Shown here piece after piece: positions 1 to 62,780 of a stretch of DNA of 62,780 nucleotides. A program made the position numbers and the translations under genes. The notes beneath the pieces are model-generated. The model searched no databases. It was not told where the DNA came from and saw nothing but the letters and a program-made list of their open reading frames with translations. The stretch spans positions 1 to 62,780 of the IMG/VR virus record IMGVR_UViG_3300021197_001333. The stretch is one strand, 5' to 3'. Positions within the stretch are counted from its first letter, which is position 1; the number at the start of each line of letters is the position of its first letter. The stretch comes from a virus. Taxonomy: Duplodnaviria; Caudoviricetes.

Positions 1-354
1 AAAATTGGAATCTTCTATAAATTTAAAGAGGAGCTTAACGCCCTTAAAAAAATCTATGGAGAAGACCTGACGACAGAGCTTGAAGAGTTTGAAACCACCG
101 ACAAAAGTATTGCCCTGCAAATTGTATCAGGAAGGGAAGGTATCTCTCTGAGACAAGCCTCTGCCCTTGTGTATTACAACATAGACTTCTCTGCGACGAG
201 CTATTGGCAATCACGCGATAGGATGACTACTAAAGACAGGCTTAAGAGCGATGTGTATTGGATATTTTCTAAAGGAGGTATAGAGGATAAGATATATAAA
301 GCTGTAGTTAAAAAGAAATCATATACCCTCACTCACTTTAAAAAAGATGCTTAA
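1..354 (+). CDS. SNF2/SF2-type helicase, C-terminal part (continues in frame from 61710..62780 across the window edge)
   Basis: Frame +1 is open from base 1 (KIGIFYKFKEELNAL...QIVSGREGISL...YYNIDFSATSYWQSRDR), giving helicase C-domain motifs V/VI. It joins ...NFEGQ at 62780 without a frameshift. Confidence 0.85.
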   Translation, partial: KIGIFYKFKEELNALKKIYGEDLTTELEEFETTDKSIALQIVSGREGISLRQASALVYYNIDFSATSYWQSRDRMTTKDRLKSDVYWIFSKGGIEDKIYKAVVKKKSYTLTHFKKDA

Positions 355-1102
355 ATTATGTAAAAAATGCGATAAAGAGTTTACACCCCAAAAGGGACTT
401 TTAAATTTTTGTTCTCTAGCGTGTAGAAACTCTAGAAAGTTTAGTGCAAAAGCCAAACTTAAAAAATCAATTAAAAGTCGCAAAGCGTGGGAGGACGGAA
501 AAATGGATATGATAAATTTTAAAAAGGTTAATAATTCTAAACACAAGATAGAAAAAGGAAAGTTAACATGGATTAACAAGTATCTAGAAGAGAGAGAAAG
601 TGGGGTACTTCATTCTTGGGATACTCTTAGAAAATACCACTTTATAATACAGAACCATACGTGTGAAGTTTGTACTACTTCTAAATGGAATGGTCAGAAA
701 ATACCGCTAGAGCTTCATCATATCAATGGAGACCTAAGCGATAATACTGATGAGAATCTTCAGGTTGTATGTCCCAACTGTCACGCACAAACGCATAATT
801 TCCGGGGAAAGAACATAAGATATTCTCTTACAAAATTTTTAGATAAGGATGAAGTATTTGATGAGAGAATAAAAGACTTTACTCTTAGTAATTTAGTAAA
901 GGAATATAATGAGATGGAGAGACCACCTAACGGATACGTGAGGAAGAGACATTACTTTATTAATAAGTATAAAGTTTCCAACGGCATGATGGCAAGGCTA
1001 ATATTCGTACACAGGCGAAACCCTATGTTGATAGATATGATTGATAATAACAAAGACCTAACCCTTACTATGGTTTATAAAATAATAAAAAATAAAATAT
1101 GA
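347..1102 (+). CDS. HNH endonuclease (free-standing, homing-type)
   Basis: CEVC...LELHHING...N..ENLQVVCPNCHAQT HNH/Zn motif; N-terminal CxxC...CSxxC. Confidence 0.85.
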   Translation: MLKLCKKCDKEFTPQKGLLNFCSLACRNSRKFSAKAKLKKSIKSRKAWEDGKMDMINFKKVNNSKHKIEKGKLTWINKYLEERESGVLHSWDTLRKYHFIIQNHTCEVCTTSKWNGQKIPLELHHINGDLSDNTDENLQVVCPNCHAQTHNFRGKNIRYSLTKFLDKDEVFDERIKDFTLSNLVKEYNEMERPPNGYVRKRHYFINKYKVSNGMMARLIFVHRRNPMLIDMIDNNKDLTLTMVYKIIKNKI

Positions 1103-1536
1103 GCAAGAGATTTGAGACTGAGGCAGATTTACAGAGAGAGGAGAAAGCTATTAAGCTATGGACTAAATCACAGCCTGAAAAATGCTATGAGAAACTTGGG
1201 AGATATGAGGTAGACTATAGAGTCTTCTCTCAGAAGTCTAATGCTTATGCTTATGTGGAAGTAAAAGGAAGGCATAAGAAAGTAGATGAAGCGTGTCCTT
1301 TACCTATAGCGGCTCGGAAGTTAGTAAAGATATATGACGCTATGAATCGAGATGTTGAGGCTACAAAAGCATATATCATATGGGCCTGTGAAGATGGTAT
1401 TATAGTAGGAGATGTGGAAGTCCTTATAGGGAAATCAAAGGTATGGGGGCGCCCCCCAAGAGAAGGGTCGTCAAATGATAAAGAAGTTATGGTATATTAC
1501 GATGTGCAAAAAGGGCTAAAAAAGACAATGTATTAA
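1099..1536 (+). CDS. putative PD-(D/E)xK nuclease-fold protein
   Basis: VDY...YVEVKGR catalytic-like pattern; ATGA overlap with the upstream gene. Confidence 0.5.
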   Translation: MSKRFETEADLQREEKAIKLWTKSQPEKCYEKLGRYEVDYRVFSQKSNAYAYVEVKGRHKKVDEACPLPIAARKLVKIYDAMNRDVEATKAYIIWACEDGIIVGDVEVLIGKSKVWGRPPREGSSNDKEVMVYYDVQKGLKKTMY

Positions 1537-1766
1537 TGATTAAATTTGTTACATACGTCTTACGTTGGGTGAGTCAAAATTTAGCTATCCCGTTTTGGAT
1601 GGTTGGACATATACATTTAACGTATAATGTGTACGCAGATATAAAAGAAATAATAATATCATTAGGGCTAAACATTGTGGTAGCTATTGGATTTTTCCTT
1701 GACTACTACAAAGAATATAAAGATGACAGAGCAACAAATTCAGTCAAAGAGAATAAAAGAACTTGA
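1536..1766 (+). CDS. small membrane protein
   Basis: Two hydrophobic segments; TAATG coupling to the upstream stop. Confidence 0.5.
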   Translation: MIKFVTYVLRWVSQNLAIPFWMVGHIHLTYNVYADIKEIIISLGLNIVVAIGFFLDYYKEYKDDRATNSVKENKRT

Positions 1767-1965
1767 AGCAGAAGGATACTATGTTATCAAACTTATTCAA
1801 ACAAACAAGAACGGAATACCGGACTTGGTTGCTATCCCGCCTGAATGCGGGGTATTGTTTAGTGAGGTTAAAAGACCGAAGGGAAGATTATCGAAACTGC
1901 AAGAGTATAGAATTAAAGAACTTAACAGCTATGGAATTAAGACCGAGGTATACAGAGGAAACTAA
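1723..1965 (+). CDS. VRR-NUC domain nuclease
   Basis: MTEQQIQ...GIPDL...FSEVKRPKGRLSKLQ is a typical VRR-NUC signature. Start moved to ATG 1723 from the ORF-track 1687. Confidence 0.85.
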   Translation: MTEQQIQSKRIKELEAEGYYVIKLIQTNKNGIPDLVAIPPECGVLFSEVKRPKGRLSKLQEYRIKELNSYGIKTEVYRGN

Positions 1966-2263
1966 CGTTTGCGATTATGACGCAGATTTTCTTGAGACTC
2001 TTAGAGATTTTACCAAGCCTATTATACTTAGAATTATAGAAGTATTAGAAAAAAATGCGGAATTAGGGTATTTGCCACGAGAAGATGGATGGATACAAGA
2101 GATGGGATGTGTGTTAAAAGGAAAAGACCCTTTCTTTTTTGTAATACGCTTCCTTCATCAAACAGAAGACACACCTCTTTTTTTAGAGATTGAGGAGATT
2201 TATTGTGATGATTACTTAGACTTTATATTAGCAGAAAAAGTATTAATAGACTTTAGTTACTAA
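1931..2263 (+). CDS. hypothetical protein
   Basis: 3' part of track ORF 1763..2263. ATG 1931 avoids a long overlap with VRR-NUC; start uncertain. Confidence 0.5.
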   Translation: MELRPRYTEETNVCDYDADFLETLRDFTKPIILRIIEVLEKNAELGYLPREDGWIQEMGCVLKGKDPFFFVIRFLHQTEDTPLFLEIEEIYCDDYLDFILAEKVLIDFSY

Positions 2264-2264
2264 A

Positions 2265-2468
2265 ATGAAAGAGCCTTTATCAGTGTTTGAAATACATAGA
2301 ATAGCTTACATCAATAGTTTGATGAATCGTATTCATAACCATGCAAATTCACTGTATGAGAACCTTATGGACACAGACTTAAGTTCTGCTAGGCAAGACT
2401 TAAAAGAATTAAAAAGCGTTATAGAAGATGTCGAAGGGTCACTAGACGAGGGTTCAAACCCTCGCTAG
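2265..2468 (+). CDS. hypothetical coiled-coil protein, last gene of the plus arm
   Basis: 67-aa ORF whose stop abuts the stop of the convergent giant gene. Confidence 0.6.
   Translation: MKEPLSVFEIHRIAYINSLMNRIHNHANSLYENLMDTDLSSARQDLKELKSVIEDVEGSLDEGSNPR
2448..2463 (+). repeat. GAGGGTTCAAACCCTC near-palindrome, copy at the convergence of both arms
   Basis: Exact 16-mer (7-bp arms, CA spacer), extended by C/G to 2447-2464. Confidence 0.9.
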
Positions 2469-5400
2469 TTACTTATTGTATCTGTATTTGTTTCTTTCCT
2501 TTTCTCTTTGTTCGGCTGCTTTTTCCTTATCCCTAATATAAGCAGGGTTCGCTTCTTGCCTAGCCTTCTTTTTAGCTTTAGCGTCCAATTCTCTTTGGTA
2601 TGCCCGTGTCGGTTTCTCGTAACCCTCCTTAGCCGCTTTCTCTCGATACGACTCTGAGTATCCAATCATATCATATATCTCTTCTATGCCCGCCTCATCG
2701 AGGTTTCCTGCTGTTTCAATAAGAGCGATGAATGGAGCAAGCTGTGCCCCTATACCTATCTCTATTACAGTCTGCAACATAGCCTCCATTTCCTTATCAT
2801 CTTTAGCGGCTTTTTTCCACTTGTTAAATAAAGAGACAAATGGATTTACACCCATGTCTGCAGGTCTTCTATTGCCTGTCATATAATTCTCTATACCCTT
2901 AACGGTTGAGCCTACGAAAGGAGTCATATACACAAGGTTTAACCCCAACATCGCGTTTCTTATCTGCCTCATAGCCTCCTTACGTTCTTCATCATCTCCA
3001 CGTAGTAAGAGACCAAGATTAGACATCGCAACAAACGCTGCGTTGGCTGCCCCTAAGTTTAGGGCGAGTCTTCTTACGTCTTTTTGATTCACGCTTTTAA
3101 TACCTCCTTTTTTTATACTCCTTAAAATATTTGTTGAAGCCTGCATCACGTTGTTGATATACAGGATAGGAGTCGAACCGAACATCGTAAATCCTCTAAC
3201 GATAAAGTTACTGTTCTGTTGAAGGATAGCTCTTTCTGAAGGTCGTCTCGTTTGTTGAGTTTGGTTATACTCATTGAAAGCTTCGACAGCTTTCTCTTCA
3301 CTCATACCATTCTTTATATTACGTCTGTAGTTAGCCATGTATCCCATGACTCCCATGATATCACCCACTATAGTAGGAGCTGCTGCGGATTTTTTAAACC
3401 CTCTTGAAAACATGGCCCAACGAGTTTGTCTATTCTCTAACGCTGTTAAGGTTGGTGAACCTGATTCAAGCCCGGCAAGGTCTCCTTTTACCCCCTGAGC
3501 TAAACGATACCTAAATGTAGGAGACATTTCTGTAGCCATCTTTAGATACTTCCTTGGTTGTGCCATAACAGCAGCATAGTCCATAAGGAACGGAATGATA
3601 TCTACCAACACATTTTGCTTACCACTCTTTCGGAAAGTATAGTTCTCAAAAGCATTGATAAACGAAGTCATCTGCTTACCGATTTGAACTAATCGAAAGG
3701 CTAAAGCATAGGATGTAAACTTAGTTTGTAAAGCATTAAATATCTTTCCTGAAGAGTTTAGAGCATTTTTACCGGAGTCAGGGTTAACAGCATTATTAAC
3801 TGATTGCTTCACCATCTTCTTCATACCTAACACCGTTAGGACTCCATCTACACTATTGGTATTGAATATCGCGTTCAGCTTCTTTGTATCAGCAGCATAC
3901 GCTTTATAATGCTCCATAGTTTTTACATGAGACTCAAGGGCTGAGGTGAAGGACGCTCCCTTTAAGTTTATATCGCTAGTCATATCATTACGGTTCCTTA
4001 ATGCAGGAGCACTTTCCGCATTAAAGATTCCATTAAAGTCTCCGTCAAACAATTGCTTTGGATTGACATCGGCTTGTGTTGTCATAGTAGGGAAATAGTT
4101 CTCTACGTAGTTCAGGTTAACATCGTTTACATCACGATACACATCGTTTACTCCCTCATAATATTCATTACTTAAATACGCTACTACTTTATCTGCAAAC
4201 CCTGTTACATCTTTACCTAAGTACTCTTCAATCTTAATCATCTTTACCCTTGTAAAGCCCATAGCTTCTAGCTTACGGTTTTGAACAGGGTTTAGAGATA
4301 GAGCGTAGAGTCTTAAGAGTTGGTCTTTACTGAACGATTCATTTCTTTTTTTCCCACTGACCGTAGACTTTATCCCTTCTACTTTATACATCTCTGTATC
4401 GAATAACTGTTCTAATACCGCCTCATACCCTAAGCTTCTTAAGAAGTCTTGTTGTGTAAAGTAACCTTTTAGAGAGTTATTATCCATCCTGTTAAGACGG
4501 TTAAACACCTCTTCATAAAGAGTATCATTCAAGGAGTTCATAAATGTCCCTAAGTGCTTAAGACTATCGAACATAGACTTCACCATTTGGGGGCCATCTT
4601 TCCAATCGAATATTTCCCAATATGCCTTTGCCGCTTTAACCTGACCTTTTAATCTAGCCGATAACCCTTTCCCTTTCCCTTCTACCCAATACTCACGAAC
4701 AGCATCTAATAAAGCCCTTCTTTCGTTTAAATCTTTTATAAGAGTTCCATCCTCATGAAACAGCTCAGGGTTAGAAATACGTAAAGCGTCTGTAACTTTC
4801 TGTCTTAAAGCATCTGTCTCTAAAGCTCTTCTCTTCCTTGTTGCGGAGAGCTCTTGTCTAGACATAGACGCAGCCACAGCATAGTCATTAGCTAAGTTCT
4901 GCACCTCTTCTAACGACATAGATGGAAGGTTCTTTACTAAATCTAAAGCCACAGCTATATTAACTAGGCGCTCTTCTTTTGAGGTAAGCGTTTCTCCTGA
5001 CGCACTTTTTGCTAAAGCTACTATCCCTTCGTCTGTTTCTAACTCCTCTGCAAGTAACCTAAACTCTTCCATAGCTTTCTCTTGCTGCTTCTCAGACGCC
5101 ATAGCTAAGGTTAAAGCTTTCTTGAATACCTCTGCAAACGATTGGCCTTGTATATCTAAAGACCCTACTCTGTTTTTCTTGGTATCAGTAATAGTTTTTC
5201 TCGCCCCACGAGTTACATCAGTAAGTAGTTTCTTAAGAACTTTCGCCCTCATATTCTCTCGCTGCTTTTCAATTACTTGCAACACTTTCTCTACCTGAAC
5301 CCTATAGTTATCCTCTGTTACAGCGGCTGTCGCTCGTACTAATCTATTTATAGCCGCTTGACTGTAGTCTTTTGACGTAGGGATATGTGTACGGATAAGA

Positions 5401-8400
5401 TTCCTTAGCTCTCTTTTTATAGCTTGAAGTTCTCTTCCTTTTCTGTTACGTTGAGTAATAGAATTTCTTATAGCAGCTATCTCCTTAGCAACAGAACGAT
5501 TAGCGGTAATACCAAGCGCTCTATCCATAGCTATGACAAGCTCCATTTGAACCTGTTCGCTTTGCTCTTGGTAAACGGGGTTATCACGTAGTATCTGTAA
5601 TGCTTTCTCCCTCACTTCTGCCGGGGTCTTCTCGGTTACTACGGTCTCCGCTTGTACTCCACGACGAGGAAACCTTCTTAATAAAGCTGTATCAGATATT
5701 TCTGATAGGGTAGGATTTGCTTCTCTTAACTCATTGAGCCTAGCCGCTCTCTCAAAAGGTGTCATACGTACTCCTGTACGTTTTACGGTAGGTGCCTTAA
5801 AAGTATCTATCTCAGACTGTATTTGTTGGAACAGTCGTATACCTGCAGGCATACCTCCTACAATATTTCCAAACTCAAATGGAACCCGTACATCACTAAA
5901 CGAATCTACGGTAGCTGCCATCACTCTTTTAATATCTTTCACGCTATGACCCCTTGACTTGAGAACTTCTCTTATAGAAGCCTCTGAGTACCCCTCAGCT
6001 CTTCCCCTTGTTATCACCTCAATCATAGAGTCCTCAGGACTAGGTGGCATAACTTCTTCCTTCTGTTGCCTTCTACCATAAGCAAGTGGGGTAAACTTTA
6101 CCCCATTGTATTTTAGGTAAACCCCTCCTCCTCCTCCACTCTTATTCGTCTTGCTCTTCAGAACGTCGTATCCCATAGGGCCAAACATTCTCCTCACCCG
6201 CTCCATGTGTATGTTTGGTGGAAAGAATCCTTGGTCATTCATACCGTATAACCTTGCTTTCCTGCTAGTCACCGCTATCCTATCATCTTTCTGCTGACGA
6301 ATAGAAGGCTTGCTTGGGTCGAACTCAGTGTTTGTGCCGTCTGCAAGTTTGATTTGGTTTGGCTCGAAAGTTACAATTTCAAATCCGTCATCAAAAATAA
6401 TACCGTCGTGTCCTTCTTTTAAAAGCTGTGCTTTAAACTCCTTGTTTGCTTTTCTTAAATCCGATGGAGAACTATACTTAGTTGTGTTATTCGTAGACCA
6501 ATTGATTAAATCATCCCACTGCTGCTTAGTAGCTTGGTAAGGGTTCTCCATGTTCAAGAAGAAAGCTCTCCCTTCCGTAAGCTTGTCTTTTGCTTGCGGG
6601 TTTTGAAGTCCGCTTATAAAAGCATATTGGTCAGCCCCTGACTTTGAGTTAGAAAAGAAAAATCCTAACTTACTTATGGGTGTATTAGTTAATTGACCTA
6701 ACTTTTTCTTATCGAAAACATCAAAGTCTTGTGAAGTACCGTGGTATACCACCTTCGGCTCTCCATTCTCATCCACCACTTTACTATCCCCAAACCATTT
6801 CTTAAACGCAGGTGTATTAACTAAATCTTGCTGTTCTGAGGTTAGGTTAGAAGGTACCTTCTGCTGACGAGGGGCAGGCTTCTTCTTATTCTCTCGTCTA
6901 CGACTTAGCACCTCACCCCATTCCTCTTTAGACCAATCTTTTACCTCAGATGTATTGTGGATGCTGTCATCTAACGCACCCTCATCTACCAATACAAACT
7001 CTCCATTCTCTCGCATACCCCAATTCCTAGTAGCGGTAAAGTCATTCCATAATATATTATAATCCATGAACCCTTCTAGCTCAAGCTCTCTCATGGCATC
7101 CTGAAGTTCTGCCGTTTTATTTTTAAAATCTTGAGGAGTAAACTCTTTCAGTGGCTTTAAGAACTTATTAACCTCCGTGTCATTACGGGGTACGTTCTCT
7201 ATAATAATATAATCTAACCCCTGCTCTTCGAGTTCAGGCACAAAACTACCTAGATAGTTTACATCTCCAAATCCTAAAGCGATATTCTGCTCCAACCCCT
7301 TAGGAGTTTTTGCAACCTTGATAACATTTTTCCCGTCAGGGTGCATATATACGATTCTCGATGAGCCACCTTTAGATACCACCTCTAGCTCATTTACATC
7401 TAAGACGTCTGAGATTACCTTCTGCTGTCTTCCTTCTGTCTGCTTCTTGATATACTCCTCAGGAGTTAAATCCTTAGGTAGTATCTCATTAAGAGATTCC
7501 ACATCAGCCTCTTCTATTTCCCTACCCTCACGAGTCTTCCTCGCGATAGTATTCATAAGGTCTATTACACTCTCATCTGTCTTACCAAAGTCCGTCCCTA
7601 ACTCAATACCAAATCTAAGAGCTAAGTCTTTAAAGAACTCTATGATTGCATTCTTAGCAGGTTTAGATAGTTGCTTGTAGTCTTTTGATGACGCCAATAT
7701 ACCAATCAACTCAGCAAGCCGTTCTTCGTTTTGGAACTGTGCTTGGTCTCCTGTATACTTAGCAGCGAAGGCATCAATCTTTTTTGCTAACGCACTATTT
7801 TTCTTAAGGCTTTTACGTACAGATAGCATCATTTTCTCTGCCGCCTTAGCTGCACGAGCATCTGTCTTTACTGAGTTAAGAAAAACAGCATGGAAAACCT
7901 CATGAGCCATCGTGCTTTCTGTAGCTGAAGATAAGTTTACGTGGATAACATTTTCGGTAGGTAGATATTCAGCTCTTCCCGCACGGCCTACAGCTTTTAA
8001 AAACTCTTCGTTACTCTCGTGGAGTAAGATACGTGTCTTAGGGAGAATCTTTTTTATAGCCTTAGCCGCTTTTCTAGCCGCTACTACGACCTTATTACGA
8101 CGGACTTTGCCTTGGGGAGTAAAGGTAAACTTACCTTTTTTATTTATACTAATATTCCCTTCTATCTTAGTAGGTGTTGATTTTTTAACAGAGGTATCAG
8201 TTCCTAATGACTCTTCTAAGTCACGAGCTTCTGACATCAGTTTCTCTTGTTCTATAAGTTGTCCTTGTAGTTCTGCAATCTCAAAATCATTGTCTTTACT
8301 TACCTCCTCTTGAAATTTAGTAAGCTTCTTTTTGTCATTTATACGTTGAGCAATACCTGCGAGCAAAGCTTTCTTACGTTTAGCTTCAAGCGTTCCTTCT

Positions 8401-11400
8401 CGAAAAGCTTTAACATCTTCTTTAGTACCCTTATCTACTACCTCTATGGTTTCTTCCTCAACATCCTCCGTCTCTGTAACTTCGTCTTCGGGCGTAATCT
8501 CTTCGGTAGTTTCTGTGATGACGTCTCCTTCTCCCACTCCTTCGCCATCTGTGGCTTGTTCTTGTACATCCACCTCCGTTGTGCTTGACTCTTGAATGGC
8601 ATCTTCTGTAGTTTGTATTGCCTCCTCAGGGGCAAAGGGTTGTAATTTTTCTTCAAGGAGTATAGAGGTTTCTTCGTCATTAACGACCTCGCTATCCTTT
8701 AAAAGTTTAGTGGCTTTACGTAAAGAAATATTTTCTATATAATTTAAAAACTCTGTCTTAGAGTACATAGTATTTCCAATACGGTAACTAGGCACAGTAG
8801 TACGTTTACCTATCTTACCAAAATCAAAATTAATAGACTCGACAGGTGACTCTGATAACTCATTAGTTCTTCCTATCTCTGCAATCTCTTTGTTAACAGC
8901 GGCAAGCTCTTCACTAAATATACTTCTAGAGTTAGTGGTAGCGTCAAGTCCTGCACGGATATCTAAAAGCTCCATCAATCTAGTCTGAACTTTTTTATTT
9001 ATACCTAAACGAGAAGGACCTGTAATATCAAGTATCTCCTGAGCCTCTTTTCTGAGACCTAAGTTTTCTAATATCCTTTGGTTTTGTTCCGCAGAAATTT
9101 TTCCTAACTTAAGCATCCTATTGCTCCACGATTGAATCTGTGTGTCCGAAGCTCGCTCACTCGCCATCAGCTTCATATTCATCAGATTTTCTGCTATCCT
9201 TTGATTATAATTTCCACGAGTAGATTTATATATATTCATAGCAGCAAAAGGAGTTGCCATACCTATCGACCCTCCGGCTTCTGCTATAATTTCTTTTACC
9301 GAAATTTCGTCTCCCACATTTAATTGAGCAAGAAGTTCTCCTGTAGCTTCGAAGGGAGCGTCAAGTGCTACAGCCTCCGCTGCAAATGCTCCAACTTTTT
9401 TTGCTTTACTTGCTACCGCGACAGGTTTAAACACTTTACCTGCAAGACCCGTCATAAGGAAATCCATTAAAGCAATAGGGATACCACGTTTTAACCCACG
9501 CTCTCTACCACGTTCCCATACTTTATCATCTTGTAGAGCTTCTCCTGCCTCTTCAGCGTTATTCATGTTATATCCCAACTCTCTACCCGCATCGAGAATA
9601 CCATTGGTATATTCTAATACAAGGTTAGTTGTTGCATATCCTGCCCGAAGACCATACATCCCTCCACTAATTAAACCTGCTGCCGTACCTATTCCCGGCA
9701 CTATACTACCCACACCTCCACCTGCTGCCGCACCTGTTGCTACAAAACTTGGTATAAGTTTCATTCCATAAGGAAGTATCTGCGCCAAAGAAGCTCCGGC
9801 CCACGTAAGTATTACCTCCGCAGGGTCACGCCTTAAAGCACTTCTTACTTCACGACTAAACCCCTCTTCTGCAGAGTTAAATCTAGACATAGCTCTCGAC
9901 TGCCTTCCGTCAACCCCATTTAGATAGTCTGTCATTTCTTCTGCAGCCCTATTCATATCCTCTGCTTCCTCTCCATACAATCCCATAGCTGAATTAAGTA
10001 TAACGTTACCCGCTTGACCGCTTCTATACCCATCCATAAACGCTACGCTAAACCCTTCAAGATTATCCACAAACTCTACTCCGATATCTTTATTGGCTTT
10101 GGCATCAAAGTAAGTTAGAGCCGTTTCATATTGAAAAGCGGCAAGTTCTTTTTTTCTTTCAAGGGAGTTTTGAATCTCTACTATTTCATTAAGTCTAATC
10201 TCTTGCGCCTCATTAGCAGGTTGGTATGTATTTAGTTGGTCTAGAGTAACACCAAATTCATTTAAGACAAGATTATTTAATCCCTTTTCAATAGTCTTAG
10301 CTTCATAATTTACATTGGCCGCCTGTTGAGCCGATGCTCGATGTTTCTTTTCAAGGTAGGTATCAAAGTTATCTTGCACCTCCATATAGTTCTCGCTATC
10401 TATTGTCTTCCACAACTTAGCTTCTTCTTCATCAAGAGTATCAATAATCTCCTGTGCATCACCACGCAGGCTTCCGTCTTCTCTAAAATACATTTTGTAC
10501 GCCTCTTGCTCCTTAGGGGTAAGGTCATCGTACTGTCCTTCGTCACCAAATAAAGTATTCTTTTGAATTGCTAATTCCTCTTCAAGAAACATACGAGTTT
10601 CTTTTGCCTTTAAATACTTATCGTAAACTTGACGGTCAGAGAGATAGTCTCTCCCATATTCATTGTAATATTTCTGAGCTTCTAAGTCTAAAGTGTTTAC
10701 AGTCTTCCAAGAGCCTTTTGCAAAAGCTTCAGCCTCTTCTTGAGAGTCGAATGTAAATACCTCATTACGCCTCTCAGCCTCTGCAATAGCCTCATCCATA
10801 CCAAGCTCTAACCAATCCTCTGCTCTAGGAGAAGAGCGCTGTACGGTGCTCCTAGGGAACAGGGTGGGTGCTACTTTATGAACCCCATCTTGTTCATAAG
10901 ACATGAACTTTACTGTGGAGTGAGTACCATCTTCATTCCATCTTTGGCTATCTCGCATCTCTCGTGCTCGCATAGCTTGAGCCATGGCATCCTCATTCTT
11001 TTCTCTCGCTTTTCTACGTTGAGACGTTGTAAAGATAAGTTCTAAGTCTTTAGCTTTTTCTTCCATTGCATCCCGCTCTGCTAAAGCAGCATCCTCTACT
11101 TTCCTCTTATCTTCTTTTATCTTCTGCGCTTCTGCATCAAATGGTACCCCATCCCACTGCTGACCTCTTGCATCTGTGAGAGGAGCTTGAGTAGACGCTC
11201 TTTCAAAAGGACCTGCATCGTCAGTTACAAGACCTTGTTGTATAGATTGTAATAAAGGTTCAGGAGCTTCTTCGGACGAGTCCAAAGAACCATCTTCCAA
11301 AGTAGATTCCATAGGCTCGTCTTTTTTTTTTAAGCCTAGGTTAGGAAAGAATTGCTCTGAAAACTCTTCAGGCGTTTTAGTATACAGCCCACTTTTATTA

Positions 11401-11525
11401 AGTGAGGAGTATAGTAATCCTACATTTTCTTCAGTAGAAAATTGCGCTTGGAACTCTTCAAAAGACTTGGTATAGTCTCCACTTTCAAAGAGACTATTAT
11501 ATAATAATTCAGTTTTATCTTCCAT
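2469..11525 (-). CDS. giant polyvalent virion/ejection protein (3018 aa) with zincin metallopeptidase, kinase-like and ART-like modules
   Basis: HEVFH...EERLAE zincin motif (7890-7904); GSSRIVY..VIKVAK..LVDEG kinase-like block; TPAFKKWFGDSKVVDENGEPKVVYHGT..GFFFS block typical of ART domains in phage polyvalent proteins; last gene of the structural arm. Confidence 0.7.
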   Translation of the reverse strand: MEDKTELLYNSLFESGDYTKSFEEFQAQFSTEENVGLLYSSLNKSGLYTKTPEEFSEQFFPNLGLKKKDEPMESTLEDGSLDSSEEAPEPLLQSIQQGLVTDDAGPFERASTQAPLTDARGQQWDGVPFDAEAQKIKEDKRKVEDAALAERDAMEEKAKDLELIFTTSQRRKAREKNEDAMAQAMRAREMRDSQRWNEDGTHSTVKFMSYEQDGVHKVAPTLFPRSTVQRSSPRAEDWLELGMDEAIAEAERRNEVFTFDSQEEAEAFAKGSWKTVNTLDLEAQKYYNEYGRDYLSDRQVYDKYLKAKETRMFLEEELAIQKNTLFGDEGQYDDLTPKEQEAYKMYFREDGSLRGDAQEIIDTLDEEEAKLWKTIDSENYMEVQDNFDTYLEKKHRASAQQAANVNYEAKTIEKGLNNLVLNEFGVTLDQLNTYQPANEAQEIRLNEIVEIQNSLERKKELAAFQYETALTYFDAKANKDIGVEFVDNLEGFSVAFMDGYRSGQAGNVILNSAMGLYGEEAEDMNRAAEEMTDYLNGVDGRQSRAMSRFNSAEEGFSREVRSALRRDPAEVILTWAGASLAQILPYGMKLIPSFVATGAAAGGGVGSIVPGIGTAAGLISGGMYGLRAGYATTNLVLEYTNGILDAGRELGYNMNNAEEAGEALQDDKVWERGRERGLKRGIPIALMDFLMTGLAGKVFKPVAVASKAKKVGAFAAEAVALDAPFEATGELLAQLNVGDEISVKEIIAEAGGSIGMATPFAAMNIYKSTRGNYNQRIAENLMNMKLMASERASDTQIQSWSNRMLKLGKISAEQNQRILENLGLRKEAQEILDITGPSRLGINKKVQTRLMELLDIRAGLDATTNSRSIFSEELAAVNKEIAEIGRTNELSESPVESINFDFGKIGKRTTVPSYRIGNTMYSKTEFLNYIENISLRKATKLLKDSEVVNDEETSILLEEKLQPFAPEEAIQTTEDAIQESSTTEVDVQEQATDGEGVGEGDVITETTEEITPEDEVTETEDVEEETIEVVDKGTKEDVKAFREGTLEAKRKKALLAGIAQRINDKKKLTKFQEEVSKDNDFEIAELQGQLIEQEKLMSEARDLEESLGTDTSVKKSTPTKIEGNISINKKGKFTFTPQGKVRRNKVVVAARKAAKAIKKILPKTRILLHESNEEFLKAVGRAGRAEYLPTENVIHVNLSSATESTMAHEVFHAVFLNSVKTDARAAKAAEKMMLSVRKSLKKNSALAKKIDAFAAKYTGDQAQFQNEERLAELIGILASSKDYKQLSKPAKNAIIEFFKDLALRFGIELGTDFGKTDESVIDLMNTIARKTREGREIEEADVESLNEILPKDLTPEEYIKKQTEGRQQKVISDVLDVNELEVVSKGGSSRIVYMHPDGKNVIKVAKTPKGLEQNIALGFGDVNYLGSFVPELEEQGLDYIIIENVPRNDTEVNKFLKPLKEFTPQDFKNKTAELQDAMRELELEGFMDYNILWNDFTATRNWGMRENGEFVLVDEGALDDSIHNTSEVKDWSKEEWGEVLSRRRENKKKPAPRQQKVPSNLTSEQQDLVNTPAFKKWFGDSKVVDENGEPKVVYHGTSQDFDVFDKKKLGQLTNTPISKLGFFFSNSKSGADQYAFISGLQNPQAKDKLTEGRAFFLNMENPYQATKQQWDDLINWSTNNTTKYSSPSDLRKANKEFKAQLLKEGHDGIIFDDGFEIVTFEPNQIKLADGTNTEFDPSKPSIRQQKDDRIAVTSRKARLYGMNDQGFFPPNIHMERVRRMFGPMGYDVLKSKTNKSGGGGGVYLKYNGVKFTPLAYGRRQQKEEVMPPSPEDSMIEVITRGRAEGYSEASIREVLKSRGHSVKDIKRVMAATVDSFSDVRVPFEFGNIVGGMPAGIRLFQQIQSEIDTFKAPTVKRTGVRMTPFERAARLNELREANPTLSEISDTALLRRFPRRGVQAETVVTEKTPAEVREKALQILRDNPVYQEQSEQVQMELVIAMDRALGITANRSVAKEIAAIRNSITQRNRKGRELQAIKRELRNLIRTHIPTSKDYSQAAINRLVRATAAVTEDNYRVQVEKVLQVIEKQRENMRAKVLKKLLTDVTRGARKTITDTKKNRVGSLDIQGQSFAEVFKKALTLAMASEKQQEKAMEEFRLLAEELETDEGIVALAKSASGETLTSKEERLVNIAVALDLVKNLPSMSLEEVQNLANDYAVAASMSRQELSATRKRRALETDALRQKVTDALRISNPELFHEDGTLIKDLNERRALLDAVREYWVEGKGKGLSARLKGQVKAAKAYWEIFDWKDGPQMVKSMFDSLKHLGTFMNSLNDTLYEEVFNRLNRMDNNSLKGYFTQQDFLRSLGYEAVLEQLFDTEMYKVEGIKSTVSGKKRNESFSKDQLLRLYALSLNPVQNRKLEAMGFTRVKMIKIEEYLGKDVTGFADKVVAYLSNEYYEGVNDVYRDVNDVNLNYVENYFPTMTTQADVNPKQLFDGDFNGIFNAESAPALRNRNDMTSDINLKGASFTSALESHVKTMEHYKAYAADTKKLNAIFNTNSVDGVLTVLGMKKMVKQSVNNAVNPDSGKNALNSSGKIFNALQTKFTSYALAFRLVQIGKQMTSFINAFENYTFRKSGKQNVLVDIIPFLMDYAAVMAQPRKYLKMATEMSPTFRYRLAQGVKGDLAGLESGSPTLTALENRQTRWAMFSRGFKKSAAAPTIVGDIMGVMGYMANYRRNIKNGMSEEKAVEAFNEYNQTQQTRRPSERAILQQNSNFIVRGFTMFGSTPILYINNVMQASTNILRSIKKGGIKSVNQKDVRRLALNLGAANAAFVAMSNLGLLLRGDDEERKEAMRQIRNAMLGLNLVYMTPFVGSTVKGIENYMTGNRRPADMGVNPFVSLFNKWKKAAKDDKEMEAMLQTVIEIGIGAQLAPFIALIETAGNLDEAGIEEIYDMIGYSESYREKAAKEGYEKPTRAYQRELDAKAKKKARQEANPAYIRDKEKAAEQREKERNKYRYNK
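8444..8602 (-). CDS. candidate overprinted small basic protein (MPFKSQAQRRWMY..., 52 aa) nested in another frame of the giant gene
   Basis: ATG at 8602 with A-rich upstream sequence. The MPFKSxAQRRWM..P..AKEWEKET pattern resembles small stand-alone phage proteins (recalled, not searched). It overlaps an acidic linker of the host frame. Confidence 0.5.
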   Translation of the reverse strand: MPFKSQAQRRWMYKNKPQMAKEWEKETSSQKLPKRLRPKTKLQRRRMLRKKP

Positions 11526-11534
11526 ATCTAAATT

Positions 11535-13613
11535 TTACTCTCCTAAGTTATCTAGTGAACCACTACCTGTTGTTGTTGTCGCCGTGTTTATTTCTCTCTC
11601 AGTCAAAGGCTGAGGACCGTCCCCATTATTCCACTCTATTCCTAGTACCTTGTCTGCCATCTCTTTGTTATTGTAGTATTCAAAGTCTGTAAAAACATCT
11701 TTAAAATCATTCGGATTAAGTAAAGTTCCGTTTCTTACAGCAGTAAGAATTAAGCGGTTAATAGCTTCAAATTCTACCTTGGTGTTGTTATCAGGAATTA
11801 CGATAGGCATAGTCATGATACCGGGTATGAAGAGCTGAGTGGCTGAGTTGTCATTAAAATCCGTTGCTCTCGAACCTGAAATGTATTTTTGAATATCATC
11901 TTCTTCTAGTGTCTTTATCTCGGCATTCTCAATACCAACTGTAGAAAAGAACTCAAGCTCCGCGTTAGAGTACGCTTTAGCGTTCTTGCCCGTTTCGAAT
12001 GCTTCACTGTGAACGTCAGATACTAACCTTGGATAGTCACTTTCATCATTGGGAAGTGGGTCGTCAAAATTAGGTATCTGTGTAATACTACGTGTCCGGC
12101 TCTCTCCTGATGCTCCTGTGAAACTTGTCATCGTTCTTCCATCCTCTCGTATACCTGAATTAGCAAGAGCTTTCTCTACGTCAATAGCATTAGGTACAAG
12201 GGTAGATACAATACTCGTAACAAACTGTTCTACACTATCGCCTTTTTCAAACGCCTCTAGTGCAGTAATGTTTCCCTTGTTATCTTTCATCTCAACCATA
12301 ACATCTTGAGGAGAGGCAGGGTCTACGTATATCCTACTTACAGAAGGGTTAAGTCCTTGTAAGAATCCAAGAGCGGCATTGAATTGGTCTTCAGTACCAT
12401 AGTATAAATCAGCTATGTTAGTTACAGCCTGCTCTGTTTTCTTAAGTGCTTGACCTCGCTCTACTCTTTGTTTCTCATTGTTATACTCTGCTGTAGTAGT
12501 TTCTTTTCTGTCTAACATACTTGTAAGAGAAGTCTTTACTGCTGTCTTAGCTGCGTCTACCTGCTTGGTATTGTTTTCAACAATCTGTTTTACTTGCTCC
12601 TCAGTAAGGTCTTCAAAGTTTTCATTAAGATACTCGGTAAGCTGCTCAGGACTATCTAAGTATGCAGGCATCGGTAGACCTGCAGACTGTTGGAGAGGAT
12701 TGTCCATAATAAGGATTAAGTTCTCATCTAATGCTGCATCTGCAGGGTTGTCCGTAAAGGCATAACGCTCTCCTGTGTTAGGATTTGTGCCTAAGCTGTT
12801 AGTAAGGATAGAGCTAACGTTAGTAGGTATGGCTACAGTTGAATCAGCAAAATCATCTAATACTTCGACTACATTCTCATTTCTTAAAGCATCTTCTACA
12901 GTCTTTACACCACCACTCATAACCGCATCAACAGTAGTTCCTAAAGTATCTACTCTTGCAGCGTTAACTTTATTCAAATCGTATATATCGTACTGCGCTC
13001 GTGTACGGTTACGCAAAGCGTTTACGGCAATAAAACTTCCGGTATCCCTATTCATCGTTACATTACCCTCCTTATCTGTCTGTGTAGTTGCAAGACTTAC
13101 TTTTCCCGTAGTAGGGTTAATCCATAAACGATGGTCAGAGTAATTCCCAAACCCTTGTACTGTACCTAATACATACTGCTCTAAAAGTTGAGAGGAAGGG
13201 AGTCCTGTTTCAGGGTTAATCTCTCCACGTTCTAACATCCCCTTGTATGCTTTATTGTAATCTTCGGCAATAGAAAACGCCTCAGCTGTTCCTTGCTTTA
13301 AGTTGGCTTGAATGTTATTATACTCTCTCAGTTTCATATCTCCTGATTTAAGCATATTATTTACCATCAAAGAATACTCTTGAGCACTATCCGCATAGTC
13401 AGTAGTAAACTCATTAAAGCCTTGACTTTCTCCCATAGGAGAGTCAGCTAGGGTTTTGCTAAAGTCTCTAAAGTCGGTCTCTATAGCAGCTTTTTTCTCT
13501 TCACGTACTCGTGCTTCATCGGCAAGCATATCCGTCATATCCTTCCCTACATCAGCCCAATTTATCCTGTTCTCGGCGTTACGTTCTGCGTATTTAAAAT
13601 AAGTATTAGCCAT
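11535..13613 (-). CDS. putative internal virion/ejection protein
   Basis: 692 aa, helical and acidic; lies between the tail genes and the giant protein. Confidence 0.55.
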   Translation of the reverse strand: MANTYFKYAERNAENRINWADVGKDMTDMLADEARVREEKKAAIETDFRDFSKTLADSPMGESQGFNEFTTDYADSAQEYSLMVNNMLKSGDMKLREYNNIQANLKQGTAEAFSIAEDYNKAYKGMLERGEINPETGLPSSQLLEQYVLGTVQGFGNYSDHRLWINPTTGKVSLATTQTDKEGNVTMNRDTGSFIAVNALRNRTRAQYDIYDLNKVNAARVDTLGTTVDAVMSGGVKTVEDALRNENVVEVLDDFADSTVAIPTNVSSILTNSLGTNPNTGERYAFTDNPADAALDENLILIMDNPLQQSAGLPMPAYLDSPEQLTEYLNENFEDLTEEQVKQIVENNTKQVDAAKTAVKTSLTSMLDRKETTTAEYNNEKQRVERGQALKKTEQAVTNIADLYYGTEDQFNAALGFLQGLNPSVSRIYVDPASPQDVMVEMKDNKGNITALEAFEKGDSVEQFVTSIVSTLVPNAIDVEKALANSGIREDGRTMTSFTGASGESRTRSITQIPNFDDPLPNDESDYPRLVSDVHSEAFETGKNAKAYSNAELEFFSTVGIENAEIKTLEEDDIQKYISGSRATDFNDNSATQLFIPGIMTMPIVIPDNNTKVEFEAINRLILTAVRNGTLLNPNDFKDVFTDFEYYNNKEMADKVLGIEWNNGDGPQPLTEREINTATTTTGSGSLDNLGE

Positions 13614-13616
13614 GGT

Positions 13617-14453
13617 TTATTCTGCTTGGTCTAGTAATCTTTGATATTCTAATAATGAGTTTGGAGAAAAGAGAGCGTTTTGATACTGTTGGTTACTTTT
13701 TATTTGTCCTAATTGAGAAGCAGTAAGACCCTTTTCAAACTGTCGGAATTGTTTATTACTCATATCACCTACACTTGCAAAATCCATATTTGTAAATCCT
13801 TCACTACCTGCTGCGCCCATACCAACTTTTGCATTTCCAAAAGAGGCAAATTCTTCAGGAGAAAACTCCATACCCGCCATAGCTCCTTTTCTAGCCTTTG
13901 CAGATTTCCCCGCATATAGAGGAGCCATTGCTACTCCTTGTTGAGCCATACTACTCAATCCTGCTACGACATCTTGCCCTGCCATAGCTGCATTGTCAGC
14001 TTCGGCTGCAGCAGCCATCTGTGCCCCTTCTATCTCTCCCATATCTAGCTGAGTATTGATATCTCTTAAACGACTGTCCTCATCAAGTATACGCTGCTCT
14101 CTCGCTTGCAATTCTTTACCGTAAGCTACACGCTCCGCTTCTAGCATTTGGTTTTGTGCTCCTTGAATCCTCCCTACTTGCGCTGCTCCCCTTTGAGTTT
14201 CTTTTGCCGCTTGAGTAGCGTTAGCCCCTTGTTGTAAAGAAGCCTCTATAGCCATAGTATATGGGTCTTTATTTATAGACGATGCCTCTTGATAGTTTAC
14301 ATCAAGACGCTTACGAGCTTTAGCCATAGCTTCTCGCGCCGCTGTTTCAGCTTTACCTTGTGCTGTTTTAGCTTTATTCTGCTGACTCATAGAGATACCT
14401 GTAGTAGTAGCTGTAATACCTAAAGAGACAATGCCTGTTATTAGTCCTGACAT
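13617..14453 (-). CDS. putative DNA ejection/pilot protein
   Basis: Hydrophobic Gly/Thr N-terminus followed by an Ala/Gln/Met-rich coiled coil, as in podophage ejection proteins. Confidence 0.55.
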   Translation of the reverse strand: MSGLITGIVSLGITATTTGISMSQQNKAKTAQGKAETAAREAMAKARKRLDVNYQEASSINKDPYTMAIEASLQQGANATQAAKETQRGAAQVGRIQGAQNQMLEAERVAYGKELQAREQRILDEDSRLRDINTQLDMGEIEGAQMAAAAEADNAAMAGQDVVAGLSSMAQQGVAMAPLYAGKSAKARKGAMAGMEFSPEEFASFGNAKVGMGAAGSEGFTNMDFASVGDMSNKQFRQFEKGLTASQLGQIKSNQQYQNALFSPNSLLEYQRLLDQAE

Positions 14454-14980
14454 AGTAAAAATTTATTTAATATTATATGTTCGGGTAAATCCCGATAGTT
14501 GGTGGTATATACCTCGTTCTCTGCCTCTTCAATAGTTGTGGCATCAGTGCGGTATACACATGTCCAAGTGCAATCTTCATGCATATAAGCCACCCTCTGA
14601 GTGCCTATCTCTGTCATGACTTTCATTGGAGCTTTAATTCTTTTTACCTCTCCTGTATCTAAGAGGATAGACATCTCTCCTGACATAAAAAAAGAAGGAT
14701 GATTTTGTTTGTGTATAAAACTTACAACCAAAGACCCTTTAGGCATAAATACCTCGCGAGTATACAGACCATTATCTAAATGATGAGTTAAAGGAAAAGA
14801 CTCCTCCATCTCTTGAGTGTGATGAAGAGCAGCACCTTCCATAGAAGATATTTGTTGAGAGAACAAATCTATCTCCTCCCATATTAATCCCCTATTTTGG
14901 TGCACATGAGAAAGTAAATCCACAGGAGAAGTGCTGAGGAGATGCTTAAAGTCAATAGCAGGAGAAAGGACGGTACTCAT
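14441..14980 (-). CDS. cupin-like protein
   Basis: THH..NGLYTREVFMPKG....IHKQNH...SGE..KAP...R..Y.HED pattern. Confidence 0.55.
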   Translation of the reverse strand: MSTVLSPAIDFKHLLSTSPVDLLSHVHQNRGLIWEEIDLFSQQISSMEGAALHHTQEMEESFPLTHHLDNGLYTREVFMPKGSLVVSFIHKQNHPSFFMSGEMSILLDTGEVKRIKAPMKVMTEIGTQRVAYMHEDCTWTCVYRTDATTIEEAENEVYTTNYRDLPEHIILNKFLLCQD

Positions 14981-15000
14981 AGATTCAAAGATACGGTGTT

Positions 15001-15828
15001 TTAAGGATAAGATTTCATGACCTCAGACTTAACAGCAAAGAGCTCTACAGGTCCTGTATTTGTGTTAGTAAGAGTAAAGACTCCGTAGTGTCCAAGGATA
15101 CCATGAGACTCGGCTACAAGGTTCTTAGTAGACATAACATAATTTATATTAACGCTAGGTGCAATACCTCCTGCACTACCGTTTCGCAGTACTACTATAG
15201 TGTTCGTACCCAAAGGTATATCAACATTGATAGATGTAATTTCTCCTAAGTAAACAGGGTTAATAACAGCCGCAGGAACACCATAGTAGATGCTATCTCC
15301 TATACTAGGTATACTTCCAATAGGTAAAGTTAAAGGGAAAGTAAAAGTAGTTACTTCCCCTACATTAGTTGCCGTAAGACAATTTCCAATACCATTAGCA
15401 GAGCGTAGAGGAAACTCTTGTGCAGCCTCAAGTGCAGTGTCAATATTTGCTGCGCCTTGGTTTCTCAAGAAAGCAAACCAATTGGATTCTTTTTCCACAA
15501 AGTACTCTTCATTAATAAATCCTGTTGTCTGCAGCTCACTAATAAATGTAGCTCCCCACGCATCATCTCCCTCTAAAGAGATAGTTTTAAAAAGTTTATT
15601 CGTTACAGGCTCTTGGTTAAAAACACTTTGTACAGTAGAGTTGTATTGCTCATCGTAGTAATTGTTCCTTGTCTCATTAGTATTATGACGCCATAAATTA
15701 CCACCTGAAAAAGAATAGAAGTATTGATTCATACCTTGCATCCAATCAGGGACATAAGAATAGAACGATGGCCATCCCTCTGCAGGAGGACTAAAGCTTA
15801 AAGTATACGTGGTTTTAGTTGCTGACAT
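15001..15828 (-). CDS. tail nozzle/stabilisation protein, C-terminal-like part
   Basis: GWPSFYSY.PD...YSF..G.LWRH...FN..P...KLFKTISLEG..W...KE..WF and ELFAV terminal motif. Confidence 0.55.
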   Translation of the reverse strand: MSATKTTYTLSFSPPAEGWPSFYSYVPDWMQGMNQYFYSFSGGNLWRHNTNETRNNYYDEQYNSTVQSVFNQEPVTNKLFKTISLEGDDAWGATFISELQTTGFINEEYFVEKESNWFAFLRNQGAANIDTALEAAQEFPLRSANGIGNCLTATNVGEVTTFTFPLTLPIGSIPSIGDSIYYGVPAAVINPVYLGEITSINVDIPLGTNTIVVLRNGSAGGIAPSVNINYVMSTKNLVAESHGILGHYGVFTLTNTNTGPVELFAVKSEVMKSYP

Positions 15829-15837
15829 AAGGTTTTA

Positions 15838-16764
15838 TTATGGATTACATTCGGTAACAGTTGTAATTACTCCGTTTGCATTTACCGTGATTAAATATTG
15901 GTCGCCTACTTTATTTTCAAGAACATAATCTCCTGCCGCTTTTCTAGTTTCAGCATATGCATCTCCAAAAGCCCAATCATTAACTGCAGGAACAGAATTT
16001 GTTCCGCTAACTAAACCTATATATATAGTATTATCTAAAGGAGCTGTGGTAGAGCAACCGCCCGCAGGGTCTACATCTGTACAACTTTTACCATCAAGAG
16101 ACTTAGGACATCCTACAGTTAAATTCCAACTAGGGGTAGATTGAGGAGCAATAACTTGAGCTACTTGCACCTCAAGGGTTAAGGGACTGCTGAAAGGTTT
16201 AGGGATATAAGCAATACAATTGTCAGGACTTTGACCTGAGGTAGCAGAAACTTCTGTAACTAATATATTAATAGGACTGTCATTGCTAGTAAATGCTCCG
16301 TCATAATAATCCTTCTCAGTAGTTAATACATTCAGAGGAAGAGTAGGGGTTGTAGTAGAATTACCCATATACGTTATCCCGTTAGATTGAGTAGTGGTAT
16401 GGTATCCATCTACTTCCGAACTAAACTCATTAAAGACAGCGCTATTATAAATTACACGTATACCTTGAACTTTAAGCTTAGGGTCAAAAGTCACCTTTAT
16501 TGCTCCCGTTGTGGTTCCTACCTCTACAGGAATAGAATATAACCCAAAGCTTGCAAGACCGTCAATTACGGTTGAGCCACATAGGGTAGCACATGAAGGG
16601 CATTGAGCTCTAGGAAGAAGGGTACAGTTATCTAACTCACGCACGACAGACCCTTGACTATACCACCCATCAGGAGCGCAGGTAGTCATCGCAGCATCAG
16701 TAAAAATTCCTGTTGCTGTTGCTAGGTTAGGACCGTTTAAAAAATAATTTCCAATAGTTGCCAT
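15838..16764 (-). CDS. structural protein, Cys/Thr-rich beta domains
   Basis: 308 aa within the tail cluster; APDGWYS and Cys-pair motifs. Confidence 0.5.
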   Translation of the reverse strand: MATIGNYFLNGPNLATATGIFTDAAMTTCAPDGWYSQGSVVRELDNCTLLPRAQCPSCATLCGSTVIDGLASFGLYSIPVEVGTTTGAIKVTFDPKLKVQGIRVIYNSAVFNEFSSEVDGYHTTTQSNGITYMGNSTTTPTLPLNVLTTEKDYYDGAFTSNDSPINILVTEVSATSGQSPDNCIAYIPKPFSSPLTLEVQVAQVIAPQSTPSWNLTVGCPKSLDGKSCTDVDPAGGCSTTAPLDNTIYIGLVSGTNSVPAVNDWAFGDAYAETRKAAGDYVLENKVGDQYLITVNANGVITTVTECNP

Positions 16765-16773
16765 AAGGTATAA

Positions 16774-19700
16774 TTAAGTGCAGTCACACGCTGTTATAGT
16801 AAAATTAATATCTTCACTTTTCCCGGAAACAATAATTATATTTCCTTCAGCACATAAGGTAGTGCTTTTGTTTCCTCCAAGAGTAATATTTGTTCTTGCC
16901 CCTCCACAAGGAACATAGGATAAAAGTGCTTGAGAAGAATTGGTGTTGTCTACCAACCACTGTGTACATTCTGTAGCTGTATCGCACGAACAGACACAAC
17001 ATGCATCGTCTAGTGAACCTGTAGCTTTAGGACTAAAACATAAAGAAGCTTCTTTTGCAGAAGCATAGTTCCAAACAAGATAAAGATAGTCATTATTAGC
17101 TAATGTAGGTAAAGTAAAGCTTTGTGAGAAAATAGGTGTAGCTCCTGCAGGAGTAAGACTCGTAGCAGCAGTAAGTATAGCTGCTATACCTGTTGGAGTA
17201 TTAGGATGTAAAGTATTATCCCTTAGGTATAAAAACCTATCTGAAGAAACATCTACATCGTAATCATCAGTAGATTGCTTATCAGAAATCATAAATACTG
17301 TAGCTCCATCTGCAGGGATAATTCCCGCACCTTGAGGTCCGGATATTTCAGTATACTGAGAAACGACCTGAGGGTCATTAGAAGTTAAAAACGGTATTTG
17401 ATTCGAATGAGTAGGAGAAGTAAACGCTCCATCTACCCAACGATATTGATTATGAATTGTTTTACCTTCATCAGCATTATTAGTTAAAGTAATTAAAATA
17501 ATGTTAATGGTATCTGATGCCGGACATCCGACTAAAAAGTTTACCGAAGCAGTATCACCTGATGTAGGAACGGAGAATACAATATCTAACTGCTCTACTG
17601 AAACTACATCTTTATCAATAGTTACACTACCTGCGGCTGTAAAAGGTCCGTGAGAAGTTGTAGTGCCGTTATAGGTAGTAGTAAAAGAAAAACTTCCTCC
17701 CACACTTAGAATAGGTATAGGCCAAGAGATTGTTACCTCACCTACTGTAGCTCCAAGGTTATAACATGCACTTAATCCTTTATTATCTATAAAATACATT
17801 TTATTTATCCCACATGAGATACATGAAGGTTGTTCAGGTATAGTAGTAAGGTTATTTCCAAGGACATACTCGTTCATATATGGGTCATAGCCACCTAATT
17901 TTTGAGTATTAAAGTTTTCTATAAACAAGTCTCTAAACCAACCTCTCATACCTGCTTGGGATACTACTACAAGAGATTCTGAAGGACCGCTTCCCGTTAG
18001 TTGTATAACAGCTCCTCTTTTTGCATCAGTAAAGTATTTAGATGGTCCCCATTGAGCAAAACTCTCAGGGTTATTACTGATACCAAACTCTTCTATTCTA
18101 GCTATCTGAGTACCTAAAATTTCAGGTATAGAAGCTACTACCCCCCCTCCTGTGGAGTCTGAGATAAGGTTCTTACTTGCAAGGACATACGATATCTTAT
18201 CTTCCTGAAGGACTAATATATTGGTATCTTGAGCGAACATCTTTTCGATAGGACCGAAAGATTCCTCTAAAGGTTTATAGTTAGCAAGGCCAAGGTTAAA
18301 CTCGTTTAATTTATTTAAGTTAAACTCATTGTTAAAGACCCCACTATATGTCATATCAGCAAATCGGTCTGCTCTTTTAAAATCTTGAGCAGCTACTGTA
18401 GTAACTCTATTCCCAAGAGCGAGAGCTCGACCTGAAATAGAATCACGAATCTTATAGCTCTCTACTCCGTTTCCAAAAGCAAAACAATTAAAGAAAGCTG
18501 TATTTATTATCGCAGGTAAAGAAGCTGTTTGAGTCTGTACATTTCCTGAATGATATCCTGAGGCGTCAATAGAATACGATTCAGACGACTCATACCACAC
18601 ATCAGGTAAAGCATCTACAGGTTCAGTTTCAAAGACGATAGTATTCTGTGCTCTTAATACATTTATAGTAGCTTTAATACAAGCCTTTTTCTTGTCACTA
18701 CTTCCGCACGCTCTAGTTCCTGTTATTGCTAATCGTATTTCATTACTAGTTGGATTCAAATACCACCTAAAGTAGTTAGTACATAAATTAGGGTCAAGAC
18801 CATAAAAATTATTTACAGAAGCGGTTGTCGGACTTACAAATACATTATCAATCTCACATCCGTCTCCTCCTACCTCTTGACTTCCGTCATTAAGAGTTTC
18901 CCCTATATTGTCCCCATTCCACCAATCAATTATATTACTATATGTTTCACTAGAGGTATATGTTTCATCAAATGTATATATCCTTCTTTCACAAGCATTG
19001 TTTCCATCTCCGGTTCCTTTTCTAGAAAATTCGAACCTAAGACGGATACGGCTACCTGAGGGTATGTTGTAAATAGGATACACATCTCCATCAGGAGCAG
19101 AAATTTCGGGGTCTAATAAAGCAGAAAAGTTATAAGCCCTAAAAACATATTCGTCGGATTCATCTTTGCAATAATTTAACGTTCCGGGATTTAAAGATGC
19201 AGCATCGCTTAAAGAGCTGTTAAAATCTGAACTCCTAATCTGAATATATACTCCTTGAGGAACAGAAATAGTTTGACCTGTAGAATCTTCAGGTGTAATA
19301 AACCCTGCTTGTTGAGCTTTTTTCTCAAGTACAGTAACGTAAGTGCATGAATTTAAAGGTCCATCAACATCTCTTTTAACAATAAGCCTATCTCCCTCTT
19401 CTACTTTTGCTGCATTCTCTCCTTGAAGTAAAAAGTAATCGGTTGCGGTTACTGTATCATAGAAAAATATACTTGTATATACAGTATTGTATGACGCTTC
19501 ATCAGGTTTAATAACAAATTTATACCGCTTGGCAAAATCAGGAGCTAACTGTGTAGTTGGTATAGTAACCTTTATTTGATTCTTATCAGCAGATTTACTA
19601 CACCCCACATGGATAGTGTTTAATGGGCTTACTAGAGCTGTAGTGGCACGATTGAACTCATCCATATACACCATACCTATTTCGTATCCGCGGTTGCTAT

Positions 19701-21462
19701 GGAGGCTCCTAGGGCTTCCAAGAGCTGAAAAGGTAGTATTAATAGCACTAACATTATAGTACTCAAATATATATGCAGTTGGAGTTGTAACGTCAGAAAC
19801 ATACTGCATAGCAGGAAACTGAAAGCTAATAACATTACTTCCGTTTACATGACTAGTCCCTACAGGCTGCCCTGCAGCACTTATTCCACTCGCATATTTA
19901 TACAGAGGTGTTGGGTCTCCACCCTGTAAGCTGTTTGTTATAGTACAGTTAAAAAGGTCCGTTAATGTTGTTCCACTACAAGAGGTATCACCTGATGCAG
20001 CATATACAGGTAAAATATTAGAAGCAAGACCAACTTTATCTTGAAAGTCAACACTTGCAAAAAGCTCAGTTACAGTGTCATAATCTTGAGTAAGGGTATA
20101 TAAAAAAGTTAACTGTCTGTCTGTAGAAACTTCAGTAGGAGGGTCTGTAAGATTGGTGGTTCCTCCAAATGTATGATGAGTAAAAGAAAGAGTAAGGTCT
20201 ATAGTAGCCCCCGTCTTTAAATTATCAACTACGTTGGTAAGGTCAAGGTTTAGCTGTGAGTTAGCTATATTAACAGTAGACCCAAAAGTATAAGAAGATA
20301 CTTCGCGAGTATGAGAAAGTTGTTTAAACCCTACTTCTTCGCTAACAAGTTCTGTAGTATAGTCAAACTGAGTGGCAGCATTTCCTCTTGTTAAATTAAA
20401 CCCATCTACATAATTTCCGTACATAAGCCTATTACCCATAACAGTTTGAGCTTTAGCTAAAAGAGGAACATTATCATACAATCGAAGTATTTCAGAAGAA
20501 GGAAGTACAGTATAAATCTTACTGTTAGAAAATGAAAATGTATAATCTGTATTATTAGCTAACCCATCATCAGCTTTATTTATCTTCTCAATAACTTTGA
20601 TAATATCACTCGTCATCTCTTTAAATAGAAGGTCTATACCAACTACTAAAGGGCCTCCGGAGTTATAGGTTATTATACATGAGTTATTGGAGTTTATCAT
20701 CCCCTCATTTAGATAAGACTCGACGCTTAAATCGTACTGCTCAGGAACAAAAGAAGGAGCCGAGAACTGCGATATTGCAGAGTACTCGTTATCTTCATAT
20801 TTATACCTATATCCAAAAGAGATAAGTCGGTCTTCTAAAAAATTTTCTTCCCCTTGAAGATTTACAGGAGAGATAGTAGGCGAAGTAATAGGAGGAGCTT
20901 TTATAACAAGGATATCCTCAGCAGAAAAATTATCGGTATCAACTCCACTTATAGGGTTGGGATAGTTTTTATTGATATTTATTCTCCTAGGTTGGTTTAA
21001 ATCGTCAGTAAAGAATAATAGGTTATCTATTAAATCAATCCCTGTAATAAGATTTAATTTAGAAAAATTAAGAGTAGTATTAACACCTCCTCCATCGTCA
21101 ATACTTATAACGTGATAATTAACTGTTAGAGTTGTGGTATTGTAAGATACAATAAGGTCTAACTTTCCTGTCGCTCCTGCTGTAAAGTTTTCATCATGGA
21201 TAAACCAATACATCGTCTCTTGCTCTCCGTCAGCATAAGCTCCTATACATGTAGCGTCAGCACTTAGTACTGCTCCATTTACATACTCAAGAGTAGTGAG
21301 CCTTTCATTCCCTTTAGAGTTTTCTACTGAACCAATCTCTGAAGCCTCAGTAGAACCAAGACGGATATTTAAAGCATCAATATATTCTCCGTTTGGAACG
21401 AGCCTCTCGTCCAACGTTTTGTTCATGCGACCCGCAATGAAATTCCTTATAGTATTTGCCAT
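16774..21462 (-). CDS. large tail tubular/stabilisation (nozzle-like) protein
   Basis: N-terminal F..GRMNK.LDERLVPNGEYIDALN motif; C-terminal GISNNPESFA..YFTDAKRG..WFRD..LGGYDPY motifs typical of Bacteroidota podophage tail proteins. Confidence 0.65.
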   Translation of the reverse strand: MANTIRNFIAGRMNKTLDERLVPNGEYIDALNIRLGSTEASEIGSVENSKGNERLTTLEYVNGAVLSADATCIGAYADGEQETMYWFIHDENFTAGATGKLDLIVSYNTTTLTVNYHVISIDDGGGVNTTLNFSKLNLITGIDLIDNLLFFTDDLNQPRRININKNYPNPISGVDTDNFSAEDILVIKAPPITSPTISPVNLQGEENFLEDRLISFGYRYKYEDNEYSAISQFSAPSFVPEQYDLSVESYLNEGMINSNNSCIITYNSGGPLVVGIDLLFKEMTSDIIKVIEKINKADDGLANNTDYTFSFSNSKIYTVLPSSEILRLYDNVPLLAKAQTVMGNRLMYGNYVDGFNLTRGNAATQFDYTTELVSEEVGFKQLSHTREVSSYTFGSTVNIANSQLNLDLTNVVDNLKTGATIDLTLSFTHHTFGGTTNLTDPPTEVSTDRQLTFLYTLTQDYDTVTELFASVDFQDKVGLASNILPVYAASGDTSCSGTTLTDLFNCTITNSLQGGDPTPLYKYASGISAAGQPVGTSHVNGSNVISFQFPAMQYVSDVTTPTAYIFEYYNVSAINTTFSALGSPRSLHSNRGYEIGMVYMDEFNRATTALVSPLNTIHVGCSKSADKNQIKVTIPTTQLAPDFAKRYKFVIKPDEASYNTVYTSIFFYDTVTATDYFLLQGENAAKVEEGDRLIVKRDVDGPLNSCTYVTVLEKKAQQAGFITPEDSTGQTISVPQGVYIQIRSSDFNSSLSDAASLNPGTLNYCKDESDEYVFRAYNFSALLDPEISAPDGDVYPIYNIPSGSRIRLRFEFSRKGTGDGNNACERRIYTFDETYTSSETYSNIIDWWNGDNIGETLNDGSQEVGGDGCEIDNVFVSPTTASVNNFYGLDPNLCTNYFRWYLNPTSNEIRLAITGTRACGSSDKKKACIKATINVLRAQNTIVFETEPVDALPDVWYESSESYSIDASGYHSGNVQTQTASLPAIINTAFFNCFAFGNGVESYKIRDSISGRALALGNRVTTVAAQDFKRADRFADMTYSGVFNNEFNLNKLNEFNLGLANYKPLEESFGPIEKMFAQDTNILVLQEDKISYVLASKNLISDSTGGGVVASIPEILGTQIARIEEFGISNNPESFAQWGPSKYFTDAKRGAVIQLTGSGPSESLVVVSQAGMRGWFRDLFIENFNTQKLGGYDPYMNEYVLGNNLTTIPEQPSCISCGINKMYFIDNKGLSACYNLGATVGEVTISWPIPILSVGGSFSFTTTYNGTTTSHGPFTAAGSVTIDKDVVSVEQLDIVFSVPTSGDTASVNFLVGCPASDTINIILITLTNNADEGKTIHNQYRWVDGAFTSPTHSNQIPFLTSNDPQVVSQYTEISGPQGAGIIPADGATVFMISDKQSTDDYDVDVSSDRFLYLRDNTLHPNTPTGIAAILTAATSLTPAGATPIFSQSFTLPTLANNDYLYLVWNYASAKEASLCFSPKATGSLDDACCVCSCDTATECTQWLVDNTNSSQALLSYVPCGGARTNITLGGNKSTTLCAEGNIIIVSGKSEDINFTITACDCT

Positions 21463-21463
21463 A

Positions 21464-22387
21464 TTACTTTAACCATTTGTCTTTACCACGCATGTTCATT
21501 AACAAACGTCCCGGATGGATATTACTTAAACGAATTTTTGCGTTTCTAAGTAACGCTCCTTTCTCTTTCCGTGCTCTCGAAACAATATACTCTTGAACAC
21601 CTAACTTAGAGTTTAGAATAGAATAACGAATATATGCATATACATACTCTTCAAACAATTTATTAACGGTTACACTTGCGTCATTGCCGTTCTCCATACC
21701 GTCTGATACATACTCTAAGATGGCTAATCTATCGCTCATCTCAGAACTAAAATTAATTACACCACCTTTTTTATCTATAGAAAAAGTAGGATTAGCGTTA
21801 GCAGTTTCTGTATTTAATCCAAACCTTCCCCCTATTTGATAATCGAAATACCAAGACCCCTCCCACAACCAACCTTCCGAACCATTGTAAGGATTGTTAG
21901 CATTTAAGTAAATACTTCTCTTACTTCCTTTAATACGTTGATAAGAGATATCTGAAAACTCAGGTCTGAGAACATTACCATTTTCATCAAATAAGATTTT
22001 ACTTGAGTTGTCTTGTAAATACGCTCCACTCCAATTGGTTTGTACATTTTCACTTAAAGGATAGAGAAGTCCATTCTCATATAACGAGATACGAACCCAA
22101 TTTACGTAGTCGTGAGGGAGGATATACCTCAAAGAATCTCCTACATTTAGCTCAAGGATTTTAATCTCTTTAAACGCATCGTAATTAAGCTCCATGATAG
22201 CTCTCTTAGCATGGAAGAGAACTTTAAATCTTTCTTCGTTATTTACAAGAGAGTGGTTTCCACTGTAAATTAACATAAAATTGTTTACAATATCCTCAAG
22301 AGAAACAAATTGATACGAACCCCAATTCTCCCTTTCAGGCGATTCCCCTGAATTTTGATAATATTCATAATCTGTGATATACGTCAT
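21464..22387 (-). CDS. structural protein (tail ring/adaptor candidate)
   Basis: LPHDYVNWVRIS and LEYVSDG motifs; lies between capsid and nozzle genes. Confidence 0.55.
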   Translation of the reverse strand: MTYITDYEYYQNSGESPERENWGSYQFVSLEDIVNNFMLIYSGNHSLVNNEERFKVLFHAKRAIMELNYDAFKEIKILELNVGDSLRYILPHDYVNWVRISLYENGLLYPLSENVQTNWSGAYLQDNSSKILFDENGNVLRPEFSDISYQRIKGSKRSIYLNANNPYNGSEGWLWEGSWYFDYQIGGRFGLNTETANANPTFSIDKKGGVINFSSEMSDRLAILEYVSDGMENGNDASVTVNKLFEEYVYAYIRYSILNSKLGVQEYIVSRARKEKGALLRNAKIRLSNIHPGRLLMNMRGKDKWLK

Positions 22388-23136
22388 TAGGCTTGTTGTT
22401 GAAGATTTTTATTTTCCTCCGATTGTGCATATGTATAAACATCTAACTCTCGAATAGATATACCGCACATCTGCAAAATTAAATTTACTAATTTTGGCTC
22501 ATCATCAATAGGAACCTCAAAGTCCTGAAAGTCAGCTTGACTGTTATCAAACATAGGTTCTCCTCCTGTCACTAAAGCATATGTCCAATTAGGGTCAAAA
22601 GGATAACGTATATATTGTACTTCCACTTCAGTAGCTGCATTAACAGTATCAGGATAGGCTGTAAGAAGACCACCTTCAGTAGTGTACGCAGGGTATGTAT
22701 TACTTGGAGCTAATAATGGCGAAGCATTAAGCATCGTAATTTTACTGTGTGTCACCGCTTCAGCCTCTCCTAATAAAGTTCTAGGAGTAGTAGAATCATC
22801 ATAAAACAAAACCTTATTTAAAAGATAGAAGTCATCACCTGTAGCAGTTAAAGAAGGTAAAGTAAAAATATTAGTTCCCGGCGTAGGAATAGGAAGGTTT
22901 CGTGTGACAGAGAAGATGTTTATAGACTCTGAGATGCTCTTAGAGGCATTAGCATACTCAGTACCTGACTGACGAGCATTCTCTTTATTTAAAGCGTTAT
23001 TATAGTCTGAGAAGTAGTTCTCAAAAATTGTAATCTGTGCTTGTTTAGCAAAGAGGTTGAAGTCTGAAGGAGAGATATACCCATAATTATTCTTATTAAG
23101 TATGGATAACACTGTGTTTCTAACGGAATTTATCAT
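22387..23136 (-). CDS. tail ring/head-tail adaptor candidate
   Basis: MINSVRNTVLSILNKNNYGYISP.DFNLFAKQAQ...YIRYP..P.W.Y. Start moved to ATG 23136, downstream of a -7 element at 23152-23159. Confidence 0.6.
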   Translation of the reverse strand: MINSVRNTVLSILNKNNYGYISPSDFNLFAKQAQITIFENYFSDYNNALNKENARQSGTEYANASKSISESINIFSVTRNLPIPTPGTNIFTLPSLTATGDDFYLLNKVLFYDDSTTPRTLLGEAEAVTHSKITMLNASPLLAPSNTYPAYTTEGGLLTAYPDTVNAATEVEVQYIRYPFDPNWTYALVTGGEPMFDNSQADFQDFEVPIDDEPKLVNLILQMCGISIRELDVYTYAQSEENKNLQQQA

Positions 23137-23162
23137 GAGTAAACCTTTTCCCAAAGATAGAC

Positions 23163-23190
23163 AAAAAAAAAGAGCCACTAATAGCGGCCC
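23163..23190 (-). terminator. intrinsic terminator
   Basis: Minus strand GGGCCGC-TATTA-GTGGCTC followed by T9. Confidence 0.65.
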
Positions 23191-23214
23191 TTTCTAATAA
23201 TAATAGAAGAAATT

Positions 23215-23505
23215 TTATGCAAATGCAGTTACCTCAGCTGACGCTACTGTTTGTCCTAAAGGAATATTTACTTCTACAACAGCATGTACCCAACTAGTTT
23301 GAGCACCTTGAATACAAGCCTCTTGAATAGCAGTAATCATATCAAACGTAGCACCTGTAGTAGTTAAAGAATAGTGGTGACCAACAGAGTCACAACTAAA
23401 AATTTTAACTTCTGTAGCACTTTCTAGTTCAGCGTAAGCGCCTGAGCCAATAGGAACCAATGTTGTTCCTCCTCCTGAGAGTTTAAATTTTAAGTACTTG
23501 TTCAT
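23215..23505 (-). CDS. small structural protein, paralogue of 23502..23789
   Basis: Colinear similarity along the full length (KYLK, HHY.L.T, M.TAI.EA, V..P.G.TV.S). Confidence 0.65.
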   Translation of the reverse strand: MNKYLKFKLSGGGTTLVPIGSGAYAELESATEVKIFSCDSVGHHYSLTTTGATFDMITAIQEACIQGAQTSWVHAVVEVNIPLGQTVASAEVTAFA

Positions 23506-23789
23506 GAGAATACAGTCATTGTGATACTAGTTACGGTCTCTCCGGCAGGAAGGTTAACCAAGACCTCTGCATTATGCCAAGGTGTTACAGCAGCTTGCTC
23601 AATAGCTTCTTCAATAGCTGTTACCATAGCAGCTGTAGAAGTTGCTGTAGCAAGAGCGTAGTGGTGAGTAAGAGCAGCGTTGTTATAAATACGCATATTT
23701 GAAGCGTCTGTACGCTCCACAAATAAACCTGTTCCTACAGGAATATTATGATTCCCTGCACCGGTAGGGATTTTAAGATACTTATCCAT
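23502..23789 (-). CDS. small structural protein, paralogue of 23215..23505
   Basis: See paralogue; has its own -7 element at 23819-23826. Confidence 0.65.
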   Translation of the reverse strand: MDKYLKIPTGAGNHNIPVGTGLFVERTDASNMRIYNNAALTHHYALATATSTAAMVTAIEEAIEQAAVTPWHNAEVLVNLPAGETVTSITMTVFS

Positions 23790-23831
23790 CGTTTAAAAAT
23801 TAGATGATTAATAAAGTCCAAAGATACATAC

Positions 23832-23857
23832 AAAAAAAGGGATGCAATTTGCATCCC
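23832..23857 (-). terminator. intrinsic terminator
   Basis: GGGATGCA-AAT-TGCATCCC followed by T7 on the minus strand. Confidence 0.75.
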
Positions 23858-23918
23858 CTTTCAACAGAATAGACTTAACACAATAAAATAATAAAAAATA
23901 CAGTGTAAATATAGTGCT

Positions 23919-24662
23919 TTATAAGTACGTTTCCAACATTTTTAAATTTTCTACACCATCATCGGTAAGAAAGTATGACTCACATGTGGCTAAAGAGTCT
24001 TCTCCGAAAGGAACGGTAAGCATTCGTTTCTTGTTTTGAGCGGTATTAAACCACACCTCAGATTTATTACGTCGATAAGTTAAAAGAGATTTAGAAAAGA
24101 AATTTTGAATAGTAGACTGAAGCTTAAGCTCAGGGTCCGTAGTAATTTCTAAAAACCTTTTTGGGTCTCTTTTAGCATGGATTAAAAGGTCACGGCGTAA
24201 CTCAGCTGTAGTTAATTTATCAGGATTAGCTCCATACATTACACGAGCTACATTCTCAGCTTGTTCTAGACTTAAACTGCGGCACTCAATAAGAGCATCT
24301 ACCTCTGCGTTTAAAGATTCAACCTGCTCCGCAGCATCGCGTTCAAGGTTAATCTCCTCAAAGCGCTTACCATTTAAAGGGTGTAGGCTTAAAAGCTTTT
24401 GTAAAGCAGGGTTAGTAGCGGGTACTGTAAGCATACCATCAATAAATACTATAGGCTCCACAACTACGTGTCCATCTTGTTCATCTACAAAAATAGAACG
24501 TTGGTTAGCGGCATAACGAATTTCTCGATTTTCTCCTCTAGCTTCATCGAAATGTAGCATAGGATTACGAGGGTTTCCTCCTGCATTGATATAAGCAGAT
24601 AGAGGGGTCGCACCGTTAGTTAACTTGTACGACTTGTTTTTTAGAACGGGTTTGTTCTTCAT
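23919..24662 (-). CDS. conserved protein downstream of the major capsid gene
   Basis: 247-aa ORF (REIRYA.NQ.SIFVDEQ, PIVF.DG.L.VP); function unknown. Confidence 0.6.
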   Translation of the reverse strand: MKNKPVLKNKSYKLTNGATPLSAYINAGGNPRNPMLHFDEARGENREIRYAANQRSIFVDEQDGHVVVEPIVFIDGMLTVPATNPALQKLLSLHPLNGKRFEEINLERDAAEQVESLNAEVDALIECRSLSLEQAENVARVMYGANPDKLTTAELRRDLLIHAKRDPKRFLEITTDPELKLQSTIQNFFSKSLLTYRRNKSEVWFNTAQNKKRMLTVPFGEDSLATCESYFLTDDGVENLKMLETYL

Positions 24663-24685
24663 AAGAATTAGATTTGAGTTAAAGA

Positions 24686-24724
24686 TAAAAAAAAATAAAA
24701 GGACGAGGGTTTGAACCCTCGTCC
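24686..24724 (-). terminator. terminator after the major capsid gene, built on the GAGGGTTCAAACCCTC motif
   Basis: Minus strand GGAC-GAGGGTTCAAACCCTC-GTCC followed by a long T tract; motif at 24705-24720. Confidence 0.8.
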
Positions 24725-24740
24725 CATTATCATATATAGA

Positions 24741-26198
24741 TTATGCTTCGAAAATAAAGAAGTTATTCGCTCCTAAAGTGCATACTGCACGCTCAGAAAG
24801 GAAGTGAACCTCCATAGCATCGAGACTGCTTGTACGAGCTCCTCCTGCAGAACCTGTAATCCAAGTCTTGTAACGGCGGTCTTCCGTCTCAGACGCACGG
24901 TAACGCACGTGTAAGAATGGACGCTTCGCGTTCTTTCCTAGGATTTGGTCATATACAGATGTTGAACCTGCAGGAACTAAGAGACCATCAATCGCTCCAC
25001 TACCTGCGGTTTGGCTTAGGCCACCACGCATAGTTGGGTCGTTTAGGTATTTCCAATCAGACTTGTAGAAATCATATCCTCTGCGGAATCCTGTGAATCC
25101 GAGGTTCAATGCCATCTCCTTATCGTTATCGAAAAGACCATATGAAGTACCACCCGCTCCGTAAGAGTTTTGTGCAGCTAACATATCGTCGATTTGGAAT
25201 CCGAAGTTACGGTTAACGAATACAACATTCTCTTCAATAGCTCCTTGCTTATCAAGTCTGCTTATGATAGAATCCCATCCCGCTAAATCTACAGGAGCTC
25301 CTCCTGTCCAAACGTTTCCACGCTTATTAACAACGTAGAATACACCTTCAGAACCTTTGTTTCCATAGTTAGCATTCATAGTTGCACCTGAACCTGCGTT
25401 AGACGCACCTGAATCTGCTTCTGCAGGAACGGCTTCAATCATCGCAGTCTCCAAGTAATCGTCGAAACGAAGACGAGTTTCATGCTCAGACTTTAGGTAC
25501 CATAGGTATCCGTTAGCTCCATTCTCTGTAGTAACCTCTACCCATCCAATCTGTGCCATATCAGAACCTGATACTGCATACTTATCTTTGATGATGATAG
25601 GTGAGTTATTGAAGAAGATATCGTCAGCTTCTAAAGAACCATCCATTCCCTCTGTTCCTTTTCTAAACTCAGAACCGTAGATAAAGACAGTAACATCAGC
25701 ATTATCTACTCCTGTTCCTGCTTTCACTAGACCTGCTGCTTCATAGAAAGCAACTTTGAAGGTGTCAGACCCTACAGTTACTTCAGTAACGATACCTTTA
25801 TTACTTCCTGAACCGTCATTCTGTGAAACCATCACAGTTTGACCTTTTCTGATAGCAATAGCATTAGATGCTGAAAATGGTGAAGGATTTGCAGTATCAT
25901 TAACTTGGAAGGTAGCTTCTAAAGCATTAACCGAAGCTGTTGTTCCTACTTGTGTATATTTAATATGTAATCTTCCTTGTTCAGCCCACTCGATGCGGTC
26001 AGAGTTAGAAGGCATCTCAGCTCCTACCATACGTAGGAAAGAAGCGAGTGTTCGGTTACCGTAACGCTCAAATTCTTTCTCGTATGTATCAGGAAGATAC
26101 TGATTCAAGAAATTGAAGTCGGTAATATAATTGGTTTCAGTCGGCACCTGTTGTGCACTTGGCTGTAACGCAAATGTTGGTGTGGCTTTTACGCTCAT
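24741..26198 (-). CDS. major capsid protein
   Basis: 485 aa; follows portal and scaffold; strong downstream terminator; ERYGNR, W.EQGRLH and GF.GFRRG.YDFYK motifs of Bacteroidota podophage capsids. Confidence 0.8.
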   Translation of the reverse strand: MSVKATPTFALQPSAQQVPTETNYITDFNFLNQYLPDTYEKEFERYGNRTLASFLRMVGAEMPSNSDRIEWAEQGRLHIKYTQVGTTASVNALEATFQVNDTANPSPFSASNAIAIRKGQTVMVSQNDGSGSNKGIVTEVTVGSDTFKVAFYEAAGLVKAGTGVDNADVTVFIYGSEFRKGTEGMDGSLEADDIFFNNSPIIIKDKYAVSGSDMAQIGWVEVTTENGANGYLWYLKSEHETRLRFDDYLETAMIEAVPAEADSGASNAGSGATMNANYGNKGSEGVFYVVNKRGNVWTGGAPVDLAGWDSIISRLDKQGAIEENVVFVNRNFGFQIDDMLAAQNSYGAGGTSYGLFDNDKEMALNLGFTGFRRGYDFYKSDWKYLNDPTMRGGLSQTAGSGAIDGLLVPAGSTSVYDQILGKNAKRPFLHVRYRASETEDRRYKTWITGSAGGARTSSLDAMEVHFLSERAVCTLGANNFFIFEA

Positions 26199-26221
26199 AA
26201 TAGTTTTATTTTAATAATTAA

Positions 26222-27319
26222 TTAAGTAGTACGTTGTGCACTTCTTATTTTTAAACCTCGTCCTGAATCAGGGTTTACAGAACGAACTTGCATGCCCCCC
26301 TTAGAAGATGCGTTTTGTGGAACACCACGTTCAGACATATTAATATTCTTTGTCTTACGCATAACTCCATCAACCGCCTCCGCTTGACCTTGCTCATAAA
26401 AGAACTTGGCAAATTTATCGGGGTTCATTGCTATCGCGAGTGACCTATGGTAACCCATGGCATCCTTGACTAAGCCTTGTTCATCTACAAATTGGTTTAT
26501 CCAATTCATAGGTGTTTCCTGTTGCTTCTTCAATTCAGTCCTATCTCCGGGAGAAAATGTGTAGGGTTGGTCGTTTACTTTGAACTCAAAACCTTTGAAC
26601 TCACTTCCAAATACTTCGTTTGTTTTCTCATCAAACCAAGTCTTTCTACGCATTTGCTCTTCCTGAGCAGTCTTCGCGTTAGCGGTATATTGCTTATACT
26701 CTGCATACTCTTCTGAGTTTTCTAAAGAAGGTGACCCACTTGACTCAAGGGGAACACTGTATTTTTCTTTAGCCTCTTCGAAGTATCTCTTCGCTTTAGC
26801 AATAGTTTTCTTTTTTGCTAGTCGGATTTTTCTAATGGCACCCTCGTCATCGAGGTCTTCATCAAAATTATAATCCTCCATCATAGCATTTATATCGTCC
26901 TCATCAAGTCCTTCTTCCGTTGCCGTAAGATATTCCTTGATAAGATTATCGGGTTTCATAGTGTCATAGTCTTTGTTTAACTGAACAAAGTCTTGAACAC
27001 CACGACCCGTTTCTTTTTTGTACTTAAAGAACGCTGCCACCTCTGAATCCATTTCGCCGGACTCTTCTCTCGCCTCTTTTAAATCGTCTAAAGAGTTAAT
27101 ATCTCTTCCTAACCTTTCGCTAATAATAGACAAAAGTTCTGTCTCTCCAAGAGGCTCTTTTTCTACAACAGGCTCGGACACCTCCTGAGAAACCTCCTCG
27201 GAAACTTCTTCCTTAGGTGTATCAGTTAAACTTTCCTCATGCTCTTTGAGCAATTGAGTTTCTACTTCAGCAGTAGATTTTTGCTCTACTTCATCTACAA
27301 GACGCACTTTCATTTCCAT
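26222..27319 (-). CDS. capsid scaffolding protein (putative)
   Basis: Very acidic helical protein between portal and capsid; FAKFFYEQG motif. Confidence 0.6.
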   Translation of the reverse strand: MEMKVRLVDEVEQKSTAEVETQLLKEHEESLTDTPKEEVSEEVSQEVSEPVVEKEPLGETELLSIISERLGRDINSLDDLKEAREESGEMDSEVAAFFKYKKETGRGVQDFVQLNKDYDTMKPDNLIKEYLTATEEGLDEDDINAMMEDYNFDEDLDDEGAIRKIRLAKKKTIAKAKRYFEEAKEKYSVPLESSGSPSLENSEEYAEYKQYTANAKTAQEEQMRRKTWFDEKTNEVFGSEFKGFEFKVNDQPYTFSPGDRTELKKQQETPMNWINQFVDEQGLVKDAMGYHRSLAIAMNPDKFAKFFYEQGQAEAVDGVMRKTKNINMSERGVPQNASSKGGMQVRSVNPDSGRGLKIRSAQRTT

Positions 27320-27369
27320 ATGATTTAATTTAATTACAAAGTTACACTAAAAATATTCTAAATTTATAC

Positions 27370-29805
27370 CTACCTTGGATTGAACTGAGCAAGGTCAAAG
27401 CCATCTAAGCTATCTTCATTAGATTCAAAATTCTGTGCAGGTAAATTATTTTTACGTTGATTAATAAGTTTAGACTGCTGAGTATTCTGTTGACTAATTC
27501 TATCAGACTTAGCTACTTCTTTTTGTTCTTCTCTCGTTTGGATATTAGTTTCAGTCATATCACGCAATTGCAGCTGATAATTAAACTCCACATCCATAAG
27601 TTTTTCTTTTAACAGAGCCTCATTATTCATCTTCTCAATATCAAAAGCTACCTCAGCTTGTTTAAGCTGCATCTTACCTTGAATTTCCATTTGACTCTGC
27701 TGCATAGCTAACTGTTGAGACATCTCTTGAGATTTAAGAGCTTGTTGAGATTGCATAGCTTGTTGCTGCATCTGCATTTGCTCTTCTCTATCTTGCTTGG
27801 CTATACGCTTCATCTTAAGAAGTTGATTAGCTAACTTAAGATTTCGTATCTCACGTATATCAATAGCGTCCTCAAGATTAATATCTCCTTTAGATAAAGC
27901 CATATTTATATTAGCTTCAAGCTGTGCTTTCTGCTCTTCATCAGGAGCTATCTCGATAAAGATTCCAAAGTCGTATATATATAAGTCATTAATATCCTGA
28001 AGGATACTTACATTATATTTTCCAATTTGATTGACAAATTCATCTTTAAAATCAGCATACTGTAAAATATCTGATACTCTGTACGTTAAGCTTTCAGCTA
28101 AACTTCTGTACATATATAGACTTGAATCTAAGATATGTCTAGTTGCGGTATTAGAGTTTAAAGCTGCTAGTTTTTGAACACCAACTAAAGAATAAGGGTC
28201 AGGAGTAGAACCGTCACGGGCTTCGTTAAGTCCCGTCACATCACGAATCATTTGCAAGTAATGATTCATATTTTGTATAAGCATCTGAGCTTTTCCCGCT
28301 CCTGAACTTGCTGTAAGTTGTGTAATAGGAACTTTACCTTGGTTATAATCTCCTTCTTGAGTATAACTTCTTCCTACAACAGAACCTGTTTGGAAGTATA
28401 ATCTTAAAGCATCCTCAGGGTTATATGCATTACCCGTTCCTAAATCCACCTCGTTCAATCCGTCAGCATCTATATATACTCCATCAGGAACTACTCTAGA
28501 TATTACTTGCTGTAATTTTAAGTGTGTTATCTGAATTAAGTCAGCAAAAGGAATCATCCTACGAGTTAAAGACTCTATAACTCCTTTGTACATACGTGGA
28601 GCCGAAGCTACATAGTTAGGGATAGCATACTGAGAAGCAGACTTAGGTCGAACCATATTTTCTGCAGCTTCCCATTTTAAAATAATGTTGGTTCCCATAA
28701 CCATAACACCATCATACCATATATCAATAGTTTTTTCTACTTTCTCAAATCCTCCCTCTTCCATCATATCTACCGGAGGATTGAATTGGTCATCTTTCTC
28801 AATCATCCGAGAACCTCCTCCCTCTAAATTTTTCTTCTTATATACAATCTTTTTAGTGGTCTTATAATTAAAGTACATTAAAGTTGTAGTATCACGATAA
28901 AAAATATCGTTGTCATAATACTGAGCAACGTTATAATAGTCATACCAACTTTGACCATACTTAGAAATTTGCTCTAAATCTTCTTTAGTAAGAGTGGGGT
29001 CAATCTTTAACAATTCTGTAATAGGAACGGTTTTAATCTCACCCCAATAAAAACAGTCTTTAAATTGTGGGTCCTCGGTATAGCTATATACCACATTAGC
29101 AGGGTCTACATAACTTAACTTAACTCCTGTGCCGGGTAAAAATTCATGTTTGGCTACCGATATACCTAACACTGTTAGGTCATAATCTAATCGACGCCTA
29201 ATATCATCATAATGATTCTCATCAAAAATAGTATTAACAGCTTCCTCTTCTGCAATTTCAATAGCAGGTTTATAGTTTAGCTGCATATACAACTGCAGTT
29301 CTTCATCAGAAGTGGGTAACTCCTCAGGAGGCATTATAAAAGTATCTACTCCTGTTTTTTGTTGAATAGTCTCAAGTATAGGTTTAGCGGCCATTTGACC
29401 TTCAATCATATTCTGATACTTACTTCTTTTAGATTGAGACAAAGCATCTTGAGCATATGCCTTAACTTTAAATAAACGCTCAGACATACCATTGACAACA
29501 ATATCTACAAACTTAGGGAGGATAGGAACGGGAGTCCAATCTAAATTTAGATAAGATAAATCTCCATCAACAGCAAGTTCATTTTTATATTTTGCAATAG
29601 ACTGTTCTCCACGTGCATACAAACGTAAACGATTAAAATCTCTCGCTTGAGTATAAAATCTACATTGATTGCTCGTCTTTTTAAACCACTCATATTGAAT
29701 AGCTTGTCCAATCTGTAGCCCAAATTCATCTGTTGCTTTCTCTGCGTCAGACACAAATTGACTAGGAAAGCCTGCTGATGAGAGGTTTATTTTGACATTT
29801 TTCAT
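27370..29805 (-). CDS. portal protein
   Basis: 811 aa after the terminase; PILPKFVDIVVNG and IRDVTGLNEARDG motifs; Gln-rich C-terminal barrel. Confidence 0.8.
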   Translation of the reverse strand: MKNVKINLSSAGFPSQFVSDAEKATDEFGLQIGQAIQYEWFKKTSNQCRFYTQARDFNRLRLYARGEQSIAKYKNELAVDGDLSYLNLDWTPVPILPKFVDIVVNGMSERLFKVKAYAQDALSQSKRSKYQNMIEGQMAAKPILETIQQKTGVDTFIMPPEELPTSDEELQLYMQLNYKPAIEIAEEEAVNTIFDENHYDDIRRRLDYDLTVLGISVAKHEFLPGTGVKLSYVDPANVVYSYTEDPQFKDCFYWGEIKTVPITELLKIDPTLTKEDLEQISKYGQSWYDYYNVAQYYDNDIFYRDTTTLMYFNYKTTKKIVYKKKNLEGGGSRMIEKDDQFNPPVDMMEEGGFEKVEKTIDIWYDGVMVMGTNIILKWEAAENMVRPKSASQYAIPNYVASAPRMYKGVIESLTRRMIPFADLIQITHLKLQQVISRVVPDGVYIDADGLNEVDLGTGNAYNPEDALRLYFQTGSVVGRSYTQEGDYNQGKVPITQLTASSGAGKAQMLIQNMNHYLQMIRDVTGLNEARDGSTPDPYSLVGVQKLAALNSNTATRHILDSSLYMYRSLAESLTYRVSDILQYADFKDEFVNQIGKYNVSILQDINDLYIYDFGIFIEIAPDEEQKAQLEANINMALSKGDINLEDAIDIREIRNLKLANQLLKMKRIAKQDREEQMQMQQQAMQSQQALKSQEMSQQLAMQQSQMEIQGKMQLKQAEVAFDIEKMNNEALLKEKLMDVEFNYQLQLRDMTETNIQTREEQKEVAKSDRISQQNTQQSKLINQRKNNLPAQNFESNEDSLDGFDLAQFNPR

Positions 29806-32048
29806 CTAATTATTTCGCTTGTTGTTCCACTATTTCTATACTTAGCGAAGGTAAGGCTTATTTTTTTTTGCTTTTGTTCGGGAGTATACAAATGTTTTTG
29901 GGTTGCCATTATCGCAAGACCGGAGCTAATAGTGGCATCATACTTTGTTCTATTACTAATATCAAACTTGGCCCAATCCTCTAATGTCCTTACAAAAGGC
30001 ATAGTTCCCATCTCATCAGAATCTCTAAACGAACCTTCTAAATCTATCCCTATATATTTTTCTATATACGATTCAATTGCTGAGGCATGCGCTTGTTTAA
30101 CATCCTCAGAAGAGTTTGGCATACCTCCTAACTCTCGTTCTGTTTTTGAAAGTTTATTATAACGCTTATCCGGACGGTTCATACAAAACCCTCTATACCC
30201 TCTATTCTTAAAGTGATAAAGCAATCTAGGTTTATTATTCTCTATAAGGATAGGCATACCATAGAAGACACAAGCCATAAGGACTTCTTCAAAAAATATC
30301 TCTGCCGTTTGAGGTCTAGCCACATACTCTAAAAAAAATTCGTTAGTAGGACCTTCATCCATATGAAACTTTGTTAATCCATGTAACGCTCCATTCGACC
30401 CTCCTCCTCCTACTACTCCTGAGATATCATAAGAGTCACATCCAAATGCTCCCATATGCTCATTAGCGGGATATTTTACACCACCTCGTTCTGTCCAATG
30501 ATTTTGCAAAGCACCTTTAGGCGTCCAACTTACCTTAAACCTTCCTCGATTGTCAGGATAGAATACTACCTTAGAATCTATCTTTCCATCTTTCCATCCA
30601 AAAGACCCACGAGTGACATACTGTTCTCGTATTAAAGCCTCGGCATAATCTAACTGCTGATAGATTTTAGTAAGGTTAAATAAAGAAGACTTGCTTTCAT
30701 CTCTAAAAGCATGTGACTCCGTGCGAGGGAACTGTCTGTAAAACTCATTTAAAGCATCAGGGTCATTCTTTAAAGACTCTACTTCCGCTTCCCAATACTC
30801 TAAAGCTCCTGACTTAATCATTAAATCATCTATACCTTTAACAGGAGTAGAAGGAGTGTCAATTACAGGTTCTCCGAATCGGTCAATAAATCCCTCCATA
30901 TTATATTCCATAGGGATGAATAAAGAGTACATACCGCTTCTAGTCTGTCCGTTTCCATTACGCACACTTGTACTTGAGTCTTCATATAACTTTTTAAAGT
31001 TATCTCCTCCCTTGTTTAAAGCGTTAGATGTAGAACCCATTAAACACTTTCCTATAATACGACTACCTAAACGTAAACATGTTTTTGTAACACGCCAATT
31101 GTTTAAGATATTATTAGGTTTAATCCACTTACCACTCTCATCATGTACAAGAAGCAAAAGCTTCTCTCCATCGTAAGAGTTATCGTCTGTGTTTTTCCAA
31201 TCAATAGTAGTGTCTAATCCATCTAACTCATTAACAGACAAAAGATGCATGTTCTTTTTTGTAATCTTAGAAGCCGGTATCCTAAAAGCTAATTCTGTTT
31301 TAGGTTTGTCCATACCATCTTGTATAGGCTTAAAGAAAAAAGGTAATCTATTAGATATGGGGACAACCTTATCAGTAAACATTTTTTTAGCATCTGAACC
31401 TGTTTTTGAAAGTATACCTACACGAGAGTCTTTAGCTAAACTTCCTGTATTTACACATTCTGAAGACCCCATAAAAGAAAATCCTGAACGTCTAATTTTT
31501 AAATAGGACATTCCAAAACATCTATCATCAGCTTTACAAGCTTCCCAAAATAAAAAGAAAATTCTATTTGCCTCTCGAAAGTCAGGGTAACCTACATCTA
31601 TAGTAGCCCATTGTAAATACATATAATGAGCTCCTGTCACATAAGTAGGAATGCCATTGTTCATAAACCAATGACCTTGTTCTCTACGGTCAAATTCAGC
31701 TTCTATATAATCTATCCATTTATCTTTAAACCCCGCGGGCATTTCATTCCATTGAAATATAGAAGGTATTCTCGATAACGGTTTAGGAAGAGAAACACGC
31801 TTCCAATACTGTTGGTCTTTTTTTTCCTCGCAAGGGATATCTTTAGGTACAGGAGGAAGTCCGATGTTTATTCCCGACACATGTATTATTTCACCTAACT
31901 GTCCCGTTGTAGAAATAACAATAATACCATATTTATCATTGTATCCGTATCGCCATGTTTTTGCACGGTTTTTATTGGACATAACATTAGTAGGAACTAG
32001 CTTATGTACTGTCGTATATAATTTATTTTTTTGCTCTTTGTTCTGCAA
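29802..32048 (-). CDS. terL: terminase large subunit
   Basis: KIRRSGFS (Walker A-like), LLVHDESGKW (Walker B), MGST coupling motif, FGCDSYD nuclease aspartate. Confidence 0.85.
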   Translation of the reverse strand: MQNKEQKNKLYTTVHKLVPTNVMSNKNRAKTWRYGYNDKYGIIVISTTGQLGEIIHVSGINIGLPPVPKDIPCEEKKDQQYWKRVSLPKPLSRIPSIFQWNEMPAGFKDKWIDYIEAEFDRREQGHWFMNNGIPTYVTGAHYMYLQWATIDVGYPDFREANRIFFLFWEACKADDRCFGMSYLKIRRSGFSFMGSSECVNTGSLAKDSRVGILSKTGSDAKKMFTDKVVPISNRLPFFFKPIQDGMDKPKTELAFRIPASKITKKNMHLLSVNELDGLDTTIDWKNTDDNSYDGEKLLLLVHDESGKWIKPNNILNNWRVTKTCLRLGSRIIGKCLMGSTSNALNKGGDNFKKLYEDSSTSVRNGNGQTRSGMYSLFIPMEYNMEGFIDRFGEPVIDTPSTPVKGIDDLMIKSGALEYWEAEVESLKNDPDALNEFYRQFPRTESHAFRDESKSSLFNLTKIYQQLDYAEALIREQYVTRGSFGWKDGKIDSKVVFYPDNRGRFKVSWTPKGALQNHWTERGGVKYPANEHMGAFGCDSYDISGVVGGGGSNGALHGLTKFHMDEGPTNEFFLEYVARPQTAEIFFEEVLMACVFYGMPILIENNKPRLLYHFKNRGYRGFCMNRPDKRYNKLSKTERELGGMPNSSEDVKQAHASAIESYIEKYIGIDLEGSFRDSDEMGTMPFVRTLEDWAKFDISNRTKYDATISSGLAIMATQKHLYTPEQKQKKISLTFAKYRNSGTTSEIIR

Positions 32049-32307
32049 ATCCCTGCTTACTATCGGTGCGACTTCCGTGACTACTTGCTAAGTTAAGGTT
32101 TTCTTGCTCTATCTCAATTTTAGATAATATGTCAAAAGCATCAAAAATACATAGCTTCTTAGTAGCTGCAGCGTTCTTTAATCTATCCGCAGCTAATTCA
32201 TCTTCAGGGTCAGGTTTAATTATATCTTCTTGTGCAACTTTAATAAGTTGTTCTACTGCTCTTTTTCCTGCCGCAATAATTTTTGTTTTTAACTCTTCAG
32301 ATTCCAT
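32023..32307 (-). CDS. helical protein upstream of terL (possible small terminase)
   Basis: Position and overlap with terL; DRLKNAAATKKL motif. Function inferred from synteny only. Confidence 0.4.
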   Translation of the reverse strand: MESEELKTKIIAAGKRAVEQLIKVAQEDIIKPDPEDELAADRLKNAAATKKLCIFDAFDILSKIEIEQENLNLASSHGSRTDSKQGFAEQRAKK

Positions 32308-32866
32308 GTGACATAGTTATCTGATGGTCATATATCCTGTATAGCTTTTCCCCTTCGATATTAAAAGGATACTCAGAATCAGGAGTAAAAGATATCTTAG
32401 TTCCTTTTTTTACCCCTTGACTTAGAAGATACTTATTAGGATATTCCATAAGCCCCATCAAAGGTTCTTCAGTGCCGGGTTTAGATAACAAAGATTTTTC
32501 TATAGGAATAGGCTTAACAAAACAAAAACGGTCATGAGAATGCCACTCGCCATTTTGTTTATATAGAAAAAATTGGTCTGTATCTACAAAAAATAAGTCG
32601 TCACGGAAAAAACTCTTGCCACTTTTTCTTTTCCCTTTTATATCATTATAAAATTTAAAAACATTATGGTGAACAAGTAAAGTATCTCCTATTTTAATAG
32701 GGCCCTTATACCCTATAGGTAATTCTTTTACTATAGCCTCACGATTAGAGGCTGAAGAATCTTCTTCCGAACTACTTATAATAAGGTCTATGCCCCCAAT
32801 TTTTTTAGTATTGGAGTAACGCCTACCTAAAGTAGGTTGGACAATAAAATTGAAAGGTGATTTCAT
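32297..32866 (-). CDS. GroES-like protein with two putative co-chaperonin-fold halves
   Basis: Each half has F.V.P ... (I/V)K.G(D/T).(L/I) elements resembling Cpn10. Confidence 0.45.
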   Translation of the reverse strand: MKSPFNFIVQPTLGRRYSNTKKIGGIDLIISSSEEDSSASNREAIVKELPIGYKGPIKIGDTLLVHHNVFKFYNDIKGKRKSGKSFFRDDLFFVDTDQFFLYKQNGEWHSHDRFCFVKPIPIEKSLLSKPGTEEPLMGLMEYPNKYLLSQGVKKGTKISFTPDSEYPFNIEGEKLYRIYDHQITMSHGI

Positions 32867-33096
32867 TAAAAGTTTATGTTGTACTCAACAGAAATAGGCA
32901 TCGTCTCACGAAACTCTTTCCATAAGACAACGGTCTTCTCTTTTTCTATCCAAATTAAAATAGAGTGAGTATCTAATTCATGCCTAATATGATGAATTTT
33001 ATACGCTCCATTTAACACAGATTGACCAACGATATAATGCATCGCGCCACCCTTGTAGTCAGGTCCAATAGATATCTTACGAATATCTTTATTCAT
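32866..33096 (-). CDS. hypothetical protein
   Basis: 76-aa ORF coupled to both neighbours (IRKISIGPDYK..AMHY.VGQ). Confidence 0.6.
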   Translation of the reverse strand: MNKDIRKISIGPDYKGGAMHYIVGQSVLNGAYKIHHIRHELDTHSILIWIEKEKTVVLWKEFRETMPISVEYNINF

Positions 33097-33659
33097 AAAG
33101 TATGAACCACTACATTAAGGTGAGTGGTAGTTATTGCTGACGCAGCTGAAGTGTTTTTTGCATATATCTCAAAATAGTCATTAACAGCTAAAGTCTGTAA
33201 AGTTTGAATAGTAAAAATAGCAGGTACGTCTGCCGAAGAAGGCATTTCCGTTCTTTGTTCCGTACCTGCGATTTCTGTTCCATTTTTATACATAGCAAAA
33301 TCTAACACATCTCCCGCCGAACCTTTACAATTAACGGTAAAGGTTATAGTAGCAGGTTTTACAGCTCCATTAATATAAACAATGCGATTGGTATTGGAAG
33401 AATCCACTTCCCACCCACTTGCAATTTGAGAGGTAAGAACAGTAACTAAAGGAGTGTAAACATTTTGAGTAAAACTAGTCGTAGAAGTACCTGCCGTATC
33501 CGCAGCATTGATATATGCCATCCCTCCATATGGAGAAAGAGCTACAATACTTGATATAGTGTAATTTTTTGTTATATTACTATTGTCACTATCTGTTCCA
33601 ATAATATAATCGTTAACATTTACATTACTATCAATAGGATACGTACTAATCTTAGACAT
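33093..33659 (-). CDS. fibre/spike-like protein with a C1q/TNF-like beta C-domain
   Basis: N-terminal MSKISTYP..D.IIGTD..TKNYT shared with 40689..41417; C-terminal YKNG...L..NDY.EIY pattern. Confidence 0.5.
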   Translation of the reverse strand: MSKISTYPIDSNVNVNDYIIGTDSDNSNITKNYTISSIVALSPYGGMAYINAADTAGTSTTSFTQNVYTPLVTVLTSQIASGWEVDSSNTNRIVYINGAVKPATITFTVNCKGSAGDVLDFAMYKNGTEIAGTEQRTEMPSSADVPAIFTIQTLQTLAVNDYFEIYAKNTSAASAITTTHLNVVVHTL

Positions 33660-33660
33660 T

Positions 33661-33912
33661 TTACTTATGTGTTAAAGCTCCTGTTTGAATATTAATACTG
33701 ACATTCTCACCATACTCTTCAATAAGACTTTTTTCCATTGAAGCGAAATCGAGTCTATGAGCTTCTACTTTTTCCATTGCATCTTTTTGAGATAAAAGGC
33801 TATCAGCTAATACTAGCTTAGACTGATTGAAAGCAGATAAAAGCTCTTGAAGCTTTGTAAGTTGTTCAGGCTTTAATTCCTTAACCGAAGTTTGAGTTGA
33901 TTCTGTAGACAT
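33661..33912 (-). CDS. small coiled-coil protein
   Basis: 83 aa ending L.EEYG.NVSIN..TG; own -7 element at 33939-33946. Confidence 0.55.
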   Translation of the reverse strand: MSTESTQTSVKELKPEQLTKLQELLSAFNQSKLVLADSLLSQKDAMEKVEAHRLDFASMEKSLIEEYGENVSINIQTGALTHK

Positions 33913-33951
33913 TATAATAGATTTAATTTAATTTAGTTCAAAGATAATACT

Positions 33952-34113
33952 TTATCTCTTACGATTTTTTCCCATTACTACAGCTTGAAGAATACGAGAA
34001 AGTACGTTGACAATTCTGTCATCTTTCTTAGTTTCTGTTAATGCAGTTAAAGTACCTGCAGCTGTAATAACAGCGAGGGCAATTGAAGACCAATTTAATG
34101 TTATAAATTCCAT
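33952..34113 (-). CDS. putative holin-like membrane peptide (53 aa, not in the ORF track)
   Basis: MEFITLNWSSIALAVITAAGTLTALTETKKDDRIVNVLSRILQAVVMGKNRKR directly after the endolysin; one TM segment and a basic tail. Confidence 0.55.
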   Translation of the reverse strand: MEFITLNWSSIALAVITAAGTLTALTETKKDDRIVNVLSRILQAVVMGKNRKR

Positions 34114-34118
34114 ATTAA

Positions 34119-34544
34119 TTAATTTAAAAAGCCGAACTTCTCCTCAACTGAGAAAGAAGGACATGCTTTGGTTGAAAATTCGTTATGACCATGAATAGAT
34201 AATTTACCAAATATAAGCCTTAAACTTTTAACTATCTCCACAAAAGCAATTGCTTGTAATACCGTCATAGTGTCTTTGGGCTCATTAGCGGCGTTTACAC
34301 CGCCGATATAACAAATTCCGATAGAATCCTCATTCTCTCCGGAAGTATGAGCACCTTGCACCTCTATAGGGCGTCCTAACTCTATCTTTCCATTAAGATG
34401 AATGACGTAATGATATCCTATATCTGACCATCCCCGTCCTCGTGGAGGCGGGTCTGTATGCCATTCTCGGATAGTTTCTACACTAACCTCCCTACCTTCA
34501 GGGGTAGCAGAGCAGTGTAATATAACTCTGTTTAAATCCCTCAT
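34119..34544 (-). CDS. N-acetylmuramoyl-L-alanine amidase (T7 lysozyme-like endolysin)
   Basis: ILHCSAT, GWSDIGYHYVI, GAH, SIGICYIGG, GHNEF..KACPSF. Confidence 0.92.
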   Translation of the reverse strand: MRDLNRVILHCSATPEGREVSVETIREWHTDPPPRGRGWSDIGYHYVIHLNGKIELGRPIEVQGAHTSGENEDSIGICYIGGVNAANEPKDTMTVLQAIAFVEIVKSLRLIFGKLSIHGHNEFSTKACPSFSVEEKFGFLN

Positions 34545-34756
34545 TTTGATTTTCTAATTCCTCGTTCCGCAAGCAAAAGTTTTATCTCGTTCATTCCCTC
34601 TACTAAAATATCTAAAGTTTGTTCCACCTTAGTTTCAGACTTCTCTAAAGAGAATAAACGAGATTTTATTTTCGTTACTTCGTTAGTCATTTTAATCCAT
34701 GTTCCGAGCATCCCCGATACAATCCCTATTCCTAAGGCAATTAATTCATATTCCAT
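34541..34756 (-). CDS. putative holin/lysis membrane protein
   Basis: N-terminal TM helix and coiled coil immediately upstream of the endolysin. Confidence 0.5.
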   Translation of the reverse strand: MEYELIALGIGIVSGMLGTWIKMTNEVTKIKSRLFSLEKSETKVEQTLDILVEGMNEIKLLLAERGIRKSK

Positions 34757-37248
34757 TATCCTATAGTTACGGTAAAATTAACTTTAAAATACTCCGGAAC
34801 TACCGAACCTACATCACCGGTATACGTCATGGTTGCAAATAAAAAAGAATCTTTACTTACTGTGGTACCATTACTCGAAAGAAAGCTAGAAGGATAAACT
34901 TCACTACTTACTACATCCCCTAAAGTAACTTTAGCAGAAGCCACAAGCAGATAGTCTACACTAGCGCTTTGGTCGGCTCCGGTAAGCATATTATTAGCTG
35001 CCGCGGTAGGTACTTCATAAACATATATATAACAAAATTCGTCCTCTACATGGCTTGAATTAGGAGGTTTTACAACTCCCGTAACCCTAACTTCACCTTC
35101 TACAGAAGTTTTAAATAACCCATAGACAACCTGTATAGGGTCCCCCTGTGATTCATCAGTGCCGGGGTTTCCGAGACCTGTAATCCCCGGAGGCGTTGTG
35201 GTCGCAGCATCCATCGAAAGTCCCCAACCCTCACTACAAAAACCATTTGAGCCTCCAAATACCATAGCACATTTTTCTTCATCACATGCATTTTGAAAAG
35301 GAACACTACCACCACCCACCATAACTACTGTAGGAGTAGTGGCGCTATCTTGCCAAGACATAGTACCATCTATCTGAGAGGCAAGGATTTGACCATTTGT
35401 TGTCGGAGGCTCAGGAAGAGTATAAAGGATACTACTATTAGTATTGAAAGGAACATCGAACCCTATAAAATTGGTGTTATTTTGGTCAAAAATATAAAGG
35501 CTTCCTACAGTACCTGCGACATTTTTTATATTTACAGGGTCAACGAATCTATTACTACCATCGGAAAACTCTGCAATAGTACCTCCACTTGTATCCAAAA
35601 TACTGAAAGTACTTAGTCCATTACTATTTAAAGTTAAGGTACGATTTGTATCATCTATAGTTAAGTTATCCGTTCCAATATTTGTATCTGTTCCTCCATT
35701 TGCAACCCACGACATAACGCCGGCAGTAGTAGAAGACAGGACGAAACCTGTGGTAGAAGGAGCCTCAGGAAGAGTGTAAGTTACAGAAGTAGTTACGGCT
35801 GAGGGAGGTTGTAACCCAATGTAATCAGTACCTCCCGCCGTTCCTTCCCACAGCTGCAATACCCCTCCTAAACGAGCAGTATCAGGTTTTATCCTTAATT
35901 GTTTATATACATTCGTAATAGATTTTTCAAGATGTATATATGGGTCATTAGAAGATGTCTCAATAGCAAACGAAGAACTAGAACCACCTGAAAGAGTTAA
36001 AGTTCTTGCTGTATTTGTTCCGGGGATAGTAAGGTTATTATTCCCAATATTTATAGCATCTAACCAAGATAATTCTGCAGAGCCGTTAGTAGTAAGAGAT
36101 TGTTTATTAGTTCCATCTGCGTCAGGCAAAGTATAGGCAGTGGAAGATGTAAGACTAGCGGGAGCTTGAAGAGAAACTGAATACGAAGAAGAAAGACCCG
36201 CATGGAAACGTAAAGGTATAGTAGTAGCGTCAACAGACTGTAGCTTAAGCTCTTTTGCAACTTGTACATTTGTATCTGAAAATTTTATTACCGTAGCTGC
36301 ACTGCTATTTTCAAAAGTTAATGAATTGCCATCAAGGTCAAGAGTTCGAACCGCATCAAGAGTAAGGTTGGTATTAGCAATGTTTGATGCTGTAGCTGTA
36401 GTAAAGGATAATGTACCACTTCCATTAGTACTCAGTACTTGGCCATTTGAACCATCGGAAGTAGGGAACTCTAAACCCAATAACACCAAATTTCCTTGCT
36501 CCATTTTAATATAAGAACCAACTGCTCCTGCAGAGTCAGAAAAATCTATATCACCACCATTAACGTCAAACTCTAGAGAATTGCCATCAATGTCTAATAT
36601 ACGATTGTTGTCTAGCGTAAGATTTGTATTAGCAATGTTTGTATCTACCGCTGCATCGACCCAAGACATAACACCGGATGTGTCAGAGCTAAGTATCTGA
36701 CCTGATGTGGCCATAGTTCCCGGAAGAGTGTAAGCAAGGGTTGCACTAAGACTTGTAGGAGCTTGAAGGGTTATATAGGTGCTATTTCCCGAAGTTGAGG
36801 CTTCATGGAATCTTATCGCGCCTGCTGATGAATCATCTGATTGAATTGCTAGAGGACCTAATATAATTTTACCAAAGGAATTAAATCCTGCCACTAAATC
36901 TCCTGATGCCGATAATATTTTAAATTCGTTATATACATGGGCATCTTTATGAAAAATAGTTTTAGTATTTGTAAACTCCACAACATCAGTTCCACTCACG
37001 ATAGATGACTCAATCTTTAAAGAATAAAATGGACCGGCAGCGGCACCTGATAAATAAATAGACCTCGTCGAGGATAGCAGTTGGTTGGAATTTCCAAGAT
37101 TAGTAACGTCTACCCAATCGGTTCCGGTAACTGTAGAAGACAAGACTTGTCCATTCGAACCCGCACTCCCGGAGGTATCTTTAAAAGAACCGGAAACATT
37201 AATATCACCCGTAATATCAATACCTGAATAAAAATTTATATCAGCCAT
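34756..37248 (-). CDS. tail fibre-like protein with internal repeats
   Basis: Repeated YTLP...GQ.L....G..SW and NI...NLT.....R.L units; Ser/Thr/Gly-rich. Confidence 0.7.
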   Translation of the reverse strand: MADINFYSGIDITGDINVSGSFKDTSGSAGSNGQVLSSTVTGTDWVDVTNLGNSNQLLSSTRSIYLSGAAAGPFYSLKIESSIVSGTDVVEFTNTKTIFHKDAHVYNEFKILSASGDLVAGFNSFGKIILGPLAIQSDDSSAGAIRFHEASTSGNSTYITLQAPTSLSATLAYTLPGTMATSGQILSSDTSGVMSWVDAAVDTNIANTNLTLDNNRILDIDGNSLEFDVNGGDIDFSDSAGAVGSYIKMEQGNLVLLGLEFPTSDGSNGQVLSTNGSGTLSFTTATASNIANTNLTLDAVRTLDLDGNSLTFENSSAATVIKFSDTNVQVAKELKLQSVDATTIPLRFHAGLSSSYSVSLQAPASLTSSTAYTLPDADGTNKQSLTTNGSAELSWLDAINIGNNNLTIPGTNTARTLTLSGGSSSSFAIETSSNDPYIHLEKSITNVYKQLRIKPDTARLGGVLQLWEGTAGGTDYIGLQPPSAVTTSVTYTLPEAPSTTGFVLSSTTAGVMSWVANGGTDTNIGTDNLTIDDTNRTLTLNSNGLSTFSILDTSGGTIAEFSDGSNRFVDPVNIKNVAGTVGSLYIFDQNNTNFIGFDVPFNTNSSILYTLPEPPTTNGQILASQIDGTMSWQDSATTPTVVMVGGGSVPFQNACDEEKCAMVFGGSNGFCSEGWGLSMDAATTTPPGITGLGNPGTDESQGDPIQVVYGLFKTSVEGEVRVTGVVKPPNSSHVEDEFCYIYVYEVPTAAANNMLTGADQSASVDYLLVASAKVTLGDVVSSEVYPSSFLSSNGTTVSKDSFLFATMTYTGDVGSVVPEYFKVNFTVTIG

Positions 37249-37261
37249 TATTTAATTTAAT

Positions 37262-39010
37262 TTATGGAGTCGTACACTCCTGTACTAAAACTCGAACACT
37301 GTTAGCCCCTAAAGTAGTTTGTGAAGTAAGAGTAACGTTATCGTCATCTGTTCTTGTAACATGGAAATTTATAGTATCGTACAAACCGCTATCTCGATAC
37401 GCTTGGACTCTAACATTTTTAGTGCCTAAACTATGATTTACTGTCATAGTGGTACCTCCATAAGTACCTGCAAAAGCTTTAGCGTTAAAGTCTGCTTGTA
37501 CTTCGGTAGAGAAATCGGAAATCTGACCCGTATCGTCAGCTATATCTGCTGCAGAAGCCGGGAGAACGATATCATTAGCCGCAATATCTGTAACCCTTCC
37601 AAACTCATCGGTAGATAGTGTAATAGATTTATCAGCAGCTCCAAAAGTTCCTACGTCATTTGCTACCTCGTCTAGCTTAGGCTCTCCCGCAGCAGCCATA
37701 GAAAAACCGCTATTACCATCGTAGTACGCTATACCGAATACATCGTTTTCCGCTAAACCGATATTACTCTGTACTACCTCCCAATTTGAAAGTTGACTTG
37801 GGTCGTCAGTATTTGCAATAAGCCAATCTCCCGCTCGCAAAGTTTCTCCAAAAAAAGTATCGGTTACACCCGTTACCACCCACGCTTGACCTTTCGTTAT
37901 AGAGTTGGGAGAGGTAGTAAGGTCAGGGGTATTAGTACTTACACTATACTCCCCTTGTAAATTAAATACCTCACCCGCAGTATCGTCAACAAATTTCTTA
38001 GATACGCTATCAGAACCTGTATCAGGGTCGTCAGTATCAAGTCCTGTAATTTGATAGGCAGTACCACTAGTGGTCATAGATAAATCTCCGTCAGCATCTC
38101 CCAAAGTACTTAAAGGAGCATCACTAATTTCAGCCTTTTGATTTTGCACAGAAGAATATTCTGAATAAGCAATTGAATCAGTATCGGCAGTTCCCGCATC
38201 AACTACCTCTAAACTGCTGTCCGTTAAATCGAGAGTAGATATAATTTTTGGAATTGTCGCAACAATAGTTACCTCAGTAATTAACCCTACTCCTCCTTCG
38301 AAATCTATAGTAGTTCCATTAGGGACAGCCTGTGTAGTGGTACCATCACTCATCGTCCATACCCCTAAGTCATTTTCCGGTACTACCCAATTACCATCTC
38401 CACGAAGGAAATATGTGGAACCTAAAGACGCACTTGAAGGGACATACCCCACCAAACTACCTCCTTTATATATCCTAGGCTTAATTGTAAACTCTTCCGG
38501 ATTAGGTTCATCAAGAGTAAGAGGAGCATAAGGTGCGGAGCCTGATTGGTCTGTTGCGGTAATAATTTCAATCTCCTCTACCCCACCCGTAGTAGTAATT
38601 AAAGCTAAAATTTCAGATATAGTACGTTGACTTACAAGAGGGTCTTCAGTAGATTGATAAGCAAGGAACCCATCTGTTGTAGATAATCCTCCCCCATTTG
38701 TCGCTTGACCTATAAAGTTTTTATTTGGATTTGAATTTTGATACCTAAGCTGAATAGTTATAGCGCCGGTAGTAGCATCAACTTGAACTCCATTTTGAGC
38801 ATCCAAACTTTCTACCCCTCCCGTACCTGTAAGGTCTACCCATGCCGTTCCATTATAGAAAGAGAAAGTATCCGTAGCTTGGTCGAAAGCTATTCTACCT
38901 GTAAAGTTATCCGCAGCAGCTATATTATCTACGTCTGCAACAATTTCAAGAGAAACATCTAGAAGTTGATTGGTAGCTAAGTCTATATCGTCGTAATAAA
39001 ATATAGGCAT
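37262..39010 (-). CDS. fibre-like structural protein, paralogue of 39015..40682
   Basis: Shares DI.L..NQ..DVSLE, Y.GGS.VGYVP...FL.G.G.W, ITGL..P....D...K..VD and H.LGT..V.VQ.Y. Confidence 0.65.
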   Translation of the reverse strand: MPIFYYDDIDLATNQLLDVSLEIVADVDNIAAADNFTGRIAFDQATDTFSFYNGTAWVDLTGTGGVESLDAQNGVQVDATTGAITIQLRYQNSNPNKNFIGQATNGGGLSTTDGFLAYQSTEDPLVSQRTISEILALITTTGGVEEIEIITATDQSGSAPYAPLTLDEPNPEEFTIKPRIYKGGSLVGYVPSSASLGSTYFLRGDGNWVVPENDLGVWTMSDGTTTQAVPNGTTIDFEGGVGLITEVTIVATIPKIISTLDLTDSSLEVVDAGTADTDSIAYSEYSSVQNQKAEISDAPLSTLGDADGDLSMTTSGTAYQITGLDTDDPDTGSDSVSKKFVDDTAGEVFNLQGEYSVSTNTPDLTTSPNSITKGQAWVVTGVTDTFFGETLRAGDWLIANTDDPSQLSNWEVVQSNIGLAENDVFGIAYYDGNSGFSMAAAGEPKLDEVANDVGTFGAADKSITLSTDEFGRVTDIAANDIVLPASAADIADDTGQISDFSTEVQADFNAKAFAGTYGGTTMTVNHSLGTKNVRVQAYRDSGLYDTINFHVTRTDDDNVTLTSQTTLGANSVRVLVQECTTP

Positions 39011-39014
39011 GTTA

Positions 39015-40682
39015 TTATAGTATTTTAGTGATTAAAGCTTCCATAGCGGAGGCTCCCGGAACATAAGAGCCTGTATCTACAGTAACATAATTGATGTTAG
39101 TTCTGCTCACACTACACTCTACGGTATCCTCAGTCGCCACTTCATAGACTTGAACCATAACATCACGGGTTCCCAAATTATGTTGAAGGGTAAAAGAGCT
39201 AGCTTGTGCATCTCCAAAGGGTTCAGTAATACTATAAGACTCTATTACAGTCTCTACCGCAGCAGTAAAGTTCGTAATATCAGAAGTAGTGATACTTATA
39301 GCAGCAGCATTAACAGCTGTAATTTTTCCAAAAGCATCGGTAGTAATTGTAAGAGATTCAGAGGTACTTCCTTCATCGGTTTTTTCATCTCCTGTAGAAA
39401 GCTTAACGACTCCGGCAGTATTTGTTCCGGCTGTCATAGTAGCAAATCCATTTCCGGTAGGGAACTTAGCTATACCCGCTACAGAGTTGGTAGCTAAGTC
39501 GATATTGTTCTGAACTATATCAAATAAAGAATCCGCAGGGTTTGAATCGGCAGCGATATCGTCATTAATAATAATTAAATCTCCTACTTCTACCGCTTCA
39601 GAACCAATACCAAAGTCTCCGGGAGTACTAACGGAATATACATCACCTTTAGTAGAAGCGATATTAGTTGTATCCCAAAGCGCAGGGCTATTAGTATTCG
39701 CGTTATATGCACCTTTAAAAGTTAATCCACCTACGATAGCGGCATCGACATAAGCTTTAGTAGCCGCATCTTGGTCGTTAGTAGGGTCAGCAAGACCGGT
39801 GATTTTATTACTCCCCATACCCACATTGGCGGTAGGAGTTCCGAAGAGGTTGATAGGGATACCTTGTAGTTGTTTGGTACCTTGAGTGCCGCCCCATACT
39901 CCCGCTACTCGGTCTGTTCCCGAAGCGGTAGAAGTATTAGCGGAAAGCTCGTCAAGCCTGAGAGTAAGGGTTAGGGTATTAGAACTAACTGCCGTAGCTA
40001 TTCCATCACCACCCTGAAACAATAAGGTGGTTCCATCAGAAATTGTTTGGGGTGACCCGCTGTCACCTGCTACGTCCCACTCAGCTTGGGTGTCAATAGG
40101 AGTAGCCCAATCTCCATTACCGTTTAAAAAGGTAAGAGACCCTCCACCCACAGGGACATAACCGACATTACTTCCTCCATTGTACGGATGAGAAGTTAAA
40201 GTAACAGCTCCGGTAGGTGAGTTCTGAGAAATAGGAACTCCGGTACTATCACTACCGACAGCTACCGCTAAGGAAGTAACGTCAGAAGTAGCAAGGGAAA
40301 TAATATCATTAATAGTATATCTTAGAACCGTACCACCATCGTTAACTATAAACTCATCACCCGTTGCAAGAGTAGTACCTGCACCTGCAGCAGAGACGAT
40401 ATTATCACCCGCAGTGGTATAGTCTACCTCTACAACAGGATTGTTAGCGTCACCACCTGTAATTTTTACTCCGTTAGTGGCAGTTACCGTAGTAACGTCT
40501 CCCGCTCCGTCGAGCTCTATCCAAGCAGCCCCGTTGTAATAACGGATAGCATTTTGAGTAGTGTTGTAATATATCTGCCCTTCAAAACCCGCCGGTTCGG
40601 AACCTGTAGCAAGTCTCTCTAAAGAGACGTCTTTAATTTGGTTAGAATCAAGGGTAATATCATTATAAATTTTTATAGCCAT
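39015..40682 (-). CDS. fibre-like structural protein, paralogue of 37262..39010
   Basis: See paralogue; KITGLADPT..QDAATKAYVD fibre motif. Confidence 0.65.
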   Translation of the reverse strand: MAIKIYNDITLDSNQIKDVSLERLATGSEPAGFEGQIYYNTTQNAIRYYNGAAWIELDGAGDVTTVTATNGVKITGGDANNPVVEVDYTTAGDNIVSAAGAGTTLATGDEFIVNDGGTVLRYTINDIISLATSDVTSLAVAVGSDSTGVPISQNSPTGAVTLTSHPYNGGSNVGYVPVGGGSLTFLNGNGDWATPIDTQAEWDVAGDSGSPQTISDGTTLLFQGGDGIATAVSSNTLTLTLRLDELSANTSTASGTDRVAGVWGGTQGTKQLQGIPINLFGTPTANVGMGSNKITGLADPTNDQDAATKAYVDAAIVGGLTFKGAYNANTNSPALWDTTNIASTKGDVYSVSTPGDFGIGSEAVEVGDLIIINDDIAADSNPADSLFDIVQNNIDLATNSVAGIAKFPTGNGFATMTAGTNTAGVVKLSTGDEKTDEGSTSESLTITTDAFGKITAVNAAAISITTSDITNFTAAVETVIESYSITEPFGDAQASSFTLQHNLGTRDVMVQVYEVATEDTVECSVSRTNINYVTVDTGSYVPGASAMEALITKIL

Positions 40683-40688
40683 AGTAAA

Positions 40689-41417
40689 TCAATTAAAAAA
40701 TGCAAAGCCACGTATGGCAGTAGAAAAAGTTAGTGTAACGGTATTTAAAGAGTCGTATTCTATATTAGGATATATTTCTTCTTTATTTTTGCTTGTAACA
40801 GAAACAGCACAGTATTTATTTAAGTTGTGAGTAACTTGCCATACCGCAGAAGGGACGGTCTGTTCGTAAGAAAAGTTTTTGTCTCCGGCGCTATTGGCTG
40901 AATCGTAATCTAAAATAGTAACGAAGTAGTCTTTTAAAGGTTCGAAAAATCCCGGACCACTAACATATATTAAAGTAATTTCATAGAAATTAGGCTCCCC
41001 AACGACTTGGACAGAGTTTTGCCATTTGAAACTTCCCCAATTAGAGATTTTATCACATTGGGAAATCATAACGACAGAACCGATAAGAGGGTTAGAATAA
41101 AAACTCCCTAAATTATCCTCATATCTCTGTAATTGAAACTTGCTTATACGGATAGTAGTAACCGTATTGAAAGAAACATTGGTTTCTATAGTGCCCGGAA
41201 AAGTAATAGAACCCTCAGGACGAGAACGGGTAGGGTAATAGACATCATACTCATACCGCAGAGAATTGGATTCAACTTTATTGAATCCATTTATAAACTC
41301 CATCACATTGTCTGCGGTGAAATTTTTTGTGGCCATAGAATTAGAAGCATCACTACCTATCCATTTATCTGTACCTATAATATCGGTATCTAAAGGGTAA
41401 GAGCTAATTCGTGACAT
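40689..41417 (-). CDS. structural protein
   Basis: N-terminal motif shared with 33093..33659; C-terminal W.VTHNL.KY domain. Confidence 0.55.
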   Translation of the reverse strand: MSRISSYPLDTDIIGTDKWIGSDASNSMATKNFTADNVMEFINGFNKVESNSLRYEYDVYYPTRSRPEGSITFPGTIETNVSFNTVTTIRISKFQLQRYEDNLGSFYSNPLIGSVVMISQCDKISNWGSFKWQNSVQVVGEPNFYEITLIYVSGPGFFEPLKDYFVTILDYDSANSAGDKNFSYEQTVPSAVWQVTHNLNKYCAVSVTSKNKEEIYPNIEYDSLNTVTLTFSTAIRGFAFFN

Positions 41418-41447
41418 ACGTCAAAGATACAAGAAAATCTATAAAGC

Positions 41448-41657
41448 TTATACAGGAGGAAATATCACCGTAATTCCATATTCTGCTAACCTATCCTCCC
41501 AATTTTGTTGTGAGGTATATAGCTCTATCGTATCCCATGGCGTGTCTACACACTCATCGGTATTAAAAGAAGCATAGGCTTTCACCTCTAACTTTAAATC
41601 AGTAGCGAAACATATAAACCATGTTTCTTCTGTAGGGTAACAAATTTCTTGACTCAT
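41448..41657 (-). CDS. hypothetical protein
   Basis: 69-aa ORF in the late arm. Confidence 0.5.
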   Translation of the reverse strand: MSQEICYPTEETWFICFATDLKLEVKAYASFNTDECVDTPWDTIELYTSQQNWEDRLAEYGITVIFPPV

Positions 41658-41669
41658 AATTTTTATATA

Positions 41670-42470
41670 TTAAACACTTCCTCCATCAACGATAGTCCAT
41701 CCTTTAGCTACTAAAAGAGCTCTAGCCGAAGCAGCAGAGCCGCCCGCAGTATATTGTGCTGAAATACCAAAAGTTACCCCACTTTGTACATCTTGTATAG
41801 ACCATGCGATAAGTAAAGCGTCATAATTAGCCACACTCATAGCAGTACCTGTAAAAGCAAGTGCAAAATTGGTGATATTAGTTACATCCCAACTGCTTAT
41901 ATCCTCATTGTAATAAGGAGAGTTATAACAAAGGAACTGACAGATGGTTGTATTAGACATATCCCATCCTGATAATCCACTTGTAAAACCTGTAGAGTTA
42001 GTAAGATAAAATGCTCCCGCTATATTTCCGGTATTAGCAGGACTATCCGTAGCAGAAACAGTAAGATTATCACATCCCGAAAAAGAAAAAGGAGCGCCTC
42101 CTAAATCTAAATTACTTCCTCCCCAATTGAAAATTTCTTTAATCTTTAACCTATCTCCCGCTAAAGCAAAAACAAATTGTTCTAATGTACCCGTACACTC
42201 AATAGTATATATTCCACCCGCACTATAAACATGTGTTGTTTCACTTTGGTTCCAAGTAGTGATAGTATCAGTGGTACTATCACCCCAATCTACCTCAAAG
42301 TCATAAGTACCTGAAACCTTTAAAGGAAGAACAAAAGTATCATTAGCAGAACCCGCTTTTGAAGTATCCACAGAAAACTTAAATCCTGTAACAGGAGGAG
42401 GCGAAGGGGCAATAGAAGCCGCTCCTCCTATGCCGCTTAAATCAACTCCTATTTGTATAGATAATGGCAT
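41670..42470 (-). CDS. PKD-like plus DUF285/BspA-type repeat protein
   Basis: VDWGD..H.Y...G.Y (PKD-like); LSGWDMSN and NEDISSWDVTN repeats; NYDALL..WS and GWTIVDGG C-terminus. Confidence 0.7.
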   Translation of the reverse strand: MPLSIQIGVDLSGIGGAASIAPSPPPVTGFKFSVDTSKAGSANDTFVLPLKVSGTYDFEVDWGDSTTDTITTWNQSETTHVYSAGGIYTIECTGTLEQFVFALAGDRLKIKEIFNWGGSNLDLGGAPFSFSGCDNLTVSATDSPANTGNIAGAFYLTNSTGFTSGLSGWDMSNTTICQFLCYNSPYYNEDISSWDVTNITNFALAFTGTAMSVANYDALLIAWSIQDVQSGVTFGISAQYTAGGSAASARALLVAKGWTIVDGGSV

Positions 42471-42542
42471 AAAATTATACTAAAGTATAAAATATACATA
42501 CATCGCTAGTACAAGTAGAGTGCCAATAACATTTACTTATAG

Positions 42543-43265
42543 TTACCATAGCGCAACGATATTCGTGGAAGCAGTTCCCGTAGACCATACTCGGACGCAC
42601 TGAACCGGAAGGAATCCCCCCTTAGGGAAGGCACTAAATATAATATCATTGCCCGCAGCAGTAGTAACTTTAATATCTGCATTAGTAGCACCTCCTCCTA
42701 CGTAGACTACGAAAGGCTCCGTATTAGAGTTCATCTGTGCCGTGTTTTGATATATAGTATATCCATCAGCACCTCCAAAAATATCAGCACTTAAAGCTAA
42801 AGAAGCTGAGTAAACAGCAGTAACAGTAGCGTAGGCAGGAGTAGTGGTATCTACAACGATATCTCCTACCTTGATTCCTAAATCAAAGAACCCTCCCGTA
42901 TATACTTTATATGTATCAGCTAAATCATCAAAAACATTAGCAGAAACAGAGAGGATTTTTTCACTATCTACAGCAGTTACATGAACATAAAGACCTGAAG
43001 TTACATTAACTATAGTGTCACCGACTTTTACATCTGTAAAAGATACAGCAGGAGTAGCACCTGTAACATTTAATTTACCTGAGGCAACAACTCCCGGAGA
43101 ACCTGTATAGCTTTCGGTGGCTATTTTTACATCATTTAATACATCAGTATAGTTACCATCGGCTCTTCCCGAAGTTTTGTTCGGACGGCTAGGGTTAATA
43201 GGGTTAATACTGTCCGAAAGGATAACATCAGCAGCCTGCGTGGGTTGTAATTTTTGATATGCCAT
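42543..43265 (-). CDS. structural protein with an internal duplicated beta module
   Basis: MAYQKLQ...VYVG...FLPVQ..RVWSTGT...IVALW frame with two KVGD.(I/V)V..T....VTAV.S repeats. Confidence 0.55.
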   Translation of the reverse strand: MAYQKLQPTQAADVILSDSINPINPSRPNKTSGRADGNYTDVLNDVKIATESYTGSPGVVASGKLNVTGATPAVSFTDVKVGDTIVNVTSGLYVHVTAVDSEKILSVSANVFDDLADTYKVYTGGFFDLGIKVGDIVVDTTTPAYATVTAVYSASLALSADIFGGADGYTIYQNTAQMNSNTEPFVVYVGGGATNADIKVTTAAGNDIIFSAFPKGGFLPVQCVRVWSTGTASTNIVALW

Positions 43266-43277
43266 TTTTTAATTTTT

Positions 43278-43775
43278 TTATGCTAAGTCTACTAATACAA
43301 CTCTTTTCCATGTAGCATTCCCCGCGTCTCCGCTAACAGTGCATACGTAAATAGCTATAGCATCGAAAAGGATATCTCCTTGGGTTCCTGCAGTAGCAGC
43401 GTCCGTTGGAGCAGAAGCTACAAAAGCACTACGCAAACTACCTACAACCCCTCCTGTTATAGAAATAGTAGGGGTCTCAATATCTGTAGTAGCAGTAAGA
43501 GTTCCTGAAGAAACAGCTCCGCTTACTGTCAAGAGGCTACCATTATAGGTTAAAGATGCAGAACCTTCTATCTCATTAGCTGTAGTTGCACCTACCGCTA
43601 TTTGATTGTCTGCTATAGAACCACCAATATCGCCTACACTGCCTGTAACAGTATTTATAATATCAGTCATAGTATAAACAGTACGGTCAGCGTTAGCCAT
43701 AGCCGAGCCACGGTTCGTAGTGGATACGTCAGGAGCTAGAGTGTGGAATTGTTGTAAATCAGGTATAGTAGCCAT
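43278..43775 (-). CDS. short fibre/decoration-like protein
   Basis: C-terminal AP......GT.GDI..D...IYVC......WKR motif. Confidence 0.55.
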   Translation of the reverse strand: MATIPDLQQFHTLAPDVSTTNRGSAMANADRTVYTMTDIINTVTGSVGDIGGSIADNQIAVGATTANEIEGSASLTYNGSLLTVSGAVSSGTLTATTDIETPTISITGGVVGSLRSAFVASAPTDAATAGTQGDILFDAIAIYVCTVSGDAGNATWKRVVLVDLA

Positions 43776-43927
43776 TAGTTATATGGGAATTTTTTGTTTA
43801 GAGAGTCACGCTTGTCAGAACACCCACAGTCTTTTTCTAAGACGTCAGATACCTTATCCACTACAGCCTTAATGCCCGTAGCAGTGGTAATCTTTTCTAT
43901 GGTGTCTCCTAAACCTCGTGATTTCAT
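43775..43927 (-). CDS. small conserved-looking protein (50 aa, not in the ORF track)
   Basis: MKSRGLGDTIEKITTATGIKAVVDKVSDVLEKDCGCSDKRDSLNKKFPYN; start and stop overlap both neighbours. Confidence 0.7.
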   Translation of the reverse strand: MKSRGLGDTIEKITTATGIKAVVDKVSDVLEKDCGCSDKRDSLNKKFPYN

Positions 43928-44085
43928 TTCTTTTTTGCTTTGCCTTTTACCTTCTTTAGGTTAGGGTTTTTTCTTTTTGCTTTAGCAGAAGCTTTGCGAG
44001 AAGCAGAAGCTAAGATAGCGCCTGCAGCTTTTTTGCTGTAGCCACCTTTTCTAGCGATTTTATTTGCGACAGATTTAAAACTCAT
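43924..44085 (-). CDS. small Lys/Ala-rich basic protein (53 aa, not in the ORF track)
   Basis: MSFKSVANKIARKGGYSKKAAGAILASASRKASAKAKRKNPNLKKVKGKAKKK; ATGA overlaps on both sides. Confidence 0.7.
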   Translation of the reverse strand: MSFKSVANKIARKGGYSKKAAGAILASASRKASAKAKRKNPNLKKVKGKAKKK

Positions 44086-44288
44086 TTTTTCTTCTTTCTT
44101 TTTGGTGAGTTGTCATAACTTGTGCTAGTTACAGCAGGGTAACTACCCTTATTAGGTCTTGTCCAAGGAGCATTAGATGTATCATCATCTGCATCGAACC
44201 AAGTTCCCTTAGGAGCTTTAGATTTACTCTTCTTCTTCTTCTTAGGGTCTCCGTAAGTAGGAGCTAAAGGTGTACCTAAATCTCTCAT
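44082..44288 (-). CDS. small basic protein
   Basis: Poly-Lys tracts; ATGA coupling. Confidence 0.6.
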   Translation of the reverse strand: MRDLGTPLAPTYGDPKKKKKSKSKAPKGTWFDADDDTSNAPWTRPNKGSYPAVTSTSYDNSPKRKKKK

Positions 44289-44482
44289 TTTAAACTATGC
44301 TTATGCCATTTTAAATTATCACTACGGTACTCCATGCCTTTGTCTGCACCATAAGAATGGCCGTACATTTTTTTAGACATAGCTTTAGACTCATCGCGGC
44401 GGTCTTTCATAGATTGAGACTTCTTGCCGTTACGTGCGCCTAGTGACTCATCGAGTCGTGAGTTGTATCCTTGCTTTTTCAT
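44285..44482 (-). CDS. small basic protein
   Basis: QGYNSRLDESLG...QS.KDRRDESK motif; -7 element at 44487-44494. Confidence 0.65.
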   Translation of the reverse strand: MKKQGYNSRLDESLGARNGKKSQSMKDRRDESKAMSKKMYGHSYGADKGMEYRSDNLKWHKHSLK

Positions 44483-44511
44483 GTTACAAATATAGGTATA
44501 TAAAGTTTAGG

Positions 44512-44784
44512 TTATTTCTTAGATTTAGCTCCCACACATTTCCACCTCTTGCGAGATAAGTTATTGGGAGTGTTAGGATTGTTTTGTTTCTTTTTAGATA
44601 ATCCCCTCTTAATGCCTAAGCTACGAGCACAATAACTGTCACCCTTAGAAGTGCCCGGACGAACTCTCGGACCGCCACCTTTAGCTTTCCCCGCTTGGCC
44701 ATAGCTTACCTTCTTTCCACTAGAAGTAACCTTTACCCTAGCCTTACCTTTTCTAGGTCTAGACATTTTAGTTCTTGTAGCCAT
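44512..44784 (-). CDS. small basic protein with SYCARS...RKRWKC motif
   Basis: Lys/Arg-rich; KKVSYGQ..PGT.KGDSYCARS..W.C pattern recurrent in marine phages (recalled). Confidence 0.7.
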   Translation of the reverse strand: MATRTKMSRPRKGKARVKVTSSGKKVSYGQAGKAKGGGPRVRPGTSKGDSYCARSLGIKRGLSKKKQNNPNTPNNLSRKRWKCVGAKSKK

Positions 44785-44787
44785 AGG

Positions 44788-44997
44788 TTATTTCTTTTTG
44801 CGTCCAAACCCACTTAACCCCTGAAGACCCGTAACAATACCGCTAGAAGCTTTACGCTTCTTACGGCGAGCGATAGCTCGGTCACTACGCATCTTAGTGA
44901 TAGCAGCTTTGCGAGCAGCGTTACGCTTTTTATTAGCTGTAGTTATATCAGCTAAGACTTTTGATAAAGGAGTTTTTTGCTTTTGTTCGTCAGGCAT
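44788..44997 (-). CDS. small basic protein
   Basis: Arg/Lys-rich 69 aa; first gene after the promoter at 45018-45025. Confidence 0.6.
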   Translation of the reverse strand: MPDEQKQKTPLSKVLADITTANKKRNAARKAAITKMRSDRAIARRKKRKASSGIVTGLQGLSGFGRKKK

Positions 44998-45008
44998 GGT
45001 AATGTGTT

Positions 45009-45025
45009 TAACTTTGTCAAAGTTA
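45009..45025. promoter_or_regulatory. palindromic pair of Bacteroidota -7 elements (TAACTTTG-T-CAAAGTTA)
   Basis: Perfect 8-bp inverted repeat; each arm matches TAnnTTTG on its strand, between divergent genes. Confidence 0.65.
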
Positions 45026-45042
45026 CAATAAAAAAAATCTAA

Positions 45043-45483
45043 TTGAATTTACCTCACGATTACCTCAAATTTTGGAGAGTAATACGTTACTTTATAAAAG
45101 CAAAGTACGGACTCTCACAGTCAGACCTAGACGCCCTACTCTTCCTATACACCGAATCATACTTCGATAAAGCTAAGTTTAAAGAGTTCGATAGACTCGT
45201 CAGTTGGGACCTAAATAGGTTTAATAGACTCCTGAAAGATGGATGGATAGACGTATTTAGAAAAGGAAGCGGGAAAAGAAGAACACTGTACGAATTGTCA
45301 TACAAAGGAAAACGAGTAGTAAACTCTATATATAAAAAATTGAGTGGAGAGGAAATCCCTACCACCCAATCTTCTAATCCTTTGTTCGCAAAAAATGTCT
45401 CATATACAGACCGTATATACAGACAGATGATAGAGGAGATGAACGCCGCTACACGACAACGACGACATCAGGCTCCCGAATAA
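45043..45483 (+). CDS. winged-helix (MarR-like) DNA-binding protein, sole plus-strand gene in the late arm
   Basis: LSQSDLDALLFLY...RLLKDGWI.VFR......YELSYKGK winged-HTH pattern; TTG start uncertain. Confidence 0.6.
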   Translation: MNLPHDYLKFWRVIRYFIKAKYGLSQSDLDALLFLYTESYFDKAKFKEFDRLVSWDLNRFNRLLKDGWIDVFRKGSGKRRTLYELSYKGKRVVNSIYKKLSGEEIPTTQSSNPLFAKNVSYTDRIYRQMIEEMNAATRQRRHQAPE

Positions 45484-45706
45484 TAGTGATGACCTTTTCA
45501 TCAATCATCATAGTGTGACCCGCACCCCTGTCGTAGAAGATGACGTCACCCGATTTAATCTGAGTAACCTCAGTGCCCGGAGAGATAACAGTGCCTTTCC
45601 TATAGCGGAAGTCACCAACGTCTTGCGCTGAAAGAACTAACCCACCCGAAGTTTTTACCTCCTCTGCGATAGGCTCGATAGCTATATATTTTCCTATTGG
45701 TTTCAT
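45449..45706 (-). CDS. groES: co-chaperonin GroES
   Basis: MKPIG..I.IEP..E.KTSGGL.L...G.VIS.G.....IKSGD.I.Y...IIRE.DV. Confidence 0.85.
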   Translation of the reverse strand: MKPIGKYIAIEPIAEEVKTSGGLVLSAQDVGDFRYRKGTVISPGTEVTQIKSGDVIFYDRGAGHTMMIDEKVITIIREPDVVVVV

Positions 45707-45864
45707 AATTTACTATATGTTATTACTGTTTCAAGATTACATTTCTCATTAGGACAAGCAAGGTTAGAAACGATACCCTTCTCGTCAAGGATGTCGTAGT
45801 CCTCATATGAGTGGTCTCCACCCCATATCAAAGGAGTAGAGCAGGTAGGGCAAGCCATAGTCAT
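45703..45864 (-). CDS. small zinc-ribbon protein between groEL and groES (53 aa, not in the ORF track)
   Basis: MTMACPTCSTPLIWGGDHSYEDYDILDEKGIVSNLACPNEKCNLETVITYSKL; ATGA overlaps with both groEL and groES. Confidence 0.65.
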   Translation of the reverse strand: MTMACPTCSTPLIWGGDHSYEDYDILDEKGIVSNLACPNEKCNLETVITYSKL

Positions 45865-47456
45865 GACTCCTCTACAGAACGAGCCATAGTGATAATGGCA
45901 TTAGTGCTTAAAATAGTAGAAGCAACAGAGACAGCACTCTGCAAAGCTACCTTAGTAACCTTCAAAGGGTCGATAATACCCATGTCATACATATTACCCC
46001 ATGTATGTGTTTTGGCATCTATACCTATGTCACGACCACCACCGTTTAACATTTTGTTTTGCTCCTTATCACCAAACTTAATACCCGCATTAGACATTAT
46101 CTGAAGCAAAGGAGCTCGCAAAGCAGCACATAGCATAAGGTCAGAAGGAGAAGCCCCCATATCTTTAGTGAGTTGGTATAAAGCAACACCCCCACCCGGA
46201 AGGATACCCTCCTCTAAAGCAGAACGTACAGCACACACCGCATCGTCTACACGGTCAAATAACTCTTTCTGCTCTAGGTCAGTCTGACCACCTACGTAGA
46301 TGACACCTATACCGCCCGTTAAAGTAGCTATACGAGAACGGATAAAGTCTTTCTCAATTTTACGAGTCTCCTCCTTAAGAGCTTCATGTAACTGACCTAC
46401 ACGAGCACTAACCTTACTCGTATGATTGCTATCATTCTGTAATAAGATACTGCTGTCACGACCAATAACAGCCTTAGAAACTATACCTAAGTCAGTAGGC
46501 TCCATAAGACTTAAATCGTCACCCGTCTTCTCACTAAAGTACGTAGCATCAACAGCGATAGCAATATCTTGCATCAACTCATGTTGCTTATATCCGAAGT
46601 TAGGAGGAGGGATAACACAAACCTTTAAACCGCTTTTCATAACGTTAGCAGCTAAAGTGTTCGTAACTTGCTGTGAGACAGGAGCTATGATAAGAAGCTT
46701 CTTGCCTGTAGGGATGATAAAATTCAATATCTTCTCTATCTGTAAAACACTGCCAATCTCAGCGTCACTAACCAAAATATGACAGTCGTCTAAAATACAC
46801 TCGTCACGAGATTGGTCATTGACAAACAAAGGAGCAGTATAACCACGGTCTATCTTTAAACCCTTAGTAGTCTCAAAAGTGGTCTCGCTAGATTGACTGT
46901 TCTCAACAGTAACAATCCCATCCTTGCCAACAGCCTCATAAACATTGGAGATAATCTCACCAACAACAGGGTCATTGTTAGCAGAGATAGTAGCAACGTC
47001 ACGTAAACGCTCACCACTTACTTTCTTAGAACCCTTTTTTAAATCATCAAGAACAGAGTTCATACCCGTTACTAGATTACGTAAAACCTCAGTCTTATTA
47101 TTGTCGCCAATAAATTCCATACCCGCATGAACCAAAGCCTCCGTTAAAACAATAGCAGTAGTAGTACCATCACCCGCCTCAGCAGCAGTGCGGTCACTAG
47201 CCTCCTTCATCATCCGGACAGCTAAATTTTCTACAGGGTCCATAAGGTCAACAGCCTTAGCTACAGTAACACCATCCTTGGTGACCGTAATACCGTGAGT
47301 GTGATTGGGAGACTCTATAAGAACAGTATGACCGCTTGGACCTAAAGTACTCTTGACAGCTTGAGACATCTGAGTGATGCCCGATATTAATCCTGAACGA
47401 CCCTCGTCGTCAAACTGTAATTGTTTGGGAGAATATCCCGAAGTGTTTTTAAACAT
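45861..47456 (-). CDS. groEL: chaperonin GroEL
   Basis: AVKSTLGP, VTKDGVTVAK, AGDGTTTA, EEGILPGGG, GIIDP.KV. Start probably ATG 47456, since the track start 47480 lies inside the -7 element 47478-47485. Confidence 0.95.
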   Translation of the reverse strand: MFKNTSGYSPKQLQFDDEGRSGLISGITQMSQAVKSTLGPSGHTVLIESPNHTHGITVTKDGVTVAKAVDLMDPVENLAVRMMKEASDRTAAEAGDGTTTAIVLTEALVHAGMEFIGDNNKTEVLRNLVTGMNSVLDDLKKGSKKVSGERLRDVATISANNDPVVGEIISNVYEAVGKDGIVTVENSQSSETTFETTKGLKIDRGYTAPLFVNDQSRDECILDDCHILVSDAEIGSVLQIEKILNFIIPTGKKLLIIAPVSQQVTNTLAANVMKSGLKVCVIPPPNFGYKQHELMQDIAIAVDATYFSEKTGDDLSLMEPTDLGIVSKAVIGRDSSILLQNDSNHTSKVSARVGQLHEALKEETRKIEKDFIRSRIATLTGGIGVIYVGGQTDLEQKELFDRVDDAVCAVRSALEEGILPGGGVALYQLTKDMGASPSDLMLCAALRAPLLQIMSNAGIKFGDKEQNKMLNGGGRDIGIDAKTHTWGNMYDMGIIDPLKVTKVALQSAVSVASTILSTNAIITMARSVEES

Positions 47457-47493
47457 AAGATTAGATTTAATTTGAAACAAAGGTATGATAGAA

Positions 47494-47614
47494 ATGTCAA
47501 ACTTCCTTCTCCCTATAGAGAGAGAGAGAAAACTATATATATATATTTTTCTTCCTTATGGGTGAAGGTGAAAAATAAGCATTACTGACAGAGAGATTGA
47601 TAATCAAAAAGTTA
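47494..47614. other. origin-like module A: (AG)n, (TA)n, T tract, AAAAATAAGCATTA, IHF-consensus site
   Basis: AATCAAAAAGTTA at 47602-47614 matches WATCAANNNNTTR; same element order as 59134-59279. Confidence 0.4.
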
Positions 47615-47732
47615 AGAAAAAATTATCGTCGTGAAATCGACACTAGACCGTCATTTATCATGTAATAAAGGGCATAAGAAAGGGGAAACCGTTAAACAGA
47701 AACCCCTTCCTACCAATCAATTAATGCATGGA

Positions 47733-47915
47733 CTACATCAATCTAAACATCTCTTTGCGTCTTTCAGCAAGTGCAATCCCATCTGCAATACACTCAGCTT
47801 TATAACGATGCTTCATCTCTTGACGTAAACGAGCAGCCTCAGCAATACCCGATTCGCCTACAGGACGATTGTTAATTAAACGACCATCCTTTATTGTTAA
47901 TCCTTCAGCTTTCAT
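47733..47915 (-). CDS. hypothetical protein, first gene of the late arm
   Basis: 60-aa ORF with ATG and A-rich leader. Confidence 0.55.
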   Translation of the reverse strand: MKAEGLTIKDGRLINNRPVGESGIAEAARLRQEMKHRYKAECIADGIALAERRKEMFRLM

Positions 47916-48100
47916 AGTAATAGTTTTTAATACAAGGCTAAGGTACGCTAAAAAATTTTGTTAGATATGTATAGTGTTTGGGTTCCCCCCCACTCCACGC
48001 GACGAGGTGCGATTCCCAAAACGATTTTTTTTTTGCGCTCTGAGATAAAAACCTTTGCGCCCGTCCGAAATTTTTGGCGTTTTTTCTAGACATCCACACC

Positions 48101-48171
48101 GCCCCATTGCGCCCCATTGCCGTCCGTCCGTCCGTCCGTTGTTTGTCCGTCCGTCTGTCCGTCTGTCCGTC
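48101..48171. repeat. GCCCCATTGC x2 followed by a degenerate (YGTC)n tetramer array
   Basis: Directly visible tandem repeats in the non-coding strand-switch region. Confidence 0.85.
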
Positions 48172-48385
48172 ATTACTTCGCGCCCTCCTTTGGTGCTATG
48201 CTCAGAGAGAGAGAAAGAGCAACAAGGGTTTAAACCCTCACAAGTGTTTACAACCTCCTCTTTGCCTCTGTCCGACCTTTTGCACCCTTAACAATTTGCC
48301 GTCATTCATTCGTTTGTTTGGTGCGCTCAAATTAGTATTATACTATTAATGTACTAAGAATGTAAATTAATTGCACATTGTTGTA

Positions 48386-48413
48386 GAATTGCACTAAAAT
48401 TGTACTATATTTG
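48386..48413 (+). promoter_or_regulatory. early promoter 1 (GAATTGCAC-N11-TATATTTG)
   Basis: TAnnTTTG -7 element; same upstream block and spacing as at 51251 and 54030. Confidence 0.7.
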
Positions 48414-48472
48414 TACATGCGGCAGCAATAATGCTACGTAAAACAGCGTAAAACGCTAAAAATCAATAAGTT

Positions 48473-49141
48473 ATGAGTATTTTATTACCAATCGAAACAC
48501 AATTTGTTAATTCCTTTACCTATGAAGGAGGGAGTTTACAACAGTTGCACACATTACAAACGGCTGAGGGCAATTTGAAAAAGAAGCAATTTGAAAAATC
48601 ATTAGCCCAAGCCCCCCAAGTGAGAGCCGCCCTAATCCATTTCGCATCTAAGGACGGGCAAAGGCAGTTAGCGGATTCGGGGTTGAGTTGGAACAAAGGT
48701 GAATTTGTGGAAAAAGCGTTAAGATATTCCGACCGTTCACAAGCTAATTTGCTTGTAAGAATAGCTGACAGAAATGATGCACACCCCGAACTTATCACTA
48801 AGTATAAGCGTGAACAGACGCGACTAGCTACAGCAGGACAGAAAGCCCCGCGAAGCATCCAACATTTTGACAAATGGAGTCGCGCTTTATTAGACCAAGC
48901 CAACGAAACGGGCGAAACTATTGAGGACGTTGTGGAGGGTGCTGAGGTCGAAGCTACAGCCGAACCGAGCAACAGTACGAACATGGCGCAGTTTCGTTTT
49001 AAACATCCCATACACGGTAATATCGTGGTGAACATCGACGAAAATGGTGCCATAACAACTACTAACACAGTTGAGCATATCGGCGAAGCACTTGCAACGT
49101 TCAGAGCAATGATACAAACCCCGTTAGAGGTTGCCGCATAA
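48473..49141 (+). CDS. first early protein, unknown function
   Basis: 222-aa ORF downstream of early promoter 1. Confidence 0.7.
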   Translation: MSILLPIETQFVNSFTYEGGSLQQLHTLQTAEGNLKKKQFEKSLAQAPQVRAALIHFASKDGQRQLADSGLSWNKGEFVEKALRYSDRSQANLLVRIADRNDAHPELITKYKREQTRLATAGQKAPRSIQHFDKWSRALLDQANETGETIEDVVEGAEVEATAEPSNSTNMAQFRFKHPIHGNIVVNIDENGAITTTNTVEHIGEALATFRAMIQTPLEVAA

Positions 49142-49153
49142 CAGCTATAAAGT

Positions 49154-49169
49154 GAGGGTTCAAACCCTC
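49154..49169 (+). repeat. GAGGGTTCAAACCCTC motif fused to hammerhead 1
   Basis: Exact copy, extended AGT...ACT (49151-49172). Confidence 0.9.
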
Positions 49170-49171
49170 AC

Positions 49172-49224
49172 TGCTGTCGGACAGTGTGTACTGTTCCTGA
49201 TGAGTTCAAAAGAACGAAACAGTA
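49172..49224 (+). ncRNA. type III hammerhead ribozyme 1 (predicted cleavage after C49178)
   Basis: Stem III UGCUGU/ACAGUA with GUC site; stem I GGACAG/CUGUUC, loop UGUGUA; core CUGAUGA (49197-49203); stem II GUUC/GAAC, loop AAAA; GAAA (49216-49219). Confidence 0.92.
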
Positions 49225-49246
49225 ATTTAATTTAATATATTATATT

Positions 49247-50182
49247 ATGGGTGTAAAATTTGAGAATGACAGTAACGCGAGTCGTGGTGAGATGTCAAGC
49301 TACCACAGAAAGCCGAGTTTTAGAAACTACAACGGCGGCGCGTCAATTAGCGATGTAGCAAACGTTAAACCGATTGACCGCGATGCCATGCGCATGTGTT
49401 CAGCCCTAGAAGTGAGGGCAAAATTTACAATCGGATTTGAGATTGAAAAAAACCGACTCGGACGCGGTTCAGTTCGTCCATATCCTTTATTCTGTGGGTT
49501 CGAAACGGATAGCAGTTGCGGTTATGAGGCTGTGACCAATATTTTACCACTTATCGGGGCGTGTGTGTGGCGTGATAAGGTGTACAATATGTTTCACGAG
49601 GCTGAGAGGGTTATTGATGACCAATGGAGTCCGACTGACTACCGTTGCGGCGGCCATATGACTGTAGCTGTCGAGGGCTTAAGCGGTGCTGAGTTACTTG
49701 AGAAACTTAGACCAATATCGGGCATTATCCTTGCGCTATATCGCAGACGTTTAAACCATCACTATTGCAACGAAAATATGACCATGTTGCCACGTGGACA
49801 TGCAAACGTGTACAACGGCTCAGGACGTAGCAGTGTAGCGAATGTCAAGGAAAATACTGTTGAATTTCGCATCCCTTCGCGCATCCAAAACGTGAACACT
49901 TTAAAAAGACGTTACGAACTGATGTACGTTTTAATAGATAGCGCAATGAAAGGGCACAGCCTAGCAAAGGTACAGCGTAGATACACGCCGATTGTACTAG
50001 CCATGTACGATGGTGATGTTGATAAGGCTAACAAGGTTATGCAGTTAGGTAAAGCGTTTTGTAAGTTCATTAAGAGTGGCAAAATTAACGCTGATGTGTT
50101 ACCCTTCGTCGATAGACACGGACGCAACACAGACCTTTACACGAGGTGTGCAAGGGAACTAGAAAACCCCTCACAATGGTGA
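49247..50182 (+). CDS. putative amidoligase (COOH-NH2 ligase, glutamine-synthetase-like fold)
   Basis: IGFEIE, DSS...EAVT, CGGH.(T)V, TVEFR motifs. Confidence 0.7.
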   Translation: MGVKFENDSNASRGEMSSYHRKPSFRNYNGGASISDVANVKPIDRDAMRMCSALEVRAKFTIGFEIEKNRLGRGSVRPYPLFCGFETDSSCGYEAVTNILPLIGACVWRDKVYNMFHEAERVIDDQWSPTDYRCGGHMTVAVEGLSGAELLEKLRPISGIILALYRRRLNHHYCNENMTMLPRGHANVYNGSGRSSVANVKENTVEFRIPSRIQNVNTLKRRYELMYVLIDSAMKGHSLAKVQRRYTPIVLAMYDGDVDKANKVMQLGKAFCKFIKSGKINADVLPFVDRHGRNTDLYTRCARELENPSQW

Positions 50183-50196
50183 GGCGGTAATGGGGT

Positions 50197-50212
50197 GAGG
50201 GTTCAAACCCTC
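50197..50212 (+). repeat. GAGGGTTCAAACCCTC motif fused to hammerhead 2
   Basis: Exact copy, extended GGT...ACC (50194-50215). Confidence 0.9.
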
Positions 50213-50215
50213 ACC

Positions 50216-50266
50216 GCTGTCGGGTGATATATTTCACTCCTGACGAGTCCATAAGGACGAAACAGC
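50216..50266 (+). ncRNA. type III hammerhead ribozyme 2 (predicted cleavage after C50221)
   Basis: Stem III GCUGU/ACAGC with GUC site; stem I GGGUGA/UCACUC, loop UAUAUU; core CUGACGA (50240-50246); stem II GUCC/GGAC, loop AUAA; GAAA (50259-50262). Confidence 0.93.
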
Positions 50267-50305
50267 AATCTAATTAACGGGTGATGGCCTACCATTAAAG
50301 ATGTT

Positions 50306-50533
50306 ATGACAAAGATTTATTTACCCCTGTTAAAAGAACAGAAAGAAAGAAAGATATTATTTTCTTCTACGCTGTCCGAGTACAGATTTGAAACGCCTGA
50401 GAGTACACGACATGAATTAAGCGAAAGTTTATATGTCGAGGACTACAAGGAATTTGACAGACGGGAAAGACTGTTAAAAGATGACAGTTTTTTTAACGCT
50501 TCACAGTATAACTATAATATAATCCGAAACTAA
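50306..50533 (+). CDS. hypothetical early protein
   Basis: 75-aa ORF after hammerhead 2. Confidence 0.6.
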   Translation: MTKIYLPLLKEQKERKILFSSTLSEYRFETPESTRHELSESLYVEDYKEFDRRERLLKDDSFFNASQYNYNIIRN

Positions 50534-50534
50534 G

Positions 50535-50993
50535 ATGAGAAAAATAACAAGAGATTCAATCAACGCCTTTATGAATGACAGACCTTTCAAAAGGCAAAAC
50601 ATGCGAGTAAGAATATTAATACACAGAAGCAACAGCGGAGAACCTCGACGCTCAGTATCAACAGAATTGCTGTTACATGATAACGTAATCGCATCGCGCT
50701 CTCATGGGTTAAACAGAACTATATCTATCACAACTTGCGGATGGCAAACCACCACCACCAAAGAAAGATTAAACGGAATTGAGGGCGTAAGCATTGTACA
50801 GCGCAACTTTCAATGGTACTTGAATGGTGTGGCGTGGGATGGGAATTGGATAGACTTAAATGGTGAGTTTTTTGATTCTGACCAAGACGAAACGGATAGA
50901 CTTAGACTACATGATGCCCTTAACGGCTTAAACAATCAACAGACCGAAGATGAGGCTTGTGATATGTTGTATGGAGTAGATAATAATCAATAG
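50535..50993 (+). CDS. hypothetical early protein
   Basis: MRKIT...LH.N.IA...CGW.T.TTKERLN...Q..F.WY motif seen in phage early proteins (recalled). Confidence 0.65.
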   Translation: MRKITRDSINAFMNDRPFKRQNMRVRILIHRSNSGEPRRSVSTELLLHDNVIASRSHGLNRTISITTCGWQTTTTKERLNGIEGVSIVQRNFQWYLNGVAWDGNWIDLNGEFFDSDQDETDRLRLHDALNGLNNQQTEDEACDMLYGVDNNQ

Positions 50994-50998
50994 AAAAC

Positions 50999-51163
50999 AT
51001 GAAATACAAAAGACCATACACTTTTACGCTGTGCGATAGATTAAGGTATTTTTACGAAGACCTTTTAGACTTACGATTTGAGATTAATCGAAAAAACAGA
51101 GCGCACAATGAAACCTTTTGGAATTGTGTTGTTGATTGTTTTACTCAAAGATATTTAAAATGA
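50999..51163 (+). CDS. hypothetical 54-aa protein (not in the ORF track)
   Basis: MKYKRPYTFTLCDRLRYFYEDLL...QRYLK fills the gap before a hairpin. Confidence 0.45.
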   Translation: MKYKRPYTFTLCDRLRYFYEDLLDLRFEINRKNRAHNETFWNCVVDCFTQRYLK

Positions 51164-51171
51164 AAAAAATC

Positions 51172-51203
51172 GGGAATGAGGGTTCAAACCCTCGTTCCTT
51201 TCT
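51172..51203 (+). terminator. terminator-like hairpin containing the GAGGGTTCAAACCCTC motif (51178-51193)
   Basis: GGGAAT-motif-GTTCCT followed by a short TTCT tract, just after a stop codon. Confidence 0.55.
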
Positions 51204-51250
51204 AACTCACTCGCTTACAGAGAGTTATAAGTTTTATCACAATATATTAG

Positions 51251-51278
51251 GAATTACACAATAATTAAACTATATTTA
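51251..51278 (+). promoter_or_regulatory. early promoter 2 (GAATTACAC-N11-TATATTTA)
   Basis: Same architecture as 48386 and 54030. Confidence 0.6.
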
Positions 51279-51304
51279 CACAATTAATAAACAATCTAGA
51301 AAGA

Positions 51305-51544
51305 ATGGATATAAGACAAAAAATGATTGATGACGTTACCAACTCTGATTGGACACGTGAAAACCTAGCAGTACAATTACTAGAAGCTAGATACAACTCT
51401 AACAAAAATATGCTTGAAGCACAGTGGCTTGATAAGGTCATTGACGTCCTAAGGGGTGAAGGTGAAGAGGGGAGGGGGCAAGACGTTCTTTACCAAGAGT
51501 TCAAAGAAGATTTAAAAGCTTTAAAACTTAAATACCATGAATAA
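51305..51544 (+). CDS. hypothetical protein
   Basis: 79-aa ORF after promoter 2. Confidence 0.6.
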   Translation: MDIRQKMIDDVTNSDWTRENLAVQLLEARYNSNKNMLEAQWLDKVIDVLRGEGEEGRGQDVLYQEFKEDLKALKLKYHE

Positions 51545-51638
51545 AGAACGCCTTAACGACTTTATTTTCACAGTGGGGTTAGTTACCCTATTTGTGTTAC
51601 TAATATTAACCACGTGTTATATACACGACAATTTTTAA
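51537..51638 (+). CDS. 33-aa single-TM peptide (not in the ORF track)
   Basis: MNKERLNDFIFTVGLVTLFVLLILTTCYIHDNF fills the gap between two genes. Confidence 0.45.
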   Translation: MNKERLNDFIFTVGLVTLFVLLILTTCYIHDNF

Positions 51639-51642
51639 TCCT

Positions 51643-52026
51643 ATGGGAACACAATCCTACAAAAACGGCTATGCCGACAAGTTAATTTTTTGGAACGAGC
51701 AACTTATTTTATCTCAAACCAAATCTATTGAACAACCACGATACAGCGAAGAGAAGTGCAAAAAATCTATACTTTACTTTACTGAGAAGCATGAGGAGTG
51801 GAAAGCTCAGAACGAGGGTTCAAACCCTCTAACCTATTACACGGGCAGTGAACTTAAGTGGAGTACAGAAGATGTACTGCGTAACGCAGAGCATTTAGAC
51901 ATCAAGCTAACAGACGAAGAAGCAGAGTCTATACTTATCGCTACGTTTGAGAACAACGATGCCATCATGGAATTTATCAATGATGAGATATTAGAAACCA
52001 TAAACTTTAAAAGGAGAACAGTATGA
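51643..52026 (+). CDS. hypothetical protein containing a motif copy at 51814-51829
   Basis: 127-aa ORF; the motif reads EGSNP. Confidence 0.6.
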   Translation: MGTQSYKNGYADKLIFWNEQLILSQTKSIEQPRYSEEKCKKSILYFTEKHEEWKAQNEGSNPLTYYTGSELKWSTEDVLRNAEHLDIKLTDEEAESILIATFENNDAIMEFINDEILETINFKRRTV

Positions 52027-52184
52027 GCAATAACATGGAAGATAATAAAATGAAAGAACAAATCAAGGGGTTAATTGAGTACGCCAAAAACCCAAAGTAC
52101 TCAGAAGAAGGAGATAACTATTTATCTGACGGACAAATGTTAGATATTATGTTGGAACAATTAGAAAAACTATATAACCAATGA
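52023..52184 (+). CDS. hypothetical 53-aa protein (not in the ORF track)
   Basis: ATGA overlap with the upstream gene; ...YLSDGQMLDIMLEQLEKLYNQ. Confidence 0.45.
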   Translation: MSNNMEDNKMKEQIKGLIEYAKNPKYSEEGDNYLSDGQMLDIMLEQLEKLYNQ

Positions 52185-52600
52185 AACAAGAAGATAACGA
52201 ATACAAAACATGCCCCGATTGTTGCTATGATATCCTCGATGACGAGGGTGATGTAATGGAACATGAGTGCATATCAGATAATGAAATGATTGCAGAATTT
52301 ATGAGTGGACAAAGAGTGCTACCTGACGAAGATGTTTACAATATGCCAACGCATAATAATTTATGCTACGGAGTAAACGAACTACAATACGACACCTCAT
52401 GGGATTGGTTGATGCCCGTAGTAGAGAAGATAGAGAGCTTAGGATATGAACTTATAATAGCTGAAAGTAGATGTAAAATAAATCACAATACAGACCATTC
52501 GATAGAAGAAGTAATAAATATAGATATTATTGATAGCAAAAGAGAAGCAACATACCAAGCAGTAGTAGAATTTATTAAAGAACATAACGATGAACAATAA
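52181..52600 (+). CDS. SWDWL-family paralogue 1
   Basis: DNEMIAEFM...YDTSWDWLMPVVEKIE...YQAVVEFIK. Confidence 0.7.
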   Translation: MKQEDNEYKTCPDCCYDILDDEGDVMEHECISDNEMIAEFMSGQRVLPDEDVYNMPTHNNLCYGVNELQYDTSWDWLMPVVEKIESLGYELIIAESRCKINHNTDHSIEEVINIDIIDSKREATYQAVVEFIKEHNDEQ

Positions 52601-52670
52601 CAAATTAATAGCAAGAAACACCCCTAAAATAGGGGTATTATTAACCACGTATATATGCTATCACATATAA
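52590..52670 (+). pseudogene. truncated SWDWL-family start (MNNNKLIA...)
   Basis: First 8 codons match the N-termini of paralogues 2 and 3, then diverge and stop after 26 aa. Confidence 0.4.
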
Positions 52671-52772
52671 AAGACGCACAACTCTTAGAATTATATGCAA
52701 TTAAATATAACTAAATGAGCCGAATAGATAAGTGAATCAACTCACCTAATAGCATAACTAAAAGTGAATAAA

Positions 52773-53042
52773 ATGAAAGACAATAAACTAATAGCAGAAT
52801 TTATGGGATATGTATATGAAGATGATAGATTCTTTATGGAAGATTCAGAAGGAGTTAGATTGTATGAGTATCTACCTCACGAACTACAATACCACTCCTC
52901 ATGGGATTGGCTGATACCCGTAGTGGAGAAGATTGAAGAGCAGAACGAGTTAATAGGCGCACATATATTATCAACCGATATAGGTAAAACCCATAAACAA
53001 GTAGTAAGATTTATTAAAGAATATCAACACCAAAACCAATAA
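52773..53042 (+). CDS. SWDWL-family paralogue 2
   Basis: MKDNKLIAEFMG...YHSSWDWLIPVVEKIE...VVRFIK. ATG 52773 preferred over GTG 52764. Confidence 0.7.
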   Translation: MKDNKLIAEFMGYVYEDDRFFMEDSEGVRLYEYLPHELQYHSSWDWLIPVVEKIEEQNELIGAHILSTDIGKTHKQVVRFIKEYQHQNQ

Positions 53043-53046
53043 CAAC

Positions 53047-53319
53047 ATGACTAAAAACCAAGTAGAAATGTACATCAGGGAAGACCTAGATAGTACACCA
53101 CGACACAACTGTGCGGCACTCGCATCAGCTATCAACGAGGTAGCAGAAGAGGTTGGACACGATAGCTATGCTCTAATGGAGTTGCTATTATGCAACACAC
53201 CGATACCCTCTCTATACACACATAGCGACGGCATCCATACTAGGAATGGTAGGGAGTTAATCGAAGCTATGCAAGAGAAGTACGAAGAAATATTAACCTA
53301 TAACTCATACACACCATGA
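53047..53319 (+). CDS. hypothetical protein
   Basis: 90-aa ORF between paralogues 2 and 3. Confidence 0.6.
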   Translation: MTKNQVEMYIREDLDSTPRHNCAALASAINEVAEEVGHDSYALMELLLCNTPIPSLYTHSDGIHTRNGRELIEAMQEKYEEILTYNSYTP

Positions 53320-53666
53320 ACGATAATAAACTAATAGCAGAATTTATGGGATACCCTCCTATGACAGATGCGGTAGATGACAGAACAATAGCATATGATG
53401 TTGGAGGAAGTGTCATGAATATAAATAATACACATAATGAAAACGATGATAATGTTTTCCACCCTGACGATATGAAGTTCCACACCTCATGGGATTGGTT
53501 GATACCCGTAGTAAATAAGATTGAGATGGAGTGTGAGGGCGTACCGATTGAACTGCTAGACTGTAATTTATACAGTGAGATAGGCGAGGTGTACCAAGCC
53601 GTAGTAGAGTTTCTTAAAGACCAAGTATGCCATGTTGATTTGGAAGATTGGCAAAAACAAGATTAA
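53316..53666 (+). CDS. SWDWL-family paralogue 3
   Basis: MNDNKLIAEFMG...FHTSWDWLIPVVNKIE...YQAVVEFLK. Confidence 0.7.
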   Translation: MNDNKLIAEFMGYPPMTDAVDDRTIAYDVGGSVMNINNTHNENDDNVFHPDDMKFHTSWDWLIPVVNKIEMECEGVPIELLDCNLYSEIGEVYQAVVEFLKDQVCHVDLEDWQKQD

Positions 53667-53685
53667 ACAAGATTAAACAAGTTAA

Positions 53686-53886
53686 ATGAAAGACACAAAT
53701 ATATTTATCGTTATAAACGATAGGACTTTAAATACAATGAAGGGATTTGGAGGCAGAACTGCTAAGTTCAAAACTAAGGAACAAGCAGACGACAAAGCAG
53801 CTACCAAATTAGAGTTATGGACAGTGGTGCCCATTAAATTCAGTCATCCTTTTGTTCAGCATACAGCACCCTTAACTCACTTATAA
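53686..53886 (+). CDS. hypothetical protein
   Basis: 66-aa ORF. Confidence 0.55.
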   Translation: MKDTNIFIVINDRTLNTMKGFGGRTAKFKTKEQADDKAATKLELWTVVPIKFSHPFVQHTAPLTHL

Positions 53887-53893
53887 AAAAGAC

Positions 53894-54013
53894 ATGGAAG
53901 ATGAAACCCCTATGTGTGCAAACTGTGGAGAGAGAGAAGTCGAGGTTGAAGGTCAGCCTTGCTCTAAAGAATGTCGTGATGAGTACATCGCGGATTGGCT
54001 AACTGAAAAATAA
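53894..54013 (+). CDS. 39-aa Cys4 zinc-finger peptide (not in the ORF track)
   Basis: MEDETPMCANCGEREVEVEGQPCSKECRDEYIADWLTEK. Confidence 0.5.
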   Translation: MEDETPMCANCGEREVEVEGQPCSKECRDEYIADWLTEK

Positions 54014-54029
54014 TCAATCAATAAATTAG

Positions 54030-54057
54030 GAATTGCACAATATATGCACTATATTTG
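54030..54057 (+). promoter_or_regulatory. early promoter 3 (GAATTGCAC-N11-TATATTTG)
   Basis: TAnnTTTG element with the conserved upstream block. Confidence 0.7.
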
Positions 54058-54078
54058 TACAATCAATAAACAATCAAT

Positions 54079-54094
54079 GAGGGTTCAAACCCTC
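54079..54094 (+). repeat. GAGGGTTCAAACCCTC motif in the 5' leader of the GATase-GGCT gene
   Basis: Exact copy between promoter 3 and ATG 54112. Confidence 0.9.
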
Positions 54095-54111
54095 ACTAAA
54101 CAAACAACACA

Positions 54112-55200
54112 ATGTGTGTAATTATTATCAAACAAAAGTCTAACATCATCTCGAAAGAGACGTTAGAAAATTCGGCACGAATTAATCCTCATGGACTTGG
54201 GATTACGTTCCTCGATACCTTCGAGACCACCTATCATAAGTCATCAGAGTACGAGTCATTATTAACCGAGCGACCTTTTATTGCTCATTTTAGATATGCT
54301 ACAGTCGGGAAGGTTGGGTTATCCAACACACACCCTTTTGTATGTGGTGAGTTAAAGCATGAGTTACTTATGCAGAACGGAACTATTAAGGGGTTGGGAA
54401 CTAAAGAGAAATGCGACAGTAAAGTGTTAGCAGAAAATCTAGGTGATATACCTCGCGAACAATGGAAGGCAGAGTTAAGTAAGTACGATTCAAGATTCGT
54501 TTCCATCAACACCAAAGACAAATCTTTTCAGATATATAACAGAGATAAATACACCAAGCGCGATGGTGTGTGGTACTCTAAGTCAAATGTATTGCAAGAG
54601 AATGTCGTGGCTGTTTACGGAACGCTAAAGAAAGACAATAGTAACTATCACAATTACTTAAGGTCATCAAGGTTTTTAGGCAGTGGAGAGACACAGACTA
54701 AATACCCTTTAATCATCAGTGGCTTACCCTATCTTCTATCTTCGGAGGGAGTAGGACACAATGTAGAGGTTGATGTGTTTAAGGTCAATGACACCACCTT
54801 TGCCGACCTTGATAGGTTGGAAGGACATCCTACATGGTATCAGAGACGAGAGGTTCCAATTAAGATGAACGATGGTAGAGTGATAACGTGTTGGATATAC
54901 TTCAACGACACACAACCATTAGGCAATCACCAATGTCATAAAACATATGCGCCTCAACCTATTGTAAAAAAGTTTCCTTTTTCTCATTACGAACCGATGC
55001 AAAGAAGTGTTGATAATCATAATCAATCACGATTATGGGATGACATATTTCCTCAAGAGGAAACAGATGACAAGCCTTATTGCATTGAGTGTTACAACGA
55101 CTTAATCAAAGATGAGTTGTCGGGAGATAGCTTTCAATGTATAGCGTGTGGAAGCGAGTACACCACAGAAGAAGTTTCAAGTAATCATTTTAATATATAA
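54112..55200 (+). CDS. class II glutamine amidotransferase fused to a gamma-glutamylcyclotransferase (AIG2-like) domain and a C-terminal zinc ribbon
   Basis: N-terminal MC nucleophile, NPHG.G, AHFRYAT.G...NTHPF, QNG, DS; then VAVYGTLK...LDRLEGHP.WY.R; CIEC...CIAC. Confidence 0.85.
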   Translation: MCVIIIKQKSNIISKETLENSARINPHGLGITFLDTFETTYHKSSEYESLLTERPFIAHFRYATVGKVGLSNTHPFVCGELKHELLMQNGTIKGLGTKEKCDSKVLAENLGDIPREQWKAELSKYDSRFVSINTKDKSFQIYNRDKYTKRDGVWYSKSNVLQENVVAVYGTLKKDNSNYHNYLRSSRFLGSGETQTKYPLIISGLPYLLSSEGVGHNVEVDVFKVNDTTFADLDRLEGHPTWYQRREVPIKMNDGRVITCWIYFNDTQPLGNHQCHKTYAPQPIVKKFPFSHYEPMQRSVDNHNQSRLWDDIFPQEETDDKPYCIECYNDLIKDELSGDSFQCIACGSEYTTEEVSSNHFNI

Positions 55201-55205
55201 TAACC

Positions 55206-55463
55206 ATGTCACCTAAAAAACAAAACTATTTTGAATGGACACCTAAGCGTGTTCAAGAGTTTGCATCAATTTATGCGGGTAACTTTCAAGGGAAAGATAA
55301 ACGCTTTAAACGTAAAGACTTTATAGGTTTACGCTATGATGCTAAAGTAAAGAAGTATAAAAGATTAGTAACTAAGCTAGAGGGTAAAGACAAACCTTCT
55401 CGGTTGTGCGAATGTAATTACAAACCTTCTTTATGGAACAGAATCAAACGCAGACTACTTTGA
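55206..55463 (+). CDS. hypothetical basic protein
   Basis: 85-aa ORF. Confidence 0.55.
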   Translation: MSPKKQNYFEWTPKRVQEFASIYAGNFQGKDKRFKRKDFIGLRYDAKVKKYKRLVTKLEGKDKPSRLCECNYKPSLWNRIKRRLL

Positions 55464-55693
55464 TTAAAGTAGAGTTTCTCTCTCAAGATGGAAATAAAAC
55501 TCATATAGCCAACTTCATAGATGAAGATATGTATATTGAGTGTATTGAAATTCTTGAGTCTCAAGCAAAAAAAAATAACGCTATTCTTATTGAGACTATC
55601 GAGGGTTTAAAACCTCGTCTTAAGTGGGAGGGAGTAGATAAAATTATTCATCAAGGTTATTGGTATGCCAAGTACACTGACCTTCAACATTAA
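55433..55693 (+). CDS. hypothetical protein containing a variant motif at 55601-55616
   Basis: 86-aa ORF. Confidence 0.5.
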   Translation: MEQNQTQTTLIKVEFLSQDGNKTHIANFIDEDMYIECIEILESQAKKNNAILIETIEGLKPRLKWEGVDKIIHQGYWYAKYTDLQH

Positions 55694-55697
55694 AACA

Positions 55698-55937
55698 ATG
55701 GCTATTTTAATTAAAATAGATGGCACTATCGTAGAAGATATTGCAATAGACTCTTTAGCAAAGCAACAAGAACTTGTTGATGGATACATAGAGTATGTAT
55801 ATAAAGACGGTAAAGTTTTTATAGTAAACGAAGAAGGACTGCTACGTTCTATGCCAATAAACGAAACCGCATCGAAAGAGTACGGGAGTATATTAGTTGG
55901 TGATGTAATAGTTGCTGACGATAGTGAAATAGATTAA
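55698..55937 (+). CDS. DUF3846-like protein
   Basis: L...Q.LVDGYIE...IVNEEG.L...P.N..AS....LVGDV.V; start moved to ATG 55698. Confidence 0.7.
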   Translation: MAILIKIDGTIVEDIAIDSLAKQQELVDGYIEYVYKDGKVFIVNEEGLLRSMPINETASKEYGSILVGDVIVADDSEID

Positions 55938-55948
55938 CCCCAAACAAT

Positions 55949-56329
55949 ATGAAAAGTTTTTTTTTAAAGGCTTCGAGGTATGCAAAGCGCACACAAGATA
56001 GCCGAGACAGAATCCAAACCTTACAGCAAATGGCAGATAAAACTGAGTGGAACATCAAAGACTTTACTCAGTTCGGACAGCTTATGCCCCGCAAAGAATT
56101 TACAGCAGAGTATGACACTTCTATATACAATCTCAACGATGAGTGTACAGATGTAATGATGTATCCTCAGATGTATTACATACAGATGTTAAAAAGCGGG
56201 ATATGGGCGTATAAAAATATCTTTGATAAGATAACCTATGAAAATAGAAAGTTAGAAAAAGTAGAAGAATATCTATTTCAACACATAATTGATATTGAGG
56301 AGAGAACTGATTTTAAAGGTTACCGATAA
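55949..56329 (+). CDS. hypothetical protein
   Basis: 126-aa ORF. Confidence 0.6.
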   Translation: MKSFFLKASRYAKRTQDSRDRIQTLQQMADKTEWNIKDFTQFGQLMPRKEFTAEYDTSIYNLNDECTDVMMYPQMYYIQMLKSGIWAYKNIFDKITYENRKLEKVEEYLFQHIIDIEERTDFKGYR

Positions 56330-56397
56330 AAAGTTGCACAAAATTTGTACAATAATTAAACATGTTGTATATTTACAATCCAATTAAATTAAATGTA

Positions 56398-56589
56398 ATG
56401 TCAAACACAAAAACACTTCTTGAGGAAACTCAGGACGACGACAAATACTTGGACGATGAGTACCAAGCAAAGTCTCAGCGAGGGTTCAAACCCTCTCCAC
56501 ACGATATAGTATTAACTGATTTTTTCGAGTACCTATTTACGGGCAAGAGAGAACCTAAAAAAAGAAACAATGAAAGAGGAAATCTTTGA
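56398..56589 (+). CDS. hypothetical protein containing a motif copy at 56480-56495
   Basis: Start probably ATG 56398, downstream of TATATTTA at 56368-56375; the motif reads RGFKPS here. Confidence 0.5.
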   Translation: MSNTKTLLEETQDDDKYLDDEYQAKSQRGFKPSPHDIVLTDFFEYLFTGKREPKKRNNERGNL

Positions 56590-56896
56590 GTATTATTGTC
56601 GTAGTGTATGCCATAGATTCAACCTTTCGTATAAAGACCTTTTTGTAAAGAGCAAAATTCGAAATGTAGTTGATGCAAGATATCTTTTATTCTATCTATG
56701 CCATCAACGACCTATGAGAATACGAGACATACAACAGTTTATGAGCGAGAGAGGTTACTCCACTGAGCATACGACTATTATGTATGGTCTTAAACGTGTT
56801 ACATCCCTTGTAAAAAATGACACAGATTATAAAGTATTAATAAAAGAATTAAAGGAACATGTCATTCAGCCTGAGGGAAGTATTCGACCAAGCTAA
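56570..56896 (+). CDS. DnaA C-terminal (domain IV)-like HTH protein
   Basis: KS..R.VVDAR....YL....H.TI.YG pattern. Confidence 0.65.
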   Translation: MKEEIFEYYCRSVCHRFNLSYKDLFVKSKIRNVVDARYLLFYLCHQRPMRIRDIQQFMSERGYSTEHTTIMYGLKRVTSLVKNDTDYKVLIKELKEHVIQPEGSIRPS

Positions 56897-57314
56897 ACAA
56901 GATAGATTCTCAGTCAATGTAAACGCTGCTCCTTTTGAGGGGAGGTTGTTGCATGGAATAAAGATTGTGAGTTGCTATCGCATAAAAGATAATGCCAATG
57001 AAATAACAATTTTAAACACCCAAAAAGGGGGTGCCTTTTATGAAGAGATTAGTCCAAGAGACTACGATTCATTTAAGTTTTTCGGATGGAATATAGGGGT
57101 ATATATTTTATCTATGTCTAACTGTATCAGCAAGATAAATAGACTTGAAGAGACAATTAAACTAGAAGAGATAAGAGAACCCCAACGTCCTAAATATATA
57201 GAGGGAATAGTGAGGCAAATAGAAAAAACAAAAAAGCTCCACCTTATTCTCACCAATAAATACAATAAATTAAATACAAACAGTCATGGCGACAACAAAA
57301 AAATCAGTTTTTGA
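56859..57314 (+). CDS. hypothetical protein
   Basis: 151-aa ORF overlapping both neighbours. Confidence 0.55.
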   Translation: MSFSLREVFDQAKQDRFSVNVNAAPFEGRLLHGIKIVSCYRIKDNANEITILNTQKGGAFYEEISPRDYDSFKFFGWNIGVYILSMSNCISKINRLEETIKLEEIREPQRPKYIEGIVRQIEKTKKLHLILTNKYNKLNTNSHGDNKKISF

Positions 57315-57888
57315 TACGTTATCTGCAATCAACGTAAACAAGTATGTAGAAAAAAAGGGAGGTCTCGATTATATATCGTGGTCTAACGTGTGGAGGTTAC
57401 TCAAAACATCGTATCCTGACGCTAACAGAAAGATATATGAGTGCGAAACCACGGGGCTTAATTATTTTAGCGATGGTAAATCTTGCTATGTCAAAGTAGG
57501 TATAACAGTAAACAAGCAAGAGATAGTAGATATGCTCCCTGTAATGGATTATCGTAACAGGTCTATACCTATGGAGAAATTAACGTCGATGGATGTTAAC
57601 AGTGCCATACAGAGAAGTACAGTTAAAGCAATCGCGATGCATGGTCTAGGTATTAATGTATATACGGGAGAAGATGTACCTGACCCGACACCTGAGCCTC
57701 AAGAGTTACCATCTATGACACCTAAGTCTCCTTCGTGGTCAGCCGTAGAGAGTTTTATAATAGAATCACGCCACGAAGAGTTCAGCAAAATTGTTGAGCG
57801 CATCTCTTCAAAGTATAAGTTTACTACCGCTTCAATATCTAAACTTAAGTCAGTTTATGACGAGGCTAATGAAGAGAAGAACGTATGA
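57286..57888 (+). CDS. Sak/Rad52-like single-strand annealing protein (DUF1071-like)
   Basis: LS.INVN..VEKK..L.YISWS..W...LPVMDYRN...DVN.AIQR..VKAIAMHGLG...Y.GED. Confidence 0.85.
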   Translation: MATTKKSVFDTLSAINVNKYVEKKGGLDYISWSNVWRLLKTSYPDANRKIYECETTGLNYFSDGKSCYVKVGITVNKQEIVDMLPVMDYRNRSIPMEKLTSMDVNSAIQRSTVKAIAMHGLGINVYTGEDVPDPTPEPQELPSMTPKSPSWSAVESFIIESRHEEFSKIVERISSKYKFTTASISKLKSVYDEANEEKNV

Positions 57889-58613
57889 ATGATATAGATA
57901 AACTCAGAGACGATAATGAATATTACTCAGGTATAGGTAGAAAGTACCTCTCAAATTCGGACATAGGTAAATTGCTAGGGAACCCAAAAGAATTTGGGGT
58001 GCCTCAGGACGACAATATTAACTTTGCTAAGGGTAGGCACTTCCATCAGATGATATTGGAGCCTGAGAAGGCTAAAAACGTGCGTCATGTGGATGCATCT
58101 ACTCGGTCAACGAAGCTATATAAAAACTTCTTAGAAGAAACAGGTCTCCCATTCTGTATGTTGACCAAAGAAAAGGAAGGTATAGAAGAGAATGTAAAGA
58201 CGATGTTAGGAAACTTTGAGTTCTATCAAAGTATTCGTGCCGAGGGAAATCTATATGAAGAACCTGCGATTGGTGAAATCAAAGGGCTAATGTGGAAAGG
58301 AAAGGCTGATATCATTACTAAAGACTGTATCATAGACCTAAAGACTACGGGTAATATCAATGACTTCAAGTGGTCTGCTCGTAAGTATAATTACGATAGT
58401 CAATGTTATATCTACCAAACTCTGTTTGGGAAACCTTTAGTATTCTACGCTATAGATAAAGGCTCTAACATGCTAGGGATGTTCACTCCTTCGGAAGATT
58501 TTATTTCTAGAGGGGAAGAGAAAGTCGAAAGAGCGATAGAGGTTTATAAGAAGTTCTTTATTGATGATGCCCCTAAAAAGATAGACGACTATTATATCAA
58601 CGATGTTATCTAA
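57885..58613 (+). CDS. PD-(D/E)xK exonuclease (RecE/DUF3799-like)
   Basis: LSNS, G..FH..ILEP, KGKAD...IDLKTT, Y.YD.Q.YIY. Confidence 0.85.
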   Translation: MNDIDKLRDDNEYYSGIGRKYLSNSDIGKLLGNPKEFGVPQDDNINFAKGRHFHQMILEPEKAKNVRHVDASTRSTKLYKNFLEETGLPFCMLTKEKEGIEENVKTMLGNFEFYQSIRAEGNLYEEPAIGEIKGLMWKGKADIITKDCIIDLKTTGNINDFKWSARKYNYDSQCYIYQTLFGKPLVFYAIDKGSNMLGMFTPSEDFISRGEEKVERAIEVYKKFFIDDAPKKIDDYYINDVI

Positions 58614-58767
58614 GATATACCATAGGTTAAAACAATGGTTGCGGAAAGTCCGTAAACTAAACATAATGCAGATAGAAGTTCCAACTGTCTGCAATTCACC
58701 GAAAGAGAAAAAACAAATTATCGACTCAGTGAAAATTTTTTTGGAGCAAACAATTAAATATAAGTAA
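58603..58767 (+). CDS. hypothetical 54-aa protein (not in the ORF track)
   Basis: MLSKIYHRLKQWLRKVRK...LEQTIKYK fills the gap. Confidence 0.45.
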   Translation: MLSKIYHRLKQWLRKVRKLNIMQIEVPTVCNSPKEKKQIIDSVKIFLEQTIKYK

Positions 58768-58769
58768 TC

Positions 58770-59060
58770 ATGTCAAAACAAGACGACAAGATTTTTGGGG
58801 AAGGTATCTTCTTCAAACAAAAAGACAACGCACCATCATTTGTTATGGGCGCAGTATCAATCAAGGTGGATGAGTTCATCGTATTCCTAAAAGAAAATGA
58901 AAAAAAGGGATGGGTAAACTTAGACCTAAAAGAATCTAAGGGAGGTAAGCACTACTTCCAACTAGACACTTGGGAGCCTAACCCCAAGATGGGTAAAGAG
59001 AAGCCTGTAGCAAAAGCTAAGGCAAGTGCGCCTGTAGATACAGACGAGATACCATTCTAG
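58770..59060 (+). CDS. putative single-stranded DNA-binding protein
   Basis: Short beta-rich domain with an acidic DTDEIPF tail, following SSAP and exonuclease. Confidence 0.6.
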   Translation: MSKQDDKIFGEGIFFKQKDNAPSFVMGAVSIKVDEFIVFLKENEKKGWVNLDLKESKGGKHYFQLDTWEPNPKMGKEKPVAKAKASAPVDTDEIPF

Positions 59061-59080
59061 GTATATTGTGAATGAAGAAA

Positions 59081-59127
59081 GGGGTATGGTATCGTATCCA
59101 AAAAGATACAGTACTGTACCCTTTTTT
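59081..59127 (+). terminator. intrinsic terminator after the SSB-like gene
   Basis: GGGTATGGTA...TACTGTACCC hairpin followed by T6. Confidence 0.65.
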
Positions 59128-59133
59128 AAATTT

Positions 59134-59279
59134 ATGTCGAAAGTCGAAAAAGAATGAGTACATTACCCCCCTTTATATATATACTATATTTTTTTATTCC
59201 TTGTATACGAGAGAAAAAAATAAGCATTATAAGCAGTAGTTTAAAAATCAATTAGTTACAAAACACAAAATAAGCATTA
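59134..59279. other. origin-like module B upstream of the primase
   Basis: (TA)n, T tract, repeated TAAGCA, IHF-consensus AATCAATTAGTTA (59246-59258). Confidence 0.45.
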
Positions 59280-59286
59280 AATTGTC

Positions 59287-61713
59287 ATGGACACGACACA
59301 ATCGCAAGATATAACTATCTTTAAAAATATAAGAGAGACCTCAACCCCTTTCCATAGACATGTTGGATTTGTTTTAGACCGCATCAGAAATGGAGCAAGT
59401 AAAACCCTAGTTAAGAAAATCAGAAAAGAGAAAGAGAAATCTAGACGTAATGAATTAAAGAAAGATTTACCCGCGATTTGTTTTAGCGGGAAGTTTGTTA
59501 AAAGAACAGACAACTCTTTACAAGAGCATAGTGGGTTTATATGTTTAGACTTTGATGGATATGCAAAAAACAAAGACTTAGTATCGGATAAAGAGAAACT
59601 ATCTAAAGACAGATATGTGTATTCGGTATTTATCTCACCATCAGGAGCAGGACTCAAAGCATTAATTAAAATACCTAGAGACCCATCCAATCACACCAAC
59701 TATTTTAACTCACTTGAGAAATACTTCGACAACCCACACTTTGATAAAACATCAAAGAACATCAGTCGTGTATGTTATGAGTCATACGACCCTTTACTAT
59801 TCATCAACACCAACTCTTCTATTTGGGAGAAGATAGATGAACAACAATATGAAGAAGTAACACGGAGAGACCCACCAACTATTCCTATTACAGATGAGAA
59901 TAAGATTGTAGATATCCTTGTAAAGTGGTGGATAAAAAAGTATCCTATGACGGAAGGTCAACGCAACCAACACGCATATGTACTAGCTATGGCCTTTAAT
60001 GATTTTGGGATATATAAAAACTTAGCAACAAATATTCTTCGCCGATATGCTACCGATGATTTTAATGAAGAGGAAATAGATAGGACTATAGACTCTGCCT
60101 ACAGCCGAGTAGACAACTTCGGAACGAAGTACTATGAGGACGATGAGAAGATAAACTCTATTCGTAATCAACTAAAGCGAGGTGCATCAAAAAAAGAAAT
60201 TCGCTCCCAACTAAAGGAGACCAACTTGGAGAGCGATGTTATTGAGGCTGTTCTCAATCGGGTCGAAGCAGATAATGAGAAGCAAATCTTTTGGACGAAG
60301 AGTGATAAAGGAGTAATAAAGATTGAGCATATAGAGTTTAAGAGATTCTTAGAAGATAATGGATTCTATAAATTTTGCCCCGAAGGAGGGAAGAACTATG
60401 TCTTTGTGAAGGTAACCAACAACCTTATCGACCATACGTCCGAGAAAGAGATTAAAGATTTTATCTTAGACTATCTTCTTGAGCTTGGGGATGCAAGCAT
60501 ATATAACTTCTTCGCTGAGTGTACTAGGTACTTTCGTGAGGAGTTCCTTACGTTACTTGCTACCATTGATATCTTCTTTGTGGAGGACACTAAAGACACT
60601 TCGTATCTGTACTACCTCAACTGCTCTATTCGTATAACTCAGAAAGAGGTTACGATTATAGATTATCTTGACTTAGGAGGTTATGTGTGGAAAGACCATG
60701 TTATAAATAGAAACTTTAATATCTGTGAGATAGGAGATTGTCATTATGCTAAATTTATAGGTAATATATGTAACAATGAAAGTGGAAGGATAGCTACTAT
60801 GGAGTCTACTATTGGGTATATGATGCATGGGTATAAAAACCTAAGCTACTGCCCGGCGGTAATTCTTAACGATGAAGTGATTAGTGATAACCCTGAGGGT
60901 GGAACGGGTAAGGGTTTATTTATGAATGCTCTTAGTCATATGAAGAAGCTTGTCGTAATAGACGGAAAGGCGTTTGCCTTTGAACGTTCTTTTCCATATC
61001 AGCTAGTGAGTGCTGATACTCAGCTATTATGTTTTGATGATGTTAAAAAGAGTTTTGACTTTGAGAGATTGTTCAGCGTAGTAACCGAAGGTTTAACCCT
61101 TGAGAAGAAGAACAAGGATGCTATTAAAATTCCATTTAGCAAATCTCCTAAGGTAGCTATTACTACTAATTATGCTATCAAAGGTTCGGGTAACTCTTTT
61201 GCACGAAGGAAATGGGAGTTAGAGTTACATCAGTATTACAACAAAAACAAAACTCCTCTTATGGAGTTTAAGAAACACTTCTTTGCCGATTGGGATGATA
61301 CCGATTGGTGTAAGTTTGACAACTTTATGGTGTACTGCTTACGTGGATATCTCAAGACAGGGTTGGTAGAGAGTACATTTATTAATCTTGGGGTGAGACA
61401 ACTGTCTGCTGCTACGAGCCATGATTTCATAGAGTGGTGTGGATTGCTTAAGGGAACTGTTCCTAATGCTTATCTTGAATTGGATTGCAAAACATACAAA
61501 TCTGACATATACCTAGACTTCATTACAGAGTATCCTGACTATGGACCGAAAGCTAAAATGACTATCTCTCGGACTTTATTCTACCGATGGTTGATTAGAT
61601 ACTGTATGTACAAACATAATATGGAGCCGGAAGAGGGAAGAGATTCTACGGGAAGATGGATTAAAATCAGAAAGAAGAATACCACAGAAGTTCAATCCTC
61701 GTTAATATTATGA
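59287..61713 (+). CDS. primase-helicase (BT4734/VirE-N-type primase domain, PriCT-like region, SF3-like NTPase)
   Basis: K..LP.ICFSG.F...HSG.ICLDFD, F.SPSG.GLK, D.....SR.C..S.DP; G.RN; GGTGKG Walker A, FDD Walker B, ITTN. Confidence 0.85.
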   Translation: MDTTQSQDITIFKNIRETSTPFHRHVGFVLDRIRNGASKTLVKKIRKEKEKSRRNELKKDLPAICFSGKFVKRTDNSLQEHSGFICLDFDGYAKNKDLVSDKEKLSKDRYVYSVFISPSGAGLKALIKIPRDPSNHTNYFNSLEKYFDNPHFDKTSKNISRVCYESYDPLLFINTNSSIWEKIDEQQYEEVTRRDPPTIPITDENKIVDILVKWWIKKYPMTEGQRNQHAYVLAMAFNDFGIYKNLATNILRRYATDDFNEEEIDRTIDSAYSRVDNFGTKYYEDDEKINSIRNQLKRGASKKEIRSQLKETNLESDVIEAVLNRVEADNEKQIFWTKSDKGVIKIEHIEFKRFLEDNGFYKFCPEGGKNYVFVKVTNNLIDHTSEKEIKDFILDYLLELGDASIYNFFAECTRYFREEFLTLLATIDIFFVEDTKDTSYLYYLNCSIRITQKEVTIIDYLDLGGYVWKDHVINRNFNICEIGDCHYAKFIGNICNNESGRIATMESTIGYMMHGYKNLSYCPAVILNDEVISDNPEGGTGKGLFMNALSHMKKLVVIDGKAFAFERSFPYQLVSADTQLLCFDDVKKSFDFERLFSVVTEGLTLEKKNKDAIKIPFSKSPKVAITTNYAIKGSGNSFARRKWELELHQYYNKNKTPLMEFKKHFFADWDDTDWCKFDNFMVYCLRGYLKTGLVESTFINLGVRQLSAATSHDFIEWCGLLKGTVPNAYLELDCKTYKSDIYLDFITEYPDYGPKAKMTISRTLFYRWLIRYCMYKHNMEPEEGRDSTGRWIKIRKKNTTEVQSSLIL

Positions 61714-62780
61714 ATAGAAAATATTATTCTAATGAGCAGAACTATGAGCACTTCAAGATGCTTCAAAAAATCATGACTCAAACAAAAGATATGAAGGTAG
61801 GAAGAGGGAAAAATAGTAAAGTACGTAGTGTACCTAAATATTCTATAAACTCTGACCAACTAGAAGAGATAAATAAAAATGTTGAATATTATAAAACAAA
61901 GATGAGTAGCTCACTTGAATTTAGAGATTACCAAAAAAAAATAATAGCCAAAGGGAAACAAATACTTACTTCAAATAAGTTTCTATACCTTTCTATGGAG
62001 GTAAGAACGGGAAAAACTCTAACGAGTTTGGGAATAGCTGAAGAACTTGGATATGAAAATGTTCTGTTTATCACCAAGAAGAAAGCTATAAGCAGCATTA
62101 CGGCTGATACAGACCTCCTGTGTCCAAGCTATGTCCTCTTCGTTATCAACTATGAAAGCCTACATAAAGCTCCCGATGTAAAGTGGGATTTAATAATATG
62201 TGACGAAGCTCATGGCATGGGTTCATACCCCAAGCCAAACAATAGAGCTAAAGCCGTAAAAGAGTTAATTAAAAAATGTGGTAGTCATATCATACTACTA
62301 TCGGGAACACCCACTCCTGAGTCTTACAGTATGATTTACCACCAAGTGTATGGTATACCAAACAATCCATTTCGTTCATTCAAAAACTTCTATGCATTTG
62401 CACGTGAACATGTGTTAATTAAACAGATAAAAATTAACGGCATGTTTCATAAGAACTATGACGATGCTCCGGAATATGTTATGAATCTTATGAAGCCTTA
62501 CACTATTTCTTATACTCAAGAAGAAGCGGGGTTCAAAGTAGATACTAAAGAGCATATCTTACATGTAGATATGCAAGAGTCCACGTATGCTATGTGTAAT
62601 AGATTGACTAAAGACTTAGTGATAGAGGGGAAGGAGGAGGATATATTAGCTGACACTCCTGTAAAGCTTATGCAAAAGCTTCATCAGATGTACTCCGGTA
62701 CTGTGAAGTTCGAAAGCGGAAACTCTATGGTATTGGACTATACCAAAGCTAACTTTATACGAGATAATTTTGAAGGTCAA
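61710..62780 (+). CDS. SNF2/SF2-type helicase, N-terminal part (continues at position 1)
   Basis: FRDYQ, MEVRTGKT (motif I), INYESLHK, IICDEAH (motif II), LLSGTP (motif III). 357 codons with no stop before the edge. Confidence 0.88.
   Translation, partial: MNRKYYSNEQNYEHFKMLQKIMTQTKDMKVGRGKNSKVRSVPKYSINSDQLEEINKNVEYYKTKMSSSLEFRDYQKKIIAKGKQILTSNKFLYLSMEVRTGKTLTSLGIAEELGYENVLFITKKKAISSITADTDLLCPSYVLFVINYESLHKAPDVKWDLIICDEAHGMGSYPKPNNRAKAVKELIKKCGSHIILLSGTPTPESYSMIYHQVYGIPNNPFRSFKNFYAFAREHVLIKQIKINGMFHKNYDDAPEYVMNLMKPYTISYTQEEAGFKVDTKEHILHVDMQESTYAMCNRLTKDLVIEGKEEDILADTPVKLMQKLHQMYSGTVKFESGNSMVLDYTKANFIRDNFEGQ

Follow-up and report, generated by a model that had tools for sequence, protein, structure and literature searches.

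The palindromic repeat of this phage is best read as an RNA hairpin that is carried by the sense strand and marks cistron boundaries and transcript 3' ends; we give this reading a probability of about 0.55. The window, i.e. the whole stretch of DNA analysed, is a complete phage record of 62.8 kb, and the phage is a member of an uncultured clade of Bacteroidota-type podophages. The exact 16-mer, GAGGGTTCAAACCCTC, occurs eight times in it, seven times on the plus strand (2448, 49154, 50197, 51178, 51814, 54079 and 56480) and once on the minus strand (24705-24720), against a mean of 0.00 in 100 dinucleotide-preserving shuffles. When up to two mismatches are allowed, ten sites are found (20 matches, both strands being scored) where 0.03 are expected. 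The earlier note on this DNA had counted at least ten places, and the exact and two-mismatch scans agree, with eight exact copies and two variants, at 48224 (AAGGGTTTAAACCCTC) and 55601 (GAGGGTTTAAAACCTC), both of which have a symmetric TA at the centre. The copies cluster in the early region rather than along the whole genome, and their orientation changes from one gene arm to the other; the arms diverge from an origin-like, GC-rich repeat region at 47.95-48.33 kb. On the coding strand of the genes around it, each of the eight exact copies has CA at its centre. The claim that the repeat always lies in the sense orientation holds within the window but not in the relatives: two of the ten copies are flipped in G001, the nearest relative, and the centres in G002 are mostly the opposite one. 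The sites of the window and the elements attached to them are:

2448-2463, plus strand: exact copy within the final codons of ORF 2265-2468, where the plus arm has its convergent end; a longer imperfect hairpin surrounds it (about 2432-2478; -22 kcal/mol, z -4.18, 0 of 200 shuffles as good)
24700-24725, minus strand: predicted intrinsic-terminator hairpin, GGGAC-(24705-24720)-GTCC, GC-rich with an 11-bp stem (-23.3 kcal/mol, z -5.81), downstream of a virion structural gene (24741-26198, 485 aa) that probably encodes the major capsid protein
24686-24699, minus strand: T-run TTTTATTTTTTTTT, directly after the 24705 hairpin
48224-48239, no strand assigned: variant copy AAGGGTTTAAACCCTC in the intergenic region where the arms diverge; the first early promoter lies about 160 nt downstream of it, and the local fold is not significant (z -0.82)
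49151-49172, plus strand: hairpin GTG-(49154-49169)-CAC, 13 nt past the stop codon of E1, the first early gene (48473-49141); fold z -4.29
49171-49225, plus strand: type III hammerhead 1 (Rfam RF00008, 37.8 bits, E 2.3e-5)
50194-50215, plus strand: hairpin GTG-(50197-50212)-CAC, 15 nt past the stop codon of an amidoligase-like gene (49247-50182); fold z -3.06
50214-50268, plus strand: type III hammerhead 2 (Rfam RF00008, 43.8 bits, E 4.4e-7)
51172-51199, plus strand: extended hairpin GGGAAT-(51178-51193)-GTTCC, which includes a U.G pair on the sense strand and precedes TTTCT (-19.5 kcal/mol, z -4.69), 52 nt upstream of the promoter-like repeat 51251-51282, so that the order is stem-loop, then promoter
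51814-51829, plus strand: exact copy within ORF 51643-52026 (EGSNP), with no stem extension
54078-54095, plus strand: hairpin T-(54079-54094)-A between the promoter-like repeat 54030-54061 and the ATG of the GATase/GGACT gene (54112); fold z -5.21
55601-55616, plus strand: degenerate copy GAGGGTTTAAAACCTC with one purine-purine mismatch, 48 nt before ATG 55665; fold z -1.71
56480-56495, plus strand: exact copy within the small ORF 56362-56589 (RGFKPS), 74 nt before the start of a DnaA-domain-IV-like gene (56570)

The copies within ORFs use two reading frames, EGSNP at 51814 and RGFKPS at 56480, as had been noticed from the letters, and the constraint at the nucleic-acid level deduced from them is supported. 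Copies had also been placed at the junction of the two arms and in the leader of the GATase gene; the variant at 48224 lies in the intergenic region where the arms diverge, the copy at 2448 where they converge, and the 54079 copy ends 17 nt before the ATG of the GATase gene. Many of these places recur in relatives: the region of 48224 holds a copy in every whole genome examined, often with a variant centre (it reads TG in two other samples), the 2448 copy has orthologues in G001, G004 and loci L029, L030, L044, L046 and L060, the 54079 copy in G001, G004 and G006, and the 56480 copy in G001, G004, G002 and G003, there in the type proper to each genome. The copy at 51814 coincides with the start of the homologous match in G005 and G010 (a Met in G005), and since the match begins there, this copy is probably a former gene boundary that became fused.

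The anatomy of the hairpin and its conservation are apparent from site statistics pooled over 124 sites in 11 genomes, counts that overstate the sample size because orthologous sites in related genomes are not independent. The core 16-mer folds into a 6-bp stem with a 4-nt loop (about -8 kcal/mol). At least three Watson-Crick flank pairs extend it beyond the 16-mer at 21% of the 124 sites, compared with 1.7% of random places, and the mean run of flank pairs is 1.30 at sites vs 0.35 at random. That the flanks extend the stem with sequences that differ by site, as the earlier note had it, is plain in the window (GGGAC/GTCC, GTG/CAC, GGGAAT/GTTCC). Read on the sense strand, the 39 extended stems contain 22 G.U against 8 A.C (one-sided p 0.008 against 1:1), and the unextended flanks show the reverse (73 vs 130). 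The half-changed core sites, counted by hand, give no strand signal (about 8 G.U and about 9 A.C on the sense strand). Six of the ten window sites fold better than all 200 shuffles; the other four do not. As to placement, 79 of the 124 sites are intergenic by crude gene calls, though 85-96% of each genome is coding, and 31 of the 124 have an ORF start 14-24 nt beyond their end, as do 3.8% of random places. In seven genomes, automatic strand calls give 56 sites with CA in the sense orientation and 10 with TG, G002 (2 CA, 7 TG) being the exception.

Two further associations tie the palindrome to transcripts. The first is with termination. A GC-rich hairpin with a U-run was found at 24705, weakly at 51178 (TTTCT) and at none of the remaining eight window sites; the earlier note had counted two terminator hairpins with the palindrome as their core. 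In 6 of the 11 genomes, the tip of the terminator that follows the capsid gene is formed by the genome's own palindrome. The second is with self-cleavage. The copies at 49154 and 50197 lie directly 5' of the two type III hammerheads, as described from the sequence, and the amidoligase-like gene has one hammerhead on each side. Both matches span the model in full (positions 1-54 of 54) and have GUC ahead of stem I, and both score below the RF00008 gathering score of 48.5 bits (the whole window has no Rfam match at gathering score), a shortfall that the alignment attributes to loop lengths (longer in stem I, shorter in stem II). Reading from this alignment, the predicted cuts fall after C49178 (between GCUGUC and G), 9 nt past the palindrome, and after C50221. 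In a core-motif pattern scan of the 60 nt downstream of each palindrome, the genome's own palindrome was directly 5' of a hammerhead at 10 sites in G000, G001, G004, G007 and G009, and RF00008 matches at E <=0.01 occur in 7 of 15 related records.

We thus propose that the core 16-mer would form a stem-loop on the sense strand of phage transcripts, and that its use would depend on its surroundings: (i), with site-specific extra pairs and a U-run, it would be the tip of an intrinsic terminator (24705 and, more weakly, 51178); (ii), 8-12 nt before a hammerhead cut (49154, 50197), it would become the 3'-terminal hairpin of the upstream RNA after self-cleavage; and (iii), as a bare core in short spacers, ending 14-24 nt before a start codon (54079 and many of the relatives' sites), it would block 3' exonucleases and separate the A-rich translation start region from upstream sequence. 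The anatomy is observed; the protective and insulating action of the hairpins we infer. An RNA hairpin signal, one of several forms suggested for the repeat, is the best supported of them, given the G.U extensions, the hammerhead adjacency, the terminator tips and the hairpins of varied sequence in L045 described below. Against it, some copies have no evident part to play on RNA: several are inside long ORFs, and another precedes the first early promoter. None of the RNA runs searched contains the phage.

Each related genome has a palindrome of its own. In all 11 whole genomes there is one dominant palindrome of 16-17 bp, with 7-14 perfect copies, at places that are often orthologous between genomes. 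The earlier note had taken absence from close relatives as a sign of a recent selfish repeat; the result is a third outcome, neither presence nor absence, in which the places are kept and the sequence is swapped. G002/G003 and L048/G011 are natural pairs of this kind. The primases of G002 and G003 are 97% identical and the flanks of their shared palindrome sites 86% identical, and the palindromes differ at 50 of 96 bases over six shared sites. Loops are unrelated among relatives (AGCC, GCAAU, UCA or free tetranucleotides). One relative, L045, carries ten hairpins of different sequences, each just upstream of a conserved leader that ends at an ATG, with a mean folding energy of -11.25 vs -2.8 kcal/mol in controls and sense-strand loops that include five GNRA and one UUCG; another, L047, has a Y-shaped element in five copies, among which compensatory changes are seen. 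The exact sequence of the palindrome is therefore dispensable for the RNA role, because relatives use other stems and one of them ten different hairpins.

Identity within a genome may thus be a second layer, one of concerted evolution. By analogy with the promoter-early stem-loop (PeSL) cassettes discussed below, its most likely source would be short-patch ectopic conversion and recombination among copies; a genome-specific hairpin-binding factor is the alternative. Traces that bear on this are found in several genomes. L031 differs from L048 by a 430-bp insertion with two ORFs (read from the sequence) and direct palindrome repeats on both sides, and an extra gene in G001 has a palindrome and a hammerhead on each side. 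Centres are flipped at orthologous sites, and one and the same half-changed position recurs at several sites of a genome (positions 1/16 in G003, 2/15 in L044). A conserved helicase gene contains a copy made in place, with amino acids changed; as the G005 orthologue matches at 10 of 16 positions, about six changes and no indel are needed. The exact rewriting of 16 nt between conserved flanks in G002 vs G003 is poorly explained by conversion or drift. It is conceivable, if rather improbable, that the hairpin is a genome-specific identity tag on transcripts or DNA, either read by a factor or rewritten by templated conversion. The candidate reader would be a fast-evolving phage factor, with the KorB-like E1 as the lead, and all copies would switch together when a lineage changes specificity. 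Such a tag would tell the phage's own messages or genome from those of co-infecting relatives, a heteroimmunity at cistron boundaries, and would explain why G002 and G003 differ at every copy despite their nearly identical primases.

About as doubtful, in our view, is the proposal that the palindrome is a double-stranded DNA operator: a fast-evolving dimeric regulator would bind the many 16-bp sites and control early transcription by roadblock or long-range silencing, like KorB on plasmid RK2 or the stoperators of Cluster A mycobacteriophages, sites and protein co-evolving. The single specificity per genome, switching between close relatives, would be expected of such a system, as would the constant total length of 16-17 bp whatever the loop size, the fixed arms around a free 4-nt centre in G010 (and partly in G009 and G003) and the pyrimidine-purine step at the centre of the TTCAAA-type families. 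The palindrome of G011, ATTAATCCGGATTAAT, is perfect, AT-rich and without an RNA fold (0.0 kcal/mol). The best candidate for the binding protein is E1, the first early gene in 10 of 10 genomes examined and hypervariable: its identity is 89% between G000 and G001, which share a palindrome, 56% between G000 and G004, which differ by a one-position change, and 44% between G002 and G003. The E1 model (pLDDT 85) has, in its helical part, as its top VIA-align match 1r71, the KorB DNA-binding domain with operator (Z 5.6 over 101 residues), followed by a second KorB entry (Z 5.0), Spo0J (Z 4.6) and VirB (Z 4.0). However, according to the tool, Z 5.6 falls in a range common for helical models, and Foldseek, a PDB profile search and HMM/Pfam searches gave no match for E1. 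Nor do sites and protein co-vary throughout: L048 and G003 share the arms GGCTCG with only 21% identity between their E1 proteins, and G000 and G007 differ at one half-site position with 26%. The window has no match to the ParB N-terminal domain (PF02195), the distance of the sites to the four promoter-like repeats is not fixed, and a duplex site leaves the G.U bias, the ribozyme adjacency, the terminator tips and the L045 hairpins unexplained.

Two other candidate binders had been named. The DnaA-domain-IV-like protein (56570-56896) found no support as the specific binder: the residues of its putative recognition helix, placed by alignment to E. coli DnaA, are the same in two phages with different palindromes. 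For the winged-helix ORF 45043-45483, which overlaps ORFs on the minus strand, Pfam gives no match.

We regard as unlikely the idea of a selfish, functionless short repeat that spreads and is homogenised by template switching or conversion at hairpin-forming DNA and is tolerated mainly between genes, in the manner of REP, RPE or Correia elements. Fast turnover between relatives would fit such a repeat, as would the in-place helicase copy and its amino acid changes. So would copies in the same frame and with shared flanks in acidic or Thr-rich linkers of three ORFs in G006 and G010, centres flipped at orthologous sites between genomes, and the tandem copy of G001 with its perfected 20-nt palindrome. 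Yet the terminator tip, the hammerhead neighbour and the gene leaders are kept as places in genomes with different palindromes, the stem extensions around the palindrome are specific to the site, the spacing to start codons is regular, and relatives that lack identical repeats keep hairpins in their intergenic spacers. Neither a Y1 transposase nor an integrase is encoded: the window has no match to PF01797 (Y1/IS200-like transposase) at E <=0.01, where control genomes do match, and none to PF00589 (tyrosine recombinase/integrase).

A role of the hairpin as single-stranded DNA in replication or recombination, such as that of a signal for priming or annealing on one template strand, we consider very unlikely. 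Its orientation would follow the direction of replication, here parallel to transcription, and it does switch where the arms diverge from the origin-like region; genes for a primase, a Sak-type annealing protein and a PDDEXK nuclease are present in the phage, and DNA hairpins also tolerate G.T wobble. But this would leave the intergenic placement, the distance to start codons, the U-runs and the ribozyme adjacency without a reason, and the copies are concentrated in the early region. Mimicry of a host element (tRNA T-arm, CRISPR repeat or host REP) is the least credible reading and is weakly refuted: it would explain different palindromes with different tail genes, GGUUCAAACC resembles a T-arm, and G002 and G003 may have different hosts because their tail and giant proteins are very different (38-60% identity), but a T-arm has a 5-bp stem and a 7-nt loop (T54-psi55-C56), whereas the best pairing here gives a loop of 4 or 6 nt, too short by one to three bases, no tRNA or tmRNA was called by ARAGORN in the window, relatives' loops are unrelated, and of 401 genomes sampled from one order a single one has the 16-mer, once. 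Among the matches listed for species-representative genomes, the hits are scattered over unrelated phyla with one match per stretch, and a few records have several stretches. The T-loop mimicry entertained in the earlier note found no support.

How does a sense-strand RNA hairpin compare with known systems? Dispersed, replicon-specific DNA sites offer one precedent. KorB operators on RK2 and parS sites number about a dozen short palindromes over a replicon of about 60 kb, and co-vary with their binder; Cluster A stoperators are asymmetric 13-bp sites for the immunity repressor of temperate phages, orientation-biased and lying between genes. The number of sites and the replicon size are similar here. 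The ParB N-terminal domain and an integrase are lacking, however, the fold match of the candidate E1 is weak, and the G.U bias, the ribozymes and the U-runs have no counterpart there. Stoperators proper were set aside, the sites here being palindromic and the window having neither an integrase match nor a repressor that could be recognised. Integron attC sites (no PF00589 match for an IntI-type tyrosine recombinase in the window) and REP elements with RAYT (PF01797 absent from the window) find no support either.

Hairpins on RNA offer others. In lambda-type phages, boxB is a hairpin of about 15 nt on early transcripts that differs between phages and matches the phage's own N antiterminator. 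Small size, early transcription and divergence between related phages are common to both; ten or more sites are present here vs two in lambdoid phages, the hairpins here are themselves terminator tips, and neither boxA nor an arginine-rich N-like protein was identified in the phage. The RNase III sites of T7 early mRNA and the REP elements of bacterial operons are intercistronic hairpins found at 3' ends, where they protect processed messages, and the hairpin proposed here would likewise end up 3'-terminal on its message. Cleavage, however, would be by self-cleaving ribozymes or other nucleases, hairpins of 6-12 bp being short for RNase III, and the phage has no RAYT-type transposase (no PF01797 match).

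Intergenic stem-loops repeated in phage early regions are already known. The PeSL cassettes of T4-type phages were reportedly treated by Arbiol et al. in 2010. In the account by Comeau, Arbiol and Krisch (2014, PMC4122927), PeSLs are short stem-loops known from T4-type phages, repeated along the direction of transcription in intergenic spaces of early, plastic regions, with a stem consensus that varies between phage lineages. The whole cassette joins the stem-loop to an early promoter, a ribosome-binding region and a start codon. They adjoin gene gains, losses and swaps between close relatives, as do the L031 insertion and the G001 extra gene, and the order stem-loop, promoter, start codon is found at 51178, the sole copy with it. 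PeSLs have a loose consensus where the core here is exact over 16-20 nt. Most copies here have no adjacent promoter (at 54079 a promoter-like repeat precedes the hairpin), close relatives carry another sequence at the same places with flanks unchanged, copies also serve as late terminator tips and ribozyme neighbours or lie inside ORFs, and the phages are unrelated podoviruses with Bacteroidota-type hosts. In the literature searched, we found no clade that combines a per-genome exact hairpin, often orthologous places, in-step rewriting between near-identical relatives and ribozyme coupling. Such concerted rewriting implies either an unrecognised sequence-specific binder of hairpin or operator, or a very efficient short-patch conversion, and the genome-specific 16-mers could be lineage markers in metagenomes.

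The ribozymes, too, have a parallel. In prophages, several hammerheads flank single genes, which implies the processing of long transcripts of the phage into RNAs of gene length (Perreault et al. 2011, PMC3088659); the passages on these clusters make no mention of a fixed genome-specific hairpin directly 5' of each ribozyme or of the same hairpin used elsewhere without one. The hammerheads of the window, one on either side of the amidoligase-like gene, follow this layout. If the RNA reading is true, it would explain, in a compact model open to test, how Bacteroidota-type phages without SD sequences cut their polycistronic messages and make them stable, with the hairpin and hammerhead unit as a natural insulator and processing module.

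The earlier note had described a repeated near-palindrome in the window, and this proved correct: GAGGGTTCAAACCCTC occurs in eight exact copies, of which only that at 24705 is on the minus strand and the other seven are on the plus strand, against an expectation of 0 from 100 dinucleotide-preserving shuffles. Allowing up to two mismatches gives ten palindrome sites, adding 48224 and 55601. In all eight exact copies the central CA lies on the local coding strand. The varied contexts that had been claimed were likewise recovered: each of the copies at 49154 and 50197 has a type III hammerhead directly 3' of it (E 2.3e-5 and 4.4e-7, both below Rfam's gathering score), the copy at 24705 forms a strong hairpin with a T-run 3' of a 485-aa virion structural gene, that at 51178 a hairpin with an extended stem, and that at 54079 stops 17 nt upstream of the ATG of the GATase/GGACT gene; the intra-ORF copies use two reading frames. 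The palindrome finding is real, and wider in extent than first noted.

The window record is a whole virus of 62,780 bases, rated complete, with PHROGs matches to portal, terminase and structural genes and a primase carrying a BT4734-like N-terminal domain. The divergence point of its gene arms lies near 47.5-48.4 kb and their convergence point at 2468/2469. GroES-like and GroEL-like chaperonins are encoded at 45449-47480 on the minus strand, and chaperonins of this kind are also found in the cultured elemo phage. The closest named phages are Flavobacterium 'elemo' and Cellulophaga phages, with terminase identity below 60% (46% for the listed elemo phages), and one uncultured GenBank record is closer to the window than any of them. 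The phage collection searched held no cultured member of the clade, and no palindrome family was found within the first 50 kb of Flavobacterium phage elemoA_7-9A (46% terminase identity); this phage is thus no experimental stand-in, yet it provides a negative control for the repeat finder.

An exact scan of IMG/VR for the window palindrome returned 19 stretches. Among these relatives, a 55.6-kb genome (G001) has ten exact copies and one with a CG centre, several of them at places orthologous to window copies, and it carries an additional gene with a palindrome and a hammerhead on both sides. The primase is encoded at 39 loci, and de novo searches (perfect 6-nt arms, at least three copies) found a palindrome family in 17 of them, each with one dominant palindrome that differs between genomes; at locus L047 the search recovers a palindrome only as part of a Y-shaped element. 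No family was found by this criterion at 21 of the 39 loci; these do not demonstrate absence, since many are short or do not include the early region. When ten further whole records were compared beside the window, all eleven genomes proved to have one dominant palindrome of 16-17 bp in 7-14 perfect copies; with up to two mismatches permitted in the arms, the eleven together have 124 sites. An apparent second family in G006 was rejected, being a collagen-like coding repeat.

Dominant palindromes of the whole genomes (G000 is the window)
G000 and G001: GAGGGTT-CA-AACCCTC
G004: GAGAGTT-CA-AACTCTC
G007: GGGGGTT-CA-AACCCCC
G006: GTGTCTT-CA-AAGACAC
G002: GACGCCT-TG-AGGCGTC
G003: GGCTCG-NCAR-CGAGCC
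G005: AGTTCGG-TCA-CCGAACT
G009: GGGGAC-AGCC-GTCCCC
G010: GTGTCG-NNNN-CGACAC
G011: ATTAATCCGGATTAAT

The palindromes change in concert at fixed places. G002 and G003 are close relatives (primase 97% and terminase 95% identical), and at six orthologous early-region sites their 40-nt flanks are identical at 415 of 480 positions and their palindromes at 46 of 96; of the six base pairs in the stem, three are exchanged. The window and G005, with primases 84% identical, have unrelated palindromes. Intermediate states are also seen: GGGGG..CCCCC, GGGGG..CCCTC and GAGGG..CCCCC stand side by side at locus L044, and G003 varies between G and A at position 1 and between C and T at position 16 over many sites. 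In G001, two palindromes lie in tandem within an ORF (46520-46580; L014 4380-4430), one with a flipped centre; the second, GAGGGTTCAATTGAACCCTC, has been perfected into a palindrome of 20 nt, as would be expected from snap-back or template-switch synthesis.

A role in RNA, as a sense-strand hairpin at cistron boundaries and transcript ends, is the best-supported reading of the palindrome, and from the sequences compared here we would give it a probability of about 0.55. The evidence is as follows: (i), flanks extend the stem by at least three pairs at 21% of sites as against 1.7% of random places, and in 39 extended stems read on the sense strand there are 22 G.U and 8 A.C pairs, the background being 73 and 130. 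(ii), of the ten sites in the window, six outdo every one of 200 shuffles in folding; the other four do not. (iii), the terminator that follows the capsid gene is tipped by the genome's own palindrome in 6 of 11 genomes and is a generic hairpin in four; that of G005 keeps a GAGGG..CCCTC hairpin, the early region of this genome being of another type. (iv), 79 of the 124 sites are intergenic by crude gene calls, in genomes with a coding fraction of 85-96%, and 31 of the 124 end 14-24 nt upstream of an ORF start, as do 3.8% of random places.

Further evidence for RNA comes from two related loci with structured elements in similar positions. L045 has ten hairpins, no two alike, each 5' of a conserved leader that ends at the gene ATG, and among their loops, read on the sense strand, are stable GNRA and UUCG ones. 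This leader, of 30 nt and TCAGTTACAAACTTAAATTATACTACAATG-like, occurs in ten copies directly upstream of start codons (L045 797-4861). The second locus holds the Y-shaped element:

L047 2260-4620: Y-shaped element of 50 nt, five copies before gene starts

It has GCGGAG/CUCCGC as its outer stem plus a pair of hairpins, and the loop of the second hairpin, in which GAUUCGCUCC is found, is conserved; its copies show compensatory changes and are sited like the L045 hairpins. It had no Rfam match and may represent a structured RNA or a ribozyme that is not yet described. Structured RNA is thus a recurrent feature between the early cistrons of this clade, with the identical hairpins as one of its forms.

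The coupling of the hairpins to hammerheads also supports the RNA reading. A core-motif pattern scan placed the genome's own palindrome 8-12 nt upstream of a predicted hammerhead cut in five genomes (G000, G001, G004, G007 and G009), and 7 of the 15 related records contain a match to RF00008, the Rfam type III hammerhead model. Folding of 56-nt stretches shows a second possible partner for the 5' strand of stem III of the hammerhead, namely bases that lie upstream of the palindrome; this alternative pairing may possibly act as a switch. In the window, two hammerheads (49171-50268) bracket an amidoligase-like gene (49247-50182) whose motifs are seen by eye in the translation, with no Pfam match. 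A fusion of a GATase class II domain and a gamma-glutamyl cyclotransferase (GGACT) is encoded at 54112-55200; the two genes together are reminiscent of a peptide-tagging system predicted for phages. Cleavage at both predicted sites would leave the intervening RNA (49179-50221) with 5'-OH and 2',3'-cyclic-phosphate ends. Such ends are joined by RtcB-type ligases, so that a circular or religated form is conceivable. Among RNA runs, none was found to contain the early region. Four DNA contig runs gave strain differences, gene-content joints and contig breaks only, contigs being unable to reveal RNA ends; in run X3 the breaks fall at palindrome-plus-hammerhead repeats. A block of three to four paralogous small genes in tandem (52035-53666; repeat families D4, D6 and D9) is absent or rearranged, at joints, in contigs from other samples.

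The chief rival, that the palindrome is an operator bound as double-stranded DNA, is serious, if unlikely. The elements do have the look of a dimeric binding site: length is constant at 16-17 bp, the centre holds a pyrimidine-purine step, and in G010 the arms are fixed and the centre is free. The G.U excess of the extended stems, which favours RNA, does not extend to the half-changed core sites (about 8 G.U vs 9 A.C by hand count). Also at odds with a plain RNA hairpin are flipped centres at orthologous sites and copies inside long ORFs, one of which was created in place in a conserved helicase gene, with amino acids altered and no indel; the G005 orthologue agrees with it at 10 of 16 positions. 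The perfect, AT-rich palindrome of G011, ATTAATCCGGATTAAT, occurs at seven sites (596-6219) without an RNA fold, stands 1-4 nt before the start-codon ATG at three of the seven, and at one site adjoins an older GGCTCG-type hairpin. This palindrome may belong to another class of element and is possibly an operator in DNA proper.

Two features of the window bear on its promoters:

48386-48417, 51251-51282, 54030-54061 and 56331-56362: 32-nt promoter-like repeat, upstream of four early gene blocks
2469-11525, minus strand: giant 3018-aa ORF, with weak PHROG matches only, of unknown function

The repeat, of the form GAATTGCAC...ACTATATTTGTACA, looks like a Bacteroidota promoter (TTG ... TAnnTTTG), in keeping with the -33/-7 consensus. 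Virion RNA polymerase promoters, N4- or crAss-like, were rejected: the 3018-aa ORF, which differs greatly from its counterparts in relatives, lacks a DFDxD-type motif, and a PDB search found no sequence relative for it, so that nothing points to such a polymerase. Early promoters of crAss-like phages are described as lacking a common motif in the part of the preprint consulted (bioRxiv 10.1101/2020.03.07.982082). T-loop mimicry and membership in REP/RAYT or integron systems were also rejected for the palindrome. Membership in a ParB system is unlikely, a search of the window having found no ParB N-terminal domain, and so is host-repeat or CRISPR-repeat mimicry, judged by sampled genomes of one order and by the matches listed among species-representative genomes.

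Two candidates may account for the identity of copies within a genome. One is a genome-specific binding factor. E1, the first early gene of the window (48473-49141), is hypervariable among genomes, and the best structural match of its model is the KorB DNA-binding domain, a weak one (Z 5.6). Foldseek found no PDB match for E1 at E <=0.001, a PDB profile search and Pfam with 14 homologues returned only noise, and PHROGs gave one weak match of unknown function. A language-model search led to clusters of DUF3102, with 148 shared features and a score of 0.93, lower than is usual for genuine family members; DUF3102 is uncharacterised in the papers found to name it. A search for more E1 loci returned two, neither new; L048 and G003 have arms in common and E1 only 21% identical. 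The DnaA-domain-IV-like protein (56570-56896; PF08299, E 1.4e-9), present in 19 of 19 tabulated loci and 28 loci overall, was rejected as specificity factor: its HSSIYHGYNK stretch, which we take to be the DnaA recognition helix, is the same in L051 and L058 despite different palindromes. It might bind the GC-rich non-coding stretch at 47950-48330, a likely replication origin with many CCGT/GTCCGTCC repeats at the divergence point of the gene arms.

The other candidate is conversion with cassette recombination, as proposed for the promoter-early stem-loop cassettes (PeSLs) of T4-type phages in the parts of PMC4122927 consulted. Palindrome-flanked insertions, the copy made in place and the centre flips would favour it, as would the recurrence of one variant position at several sites of a genome. 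Among the phage genes are those for an annealing protein of the Sak type and a PDDEXK nuclease. Full-text literature searches found no description of such a genome-specific hairpin system. Across the clade, hairpins specific to each genome mark boundaries of cistrons and probable ends of transcripts, are coupled to hammerheads and evolve in concert. Like the T4-type PeSLs, they lie next to gene insertions, and the system is a variant of the intergenic stem-loop cassettes already known, the variant itself being new.

What the first reader, a model, noticed from the sequence alone, without database searches (positions are those of the whole stretch)
49151..50266. Amidoligase gene bracketed by two type III hammerhead ribozymes: a self-excising, potentially circularising phage mRNA cassette
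Seen in sequence: two complete hammerheads in direct orientation lie in the intergenic gaps on either side of the single ORF 49247..50182. Cleavage after C49178 and C50221 would release a 1,043-nt RNA (49179-50221) holding the whole ORF. Established: hammerhead cleavage leaves 5'-OH and 2',3'-cyclic phosphate ends, which RtcB-type ligases or reverse ribozyme ligation can join. Tandem hammerheads make circles in retrozymes and viroid-like RNAs. Joining these ends would rebuild a full chimeric hammerhead (GCUGU of copy 2 pairs with ACAGU of copy 1). Inference: the phage cuts its early polycistron without protein, giving a stabilised 5'-OH or circular mRNA for a host-modifying enzyme. I know of no described phage system with this layout.
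Basis: partly seen in the sequence, partly recalled or inferred. Interest (0 to 1): 0.95.

Follow-up and report, generated by a model that had tools for sequence, protein, structure and literature searches.

The report
Hairpin-capped hammerhead ribozymes flanking phage gene
Two genuine self-cutting hammerhead RNA motifs sit on either side of one gene in a marine phage and most likely chop a long early transcript into single-gene messages, a layout already described for prophages in 2011, while the proposed circular mRNA has no support so far.

Summary
Two complete type III hammerheads lie on the + strand at 49171-49225 and 50214-50268 (Rfam RF00008: 37.8 and 43.8 bits, below the 48.5 gathering score). 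Cleavage would follow C49178 and C50221 and release 1,043 nt. Structure is backed by covariation in 25 relatives (97% of cells paired, 12 of 15 pairs compensatory) and by an independent motif-seeded set (127 of 142 hits complete, against 24 of 2,840 shuffled).

Each hammerhead directly follows a stable hairpin (25 of 25; 90 of 116 in the second set). The enclosed gene matches no Pfam family. It has a glutamine-synthetase-like fold and conserved synteny with a GATase/gamma-glutamyl-cyclotransferase gene, so "amidoligase-like" is reasonable.

The conserved feature in relatives is one hammerhead just after this gene (13 of 16 and 26 of 31 loci). Bracketing is the minority case (3 of 16, 2 of 31).

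The closest relative has four hammerheads. Both window copies are mosaics of them, so single-ORF cassettes were gained or lost with junctions inside the ribozymes.

Best reading: self-cleaving punctuation of the early operon. Hammerheads flanking prophage genes, and possible circles, were already described by Perreault et al. 2011. Nothing here supports circularisation: no RNA data exist and the phage encodes no ligase.

The parts
48473..49141 (+). First ORF of the + strand arm (222 aa, unknown function). Its stop lies 10 nt before hairpin 1.
   Evidence: homologs sit upstream of the ligase-like gene in 8 of 26 and 20 of 80 loci
49151..49172 (+). Hairpin 1: 9 bp with a UCAA loop and core GAGGGTTCAAACCCTC. 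It directly abuts stem III of HH1.
49171..49225 (+). Type III hammerhead HH1. Stem III is 49172-49177 with 49219-49224; stem I is 49179-49185 with 49190-49196; core CUGAUGA is at 49197-49203; stem II is 49204-49207 with 49212-49215; GAAA is at 49216-49219. Predicted cleavage is after C49178.
   Evidence: RF00008, 37.8 bits, E 1.4e-4; MFE is the hammerhead fold; covariation
49179..50221 (+). Predicted 1,043-nt RNA released by cleavage at both sites (5'-OH, 2',3'-cyclic phosphate). It would be a monocistronic mRNA with the folded HH1 body at its 5' end and hairpin 2 near its 3' end.
   Evidence: Inference and from known hammerhead chemistry; not observed
49247..50182 (+). 311-aa protein with a glutamine-synthetase-like fold (amidoligase-like). 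It matches no Pfam or PHROG family.
50194..50215 (+). Hairpin 2: same core as hairpin 1, up to 10 bp. It directly abuts stem III of HH2.
50214..50268 (+). Type III hammerhead HH2. Stem III is 50216-50220 with 50262-50266; stem I is 50222-50227 with 50234-50239; core CUGACGA is at 50240-50246; stem II is 50247-50250 with 50255-50258; GAAA is at 50259-50262. Predicted cleavage is after C50221.
   Evidence: (RF00008, 43.8 bits, E 2.8e-6)
50274..50299 (+). Leader element between HH2 and the next start codon. Near-identical copies follow hammerheads HHa and HHd of the closest relative.
   Evidence: single copy in the window
50306..50993 (+). Downstream cistrons: a 75-aa ORF (50306-50533) and a Kyano_Gp96-like ORF (50535-50993).
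54112..55200 (+). Fusion protein: class-II glutamine amidotransferase-like region (weak) plus a GGACT/AIG2-like gamma-glutamyl cyclotransferase domain. It is the syntenic partner of the ligase-like gene.
   Evidence: phrog_2520, 8.8e-21; PF06094, 3.9e-23; PF13230, 2.5e-4, below cut-off

Best explanation
The window is a complete ~63-kb marine tailed-phage genome. Its + strand arm carries replication and host-takeover type genes. That arm starts with a 222-aa ORF, a GS-fold amidoligase-like gene, and small ORFs.

The first two intergenic gaps each hold a composite module: a stable hairpin immediately followed by a type III hammerhead. As the polycistronic RNA is made, each hammerhead folds and cuts itself after GUC (C49178, C50221).

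The upstream RNA is left ending in hairpin + 6 nt + 2',3'-cyclic phosphate. That end cannot be polyadenylated and is a poor 3'-exonuclease substrate. The downstream RNA starts with a 5'-OH on the compact ribozyme body, followed by a short AT-rich leader and the start codon.

The net effect is protein-free 'punctuation' of the operon into separately stable, context-insulated mRNAs. In this phage the amidoligase-like gene becomes a 1,043-nt monocistronic message.

Shown here: the motifs, their covariation, the attached hairpin, and their conserved intergenic, same-sense placement. Inferred: cleavage in vivo and the consequences for stability and insulation.

The repeated hairpin-hammerhead modules also mark the DNA crossover points where single-ORF cassettes have been gained or lost between close relatives.
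For: Genuine ribozymes:
- Two full-length RF00008 matches, with every core position intact.
- MFE folds equal the hammerhead junction.
- In 25 distinct copies, 97.1% of 375 cells pair, against 70.3% in shuffles (0 of 500 reach it) and 34-44% when partners are slid. 12 of 15 pairs show compensatory change, including 6 of 6 in stem I.
- Independent set seeded only on core plus stem II (80 loci returned of 104 stretches). 127 of 142 hits have stem I at 5 of 6 or better, stem III at 4 of 5 or better, and H17. The shuffled-upstream control gives 24 of 2,840. 103 of the 116 distinct sequences are new.

Composite module:
- A hairpin is present upstream in 25 of 25 copies, and in 24 of 25 it ends 0-2 nt before stem III. 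The same holds for 90 of 116 in the second set. At least eight different hairpin sequences are involved.

Placement:
- All copies lie on the sense strand. A hammerhead box sits 54-93 nt after the stop of the homologous gene in 14 of 26 gene-seeded loci.
- A hammerhead lies within 120 nt after the stop in 13 of 16 and 26 of 31 evaluable loci.
- Series of 2-5 hammerheads per locus occur in 32 of the 73 loci with at least one complete hammerhead (80 searched). Spacing has a median of 1,133 nt. The family model gives 32 hits in 19 of 27 records.

Precedent:
- Perreault 2011 (passages) showed cleavage of such tandem prophage arrangements in vitro and in E. coli.

Cassette indels:
- The closest relative (90% protein identity) has the order ORF222-HHa-ORF89-HHb-ligase-HHc-ORF68-HHd.
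- Window HH1 has the 5' flank and stem I of HHa and the stem II and 3' flank of HHb.
- Window HH2 has the 5' flank of HHc and the stem I and 3' flank of HHd.
Against: - Both matches score below Rfam's gathering threshold. No related copy exceeds it either (0 of 26 records).
- Cleavage was not observed.
- The stem II pairing in my alignments was partly imposed by the selection regex.
- Rows from one phage group are related, so shuffle controls overstate significance. The slid controls and the many distinct stem I sequences mitigate this.
- The stabilising or insulating consequence is inference. In hosts with RNase J, a 5'-OH end can instead trigger decay (recalled from work on glmS).
- The host is unknown.
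- The first gene pair is assumed to be co-transcribed. Promoter and terminator scans are uninformative (28 promoter-like sites against 20.6 expected).
Confidence: 0.7

Rival explanations
1. First reader's model. After double cleavage, the 1,043-nt RNA is joined end to end, either by a host RtcB-type ligase or by the reverse hammerhead reaction. This rebuilds a chimeric hammerhead and gives a circular, exonuclease-proof, translatable mRNA for the ligase-like enzyme.
For: - Two same-sense hammerheads flank the ORF.
- The ends have the right chemistry for RtcB or reverse ligation (established knowledge, recalled).
- The chimeric stem III has 5 contiguous pairs in the window and in the closest relative.
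- Perreault 2011 mention circular products as a possibility.
Against: - Bracketing of this gene is not conserved: 3 of 16 gene-seeded and 2 of 31 motif-seeded evaluable loci. Most relatives have only the downstream ribozyme.
- The circle-closing stem III reaches 4 or more contiguous pairs in 40 of 55 adjacent pairs. Cognate stems reach it in 127 of 129, and random between-locus pairs in 56%. It is therefore not under the constraint seen on cognate stems.
- No RtcB (PF01139) or RNA_ligase (PF09414) is encoded in the phage.
- Beyond a 5-bp stem, nothing holds the ends together.
Confidence: 0.07
2. Cleavage serves to shut genes down rather than to stabilise messages. The 5'-OH end exposes the downstream RNA to 5'-exonuclease decay or to torpedo-like termination. 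The hammerheads would then act as attenuators that grade expression down the operon.
For: - Hammerheads occur in series along the operon.
- A recurrent subset has non-canonical U-U or A-A in place of G10.1-C11.1. This could tune cleavage efficiency.
- The glmS precedent, in which a 5'-OH product is degraded by RNase J1 (recalled, not read here).
Against: - The downstream genes include conserved partners such as the GATase/GGACT gene, which are unlikely to be systematically silenced.
- The folded ribozyme at the new 5' end and the conserved hairpin at the new 3' end look like protective structures.
- The host and its RNases are unknown.
Confidence: 0.1
3. The modules matter mainly at the DNA level. 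The ~80-nt hairpin-hammerhead repeats would be recombination sites that shuffle single-ORF cassettes, like the PeSL motifs of T4-type phages. Their RNA cleavage would be secondary or merely tolerated.
For: - Mosaic hammerheads sit exactly at the two cassette indels between the window and its closest relative.
- Hammerhead number varies among close relatives (2 against 4).
- The hammerhead interval recruits many different contigs in one metagenome run (depth 122.8 against about 2-12 nearby).
Against: A pure DNA repeat would not keep an invariant catalytic core with compensatory changes in all three stems across more than 100 distinct copies. Selection clearly acts on the RNA fold. The two roles are compatible.
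Confidence: 0.08
4. The motifs are decaying or neutral relics of a ribozyme-bearing mobile element and have no present activity.
For: Scores lie below Rfam's gathering threshold.
Against: Every core nucleotide is intact in both copies, and there is strong covariation and conserved placement.
Confidence: 0.03

Closest known systems
Clustered hammerheads flanking genes in prophages (Perreault et al. 2011, PMC3088659; passages read)
   Same: - Multiple same-sense hammerheads lie in intergenic gaps and flank single genes or short gene blocks in phage DNA.
- The proposed role is to process long phage transcripts into gene-length mRNAs.
- Circular or spliced products are mentioned as a possibility.
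- The flanked genes are of the host-takeover kind (ardA there).
   Different: - Here the host is an uncultured ~60-kb marine lytic-type phage group.
- The copies are all type III in the window.
- Each is fused to an upstream hairpin.
- One copy is tightly linked to the 3' end of a GS-fold ligase-like gene.
- I could not see that paper's supplements, which may already list metagenomic relatives.
Type III hammerhead family, Rfam RF00008 (viroid, satellite and genomic hammerheads)
   Same: The catalytic core, the three-way junction with open stem III, and short stems I and II with loops are all the same.
   Different: - Scores are 37.8 and 43.8 bits, below the 48.5 gathering score.
- The motifs are DNA-encoded in a phage operon rather than part of a replicating circular RNA.
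- A conserved extra hairpin lies 5' of stem III.
Retrozymes and viroid-like circular RNAs with paired hammerheads (PMC5680766 and PMC7761336: search listing and abstract starts only)
   Same: Two same-sense hammerheads delimit a unit of roughly 0.3-1 kb whose ends could be ligated.
   Different: - Those units are non-coding, fold into rods that align the ends, and have been shown to be circular.
- Here the unit is an mRNA, no end-aligning structure is evident, no circle has been shown, and the bracketing is not conserved.
PeSL promoter-terminator cassettes of T4-type phages (PMC2839356 and PMC4122927: search listing and abstract starts only)
   Same: Repeated intergenic regulatory motifs flank small variable ORFs and sit at insertion/deletion junctions between close relatives.
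   Different: The repeat here is a hairpin plus a ribozyme, not a promoter plus a terminator. Only one genome pair was examined.
Synthetic ribozyme insulators such as RiboJ
   Same: A type III hammerhead next to a hairpin, placed between the upstream context and a cistron, so that the mRNA 5' end is fixed whatever lies upstream.
   Different: This is a natural element, and the hairpin lies upstream of the ribozyme (on the 5' product) rather than downstream.
Phage amidoligase / GATase / gamma-glutamyl cyclotransferase gene sets of podoviruses (PMC5498523, one passage read; Iyer et al. 2009 recalled)
   Same: A GS-fold ligase-like gene is syntenic with a GATase-GGACT gene among early or replication genes.
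   Different: The ligase-like protein does not match Pfam Amidoligase_2. Its substrate is unknown.

Membership tests
Hammerhead ribozyme, type III (Rfam RF00008) | Catalytic core: C3 U4 G5 A6 N7 G8 A9, G12 A13 A14, the A15.1-U16.1 pair, and H at position 17 | tested here: met
   Both copies carry every core residue. The core columns are invariant in 25 of 25 aligned copies.
Hammerhead ribozyme, type III (Rfam RF00008) | Three-way junction with stems I and II closed by loops and stem III open | tested here: met
   cmscan alignments cover model positions 1-54. The MFE folds match. 97.1% of cells pair and 12 of 15 pairs are compensatory.
Hammerhead ribozyme, type III (Rfam RF00008) | Score at or above the curated gathering threshold (48.5 bits) | tested here: not met
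   37.8 and 43.8 bits. This is a curation threshold, not a structural feature. E-values are 1.4e-4 and 2.8e-6.
Hammerhead ribozyme, type III (Rfam RF00008) | Loop I - loop II tertiary contacts needed for activity at low Mg2+ | tested here: inconclusive
   The first loop I base (U) and one loop II A are invariant in 25 of 25 copies. No 3D modelling was done.
Hammerhead ribozyme, type III (Rfam RF00008) | Site-specific self-cleavage giving 5'-OH and 2',3'-cyclic phosphate ends | not testable with these tools
   No RNA data were available for this stretch.
Pfam Amidoligase_2 (PF12224) | Match to the family HMM at its cut-off | tested here: not met
   No match for the protein, for 23 of 23 homologs at E up to 5, for 10 of 10 distant representatives, or in the six-frame genome search at E up to 1. 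The only link is an Atlas feature search: 27 of 30 hits fall in clusters where 12% of members carry PF12224.
Pfam Amidoligase_2 (PF12224) | Glutamine-synthetase-like carboxylate-amine ligase fold | tested here: met
   The AF2 model has pLDDT 88.5 and pTM 0.88. The top Foldseek PDB hits are all glutamine synthetase or gamma-glutamylmethylamide synthetase, with E 2.9e-5 to 2e-3 and probability 0.90-1.0. TM is only 0.25-0.34.
Pfam Amidoligase_2 (PF12224) | Gene-neighbourhood link to class-II GATase and gamma-glutamyl cyclotransferase genes (defining context recalled from Iyer et al. 2009) | tested here: met
   ORF 54112-55200 combines GATase_4 (weak) with GGACT. A homolog lies downstream on the same strand in 15 of 26 gene-seeded loci and 33 of 80 motif-seeded loci.
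Ribozyme-delimited circular RNAs (retrozyme/viroid-like) | Covalently closed RNA (back-junction) | not testable with these tools
   No RNA data were available to look for a back-junction.
Ribozyme-delimited circular RNAs (retrozyme/viroid-like) | Ends able to rebuild a ribozyme stem on joining, conserved across units | tested here: inconclusive
   The window pair gives 5 pairs. Across 55 adjacent pairs, 40 reach 4 or more, against 127 of 129 cognate stems and 56% of random pairs.
Ribozyme-delimited circular RNAs (retrozyme/viroid-like) | An RNA ligase at hand | tested here: inconclusive
   The phage encodes none. The host is unknown.
PeSL-like mobile regulatory cassettes | Repeated intergenic motif at the junctions of ORF insertions or deletions between close relatives | tested here: met
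   Both cassette differences between the window and L002 have their junctions inside hammerheads. Only one genome pair was examined.
PeSL-like mobile regulatory cassettes | The motif consists of an early promoter plus a terminator stem-loop | tested here: not met
   The motif is a hairpin without a U-tract plus a ribozyme.

The most novel reading that the evidence does not exclude
After double self-cleavage, the 1,043-nt amidoligase-like message is circularised by a host RtcB-type ligase or by the reverse hammerhead reaction on the rebuilt 5-bp stem III. The phage would then make a translatable, exonuclease-proof circular mRNA. The same hairpin-hammerhead repeats would double as the DNA crossover points that move such single-gene cassettes between phages.
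Probability: 0.07. Interest if true: 0.85.

Novelty: new member of a known kind. Interest (0 to 1): 0.4.

Why it matters
The biological role of DNA-encoded hammerheads in bacteria and phages is still open (review PMC6765202, passage read).

This phage group offers a dense natural data set. It has more than 100 distinct type III hammerheads, almost always fused to an upstream hairpin. They are placed between cistrons of one conserved early operon and vary in number between close relatives.

That makes specific hypotheses directly testable with simple constructs:
- ribozyme punctuation of the operon
- protection of both new RNA ends
- insulation of each cistron from its context
- cassette exchange at the ribozyme repeats

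It also shows that Rfam's gathering score misses this whole subfamily. None of the copies found here reaches 48.5 bits.

Tried and rejected
RNA evidence. The look-up of sequencing runs listed no RNA holder: 22 runs were listed, 20 hold part of the stretch, and none is on record as RNA. Read laying on X5, X11, X21 and X22 laid contigs only, so it gives no ends, no strand and no back-junction. X21 and X22 laid nothing. The one joint in X11 (49232 to 50306, one contig, side 30) is ambiguous. It may be a relative's hammerhead aligned to HH1 rather than a deletion, so I draw nothing from it.

Pfam and PHROG naming of the enclosed protein failed. A profile search against PDB sequences gave only chance-level hits (E 0.23 and 0.49).

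PaP3 lead. PMC5498523 lists PaP3 among phages with the amidoligase set, and Perreault 2011 mention a PaP3 hammerhead variant. Rfam at E up to 1 found no hammerhead in AY078382. Its ORFs 49 and 50 are not significantly similar to the window protein. The lead was dropped.

Host. The genome-contig scan gave only two MAG fragments, so there is no host inference.

The phage DNA collection has no nucleotide relative and one protein relative (MW202828.1). That record has no hammerhead by either model.

The promoter and terminator scan was uninformative.

One hammerhead of L006 that scored 42.6 bits was not listed in the multi-locus cmscan. I treat this as a filter effect.

Literature searches for later work on phage hammerheads and mRNA circles found nothing beyond Perreault 2011 and reviews. 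Subscription journals and supplements were not searchable.
Full report
WHAT IS THERE

The window is a whole IMG/VR virus record of 62,780 bases that CheckV rates as complete.

The - strand, from about 2.5 to 47.5 kb, carries late genes:
- terminase
- portal
- virion proteins
- a GroEL-like chaperonin
- a 3018-aa polyvalent protein

The + strand arm runs from about 48.4 kb to the end and on to 2.3 kb. It carries early or replication-type genes:
- a Sak-like annealing protein
- an exonuclease
- primase/helicase
- a helicase
- an HNH endonuclease

The finding lies at the very start of this + arm.

THE OBSERVATION

Read directly, both intergenic gaps contain a complete hammerhead. Each has a 5' strand of stem III, GUC, a 6-7 bp stem I with a 4-6 nt loop, CUGAUGA or CUGACGA, a 4-bp stem II with a tetraloop, GAAA, and a 3' strand of stem III.

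Rfam at gathering thresholds reports nothing. With E-values it reports RF00008 at 50214-50268 (43.8 bits, E 2.8e-6) and at 49171-49225 (37.8 bits, E 1.4e-4). Both are full length on the + strand, against a gathering score of 48.5. The next best matches in the window have E of 3.9 or more.

C17 is C49178 in HH1 and C50221 in HH2, so the predicted product is 49179-50221, or 1,043 nt. It holds ORF 49247-50182. Each ribozyme sequence folds alone into the hammerhead junction as its minimum-energy structure. HH1 does so also with its upstream hairpin included.

IS IT MORE THAN A PATTERN MATCH?

I fetched 25 IMG/VR loci that encode relatives of the enclosed protein and one GenBank phage. RF00008 matches at E of 0.01 or less occur in 17 of these 26 records. 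None is over the cut-off, and the same search rings in 1 of 14 control genomes.

I collected 25 distinct copies with a regex that demands only three things: the two boxes, a 12-nt insert, and 3 of 4 stem II pairs. I then aligned them. On my stated structure:
- 97.1% of 375 cells pair. Shuffles give 70.3% (0 of 500 reach the observed value). Sliding the partners gives 33.9-44.0%.
- 12 of 15 pairs show changes on both sides: 6 of 6 in stem I, 3 of 5 in stem III, and 3 of 4 in stem II.
- The core columns are invariant.

A second, gene-independent sample came from scanning IMG/VR for a degenerate 24-nt core-plus-stem-II pattern. It found 104 stretches, of which 80 loci were returned. Among those loci:
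- 127 of 142 hits have stem I at 5 of 6 or better, stem III at 4 of 5 or better, and H at position 17. After shuffling the upstream 40 nt, 24 of 2,840 do.
- 116 are distinct, and 103 of those are not in the first alignment.

These are therefore true, selected hammerheads. They form a subfamily that Rfam's threshold misses.

A COMPOSITE MODULE

Every one of the 25 copies is preceded by a stable hairpin of 7-13 bp. In 24 of 25 it ends 0-2 nt before stem III. In the second set, 90 of 116 meet a stricter test.

The hairpin sequence differs between phages but often keeps a UUCAAA-type loop. In the window it is GTGAGGGTTCAAACCCTCAC. Its 16-nt core occurs at 10 sites in the genome. Some sites are followed by T-runs like terminators, and some lie inside ORFs.

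The stop codons of the upstream ORFs lie 10-12 nt before the hairpins.

HOW CONSERVED IS THE LAYOUT?

The conserved feature is a hammerhead right after the gene:
- The box lies 54-93 nt after the stop in 14 of 26 gene-seeded loci.
- Among loci where the whole gene and 200-nt flanks are present, 13 of 16 gene-seeded and 26 of 31 motif-seeded loci have one within 120 nt after the stop.
- Only 3 of 16 and 5 of 31 have one within 120 nt before the start. Both occur in 3 of 16 and 2 of 31.
- The two sets share some contigs; for example, L087 is the same contig as L002.

Some relatives have a type I hammerhead-like motif upstream instead (RF00163, 26.9-33.5 bits, gathering score 34).

Many loci carry series of hammerheads. 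32 of the 73 loci with at least one complete hammerhead (80 searched) have 2-5, and the spacing runs from 294 to 4,022 nt with a median of 1,133. The family model R1 finds 32 copies in 19 of 27 records: two in the window, and four each in G001 and G004. With filters off, R1 finds no further copy in the window.

So the ribozymes punctuate the operon generally. The two-sided bracketing of this gene is one variable outcome.

CASSETTE TURNOVER

The closest relative is L002 (G001), with 90% protein identity. Its gene order is ORF222 - HHa - ORF89 - HHb - ligase-like gene - HHc - ORF68 - HHd - ORF75 homolog.
- Window HH1 shares its 5' flank, hairpin and stem I with HHa, and its stem II and 3' flank with HHb.
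- Window HH2 shares its 5' flank with HHc, and its stem I and 3' flank with HHd.

Two single-ORF cassettes thus differ between the genomes, and both junctions lie inside the ribozymes. This is reminiscent of PeSL-mediated shuffling in T4-type phages (listing only).

In one metagenome run the hammerhead interval recruits contigs to a depth of 122.8, against about 2-12 nearby, and those contigs have unrelated flanks. This fits a repeat shared by many phages.

THE GENE

The 311-aa protein has 821 relatives at E of 0.001 or less among the 1,475 scored candidates, mostly on contigs of about 55-63 kb. It has 777 representatives in the profile search.

It matches no Pfam or PHROG family. This was tested on the protein itself, on 23 homologs, on 10 distant representatives, and on the six-frame genome.

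An AlphaFold model built from 23 sequences is confident, with pLDDT 88.5 and pTM 0.88. Its best PDB matches are all glutamine synthetases or gamma-glutamylmethylamide synthetase. E ranges from 2.9e-5 to 2e-3 and probability from 0.90 to 1.0, but TM is only 0.25-0.34. The Atlas feature search points to clusters in which 12% of members carry PF12224.

Invariant residues include GFE-x-EK, GFE-x-D-x-SCG-x-E, CGGH and E-F-R.

A GATase-like/GGACT fusion gene at 54112-55200 lies downstream on the same strand in most relatives, and directly adjacent in the distant ones. This matches the phage amidoligase/GATase/cyclotransferase gene sets described for podoviruses (one passage; Iyer et al. 2009 recalled).

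'Amidoligase-like, GS fold' is a fair name. 'Member of Amidoligase_2' was tested and is not shown.

MECHANISM

Best-supported reading (0.7): the modules self-cleave the polycistronic early RNA.
- The upstream fragment ends in a hairpin plus 6 nt and a 2',3'-cyclic phosphate.
- The downstream fragment begins with a 5'-OH on the folded ribozyme body, then a 21-37 nt AT-rich leader.

Two consequences follow from established RNA-decay biology, which I recall rather than read here. The cyclic phosphate would block poly(A)-assisted 3' decay. The 5'-OH would avoid 5'-monophosphate-stimulated attack. Each cistron would gain a context-independent 5' end, as in synthetic ribozyme insulators (recalled).

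Cleavage itself is inferred from the intact core and the covariation. It is also supported by Perreault et al. 2011, who saw all ribozymes cut in three tandem prophage arrangements in vitro and one in E. coli (passages).

THE CIRCLE HYPOTHESIS

The chimeric stem III would form, with 5 pairs. Four points weigh against the circle model:
- Bracketing is not conserved.
- Only 40 of 55 adjacent pairs could rebuild a stem of 4 or more pairs. Cognate stems do so in 127 of 129 cases, and random between-locus pairs in 56%.
- The phage encodes neither RtcB nor an RNA ligase.
- No end-aligning structure is evident beyond that 5-bp stem.

I give this model 0.07. It remains the most novel reading that is not excluded.

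NOVELTY AND VERDICT

Perreault et al. 2011 published the gene-flanking hammerhead layout in phage DNA, its proposed role in trimming polycistronic RNA, and the idea of circles. The 2019 review still calls the function open. My searches found no later work that resolves it. Subscription journals and supplements could not be searched.

The finding is real but is a new member of a known kind. Three added details are useful: the fused upstream hairpin, the tight link to the 3' end of a GS-fold ligase-like gene, and the mosaic ribozymes at cassette junctions.

Interest 0.4.

Noticed in passing
window 2448, 24705(-), 48224, 49154, 50197, 51178, 51814, 54079, 55601, 56480: The 16-nt hairpin core GAGGGTTCAAACCCTC (up to 2 mismatches) occurs at 10 sites, against 0.03 expected. 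Some sites are followed by T-runs like terminators (24705 on the - strand, 51178). Others lie inside ORFs (51814, 55601, 56480). Related phages use different stems but similar UUCAAA-type loops.
   Followed up: partly
L009:2177-2223, L011:2177-2223, L016:2407-2453 (also regex hits in L003, L006, L010): A second, type I hammerhead-like motif with a very short stem III (GGTTAA-CTGATGAG...GAAA-CTTGAGTC) recurs in intergenic gaps of related phages. It matches RF00163 at 26.9-33.5 bits (gathering score 34).
   Followed up: partly
L013:3404-3460, L017:5002-5058, L050:1500-1556, L055:1500-1556 and about a dozen loci of L057-L136: A recurrent subset of the type III hammerheads has U-U or A-A in place of the G10.1-C11.1 pair (for example CTGATGATTCC...GGATGAAA). 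These are often the last copy in a series and are possibly tuned, slower ribozymes.
   Followed up: no
window 50274-50299; L002 about 2099-2126 and 3839-3866: A conserved leader (TTAACGGGTGATGGCCTACCATTAAA and near copies) follows some hammerheads just before the next start codon. It is single-copy in the window and can form a small AAUGG/CCAUU hairpin.
   Followed up: partly
window 49152-49245 and 49232/50306 in run X11: Contig depth spikes to 122.8 over HH1, and loose ends on both sides show that many different contigs share the ribozyme. One contig joins 49232 to 50306, skipping 1,073 nt. This could be a variant without the gene or an alignment effect.
   Followed up: no
window 2469-11525 (-): A 3018-aa polyvalent protein with an ART-PolyVal ADP-ribosyltransferase domain (PF18760, 1.4e-23).
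   Followed up: no
window 45861-47480 (-): A phage-encoded GroEL-like chaperonin (phrog_5725, 5.5e-129) next to the divergent ~1-kb intergenic region at 47481-48472, which separates the two arms.
   Followed up: no
run X5: One run labelled with an organism name (coded 'organism A') rather than as a metagenome holds 0.96 of the sampled words and lays at 99% or more. This is a possible lead to a culture containing the phage or its host.
   Followed up: no
L001 (MW202828.1) 2308-4032: In this freshwater-spring phage the ligase-like domain is the C-terminal part of a 574-aa protein, directly followed by an annotated gamma-glutamyl cyclotransferase gene. No hammerhead was found in the record by either model. 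Many representatives are likewise longer fusions (400-770 aa).
   Followed up: partly
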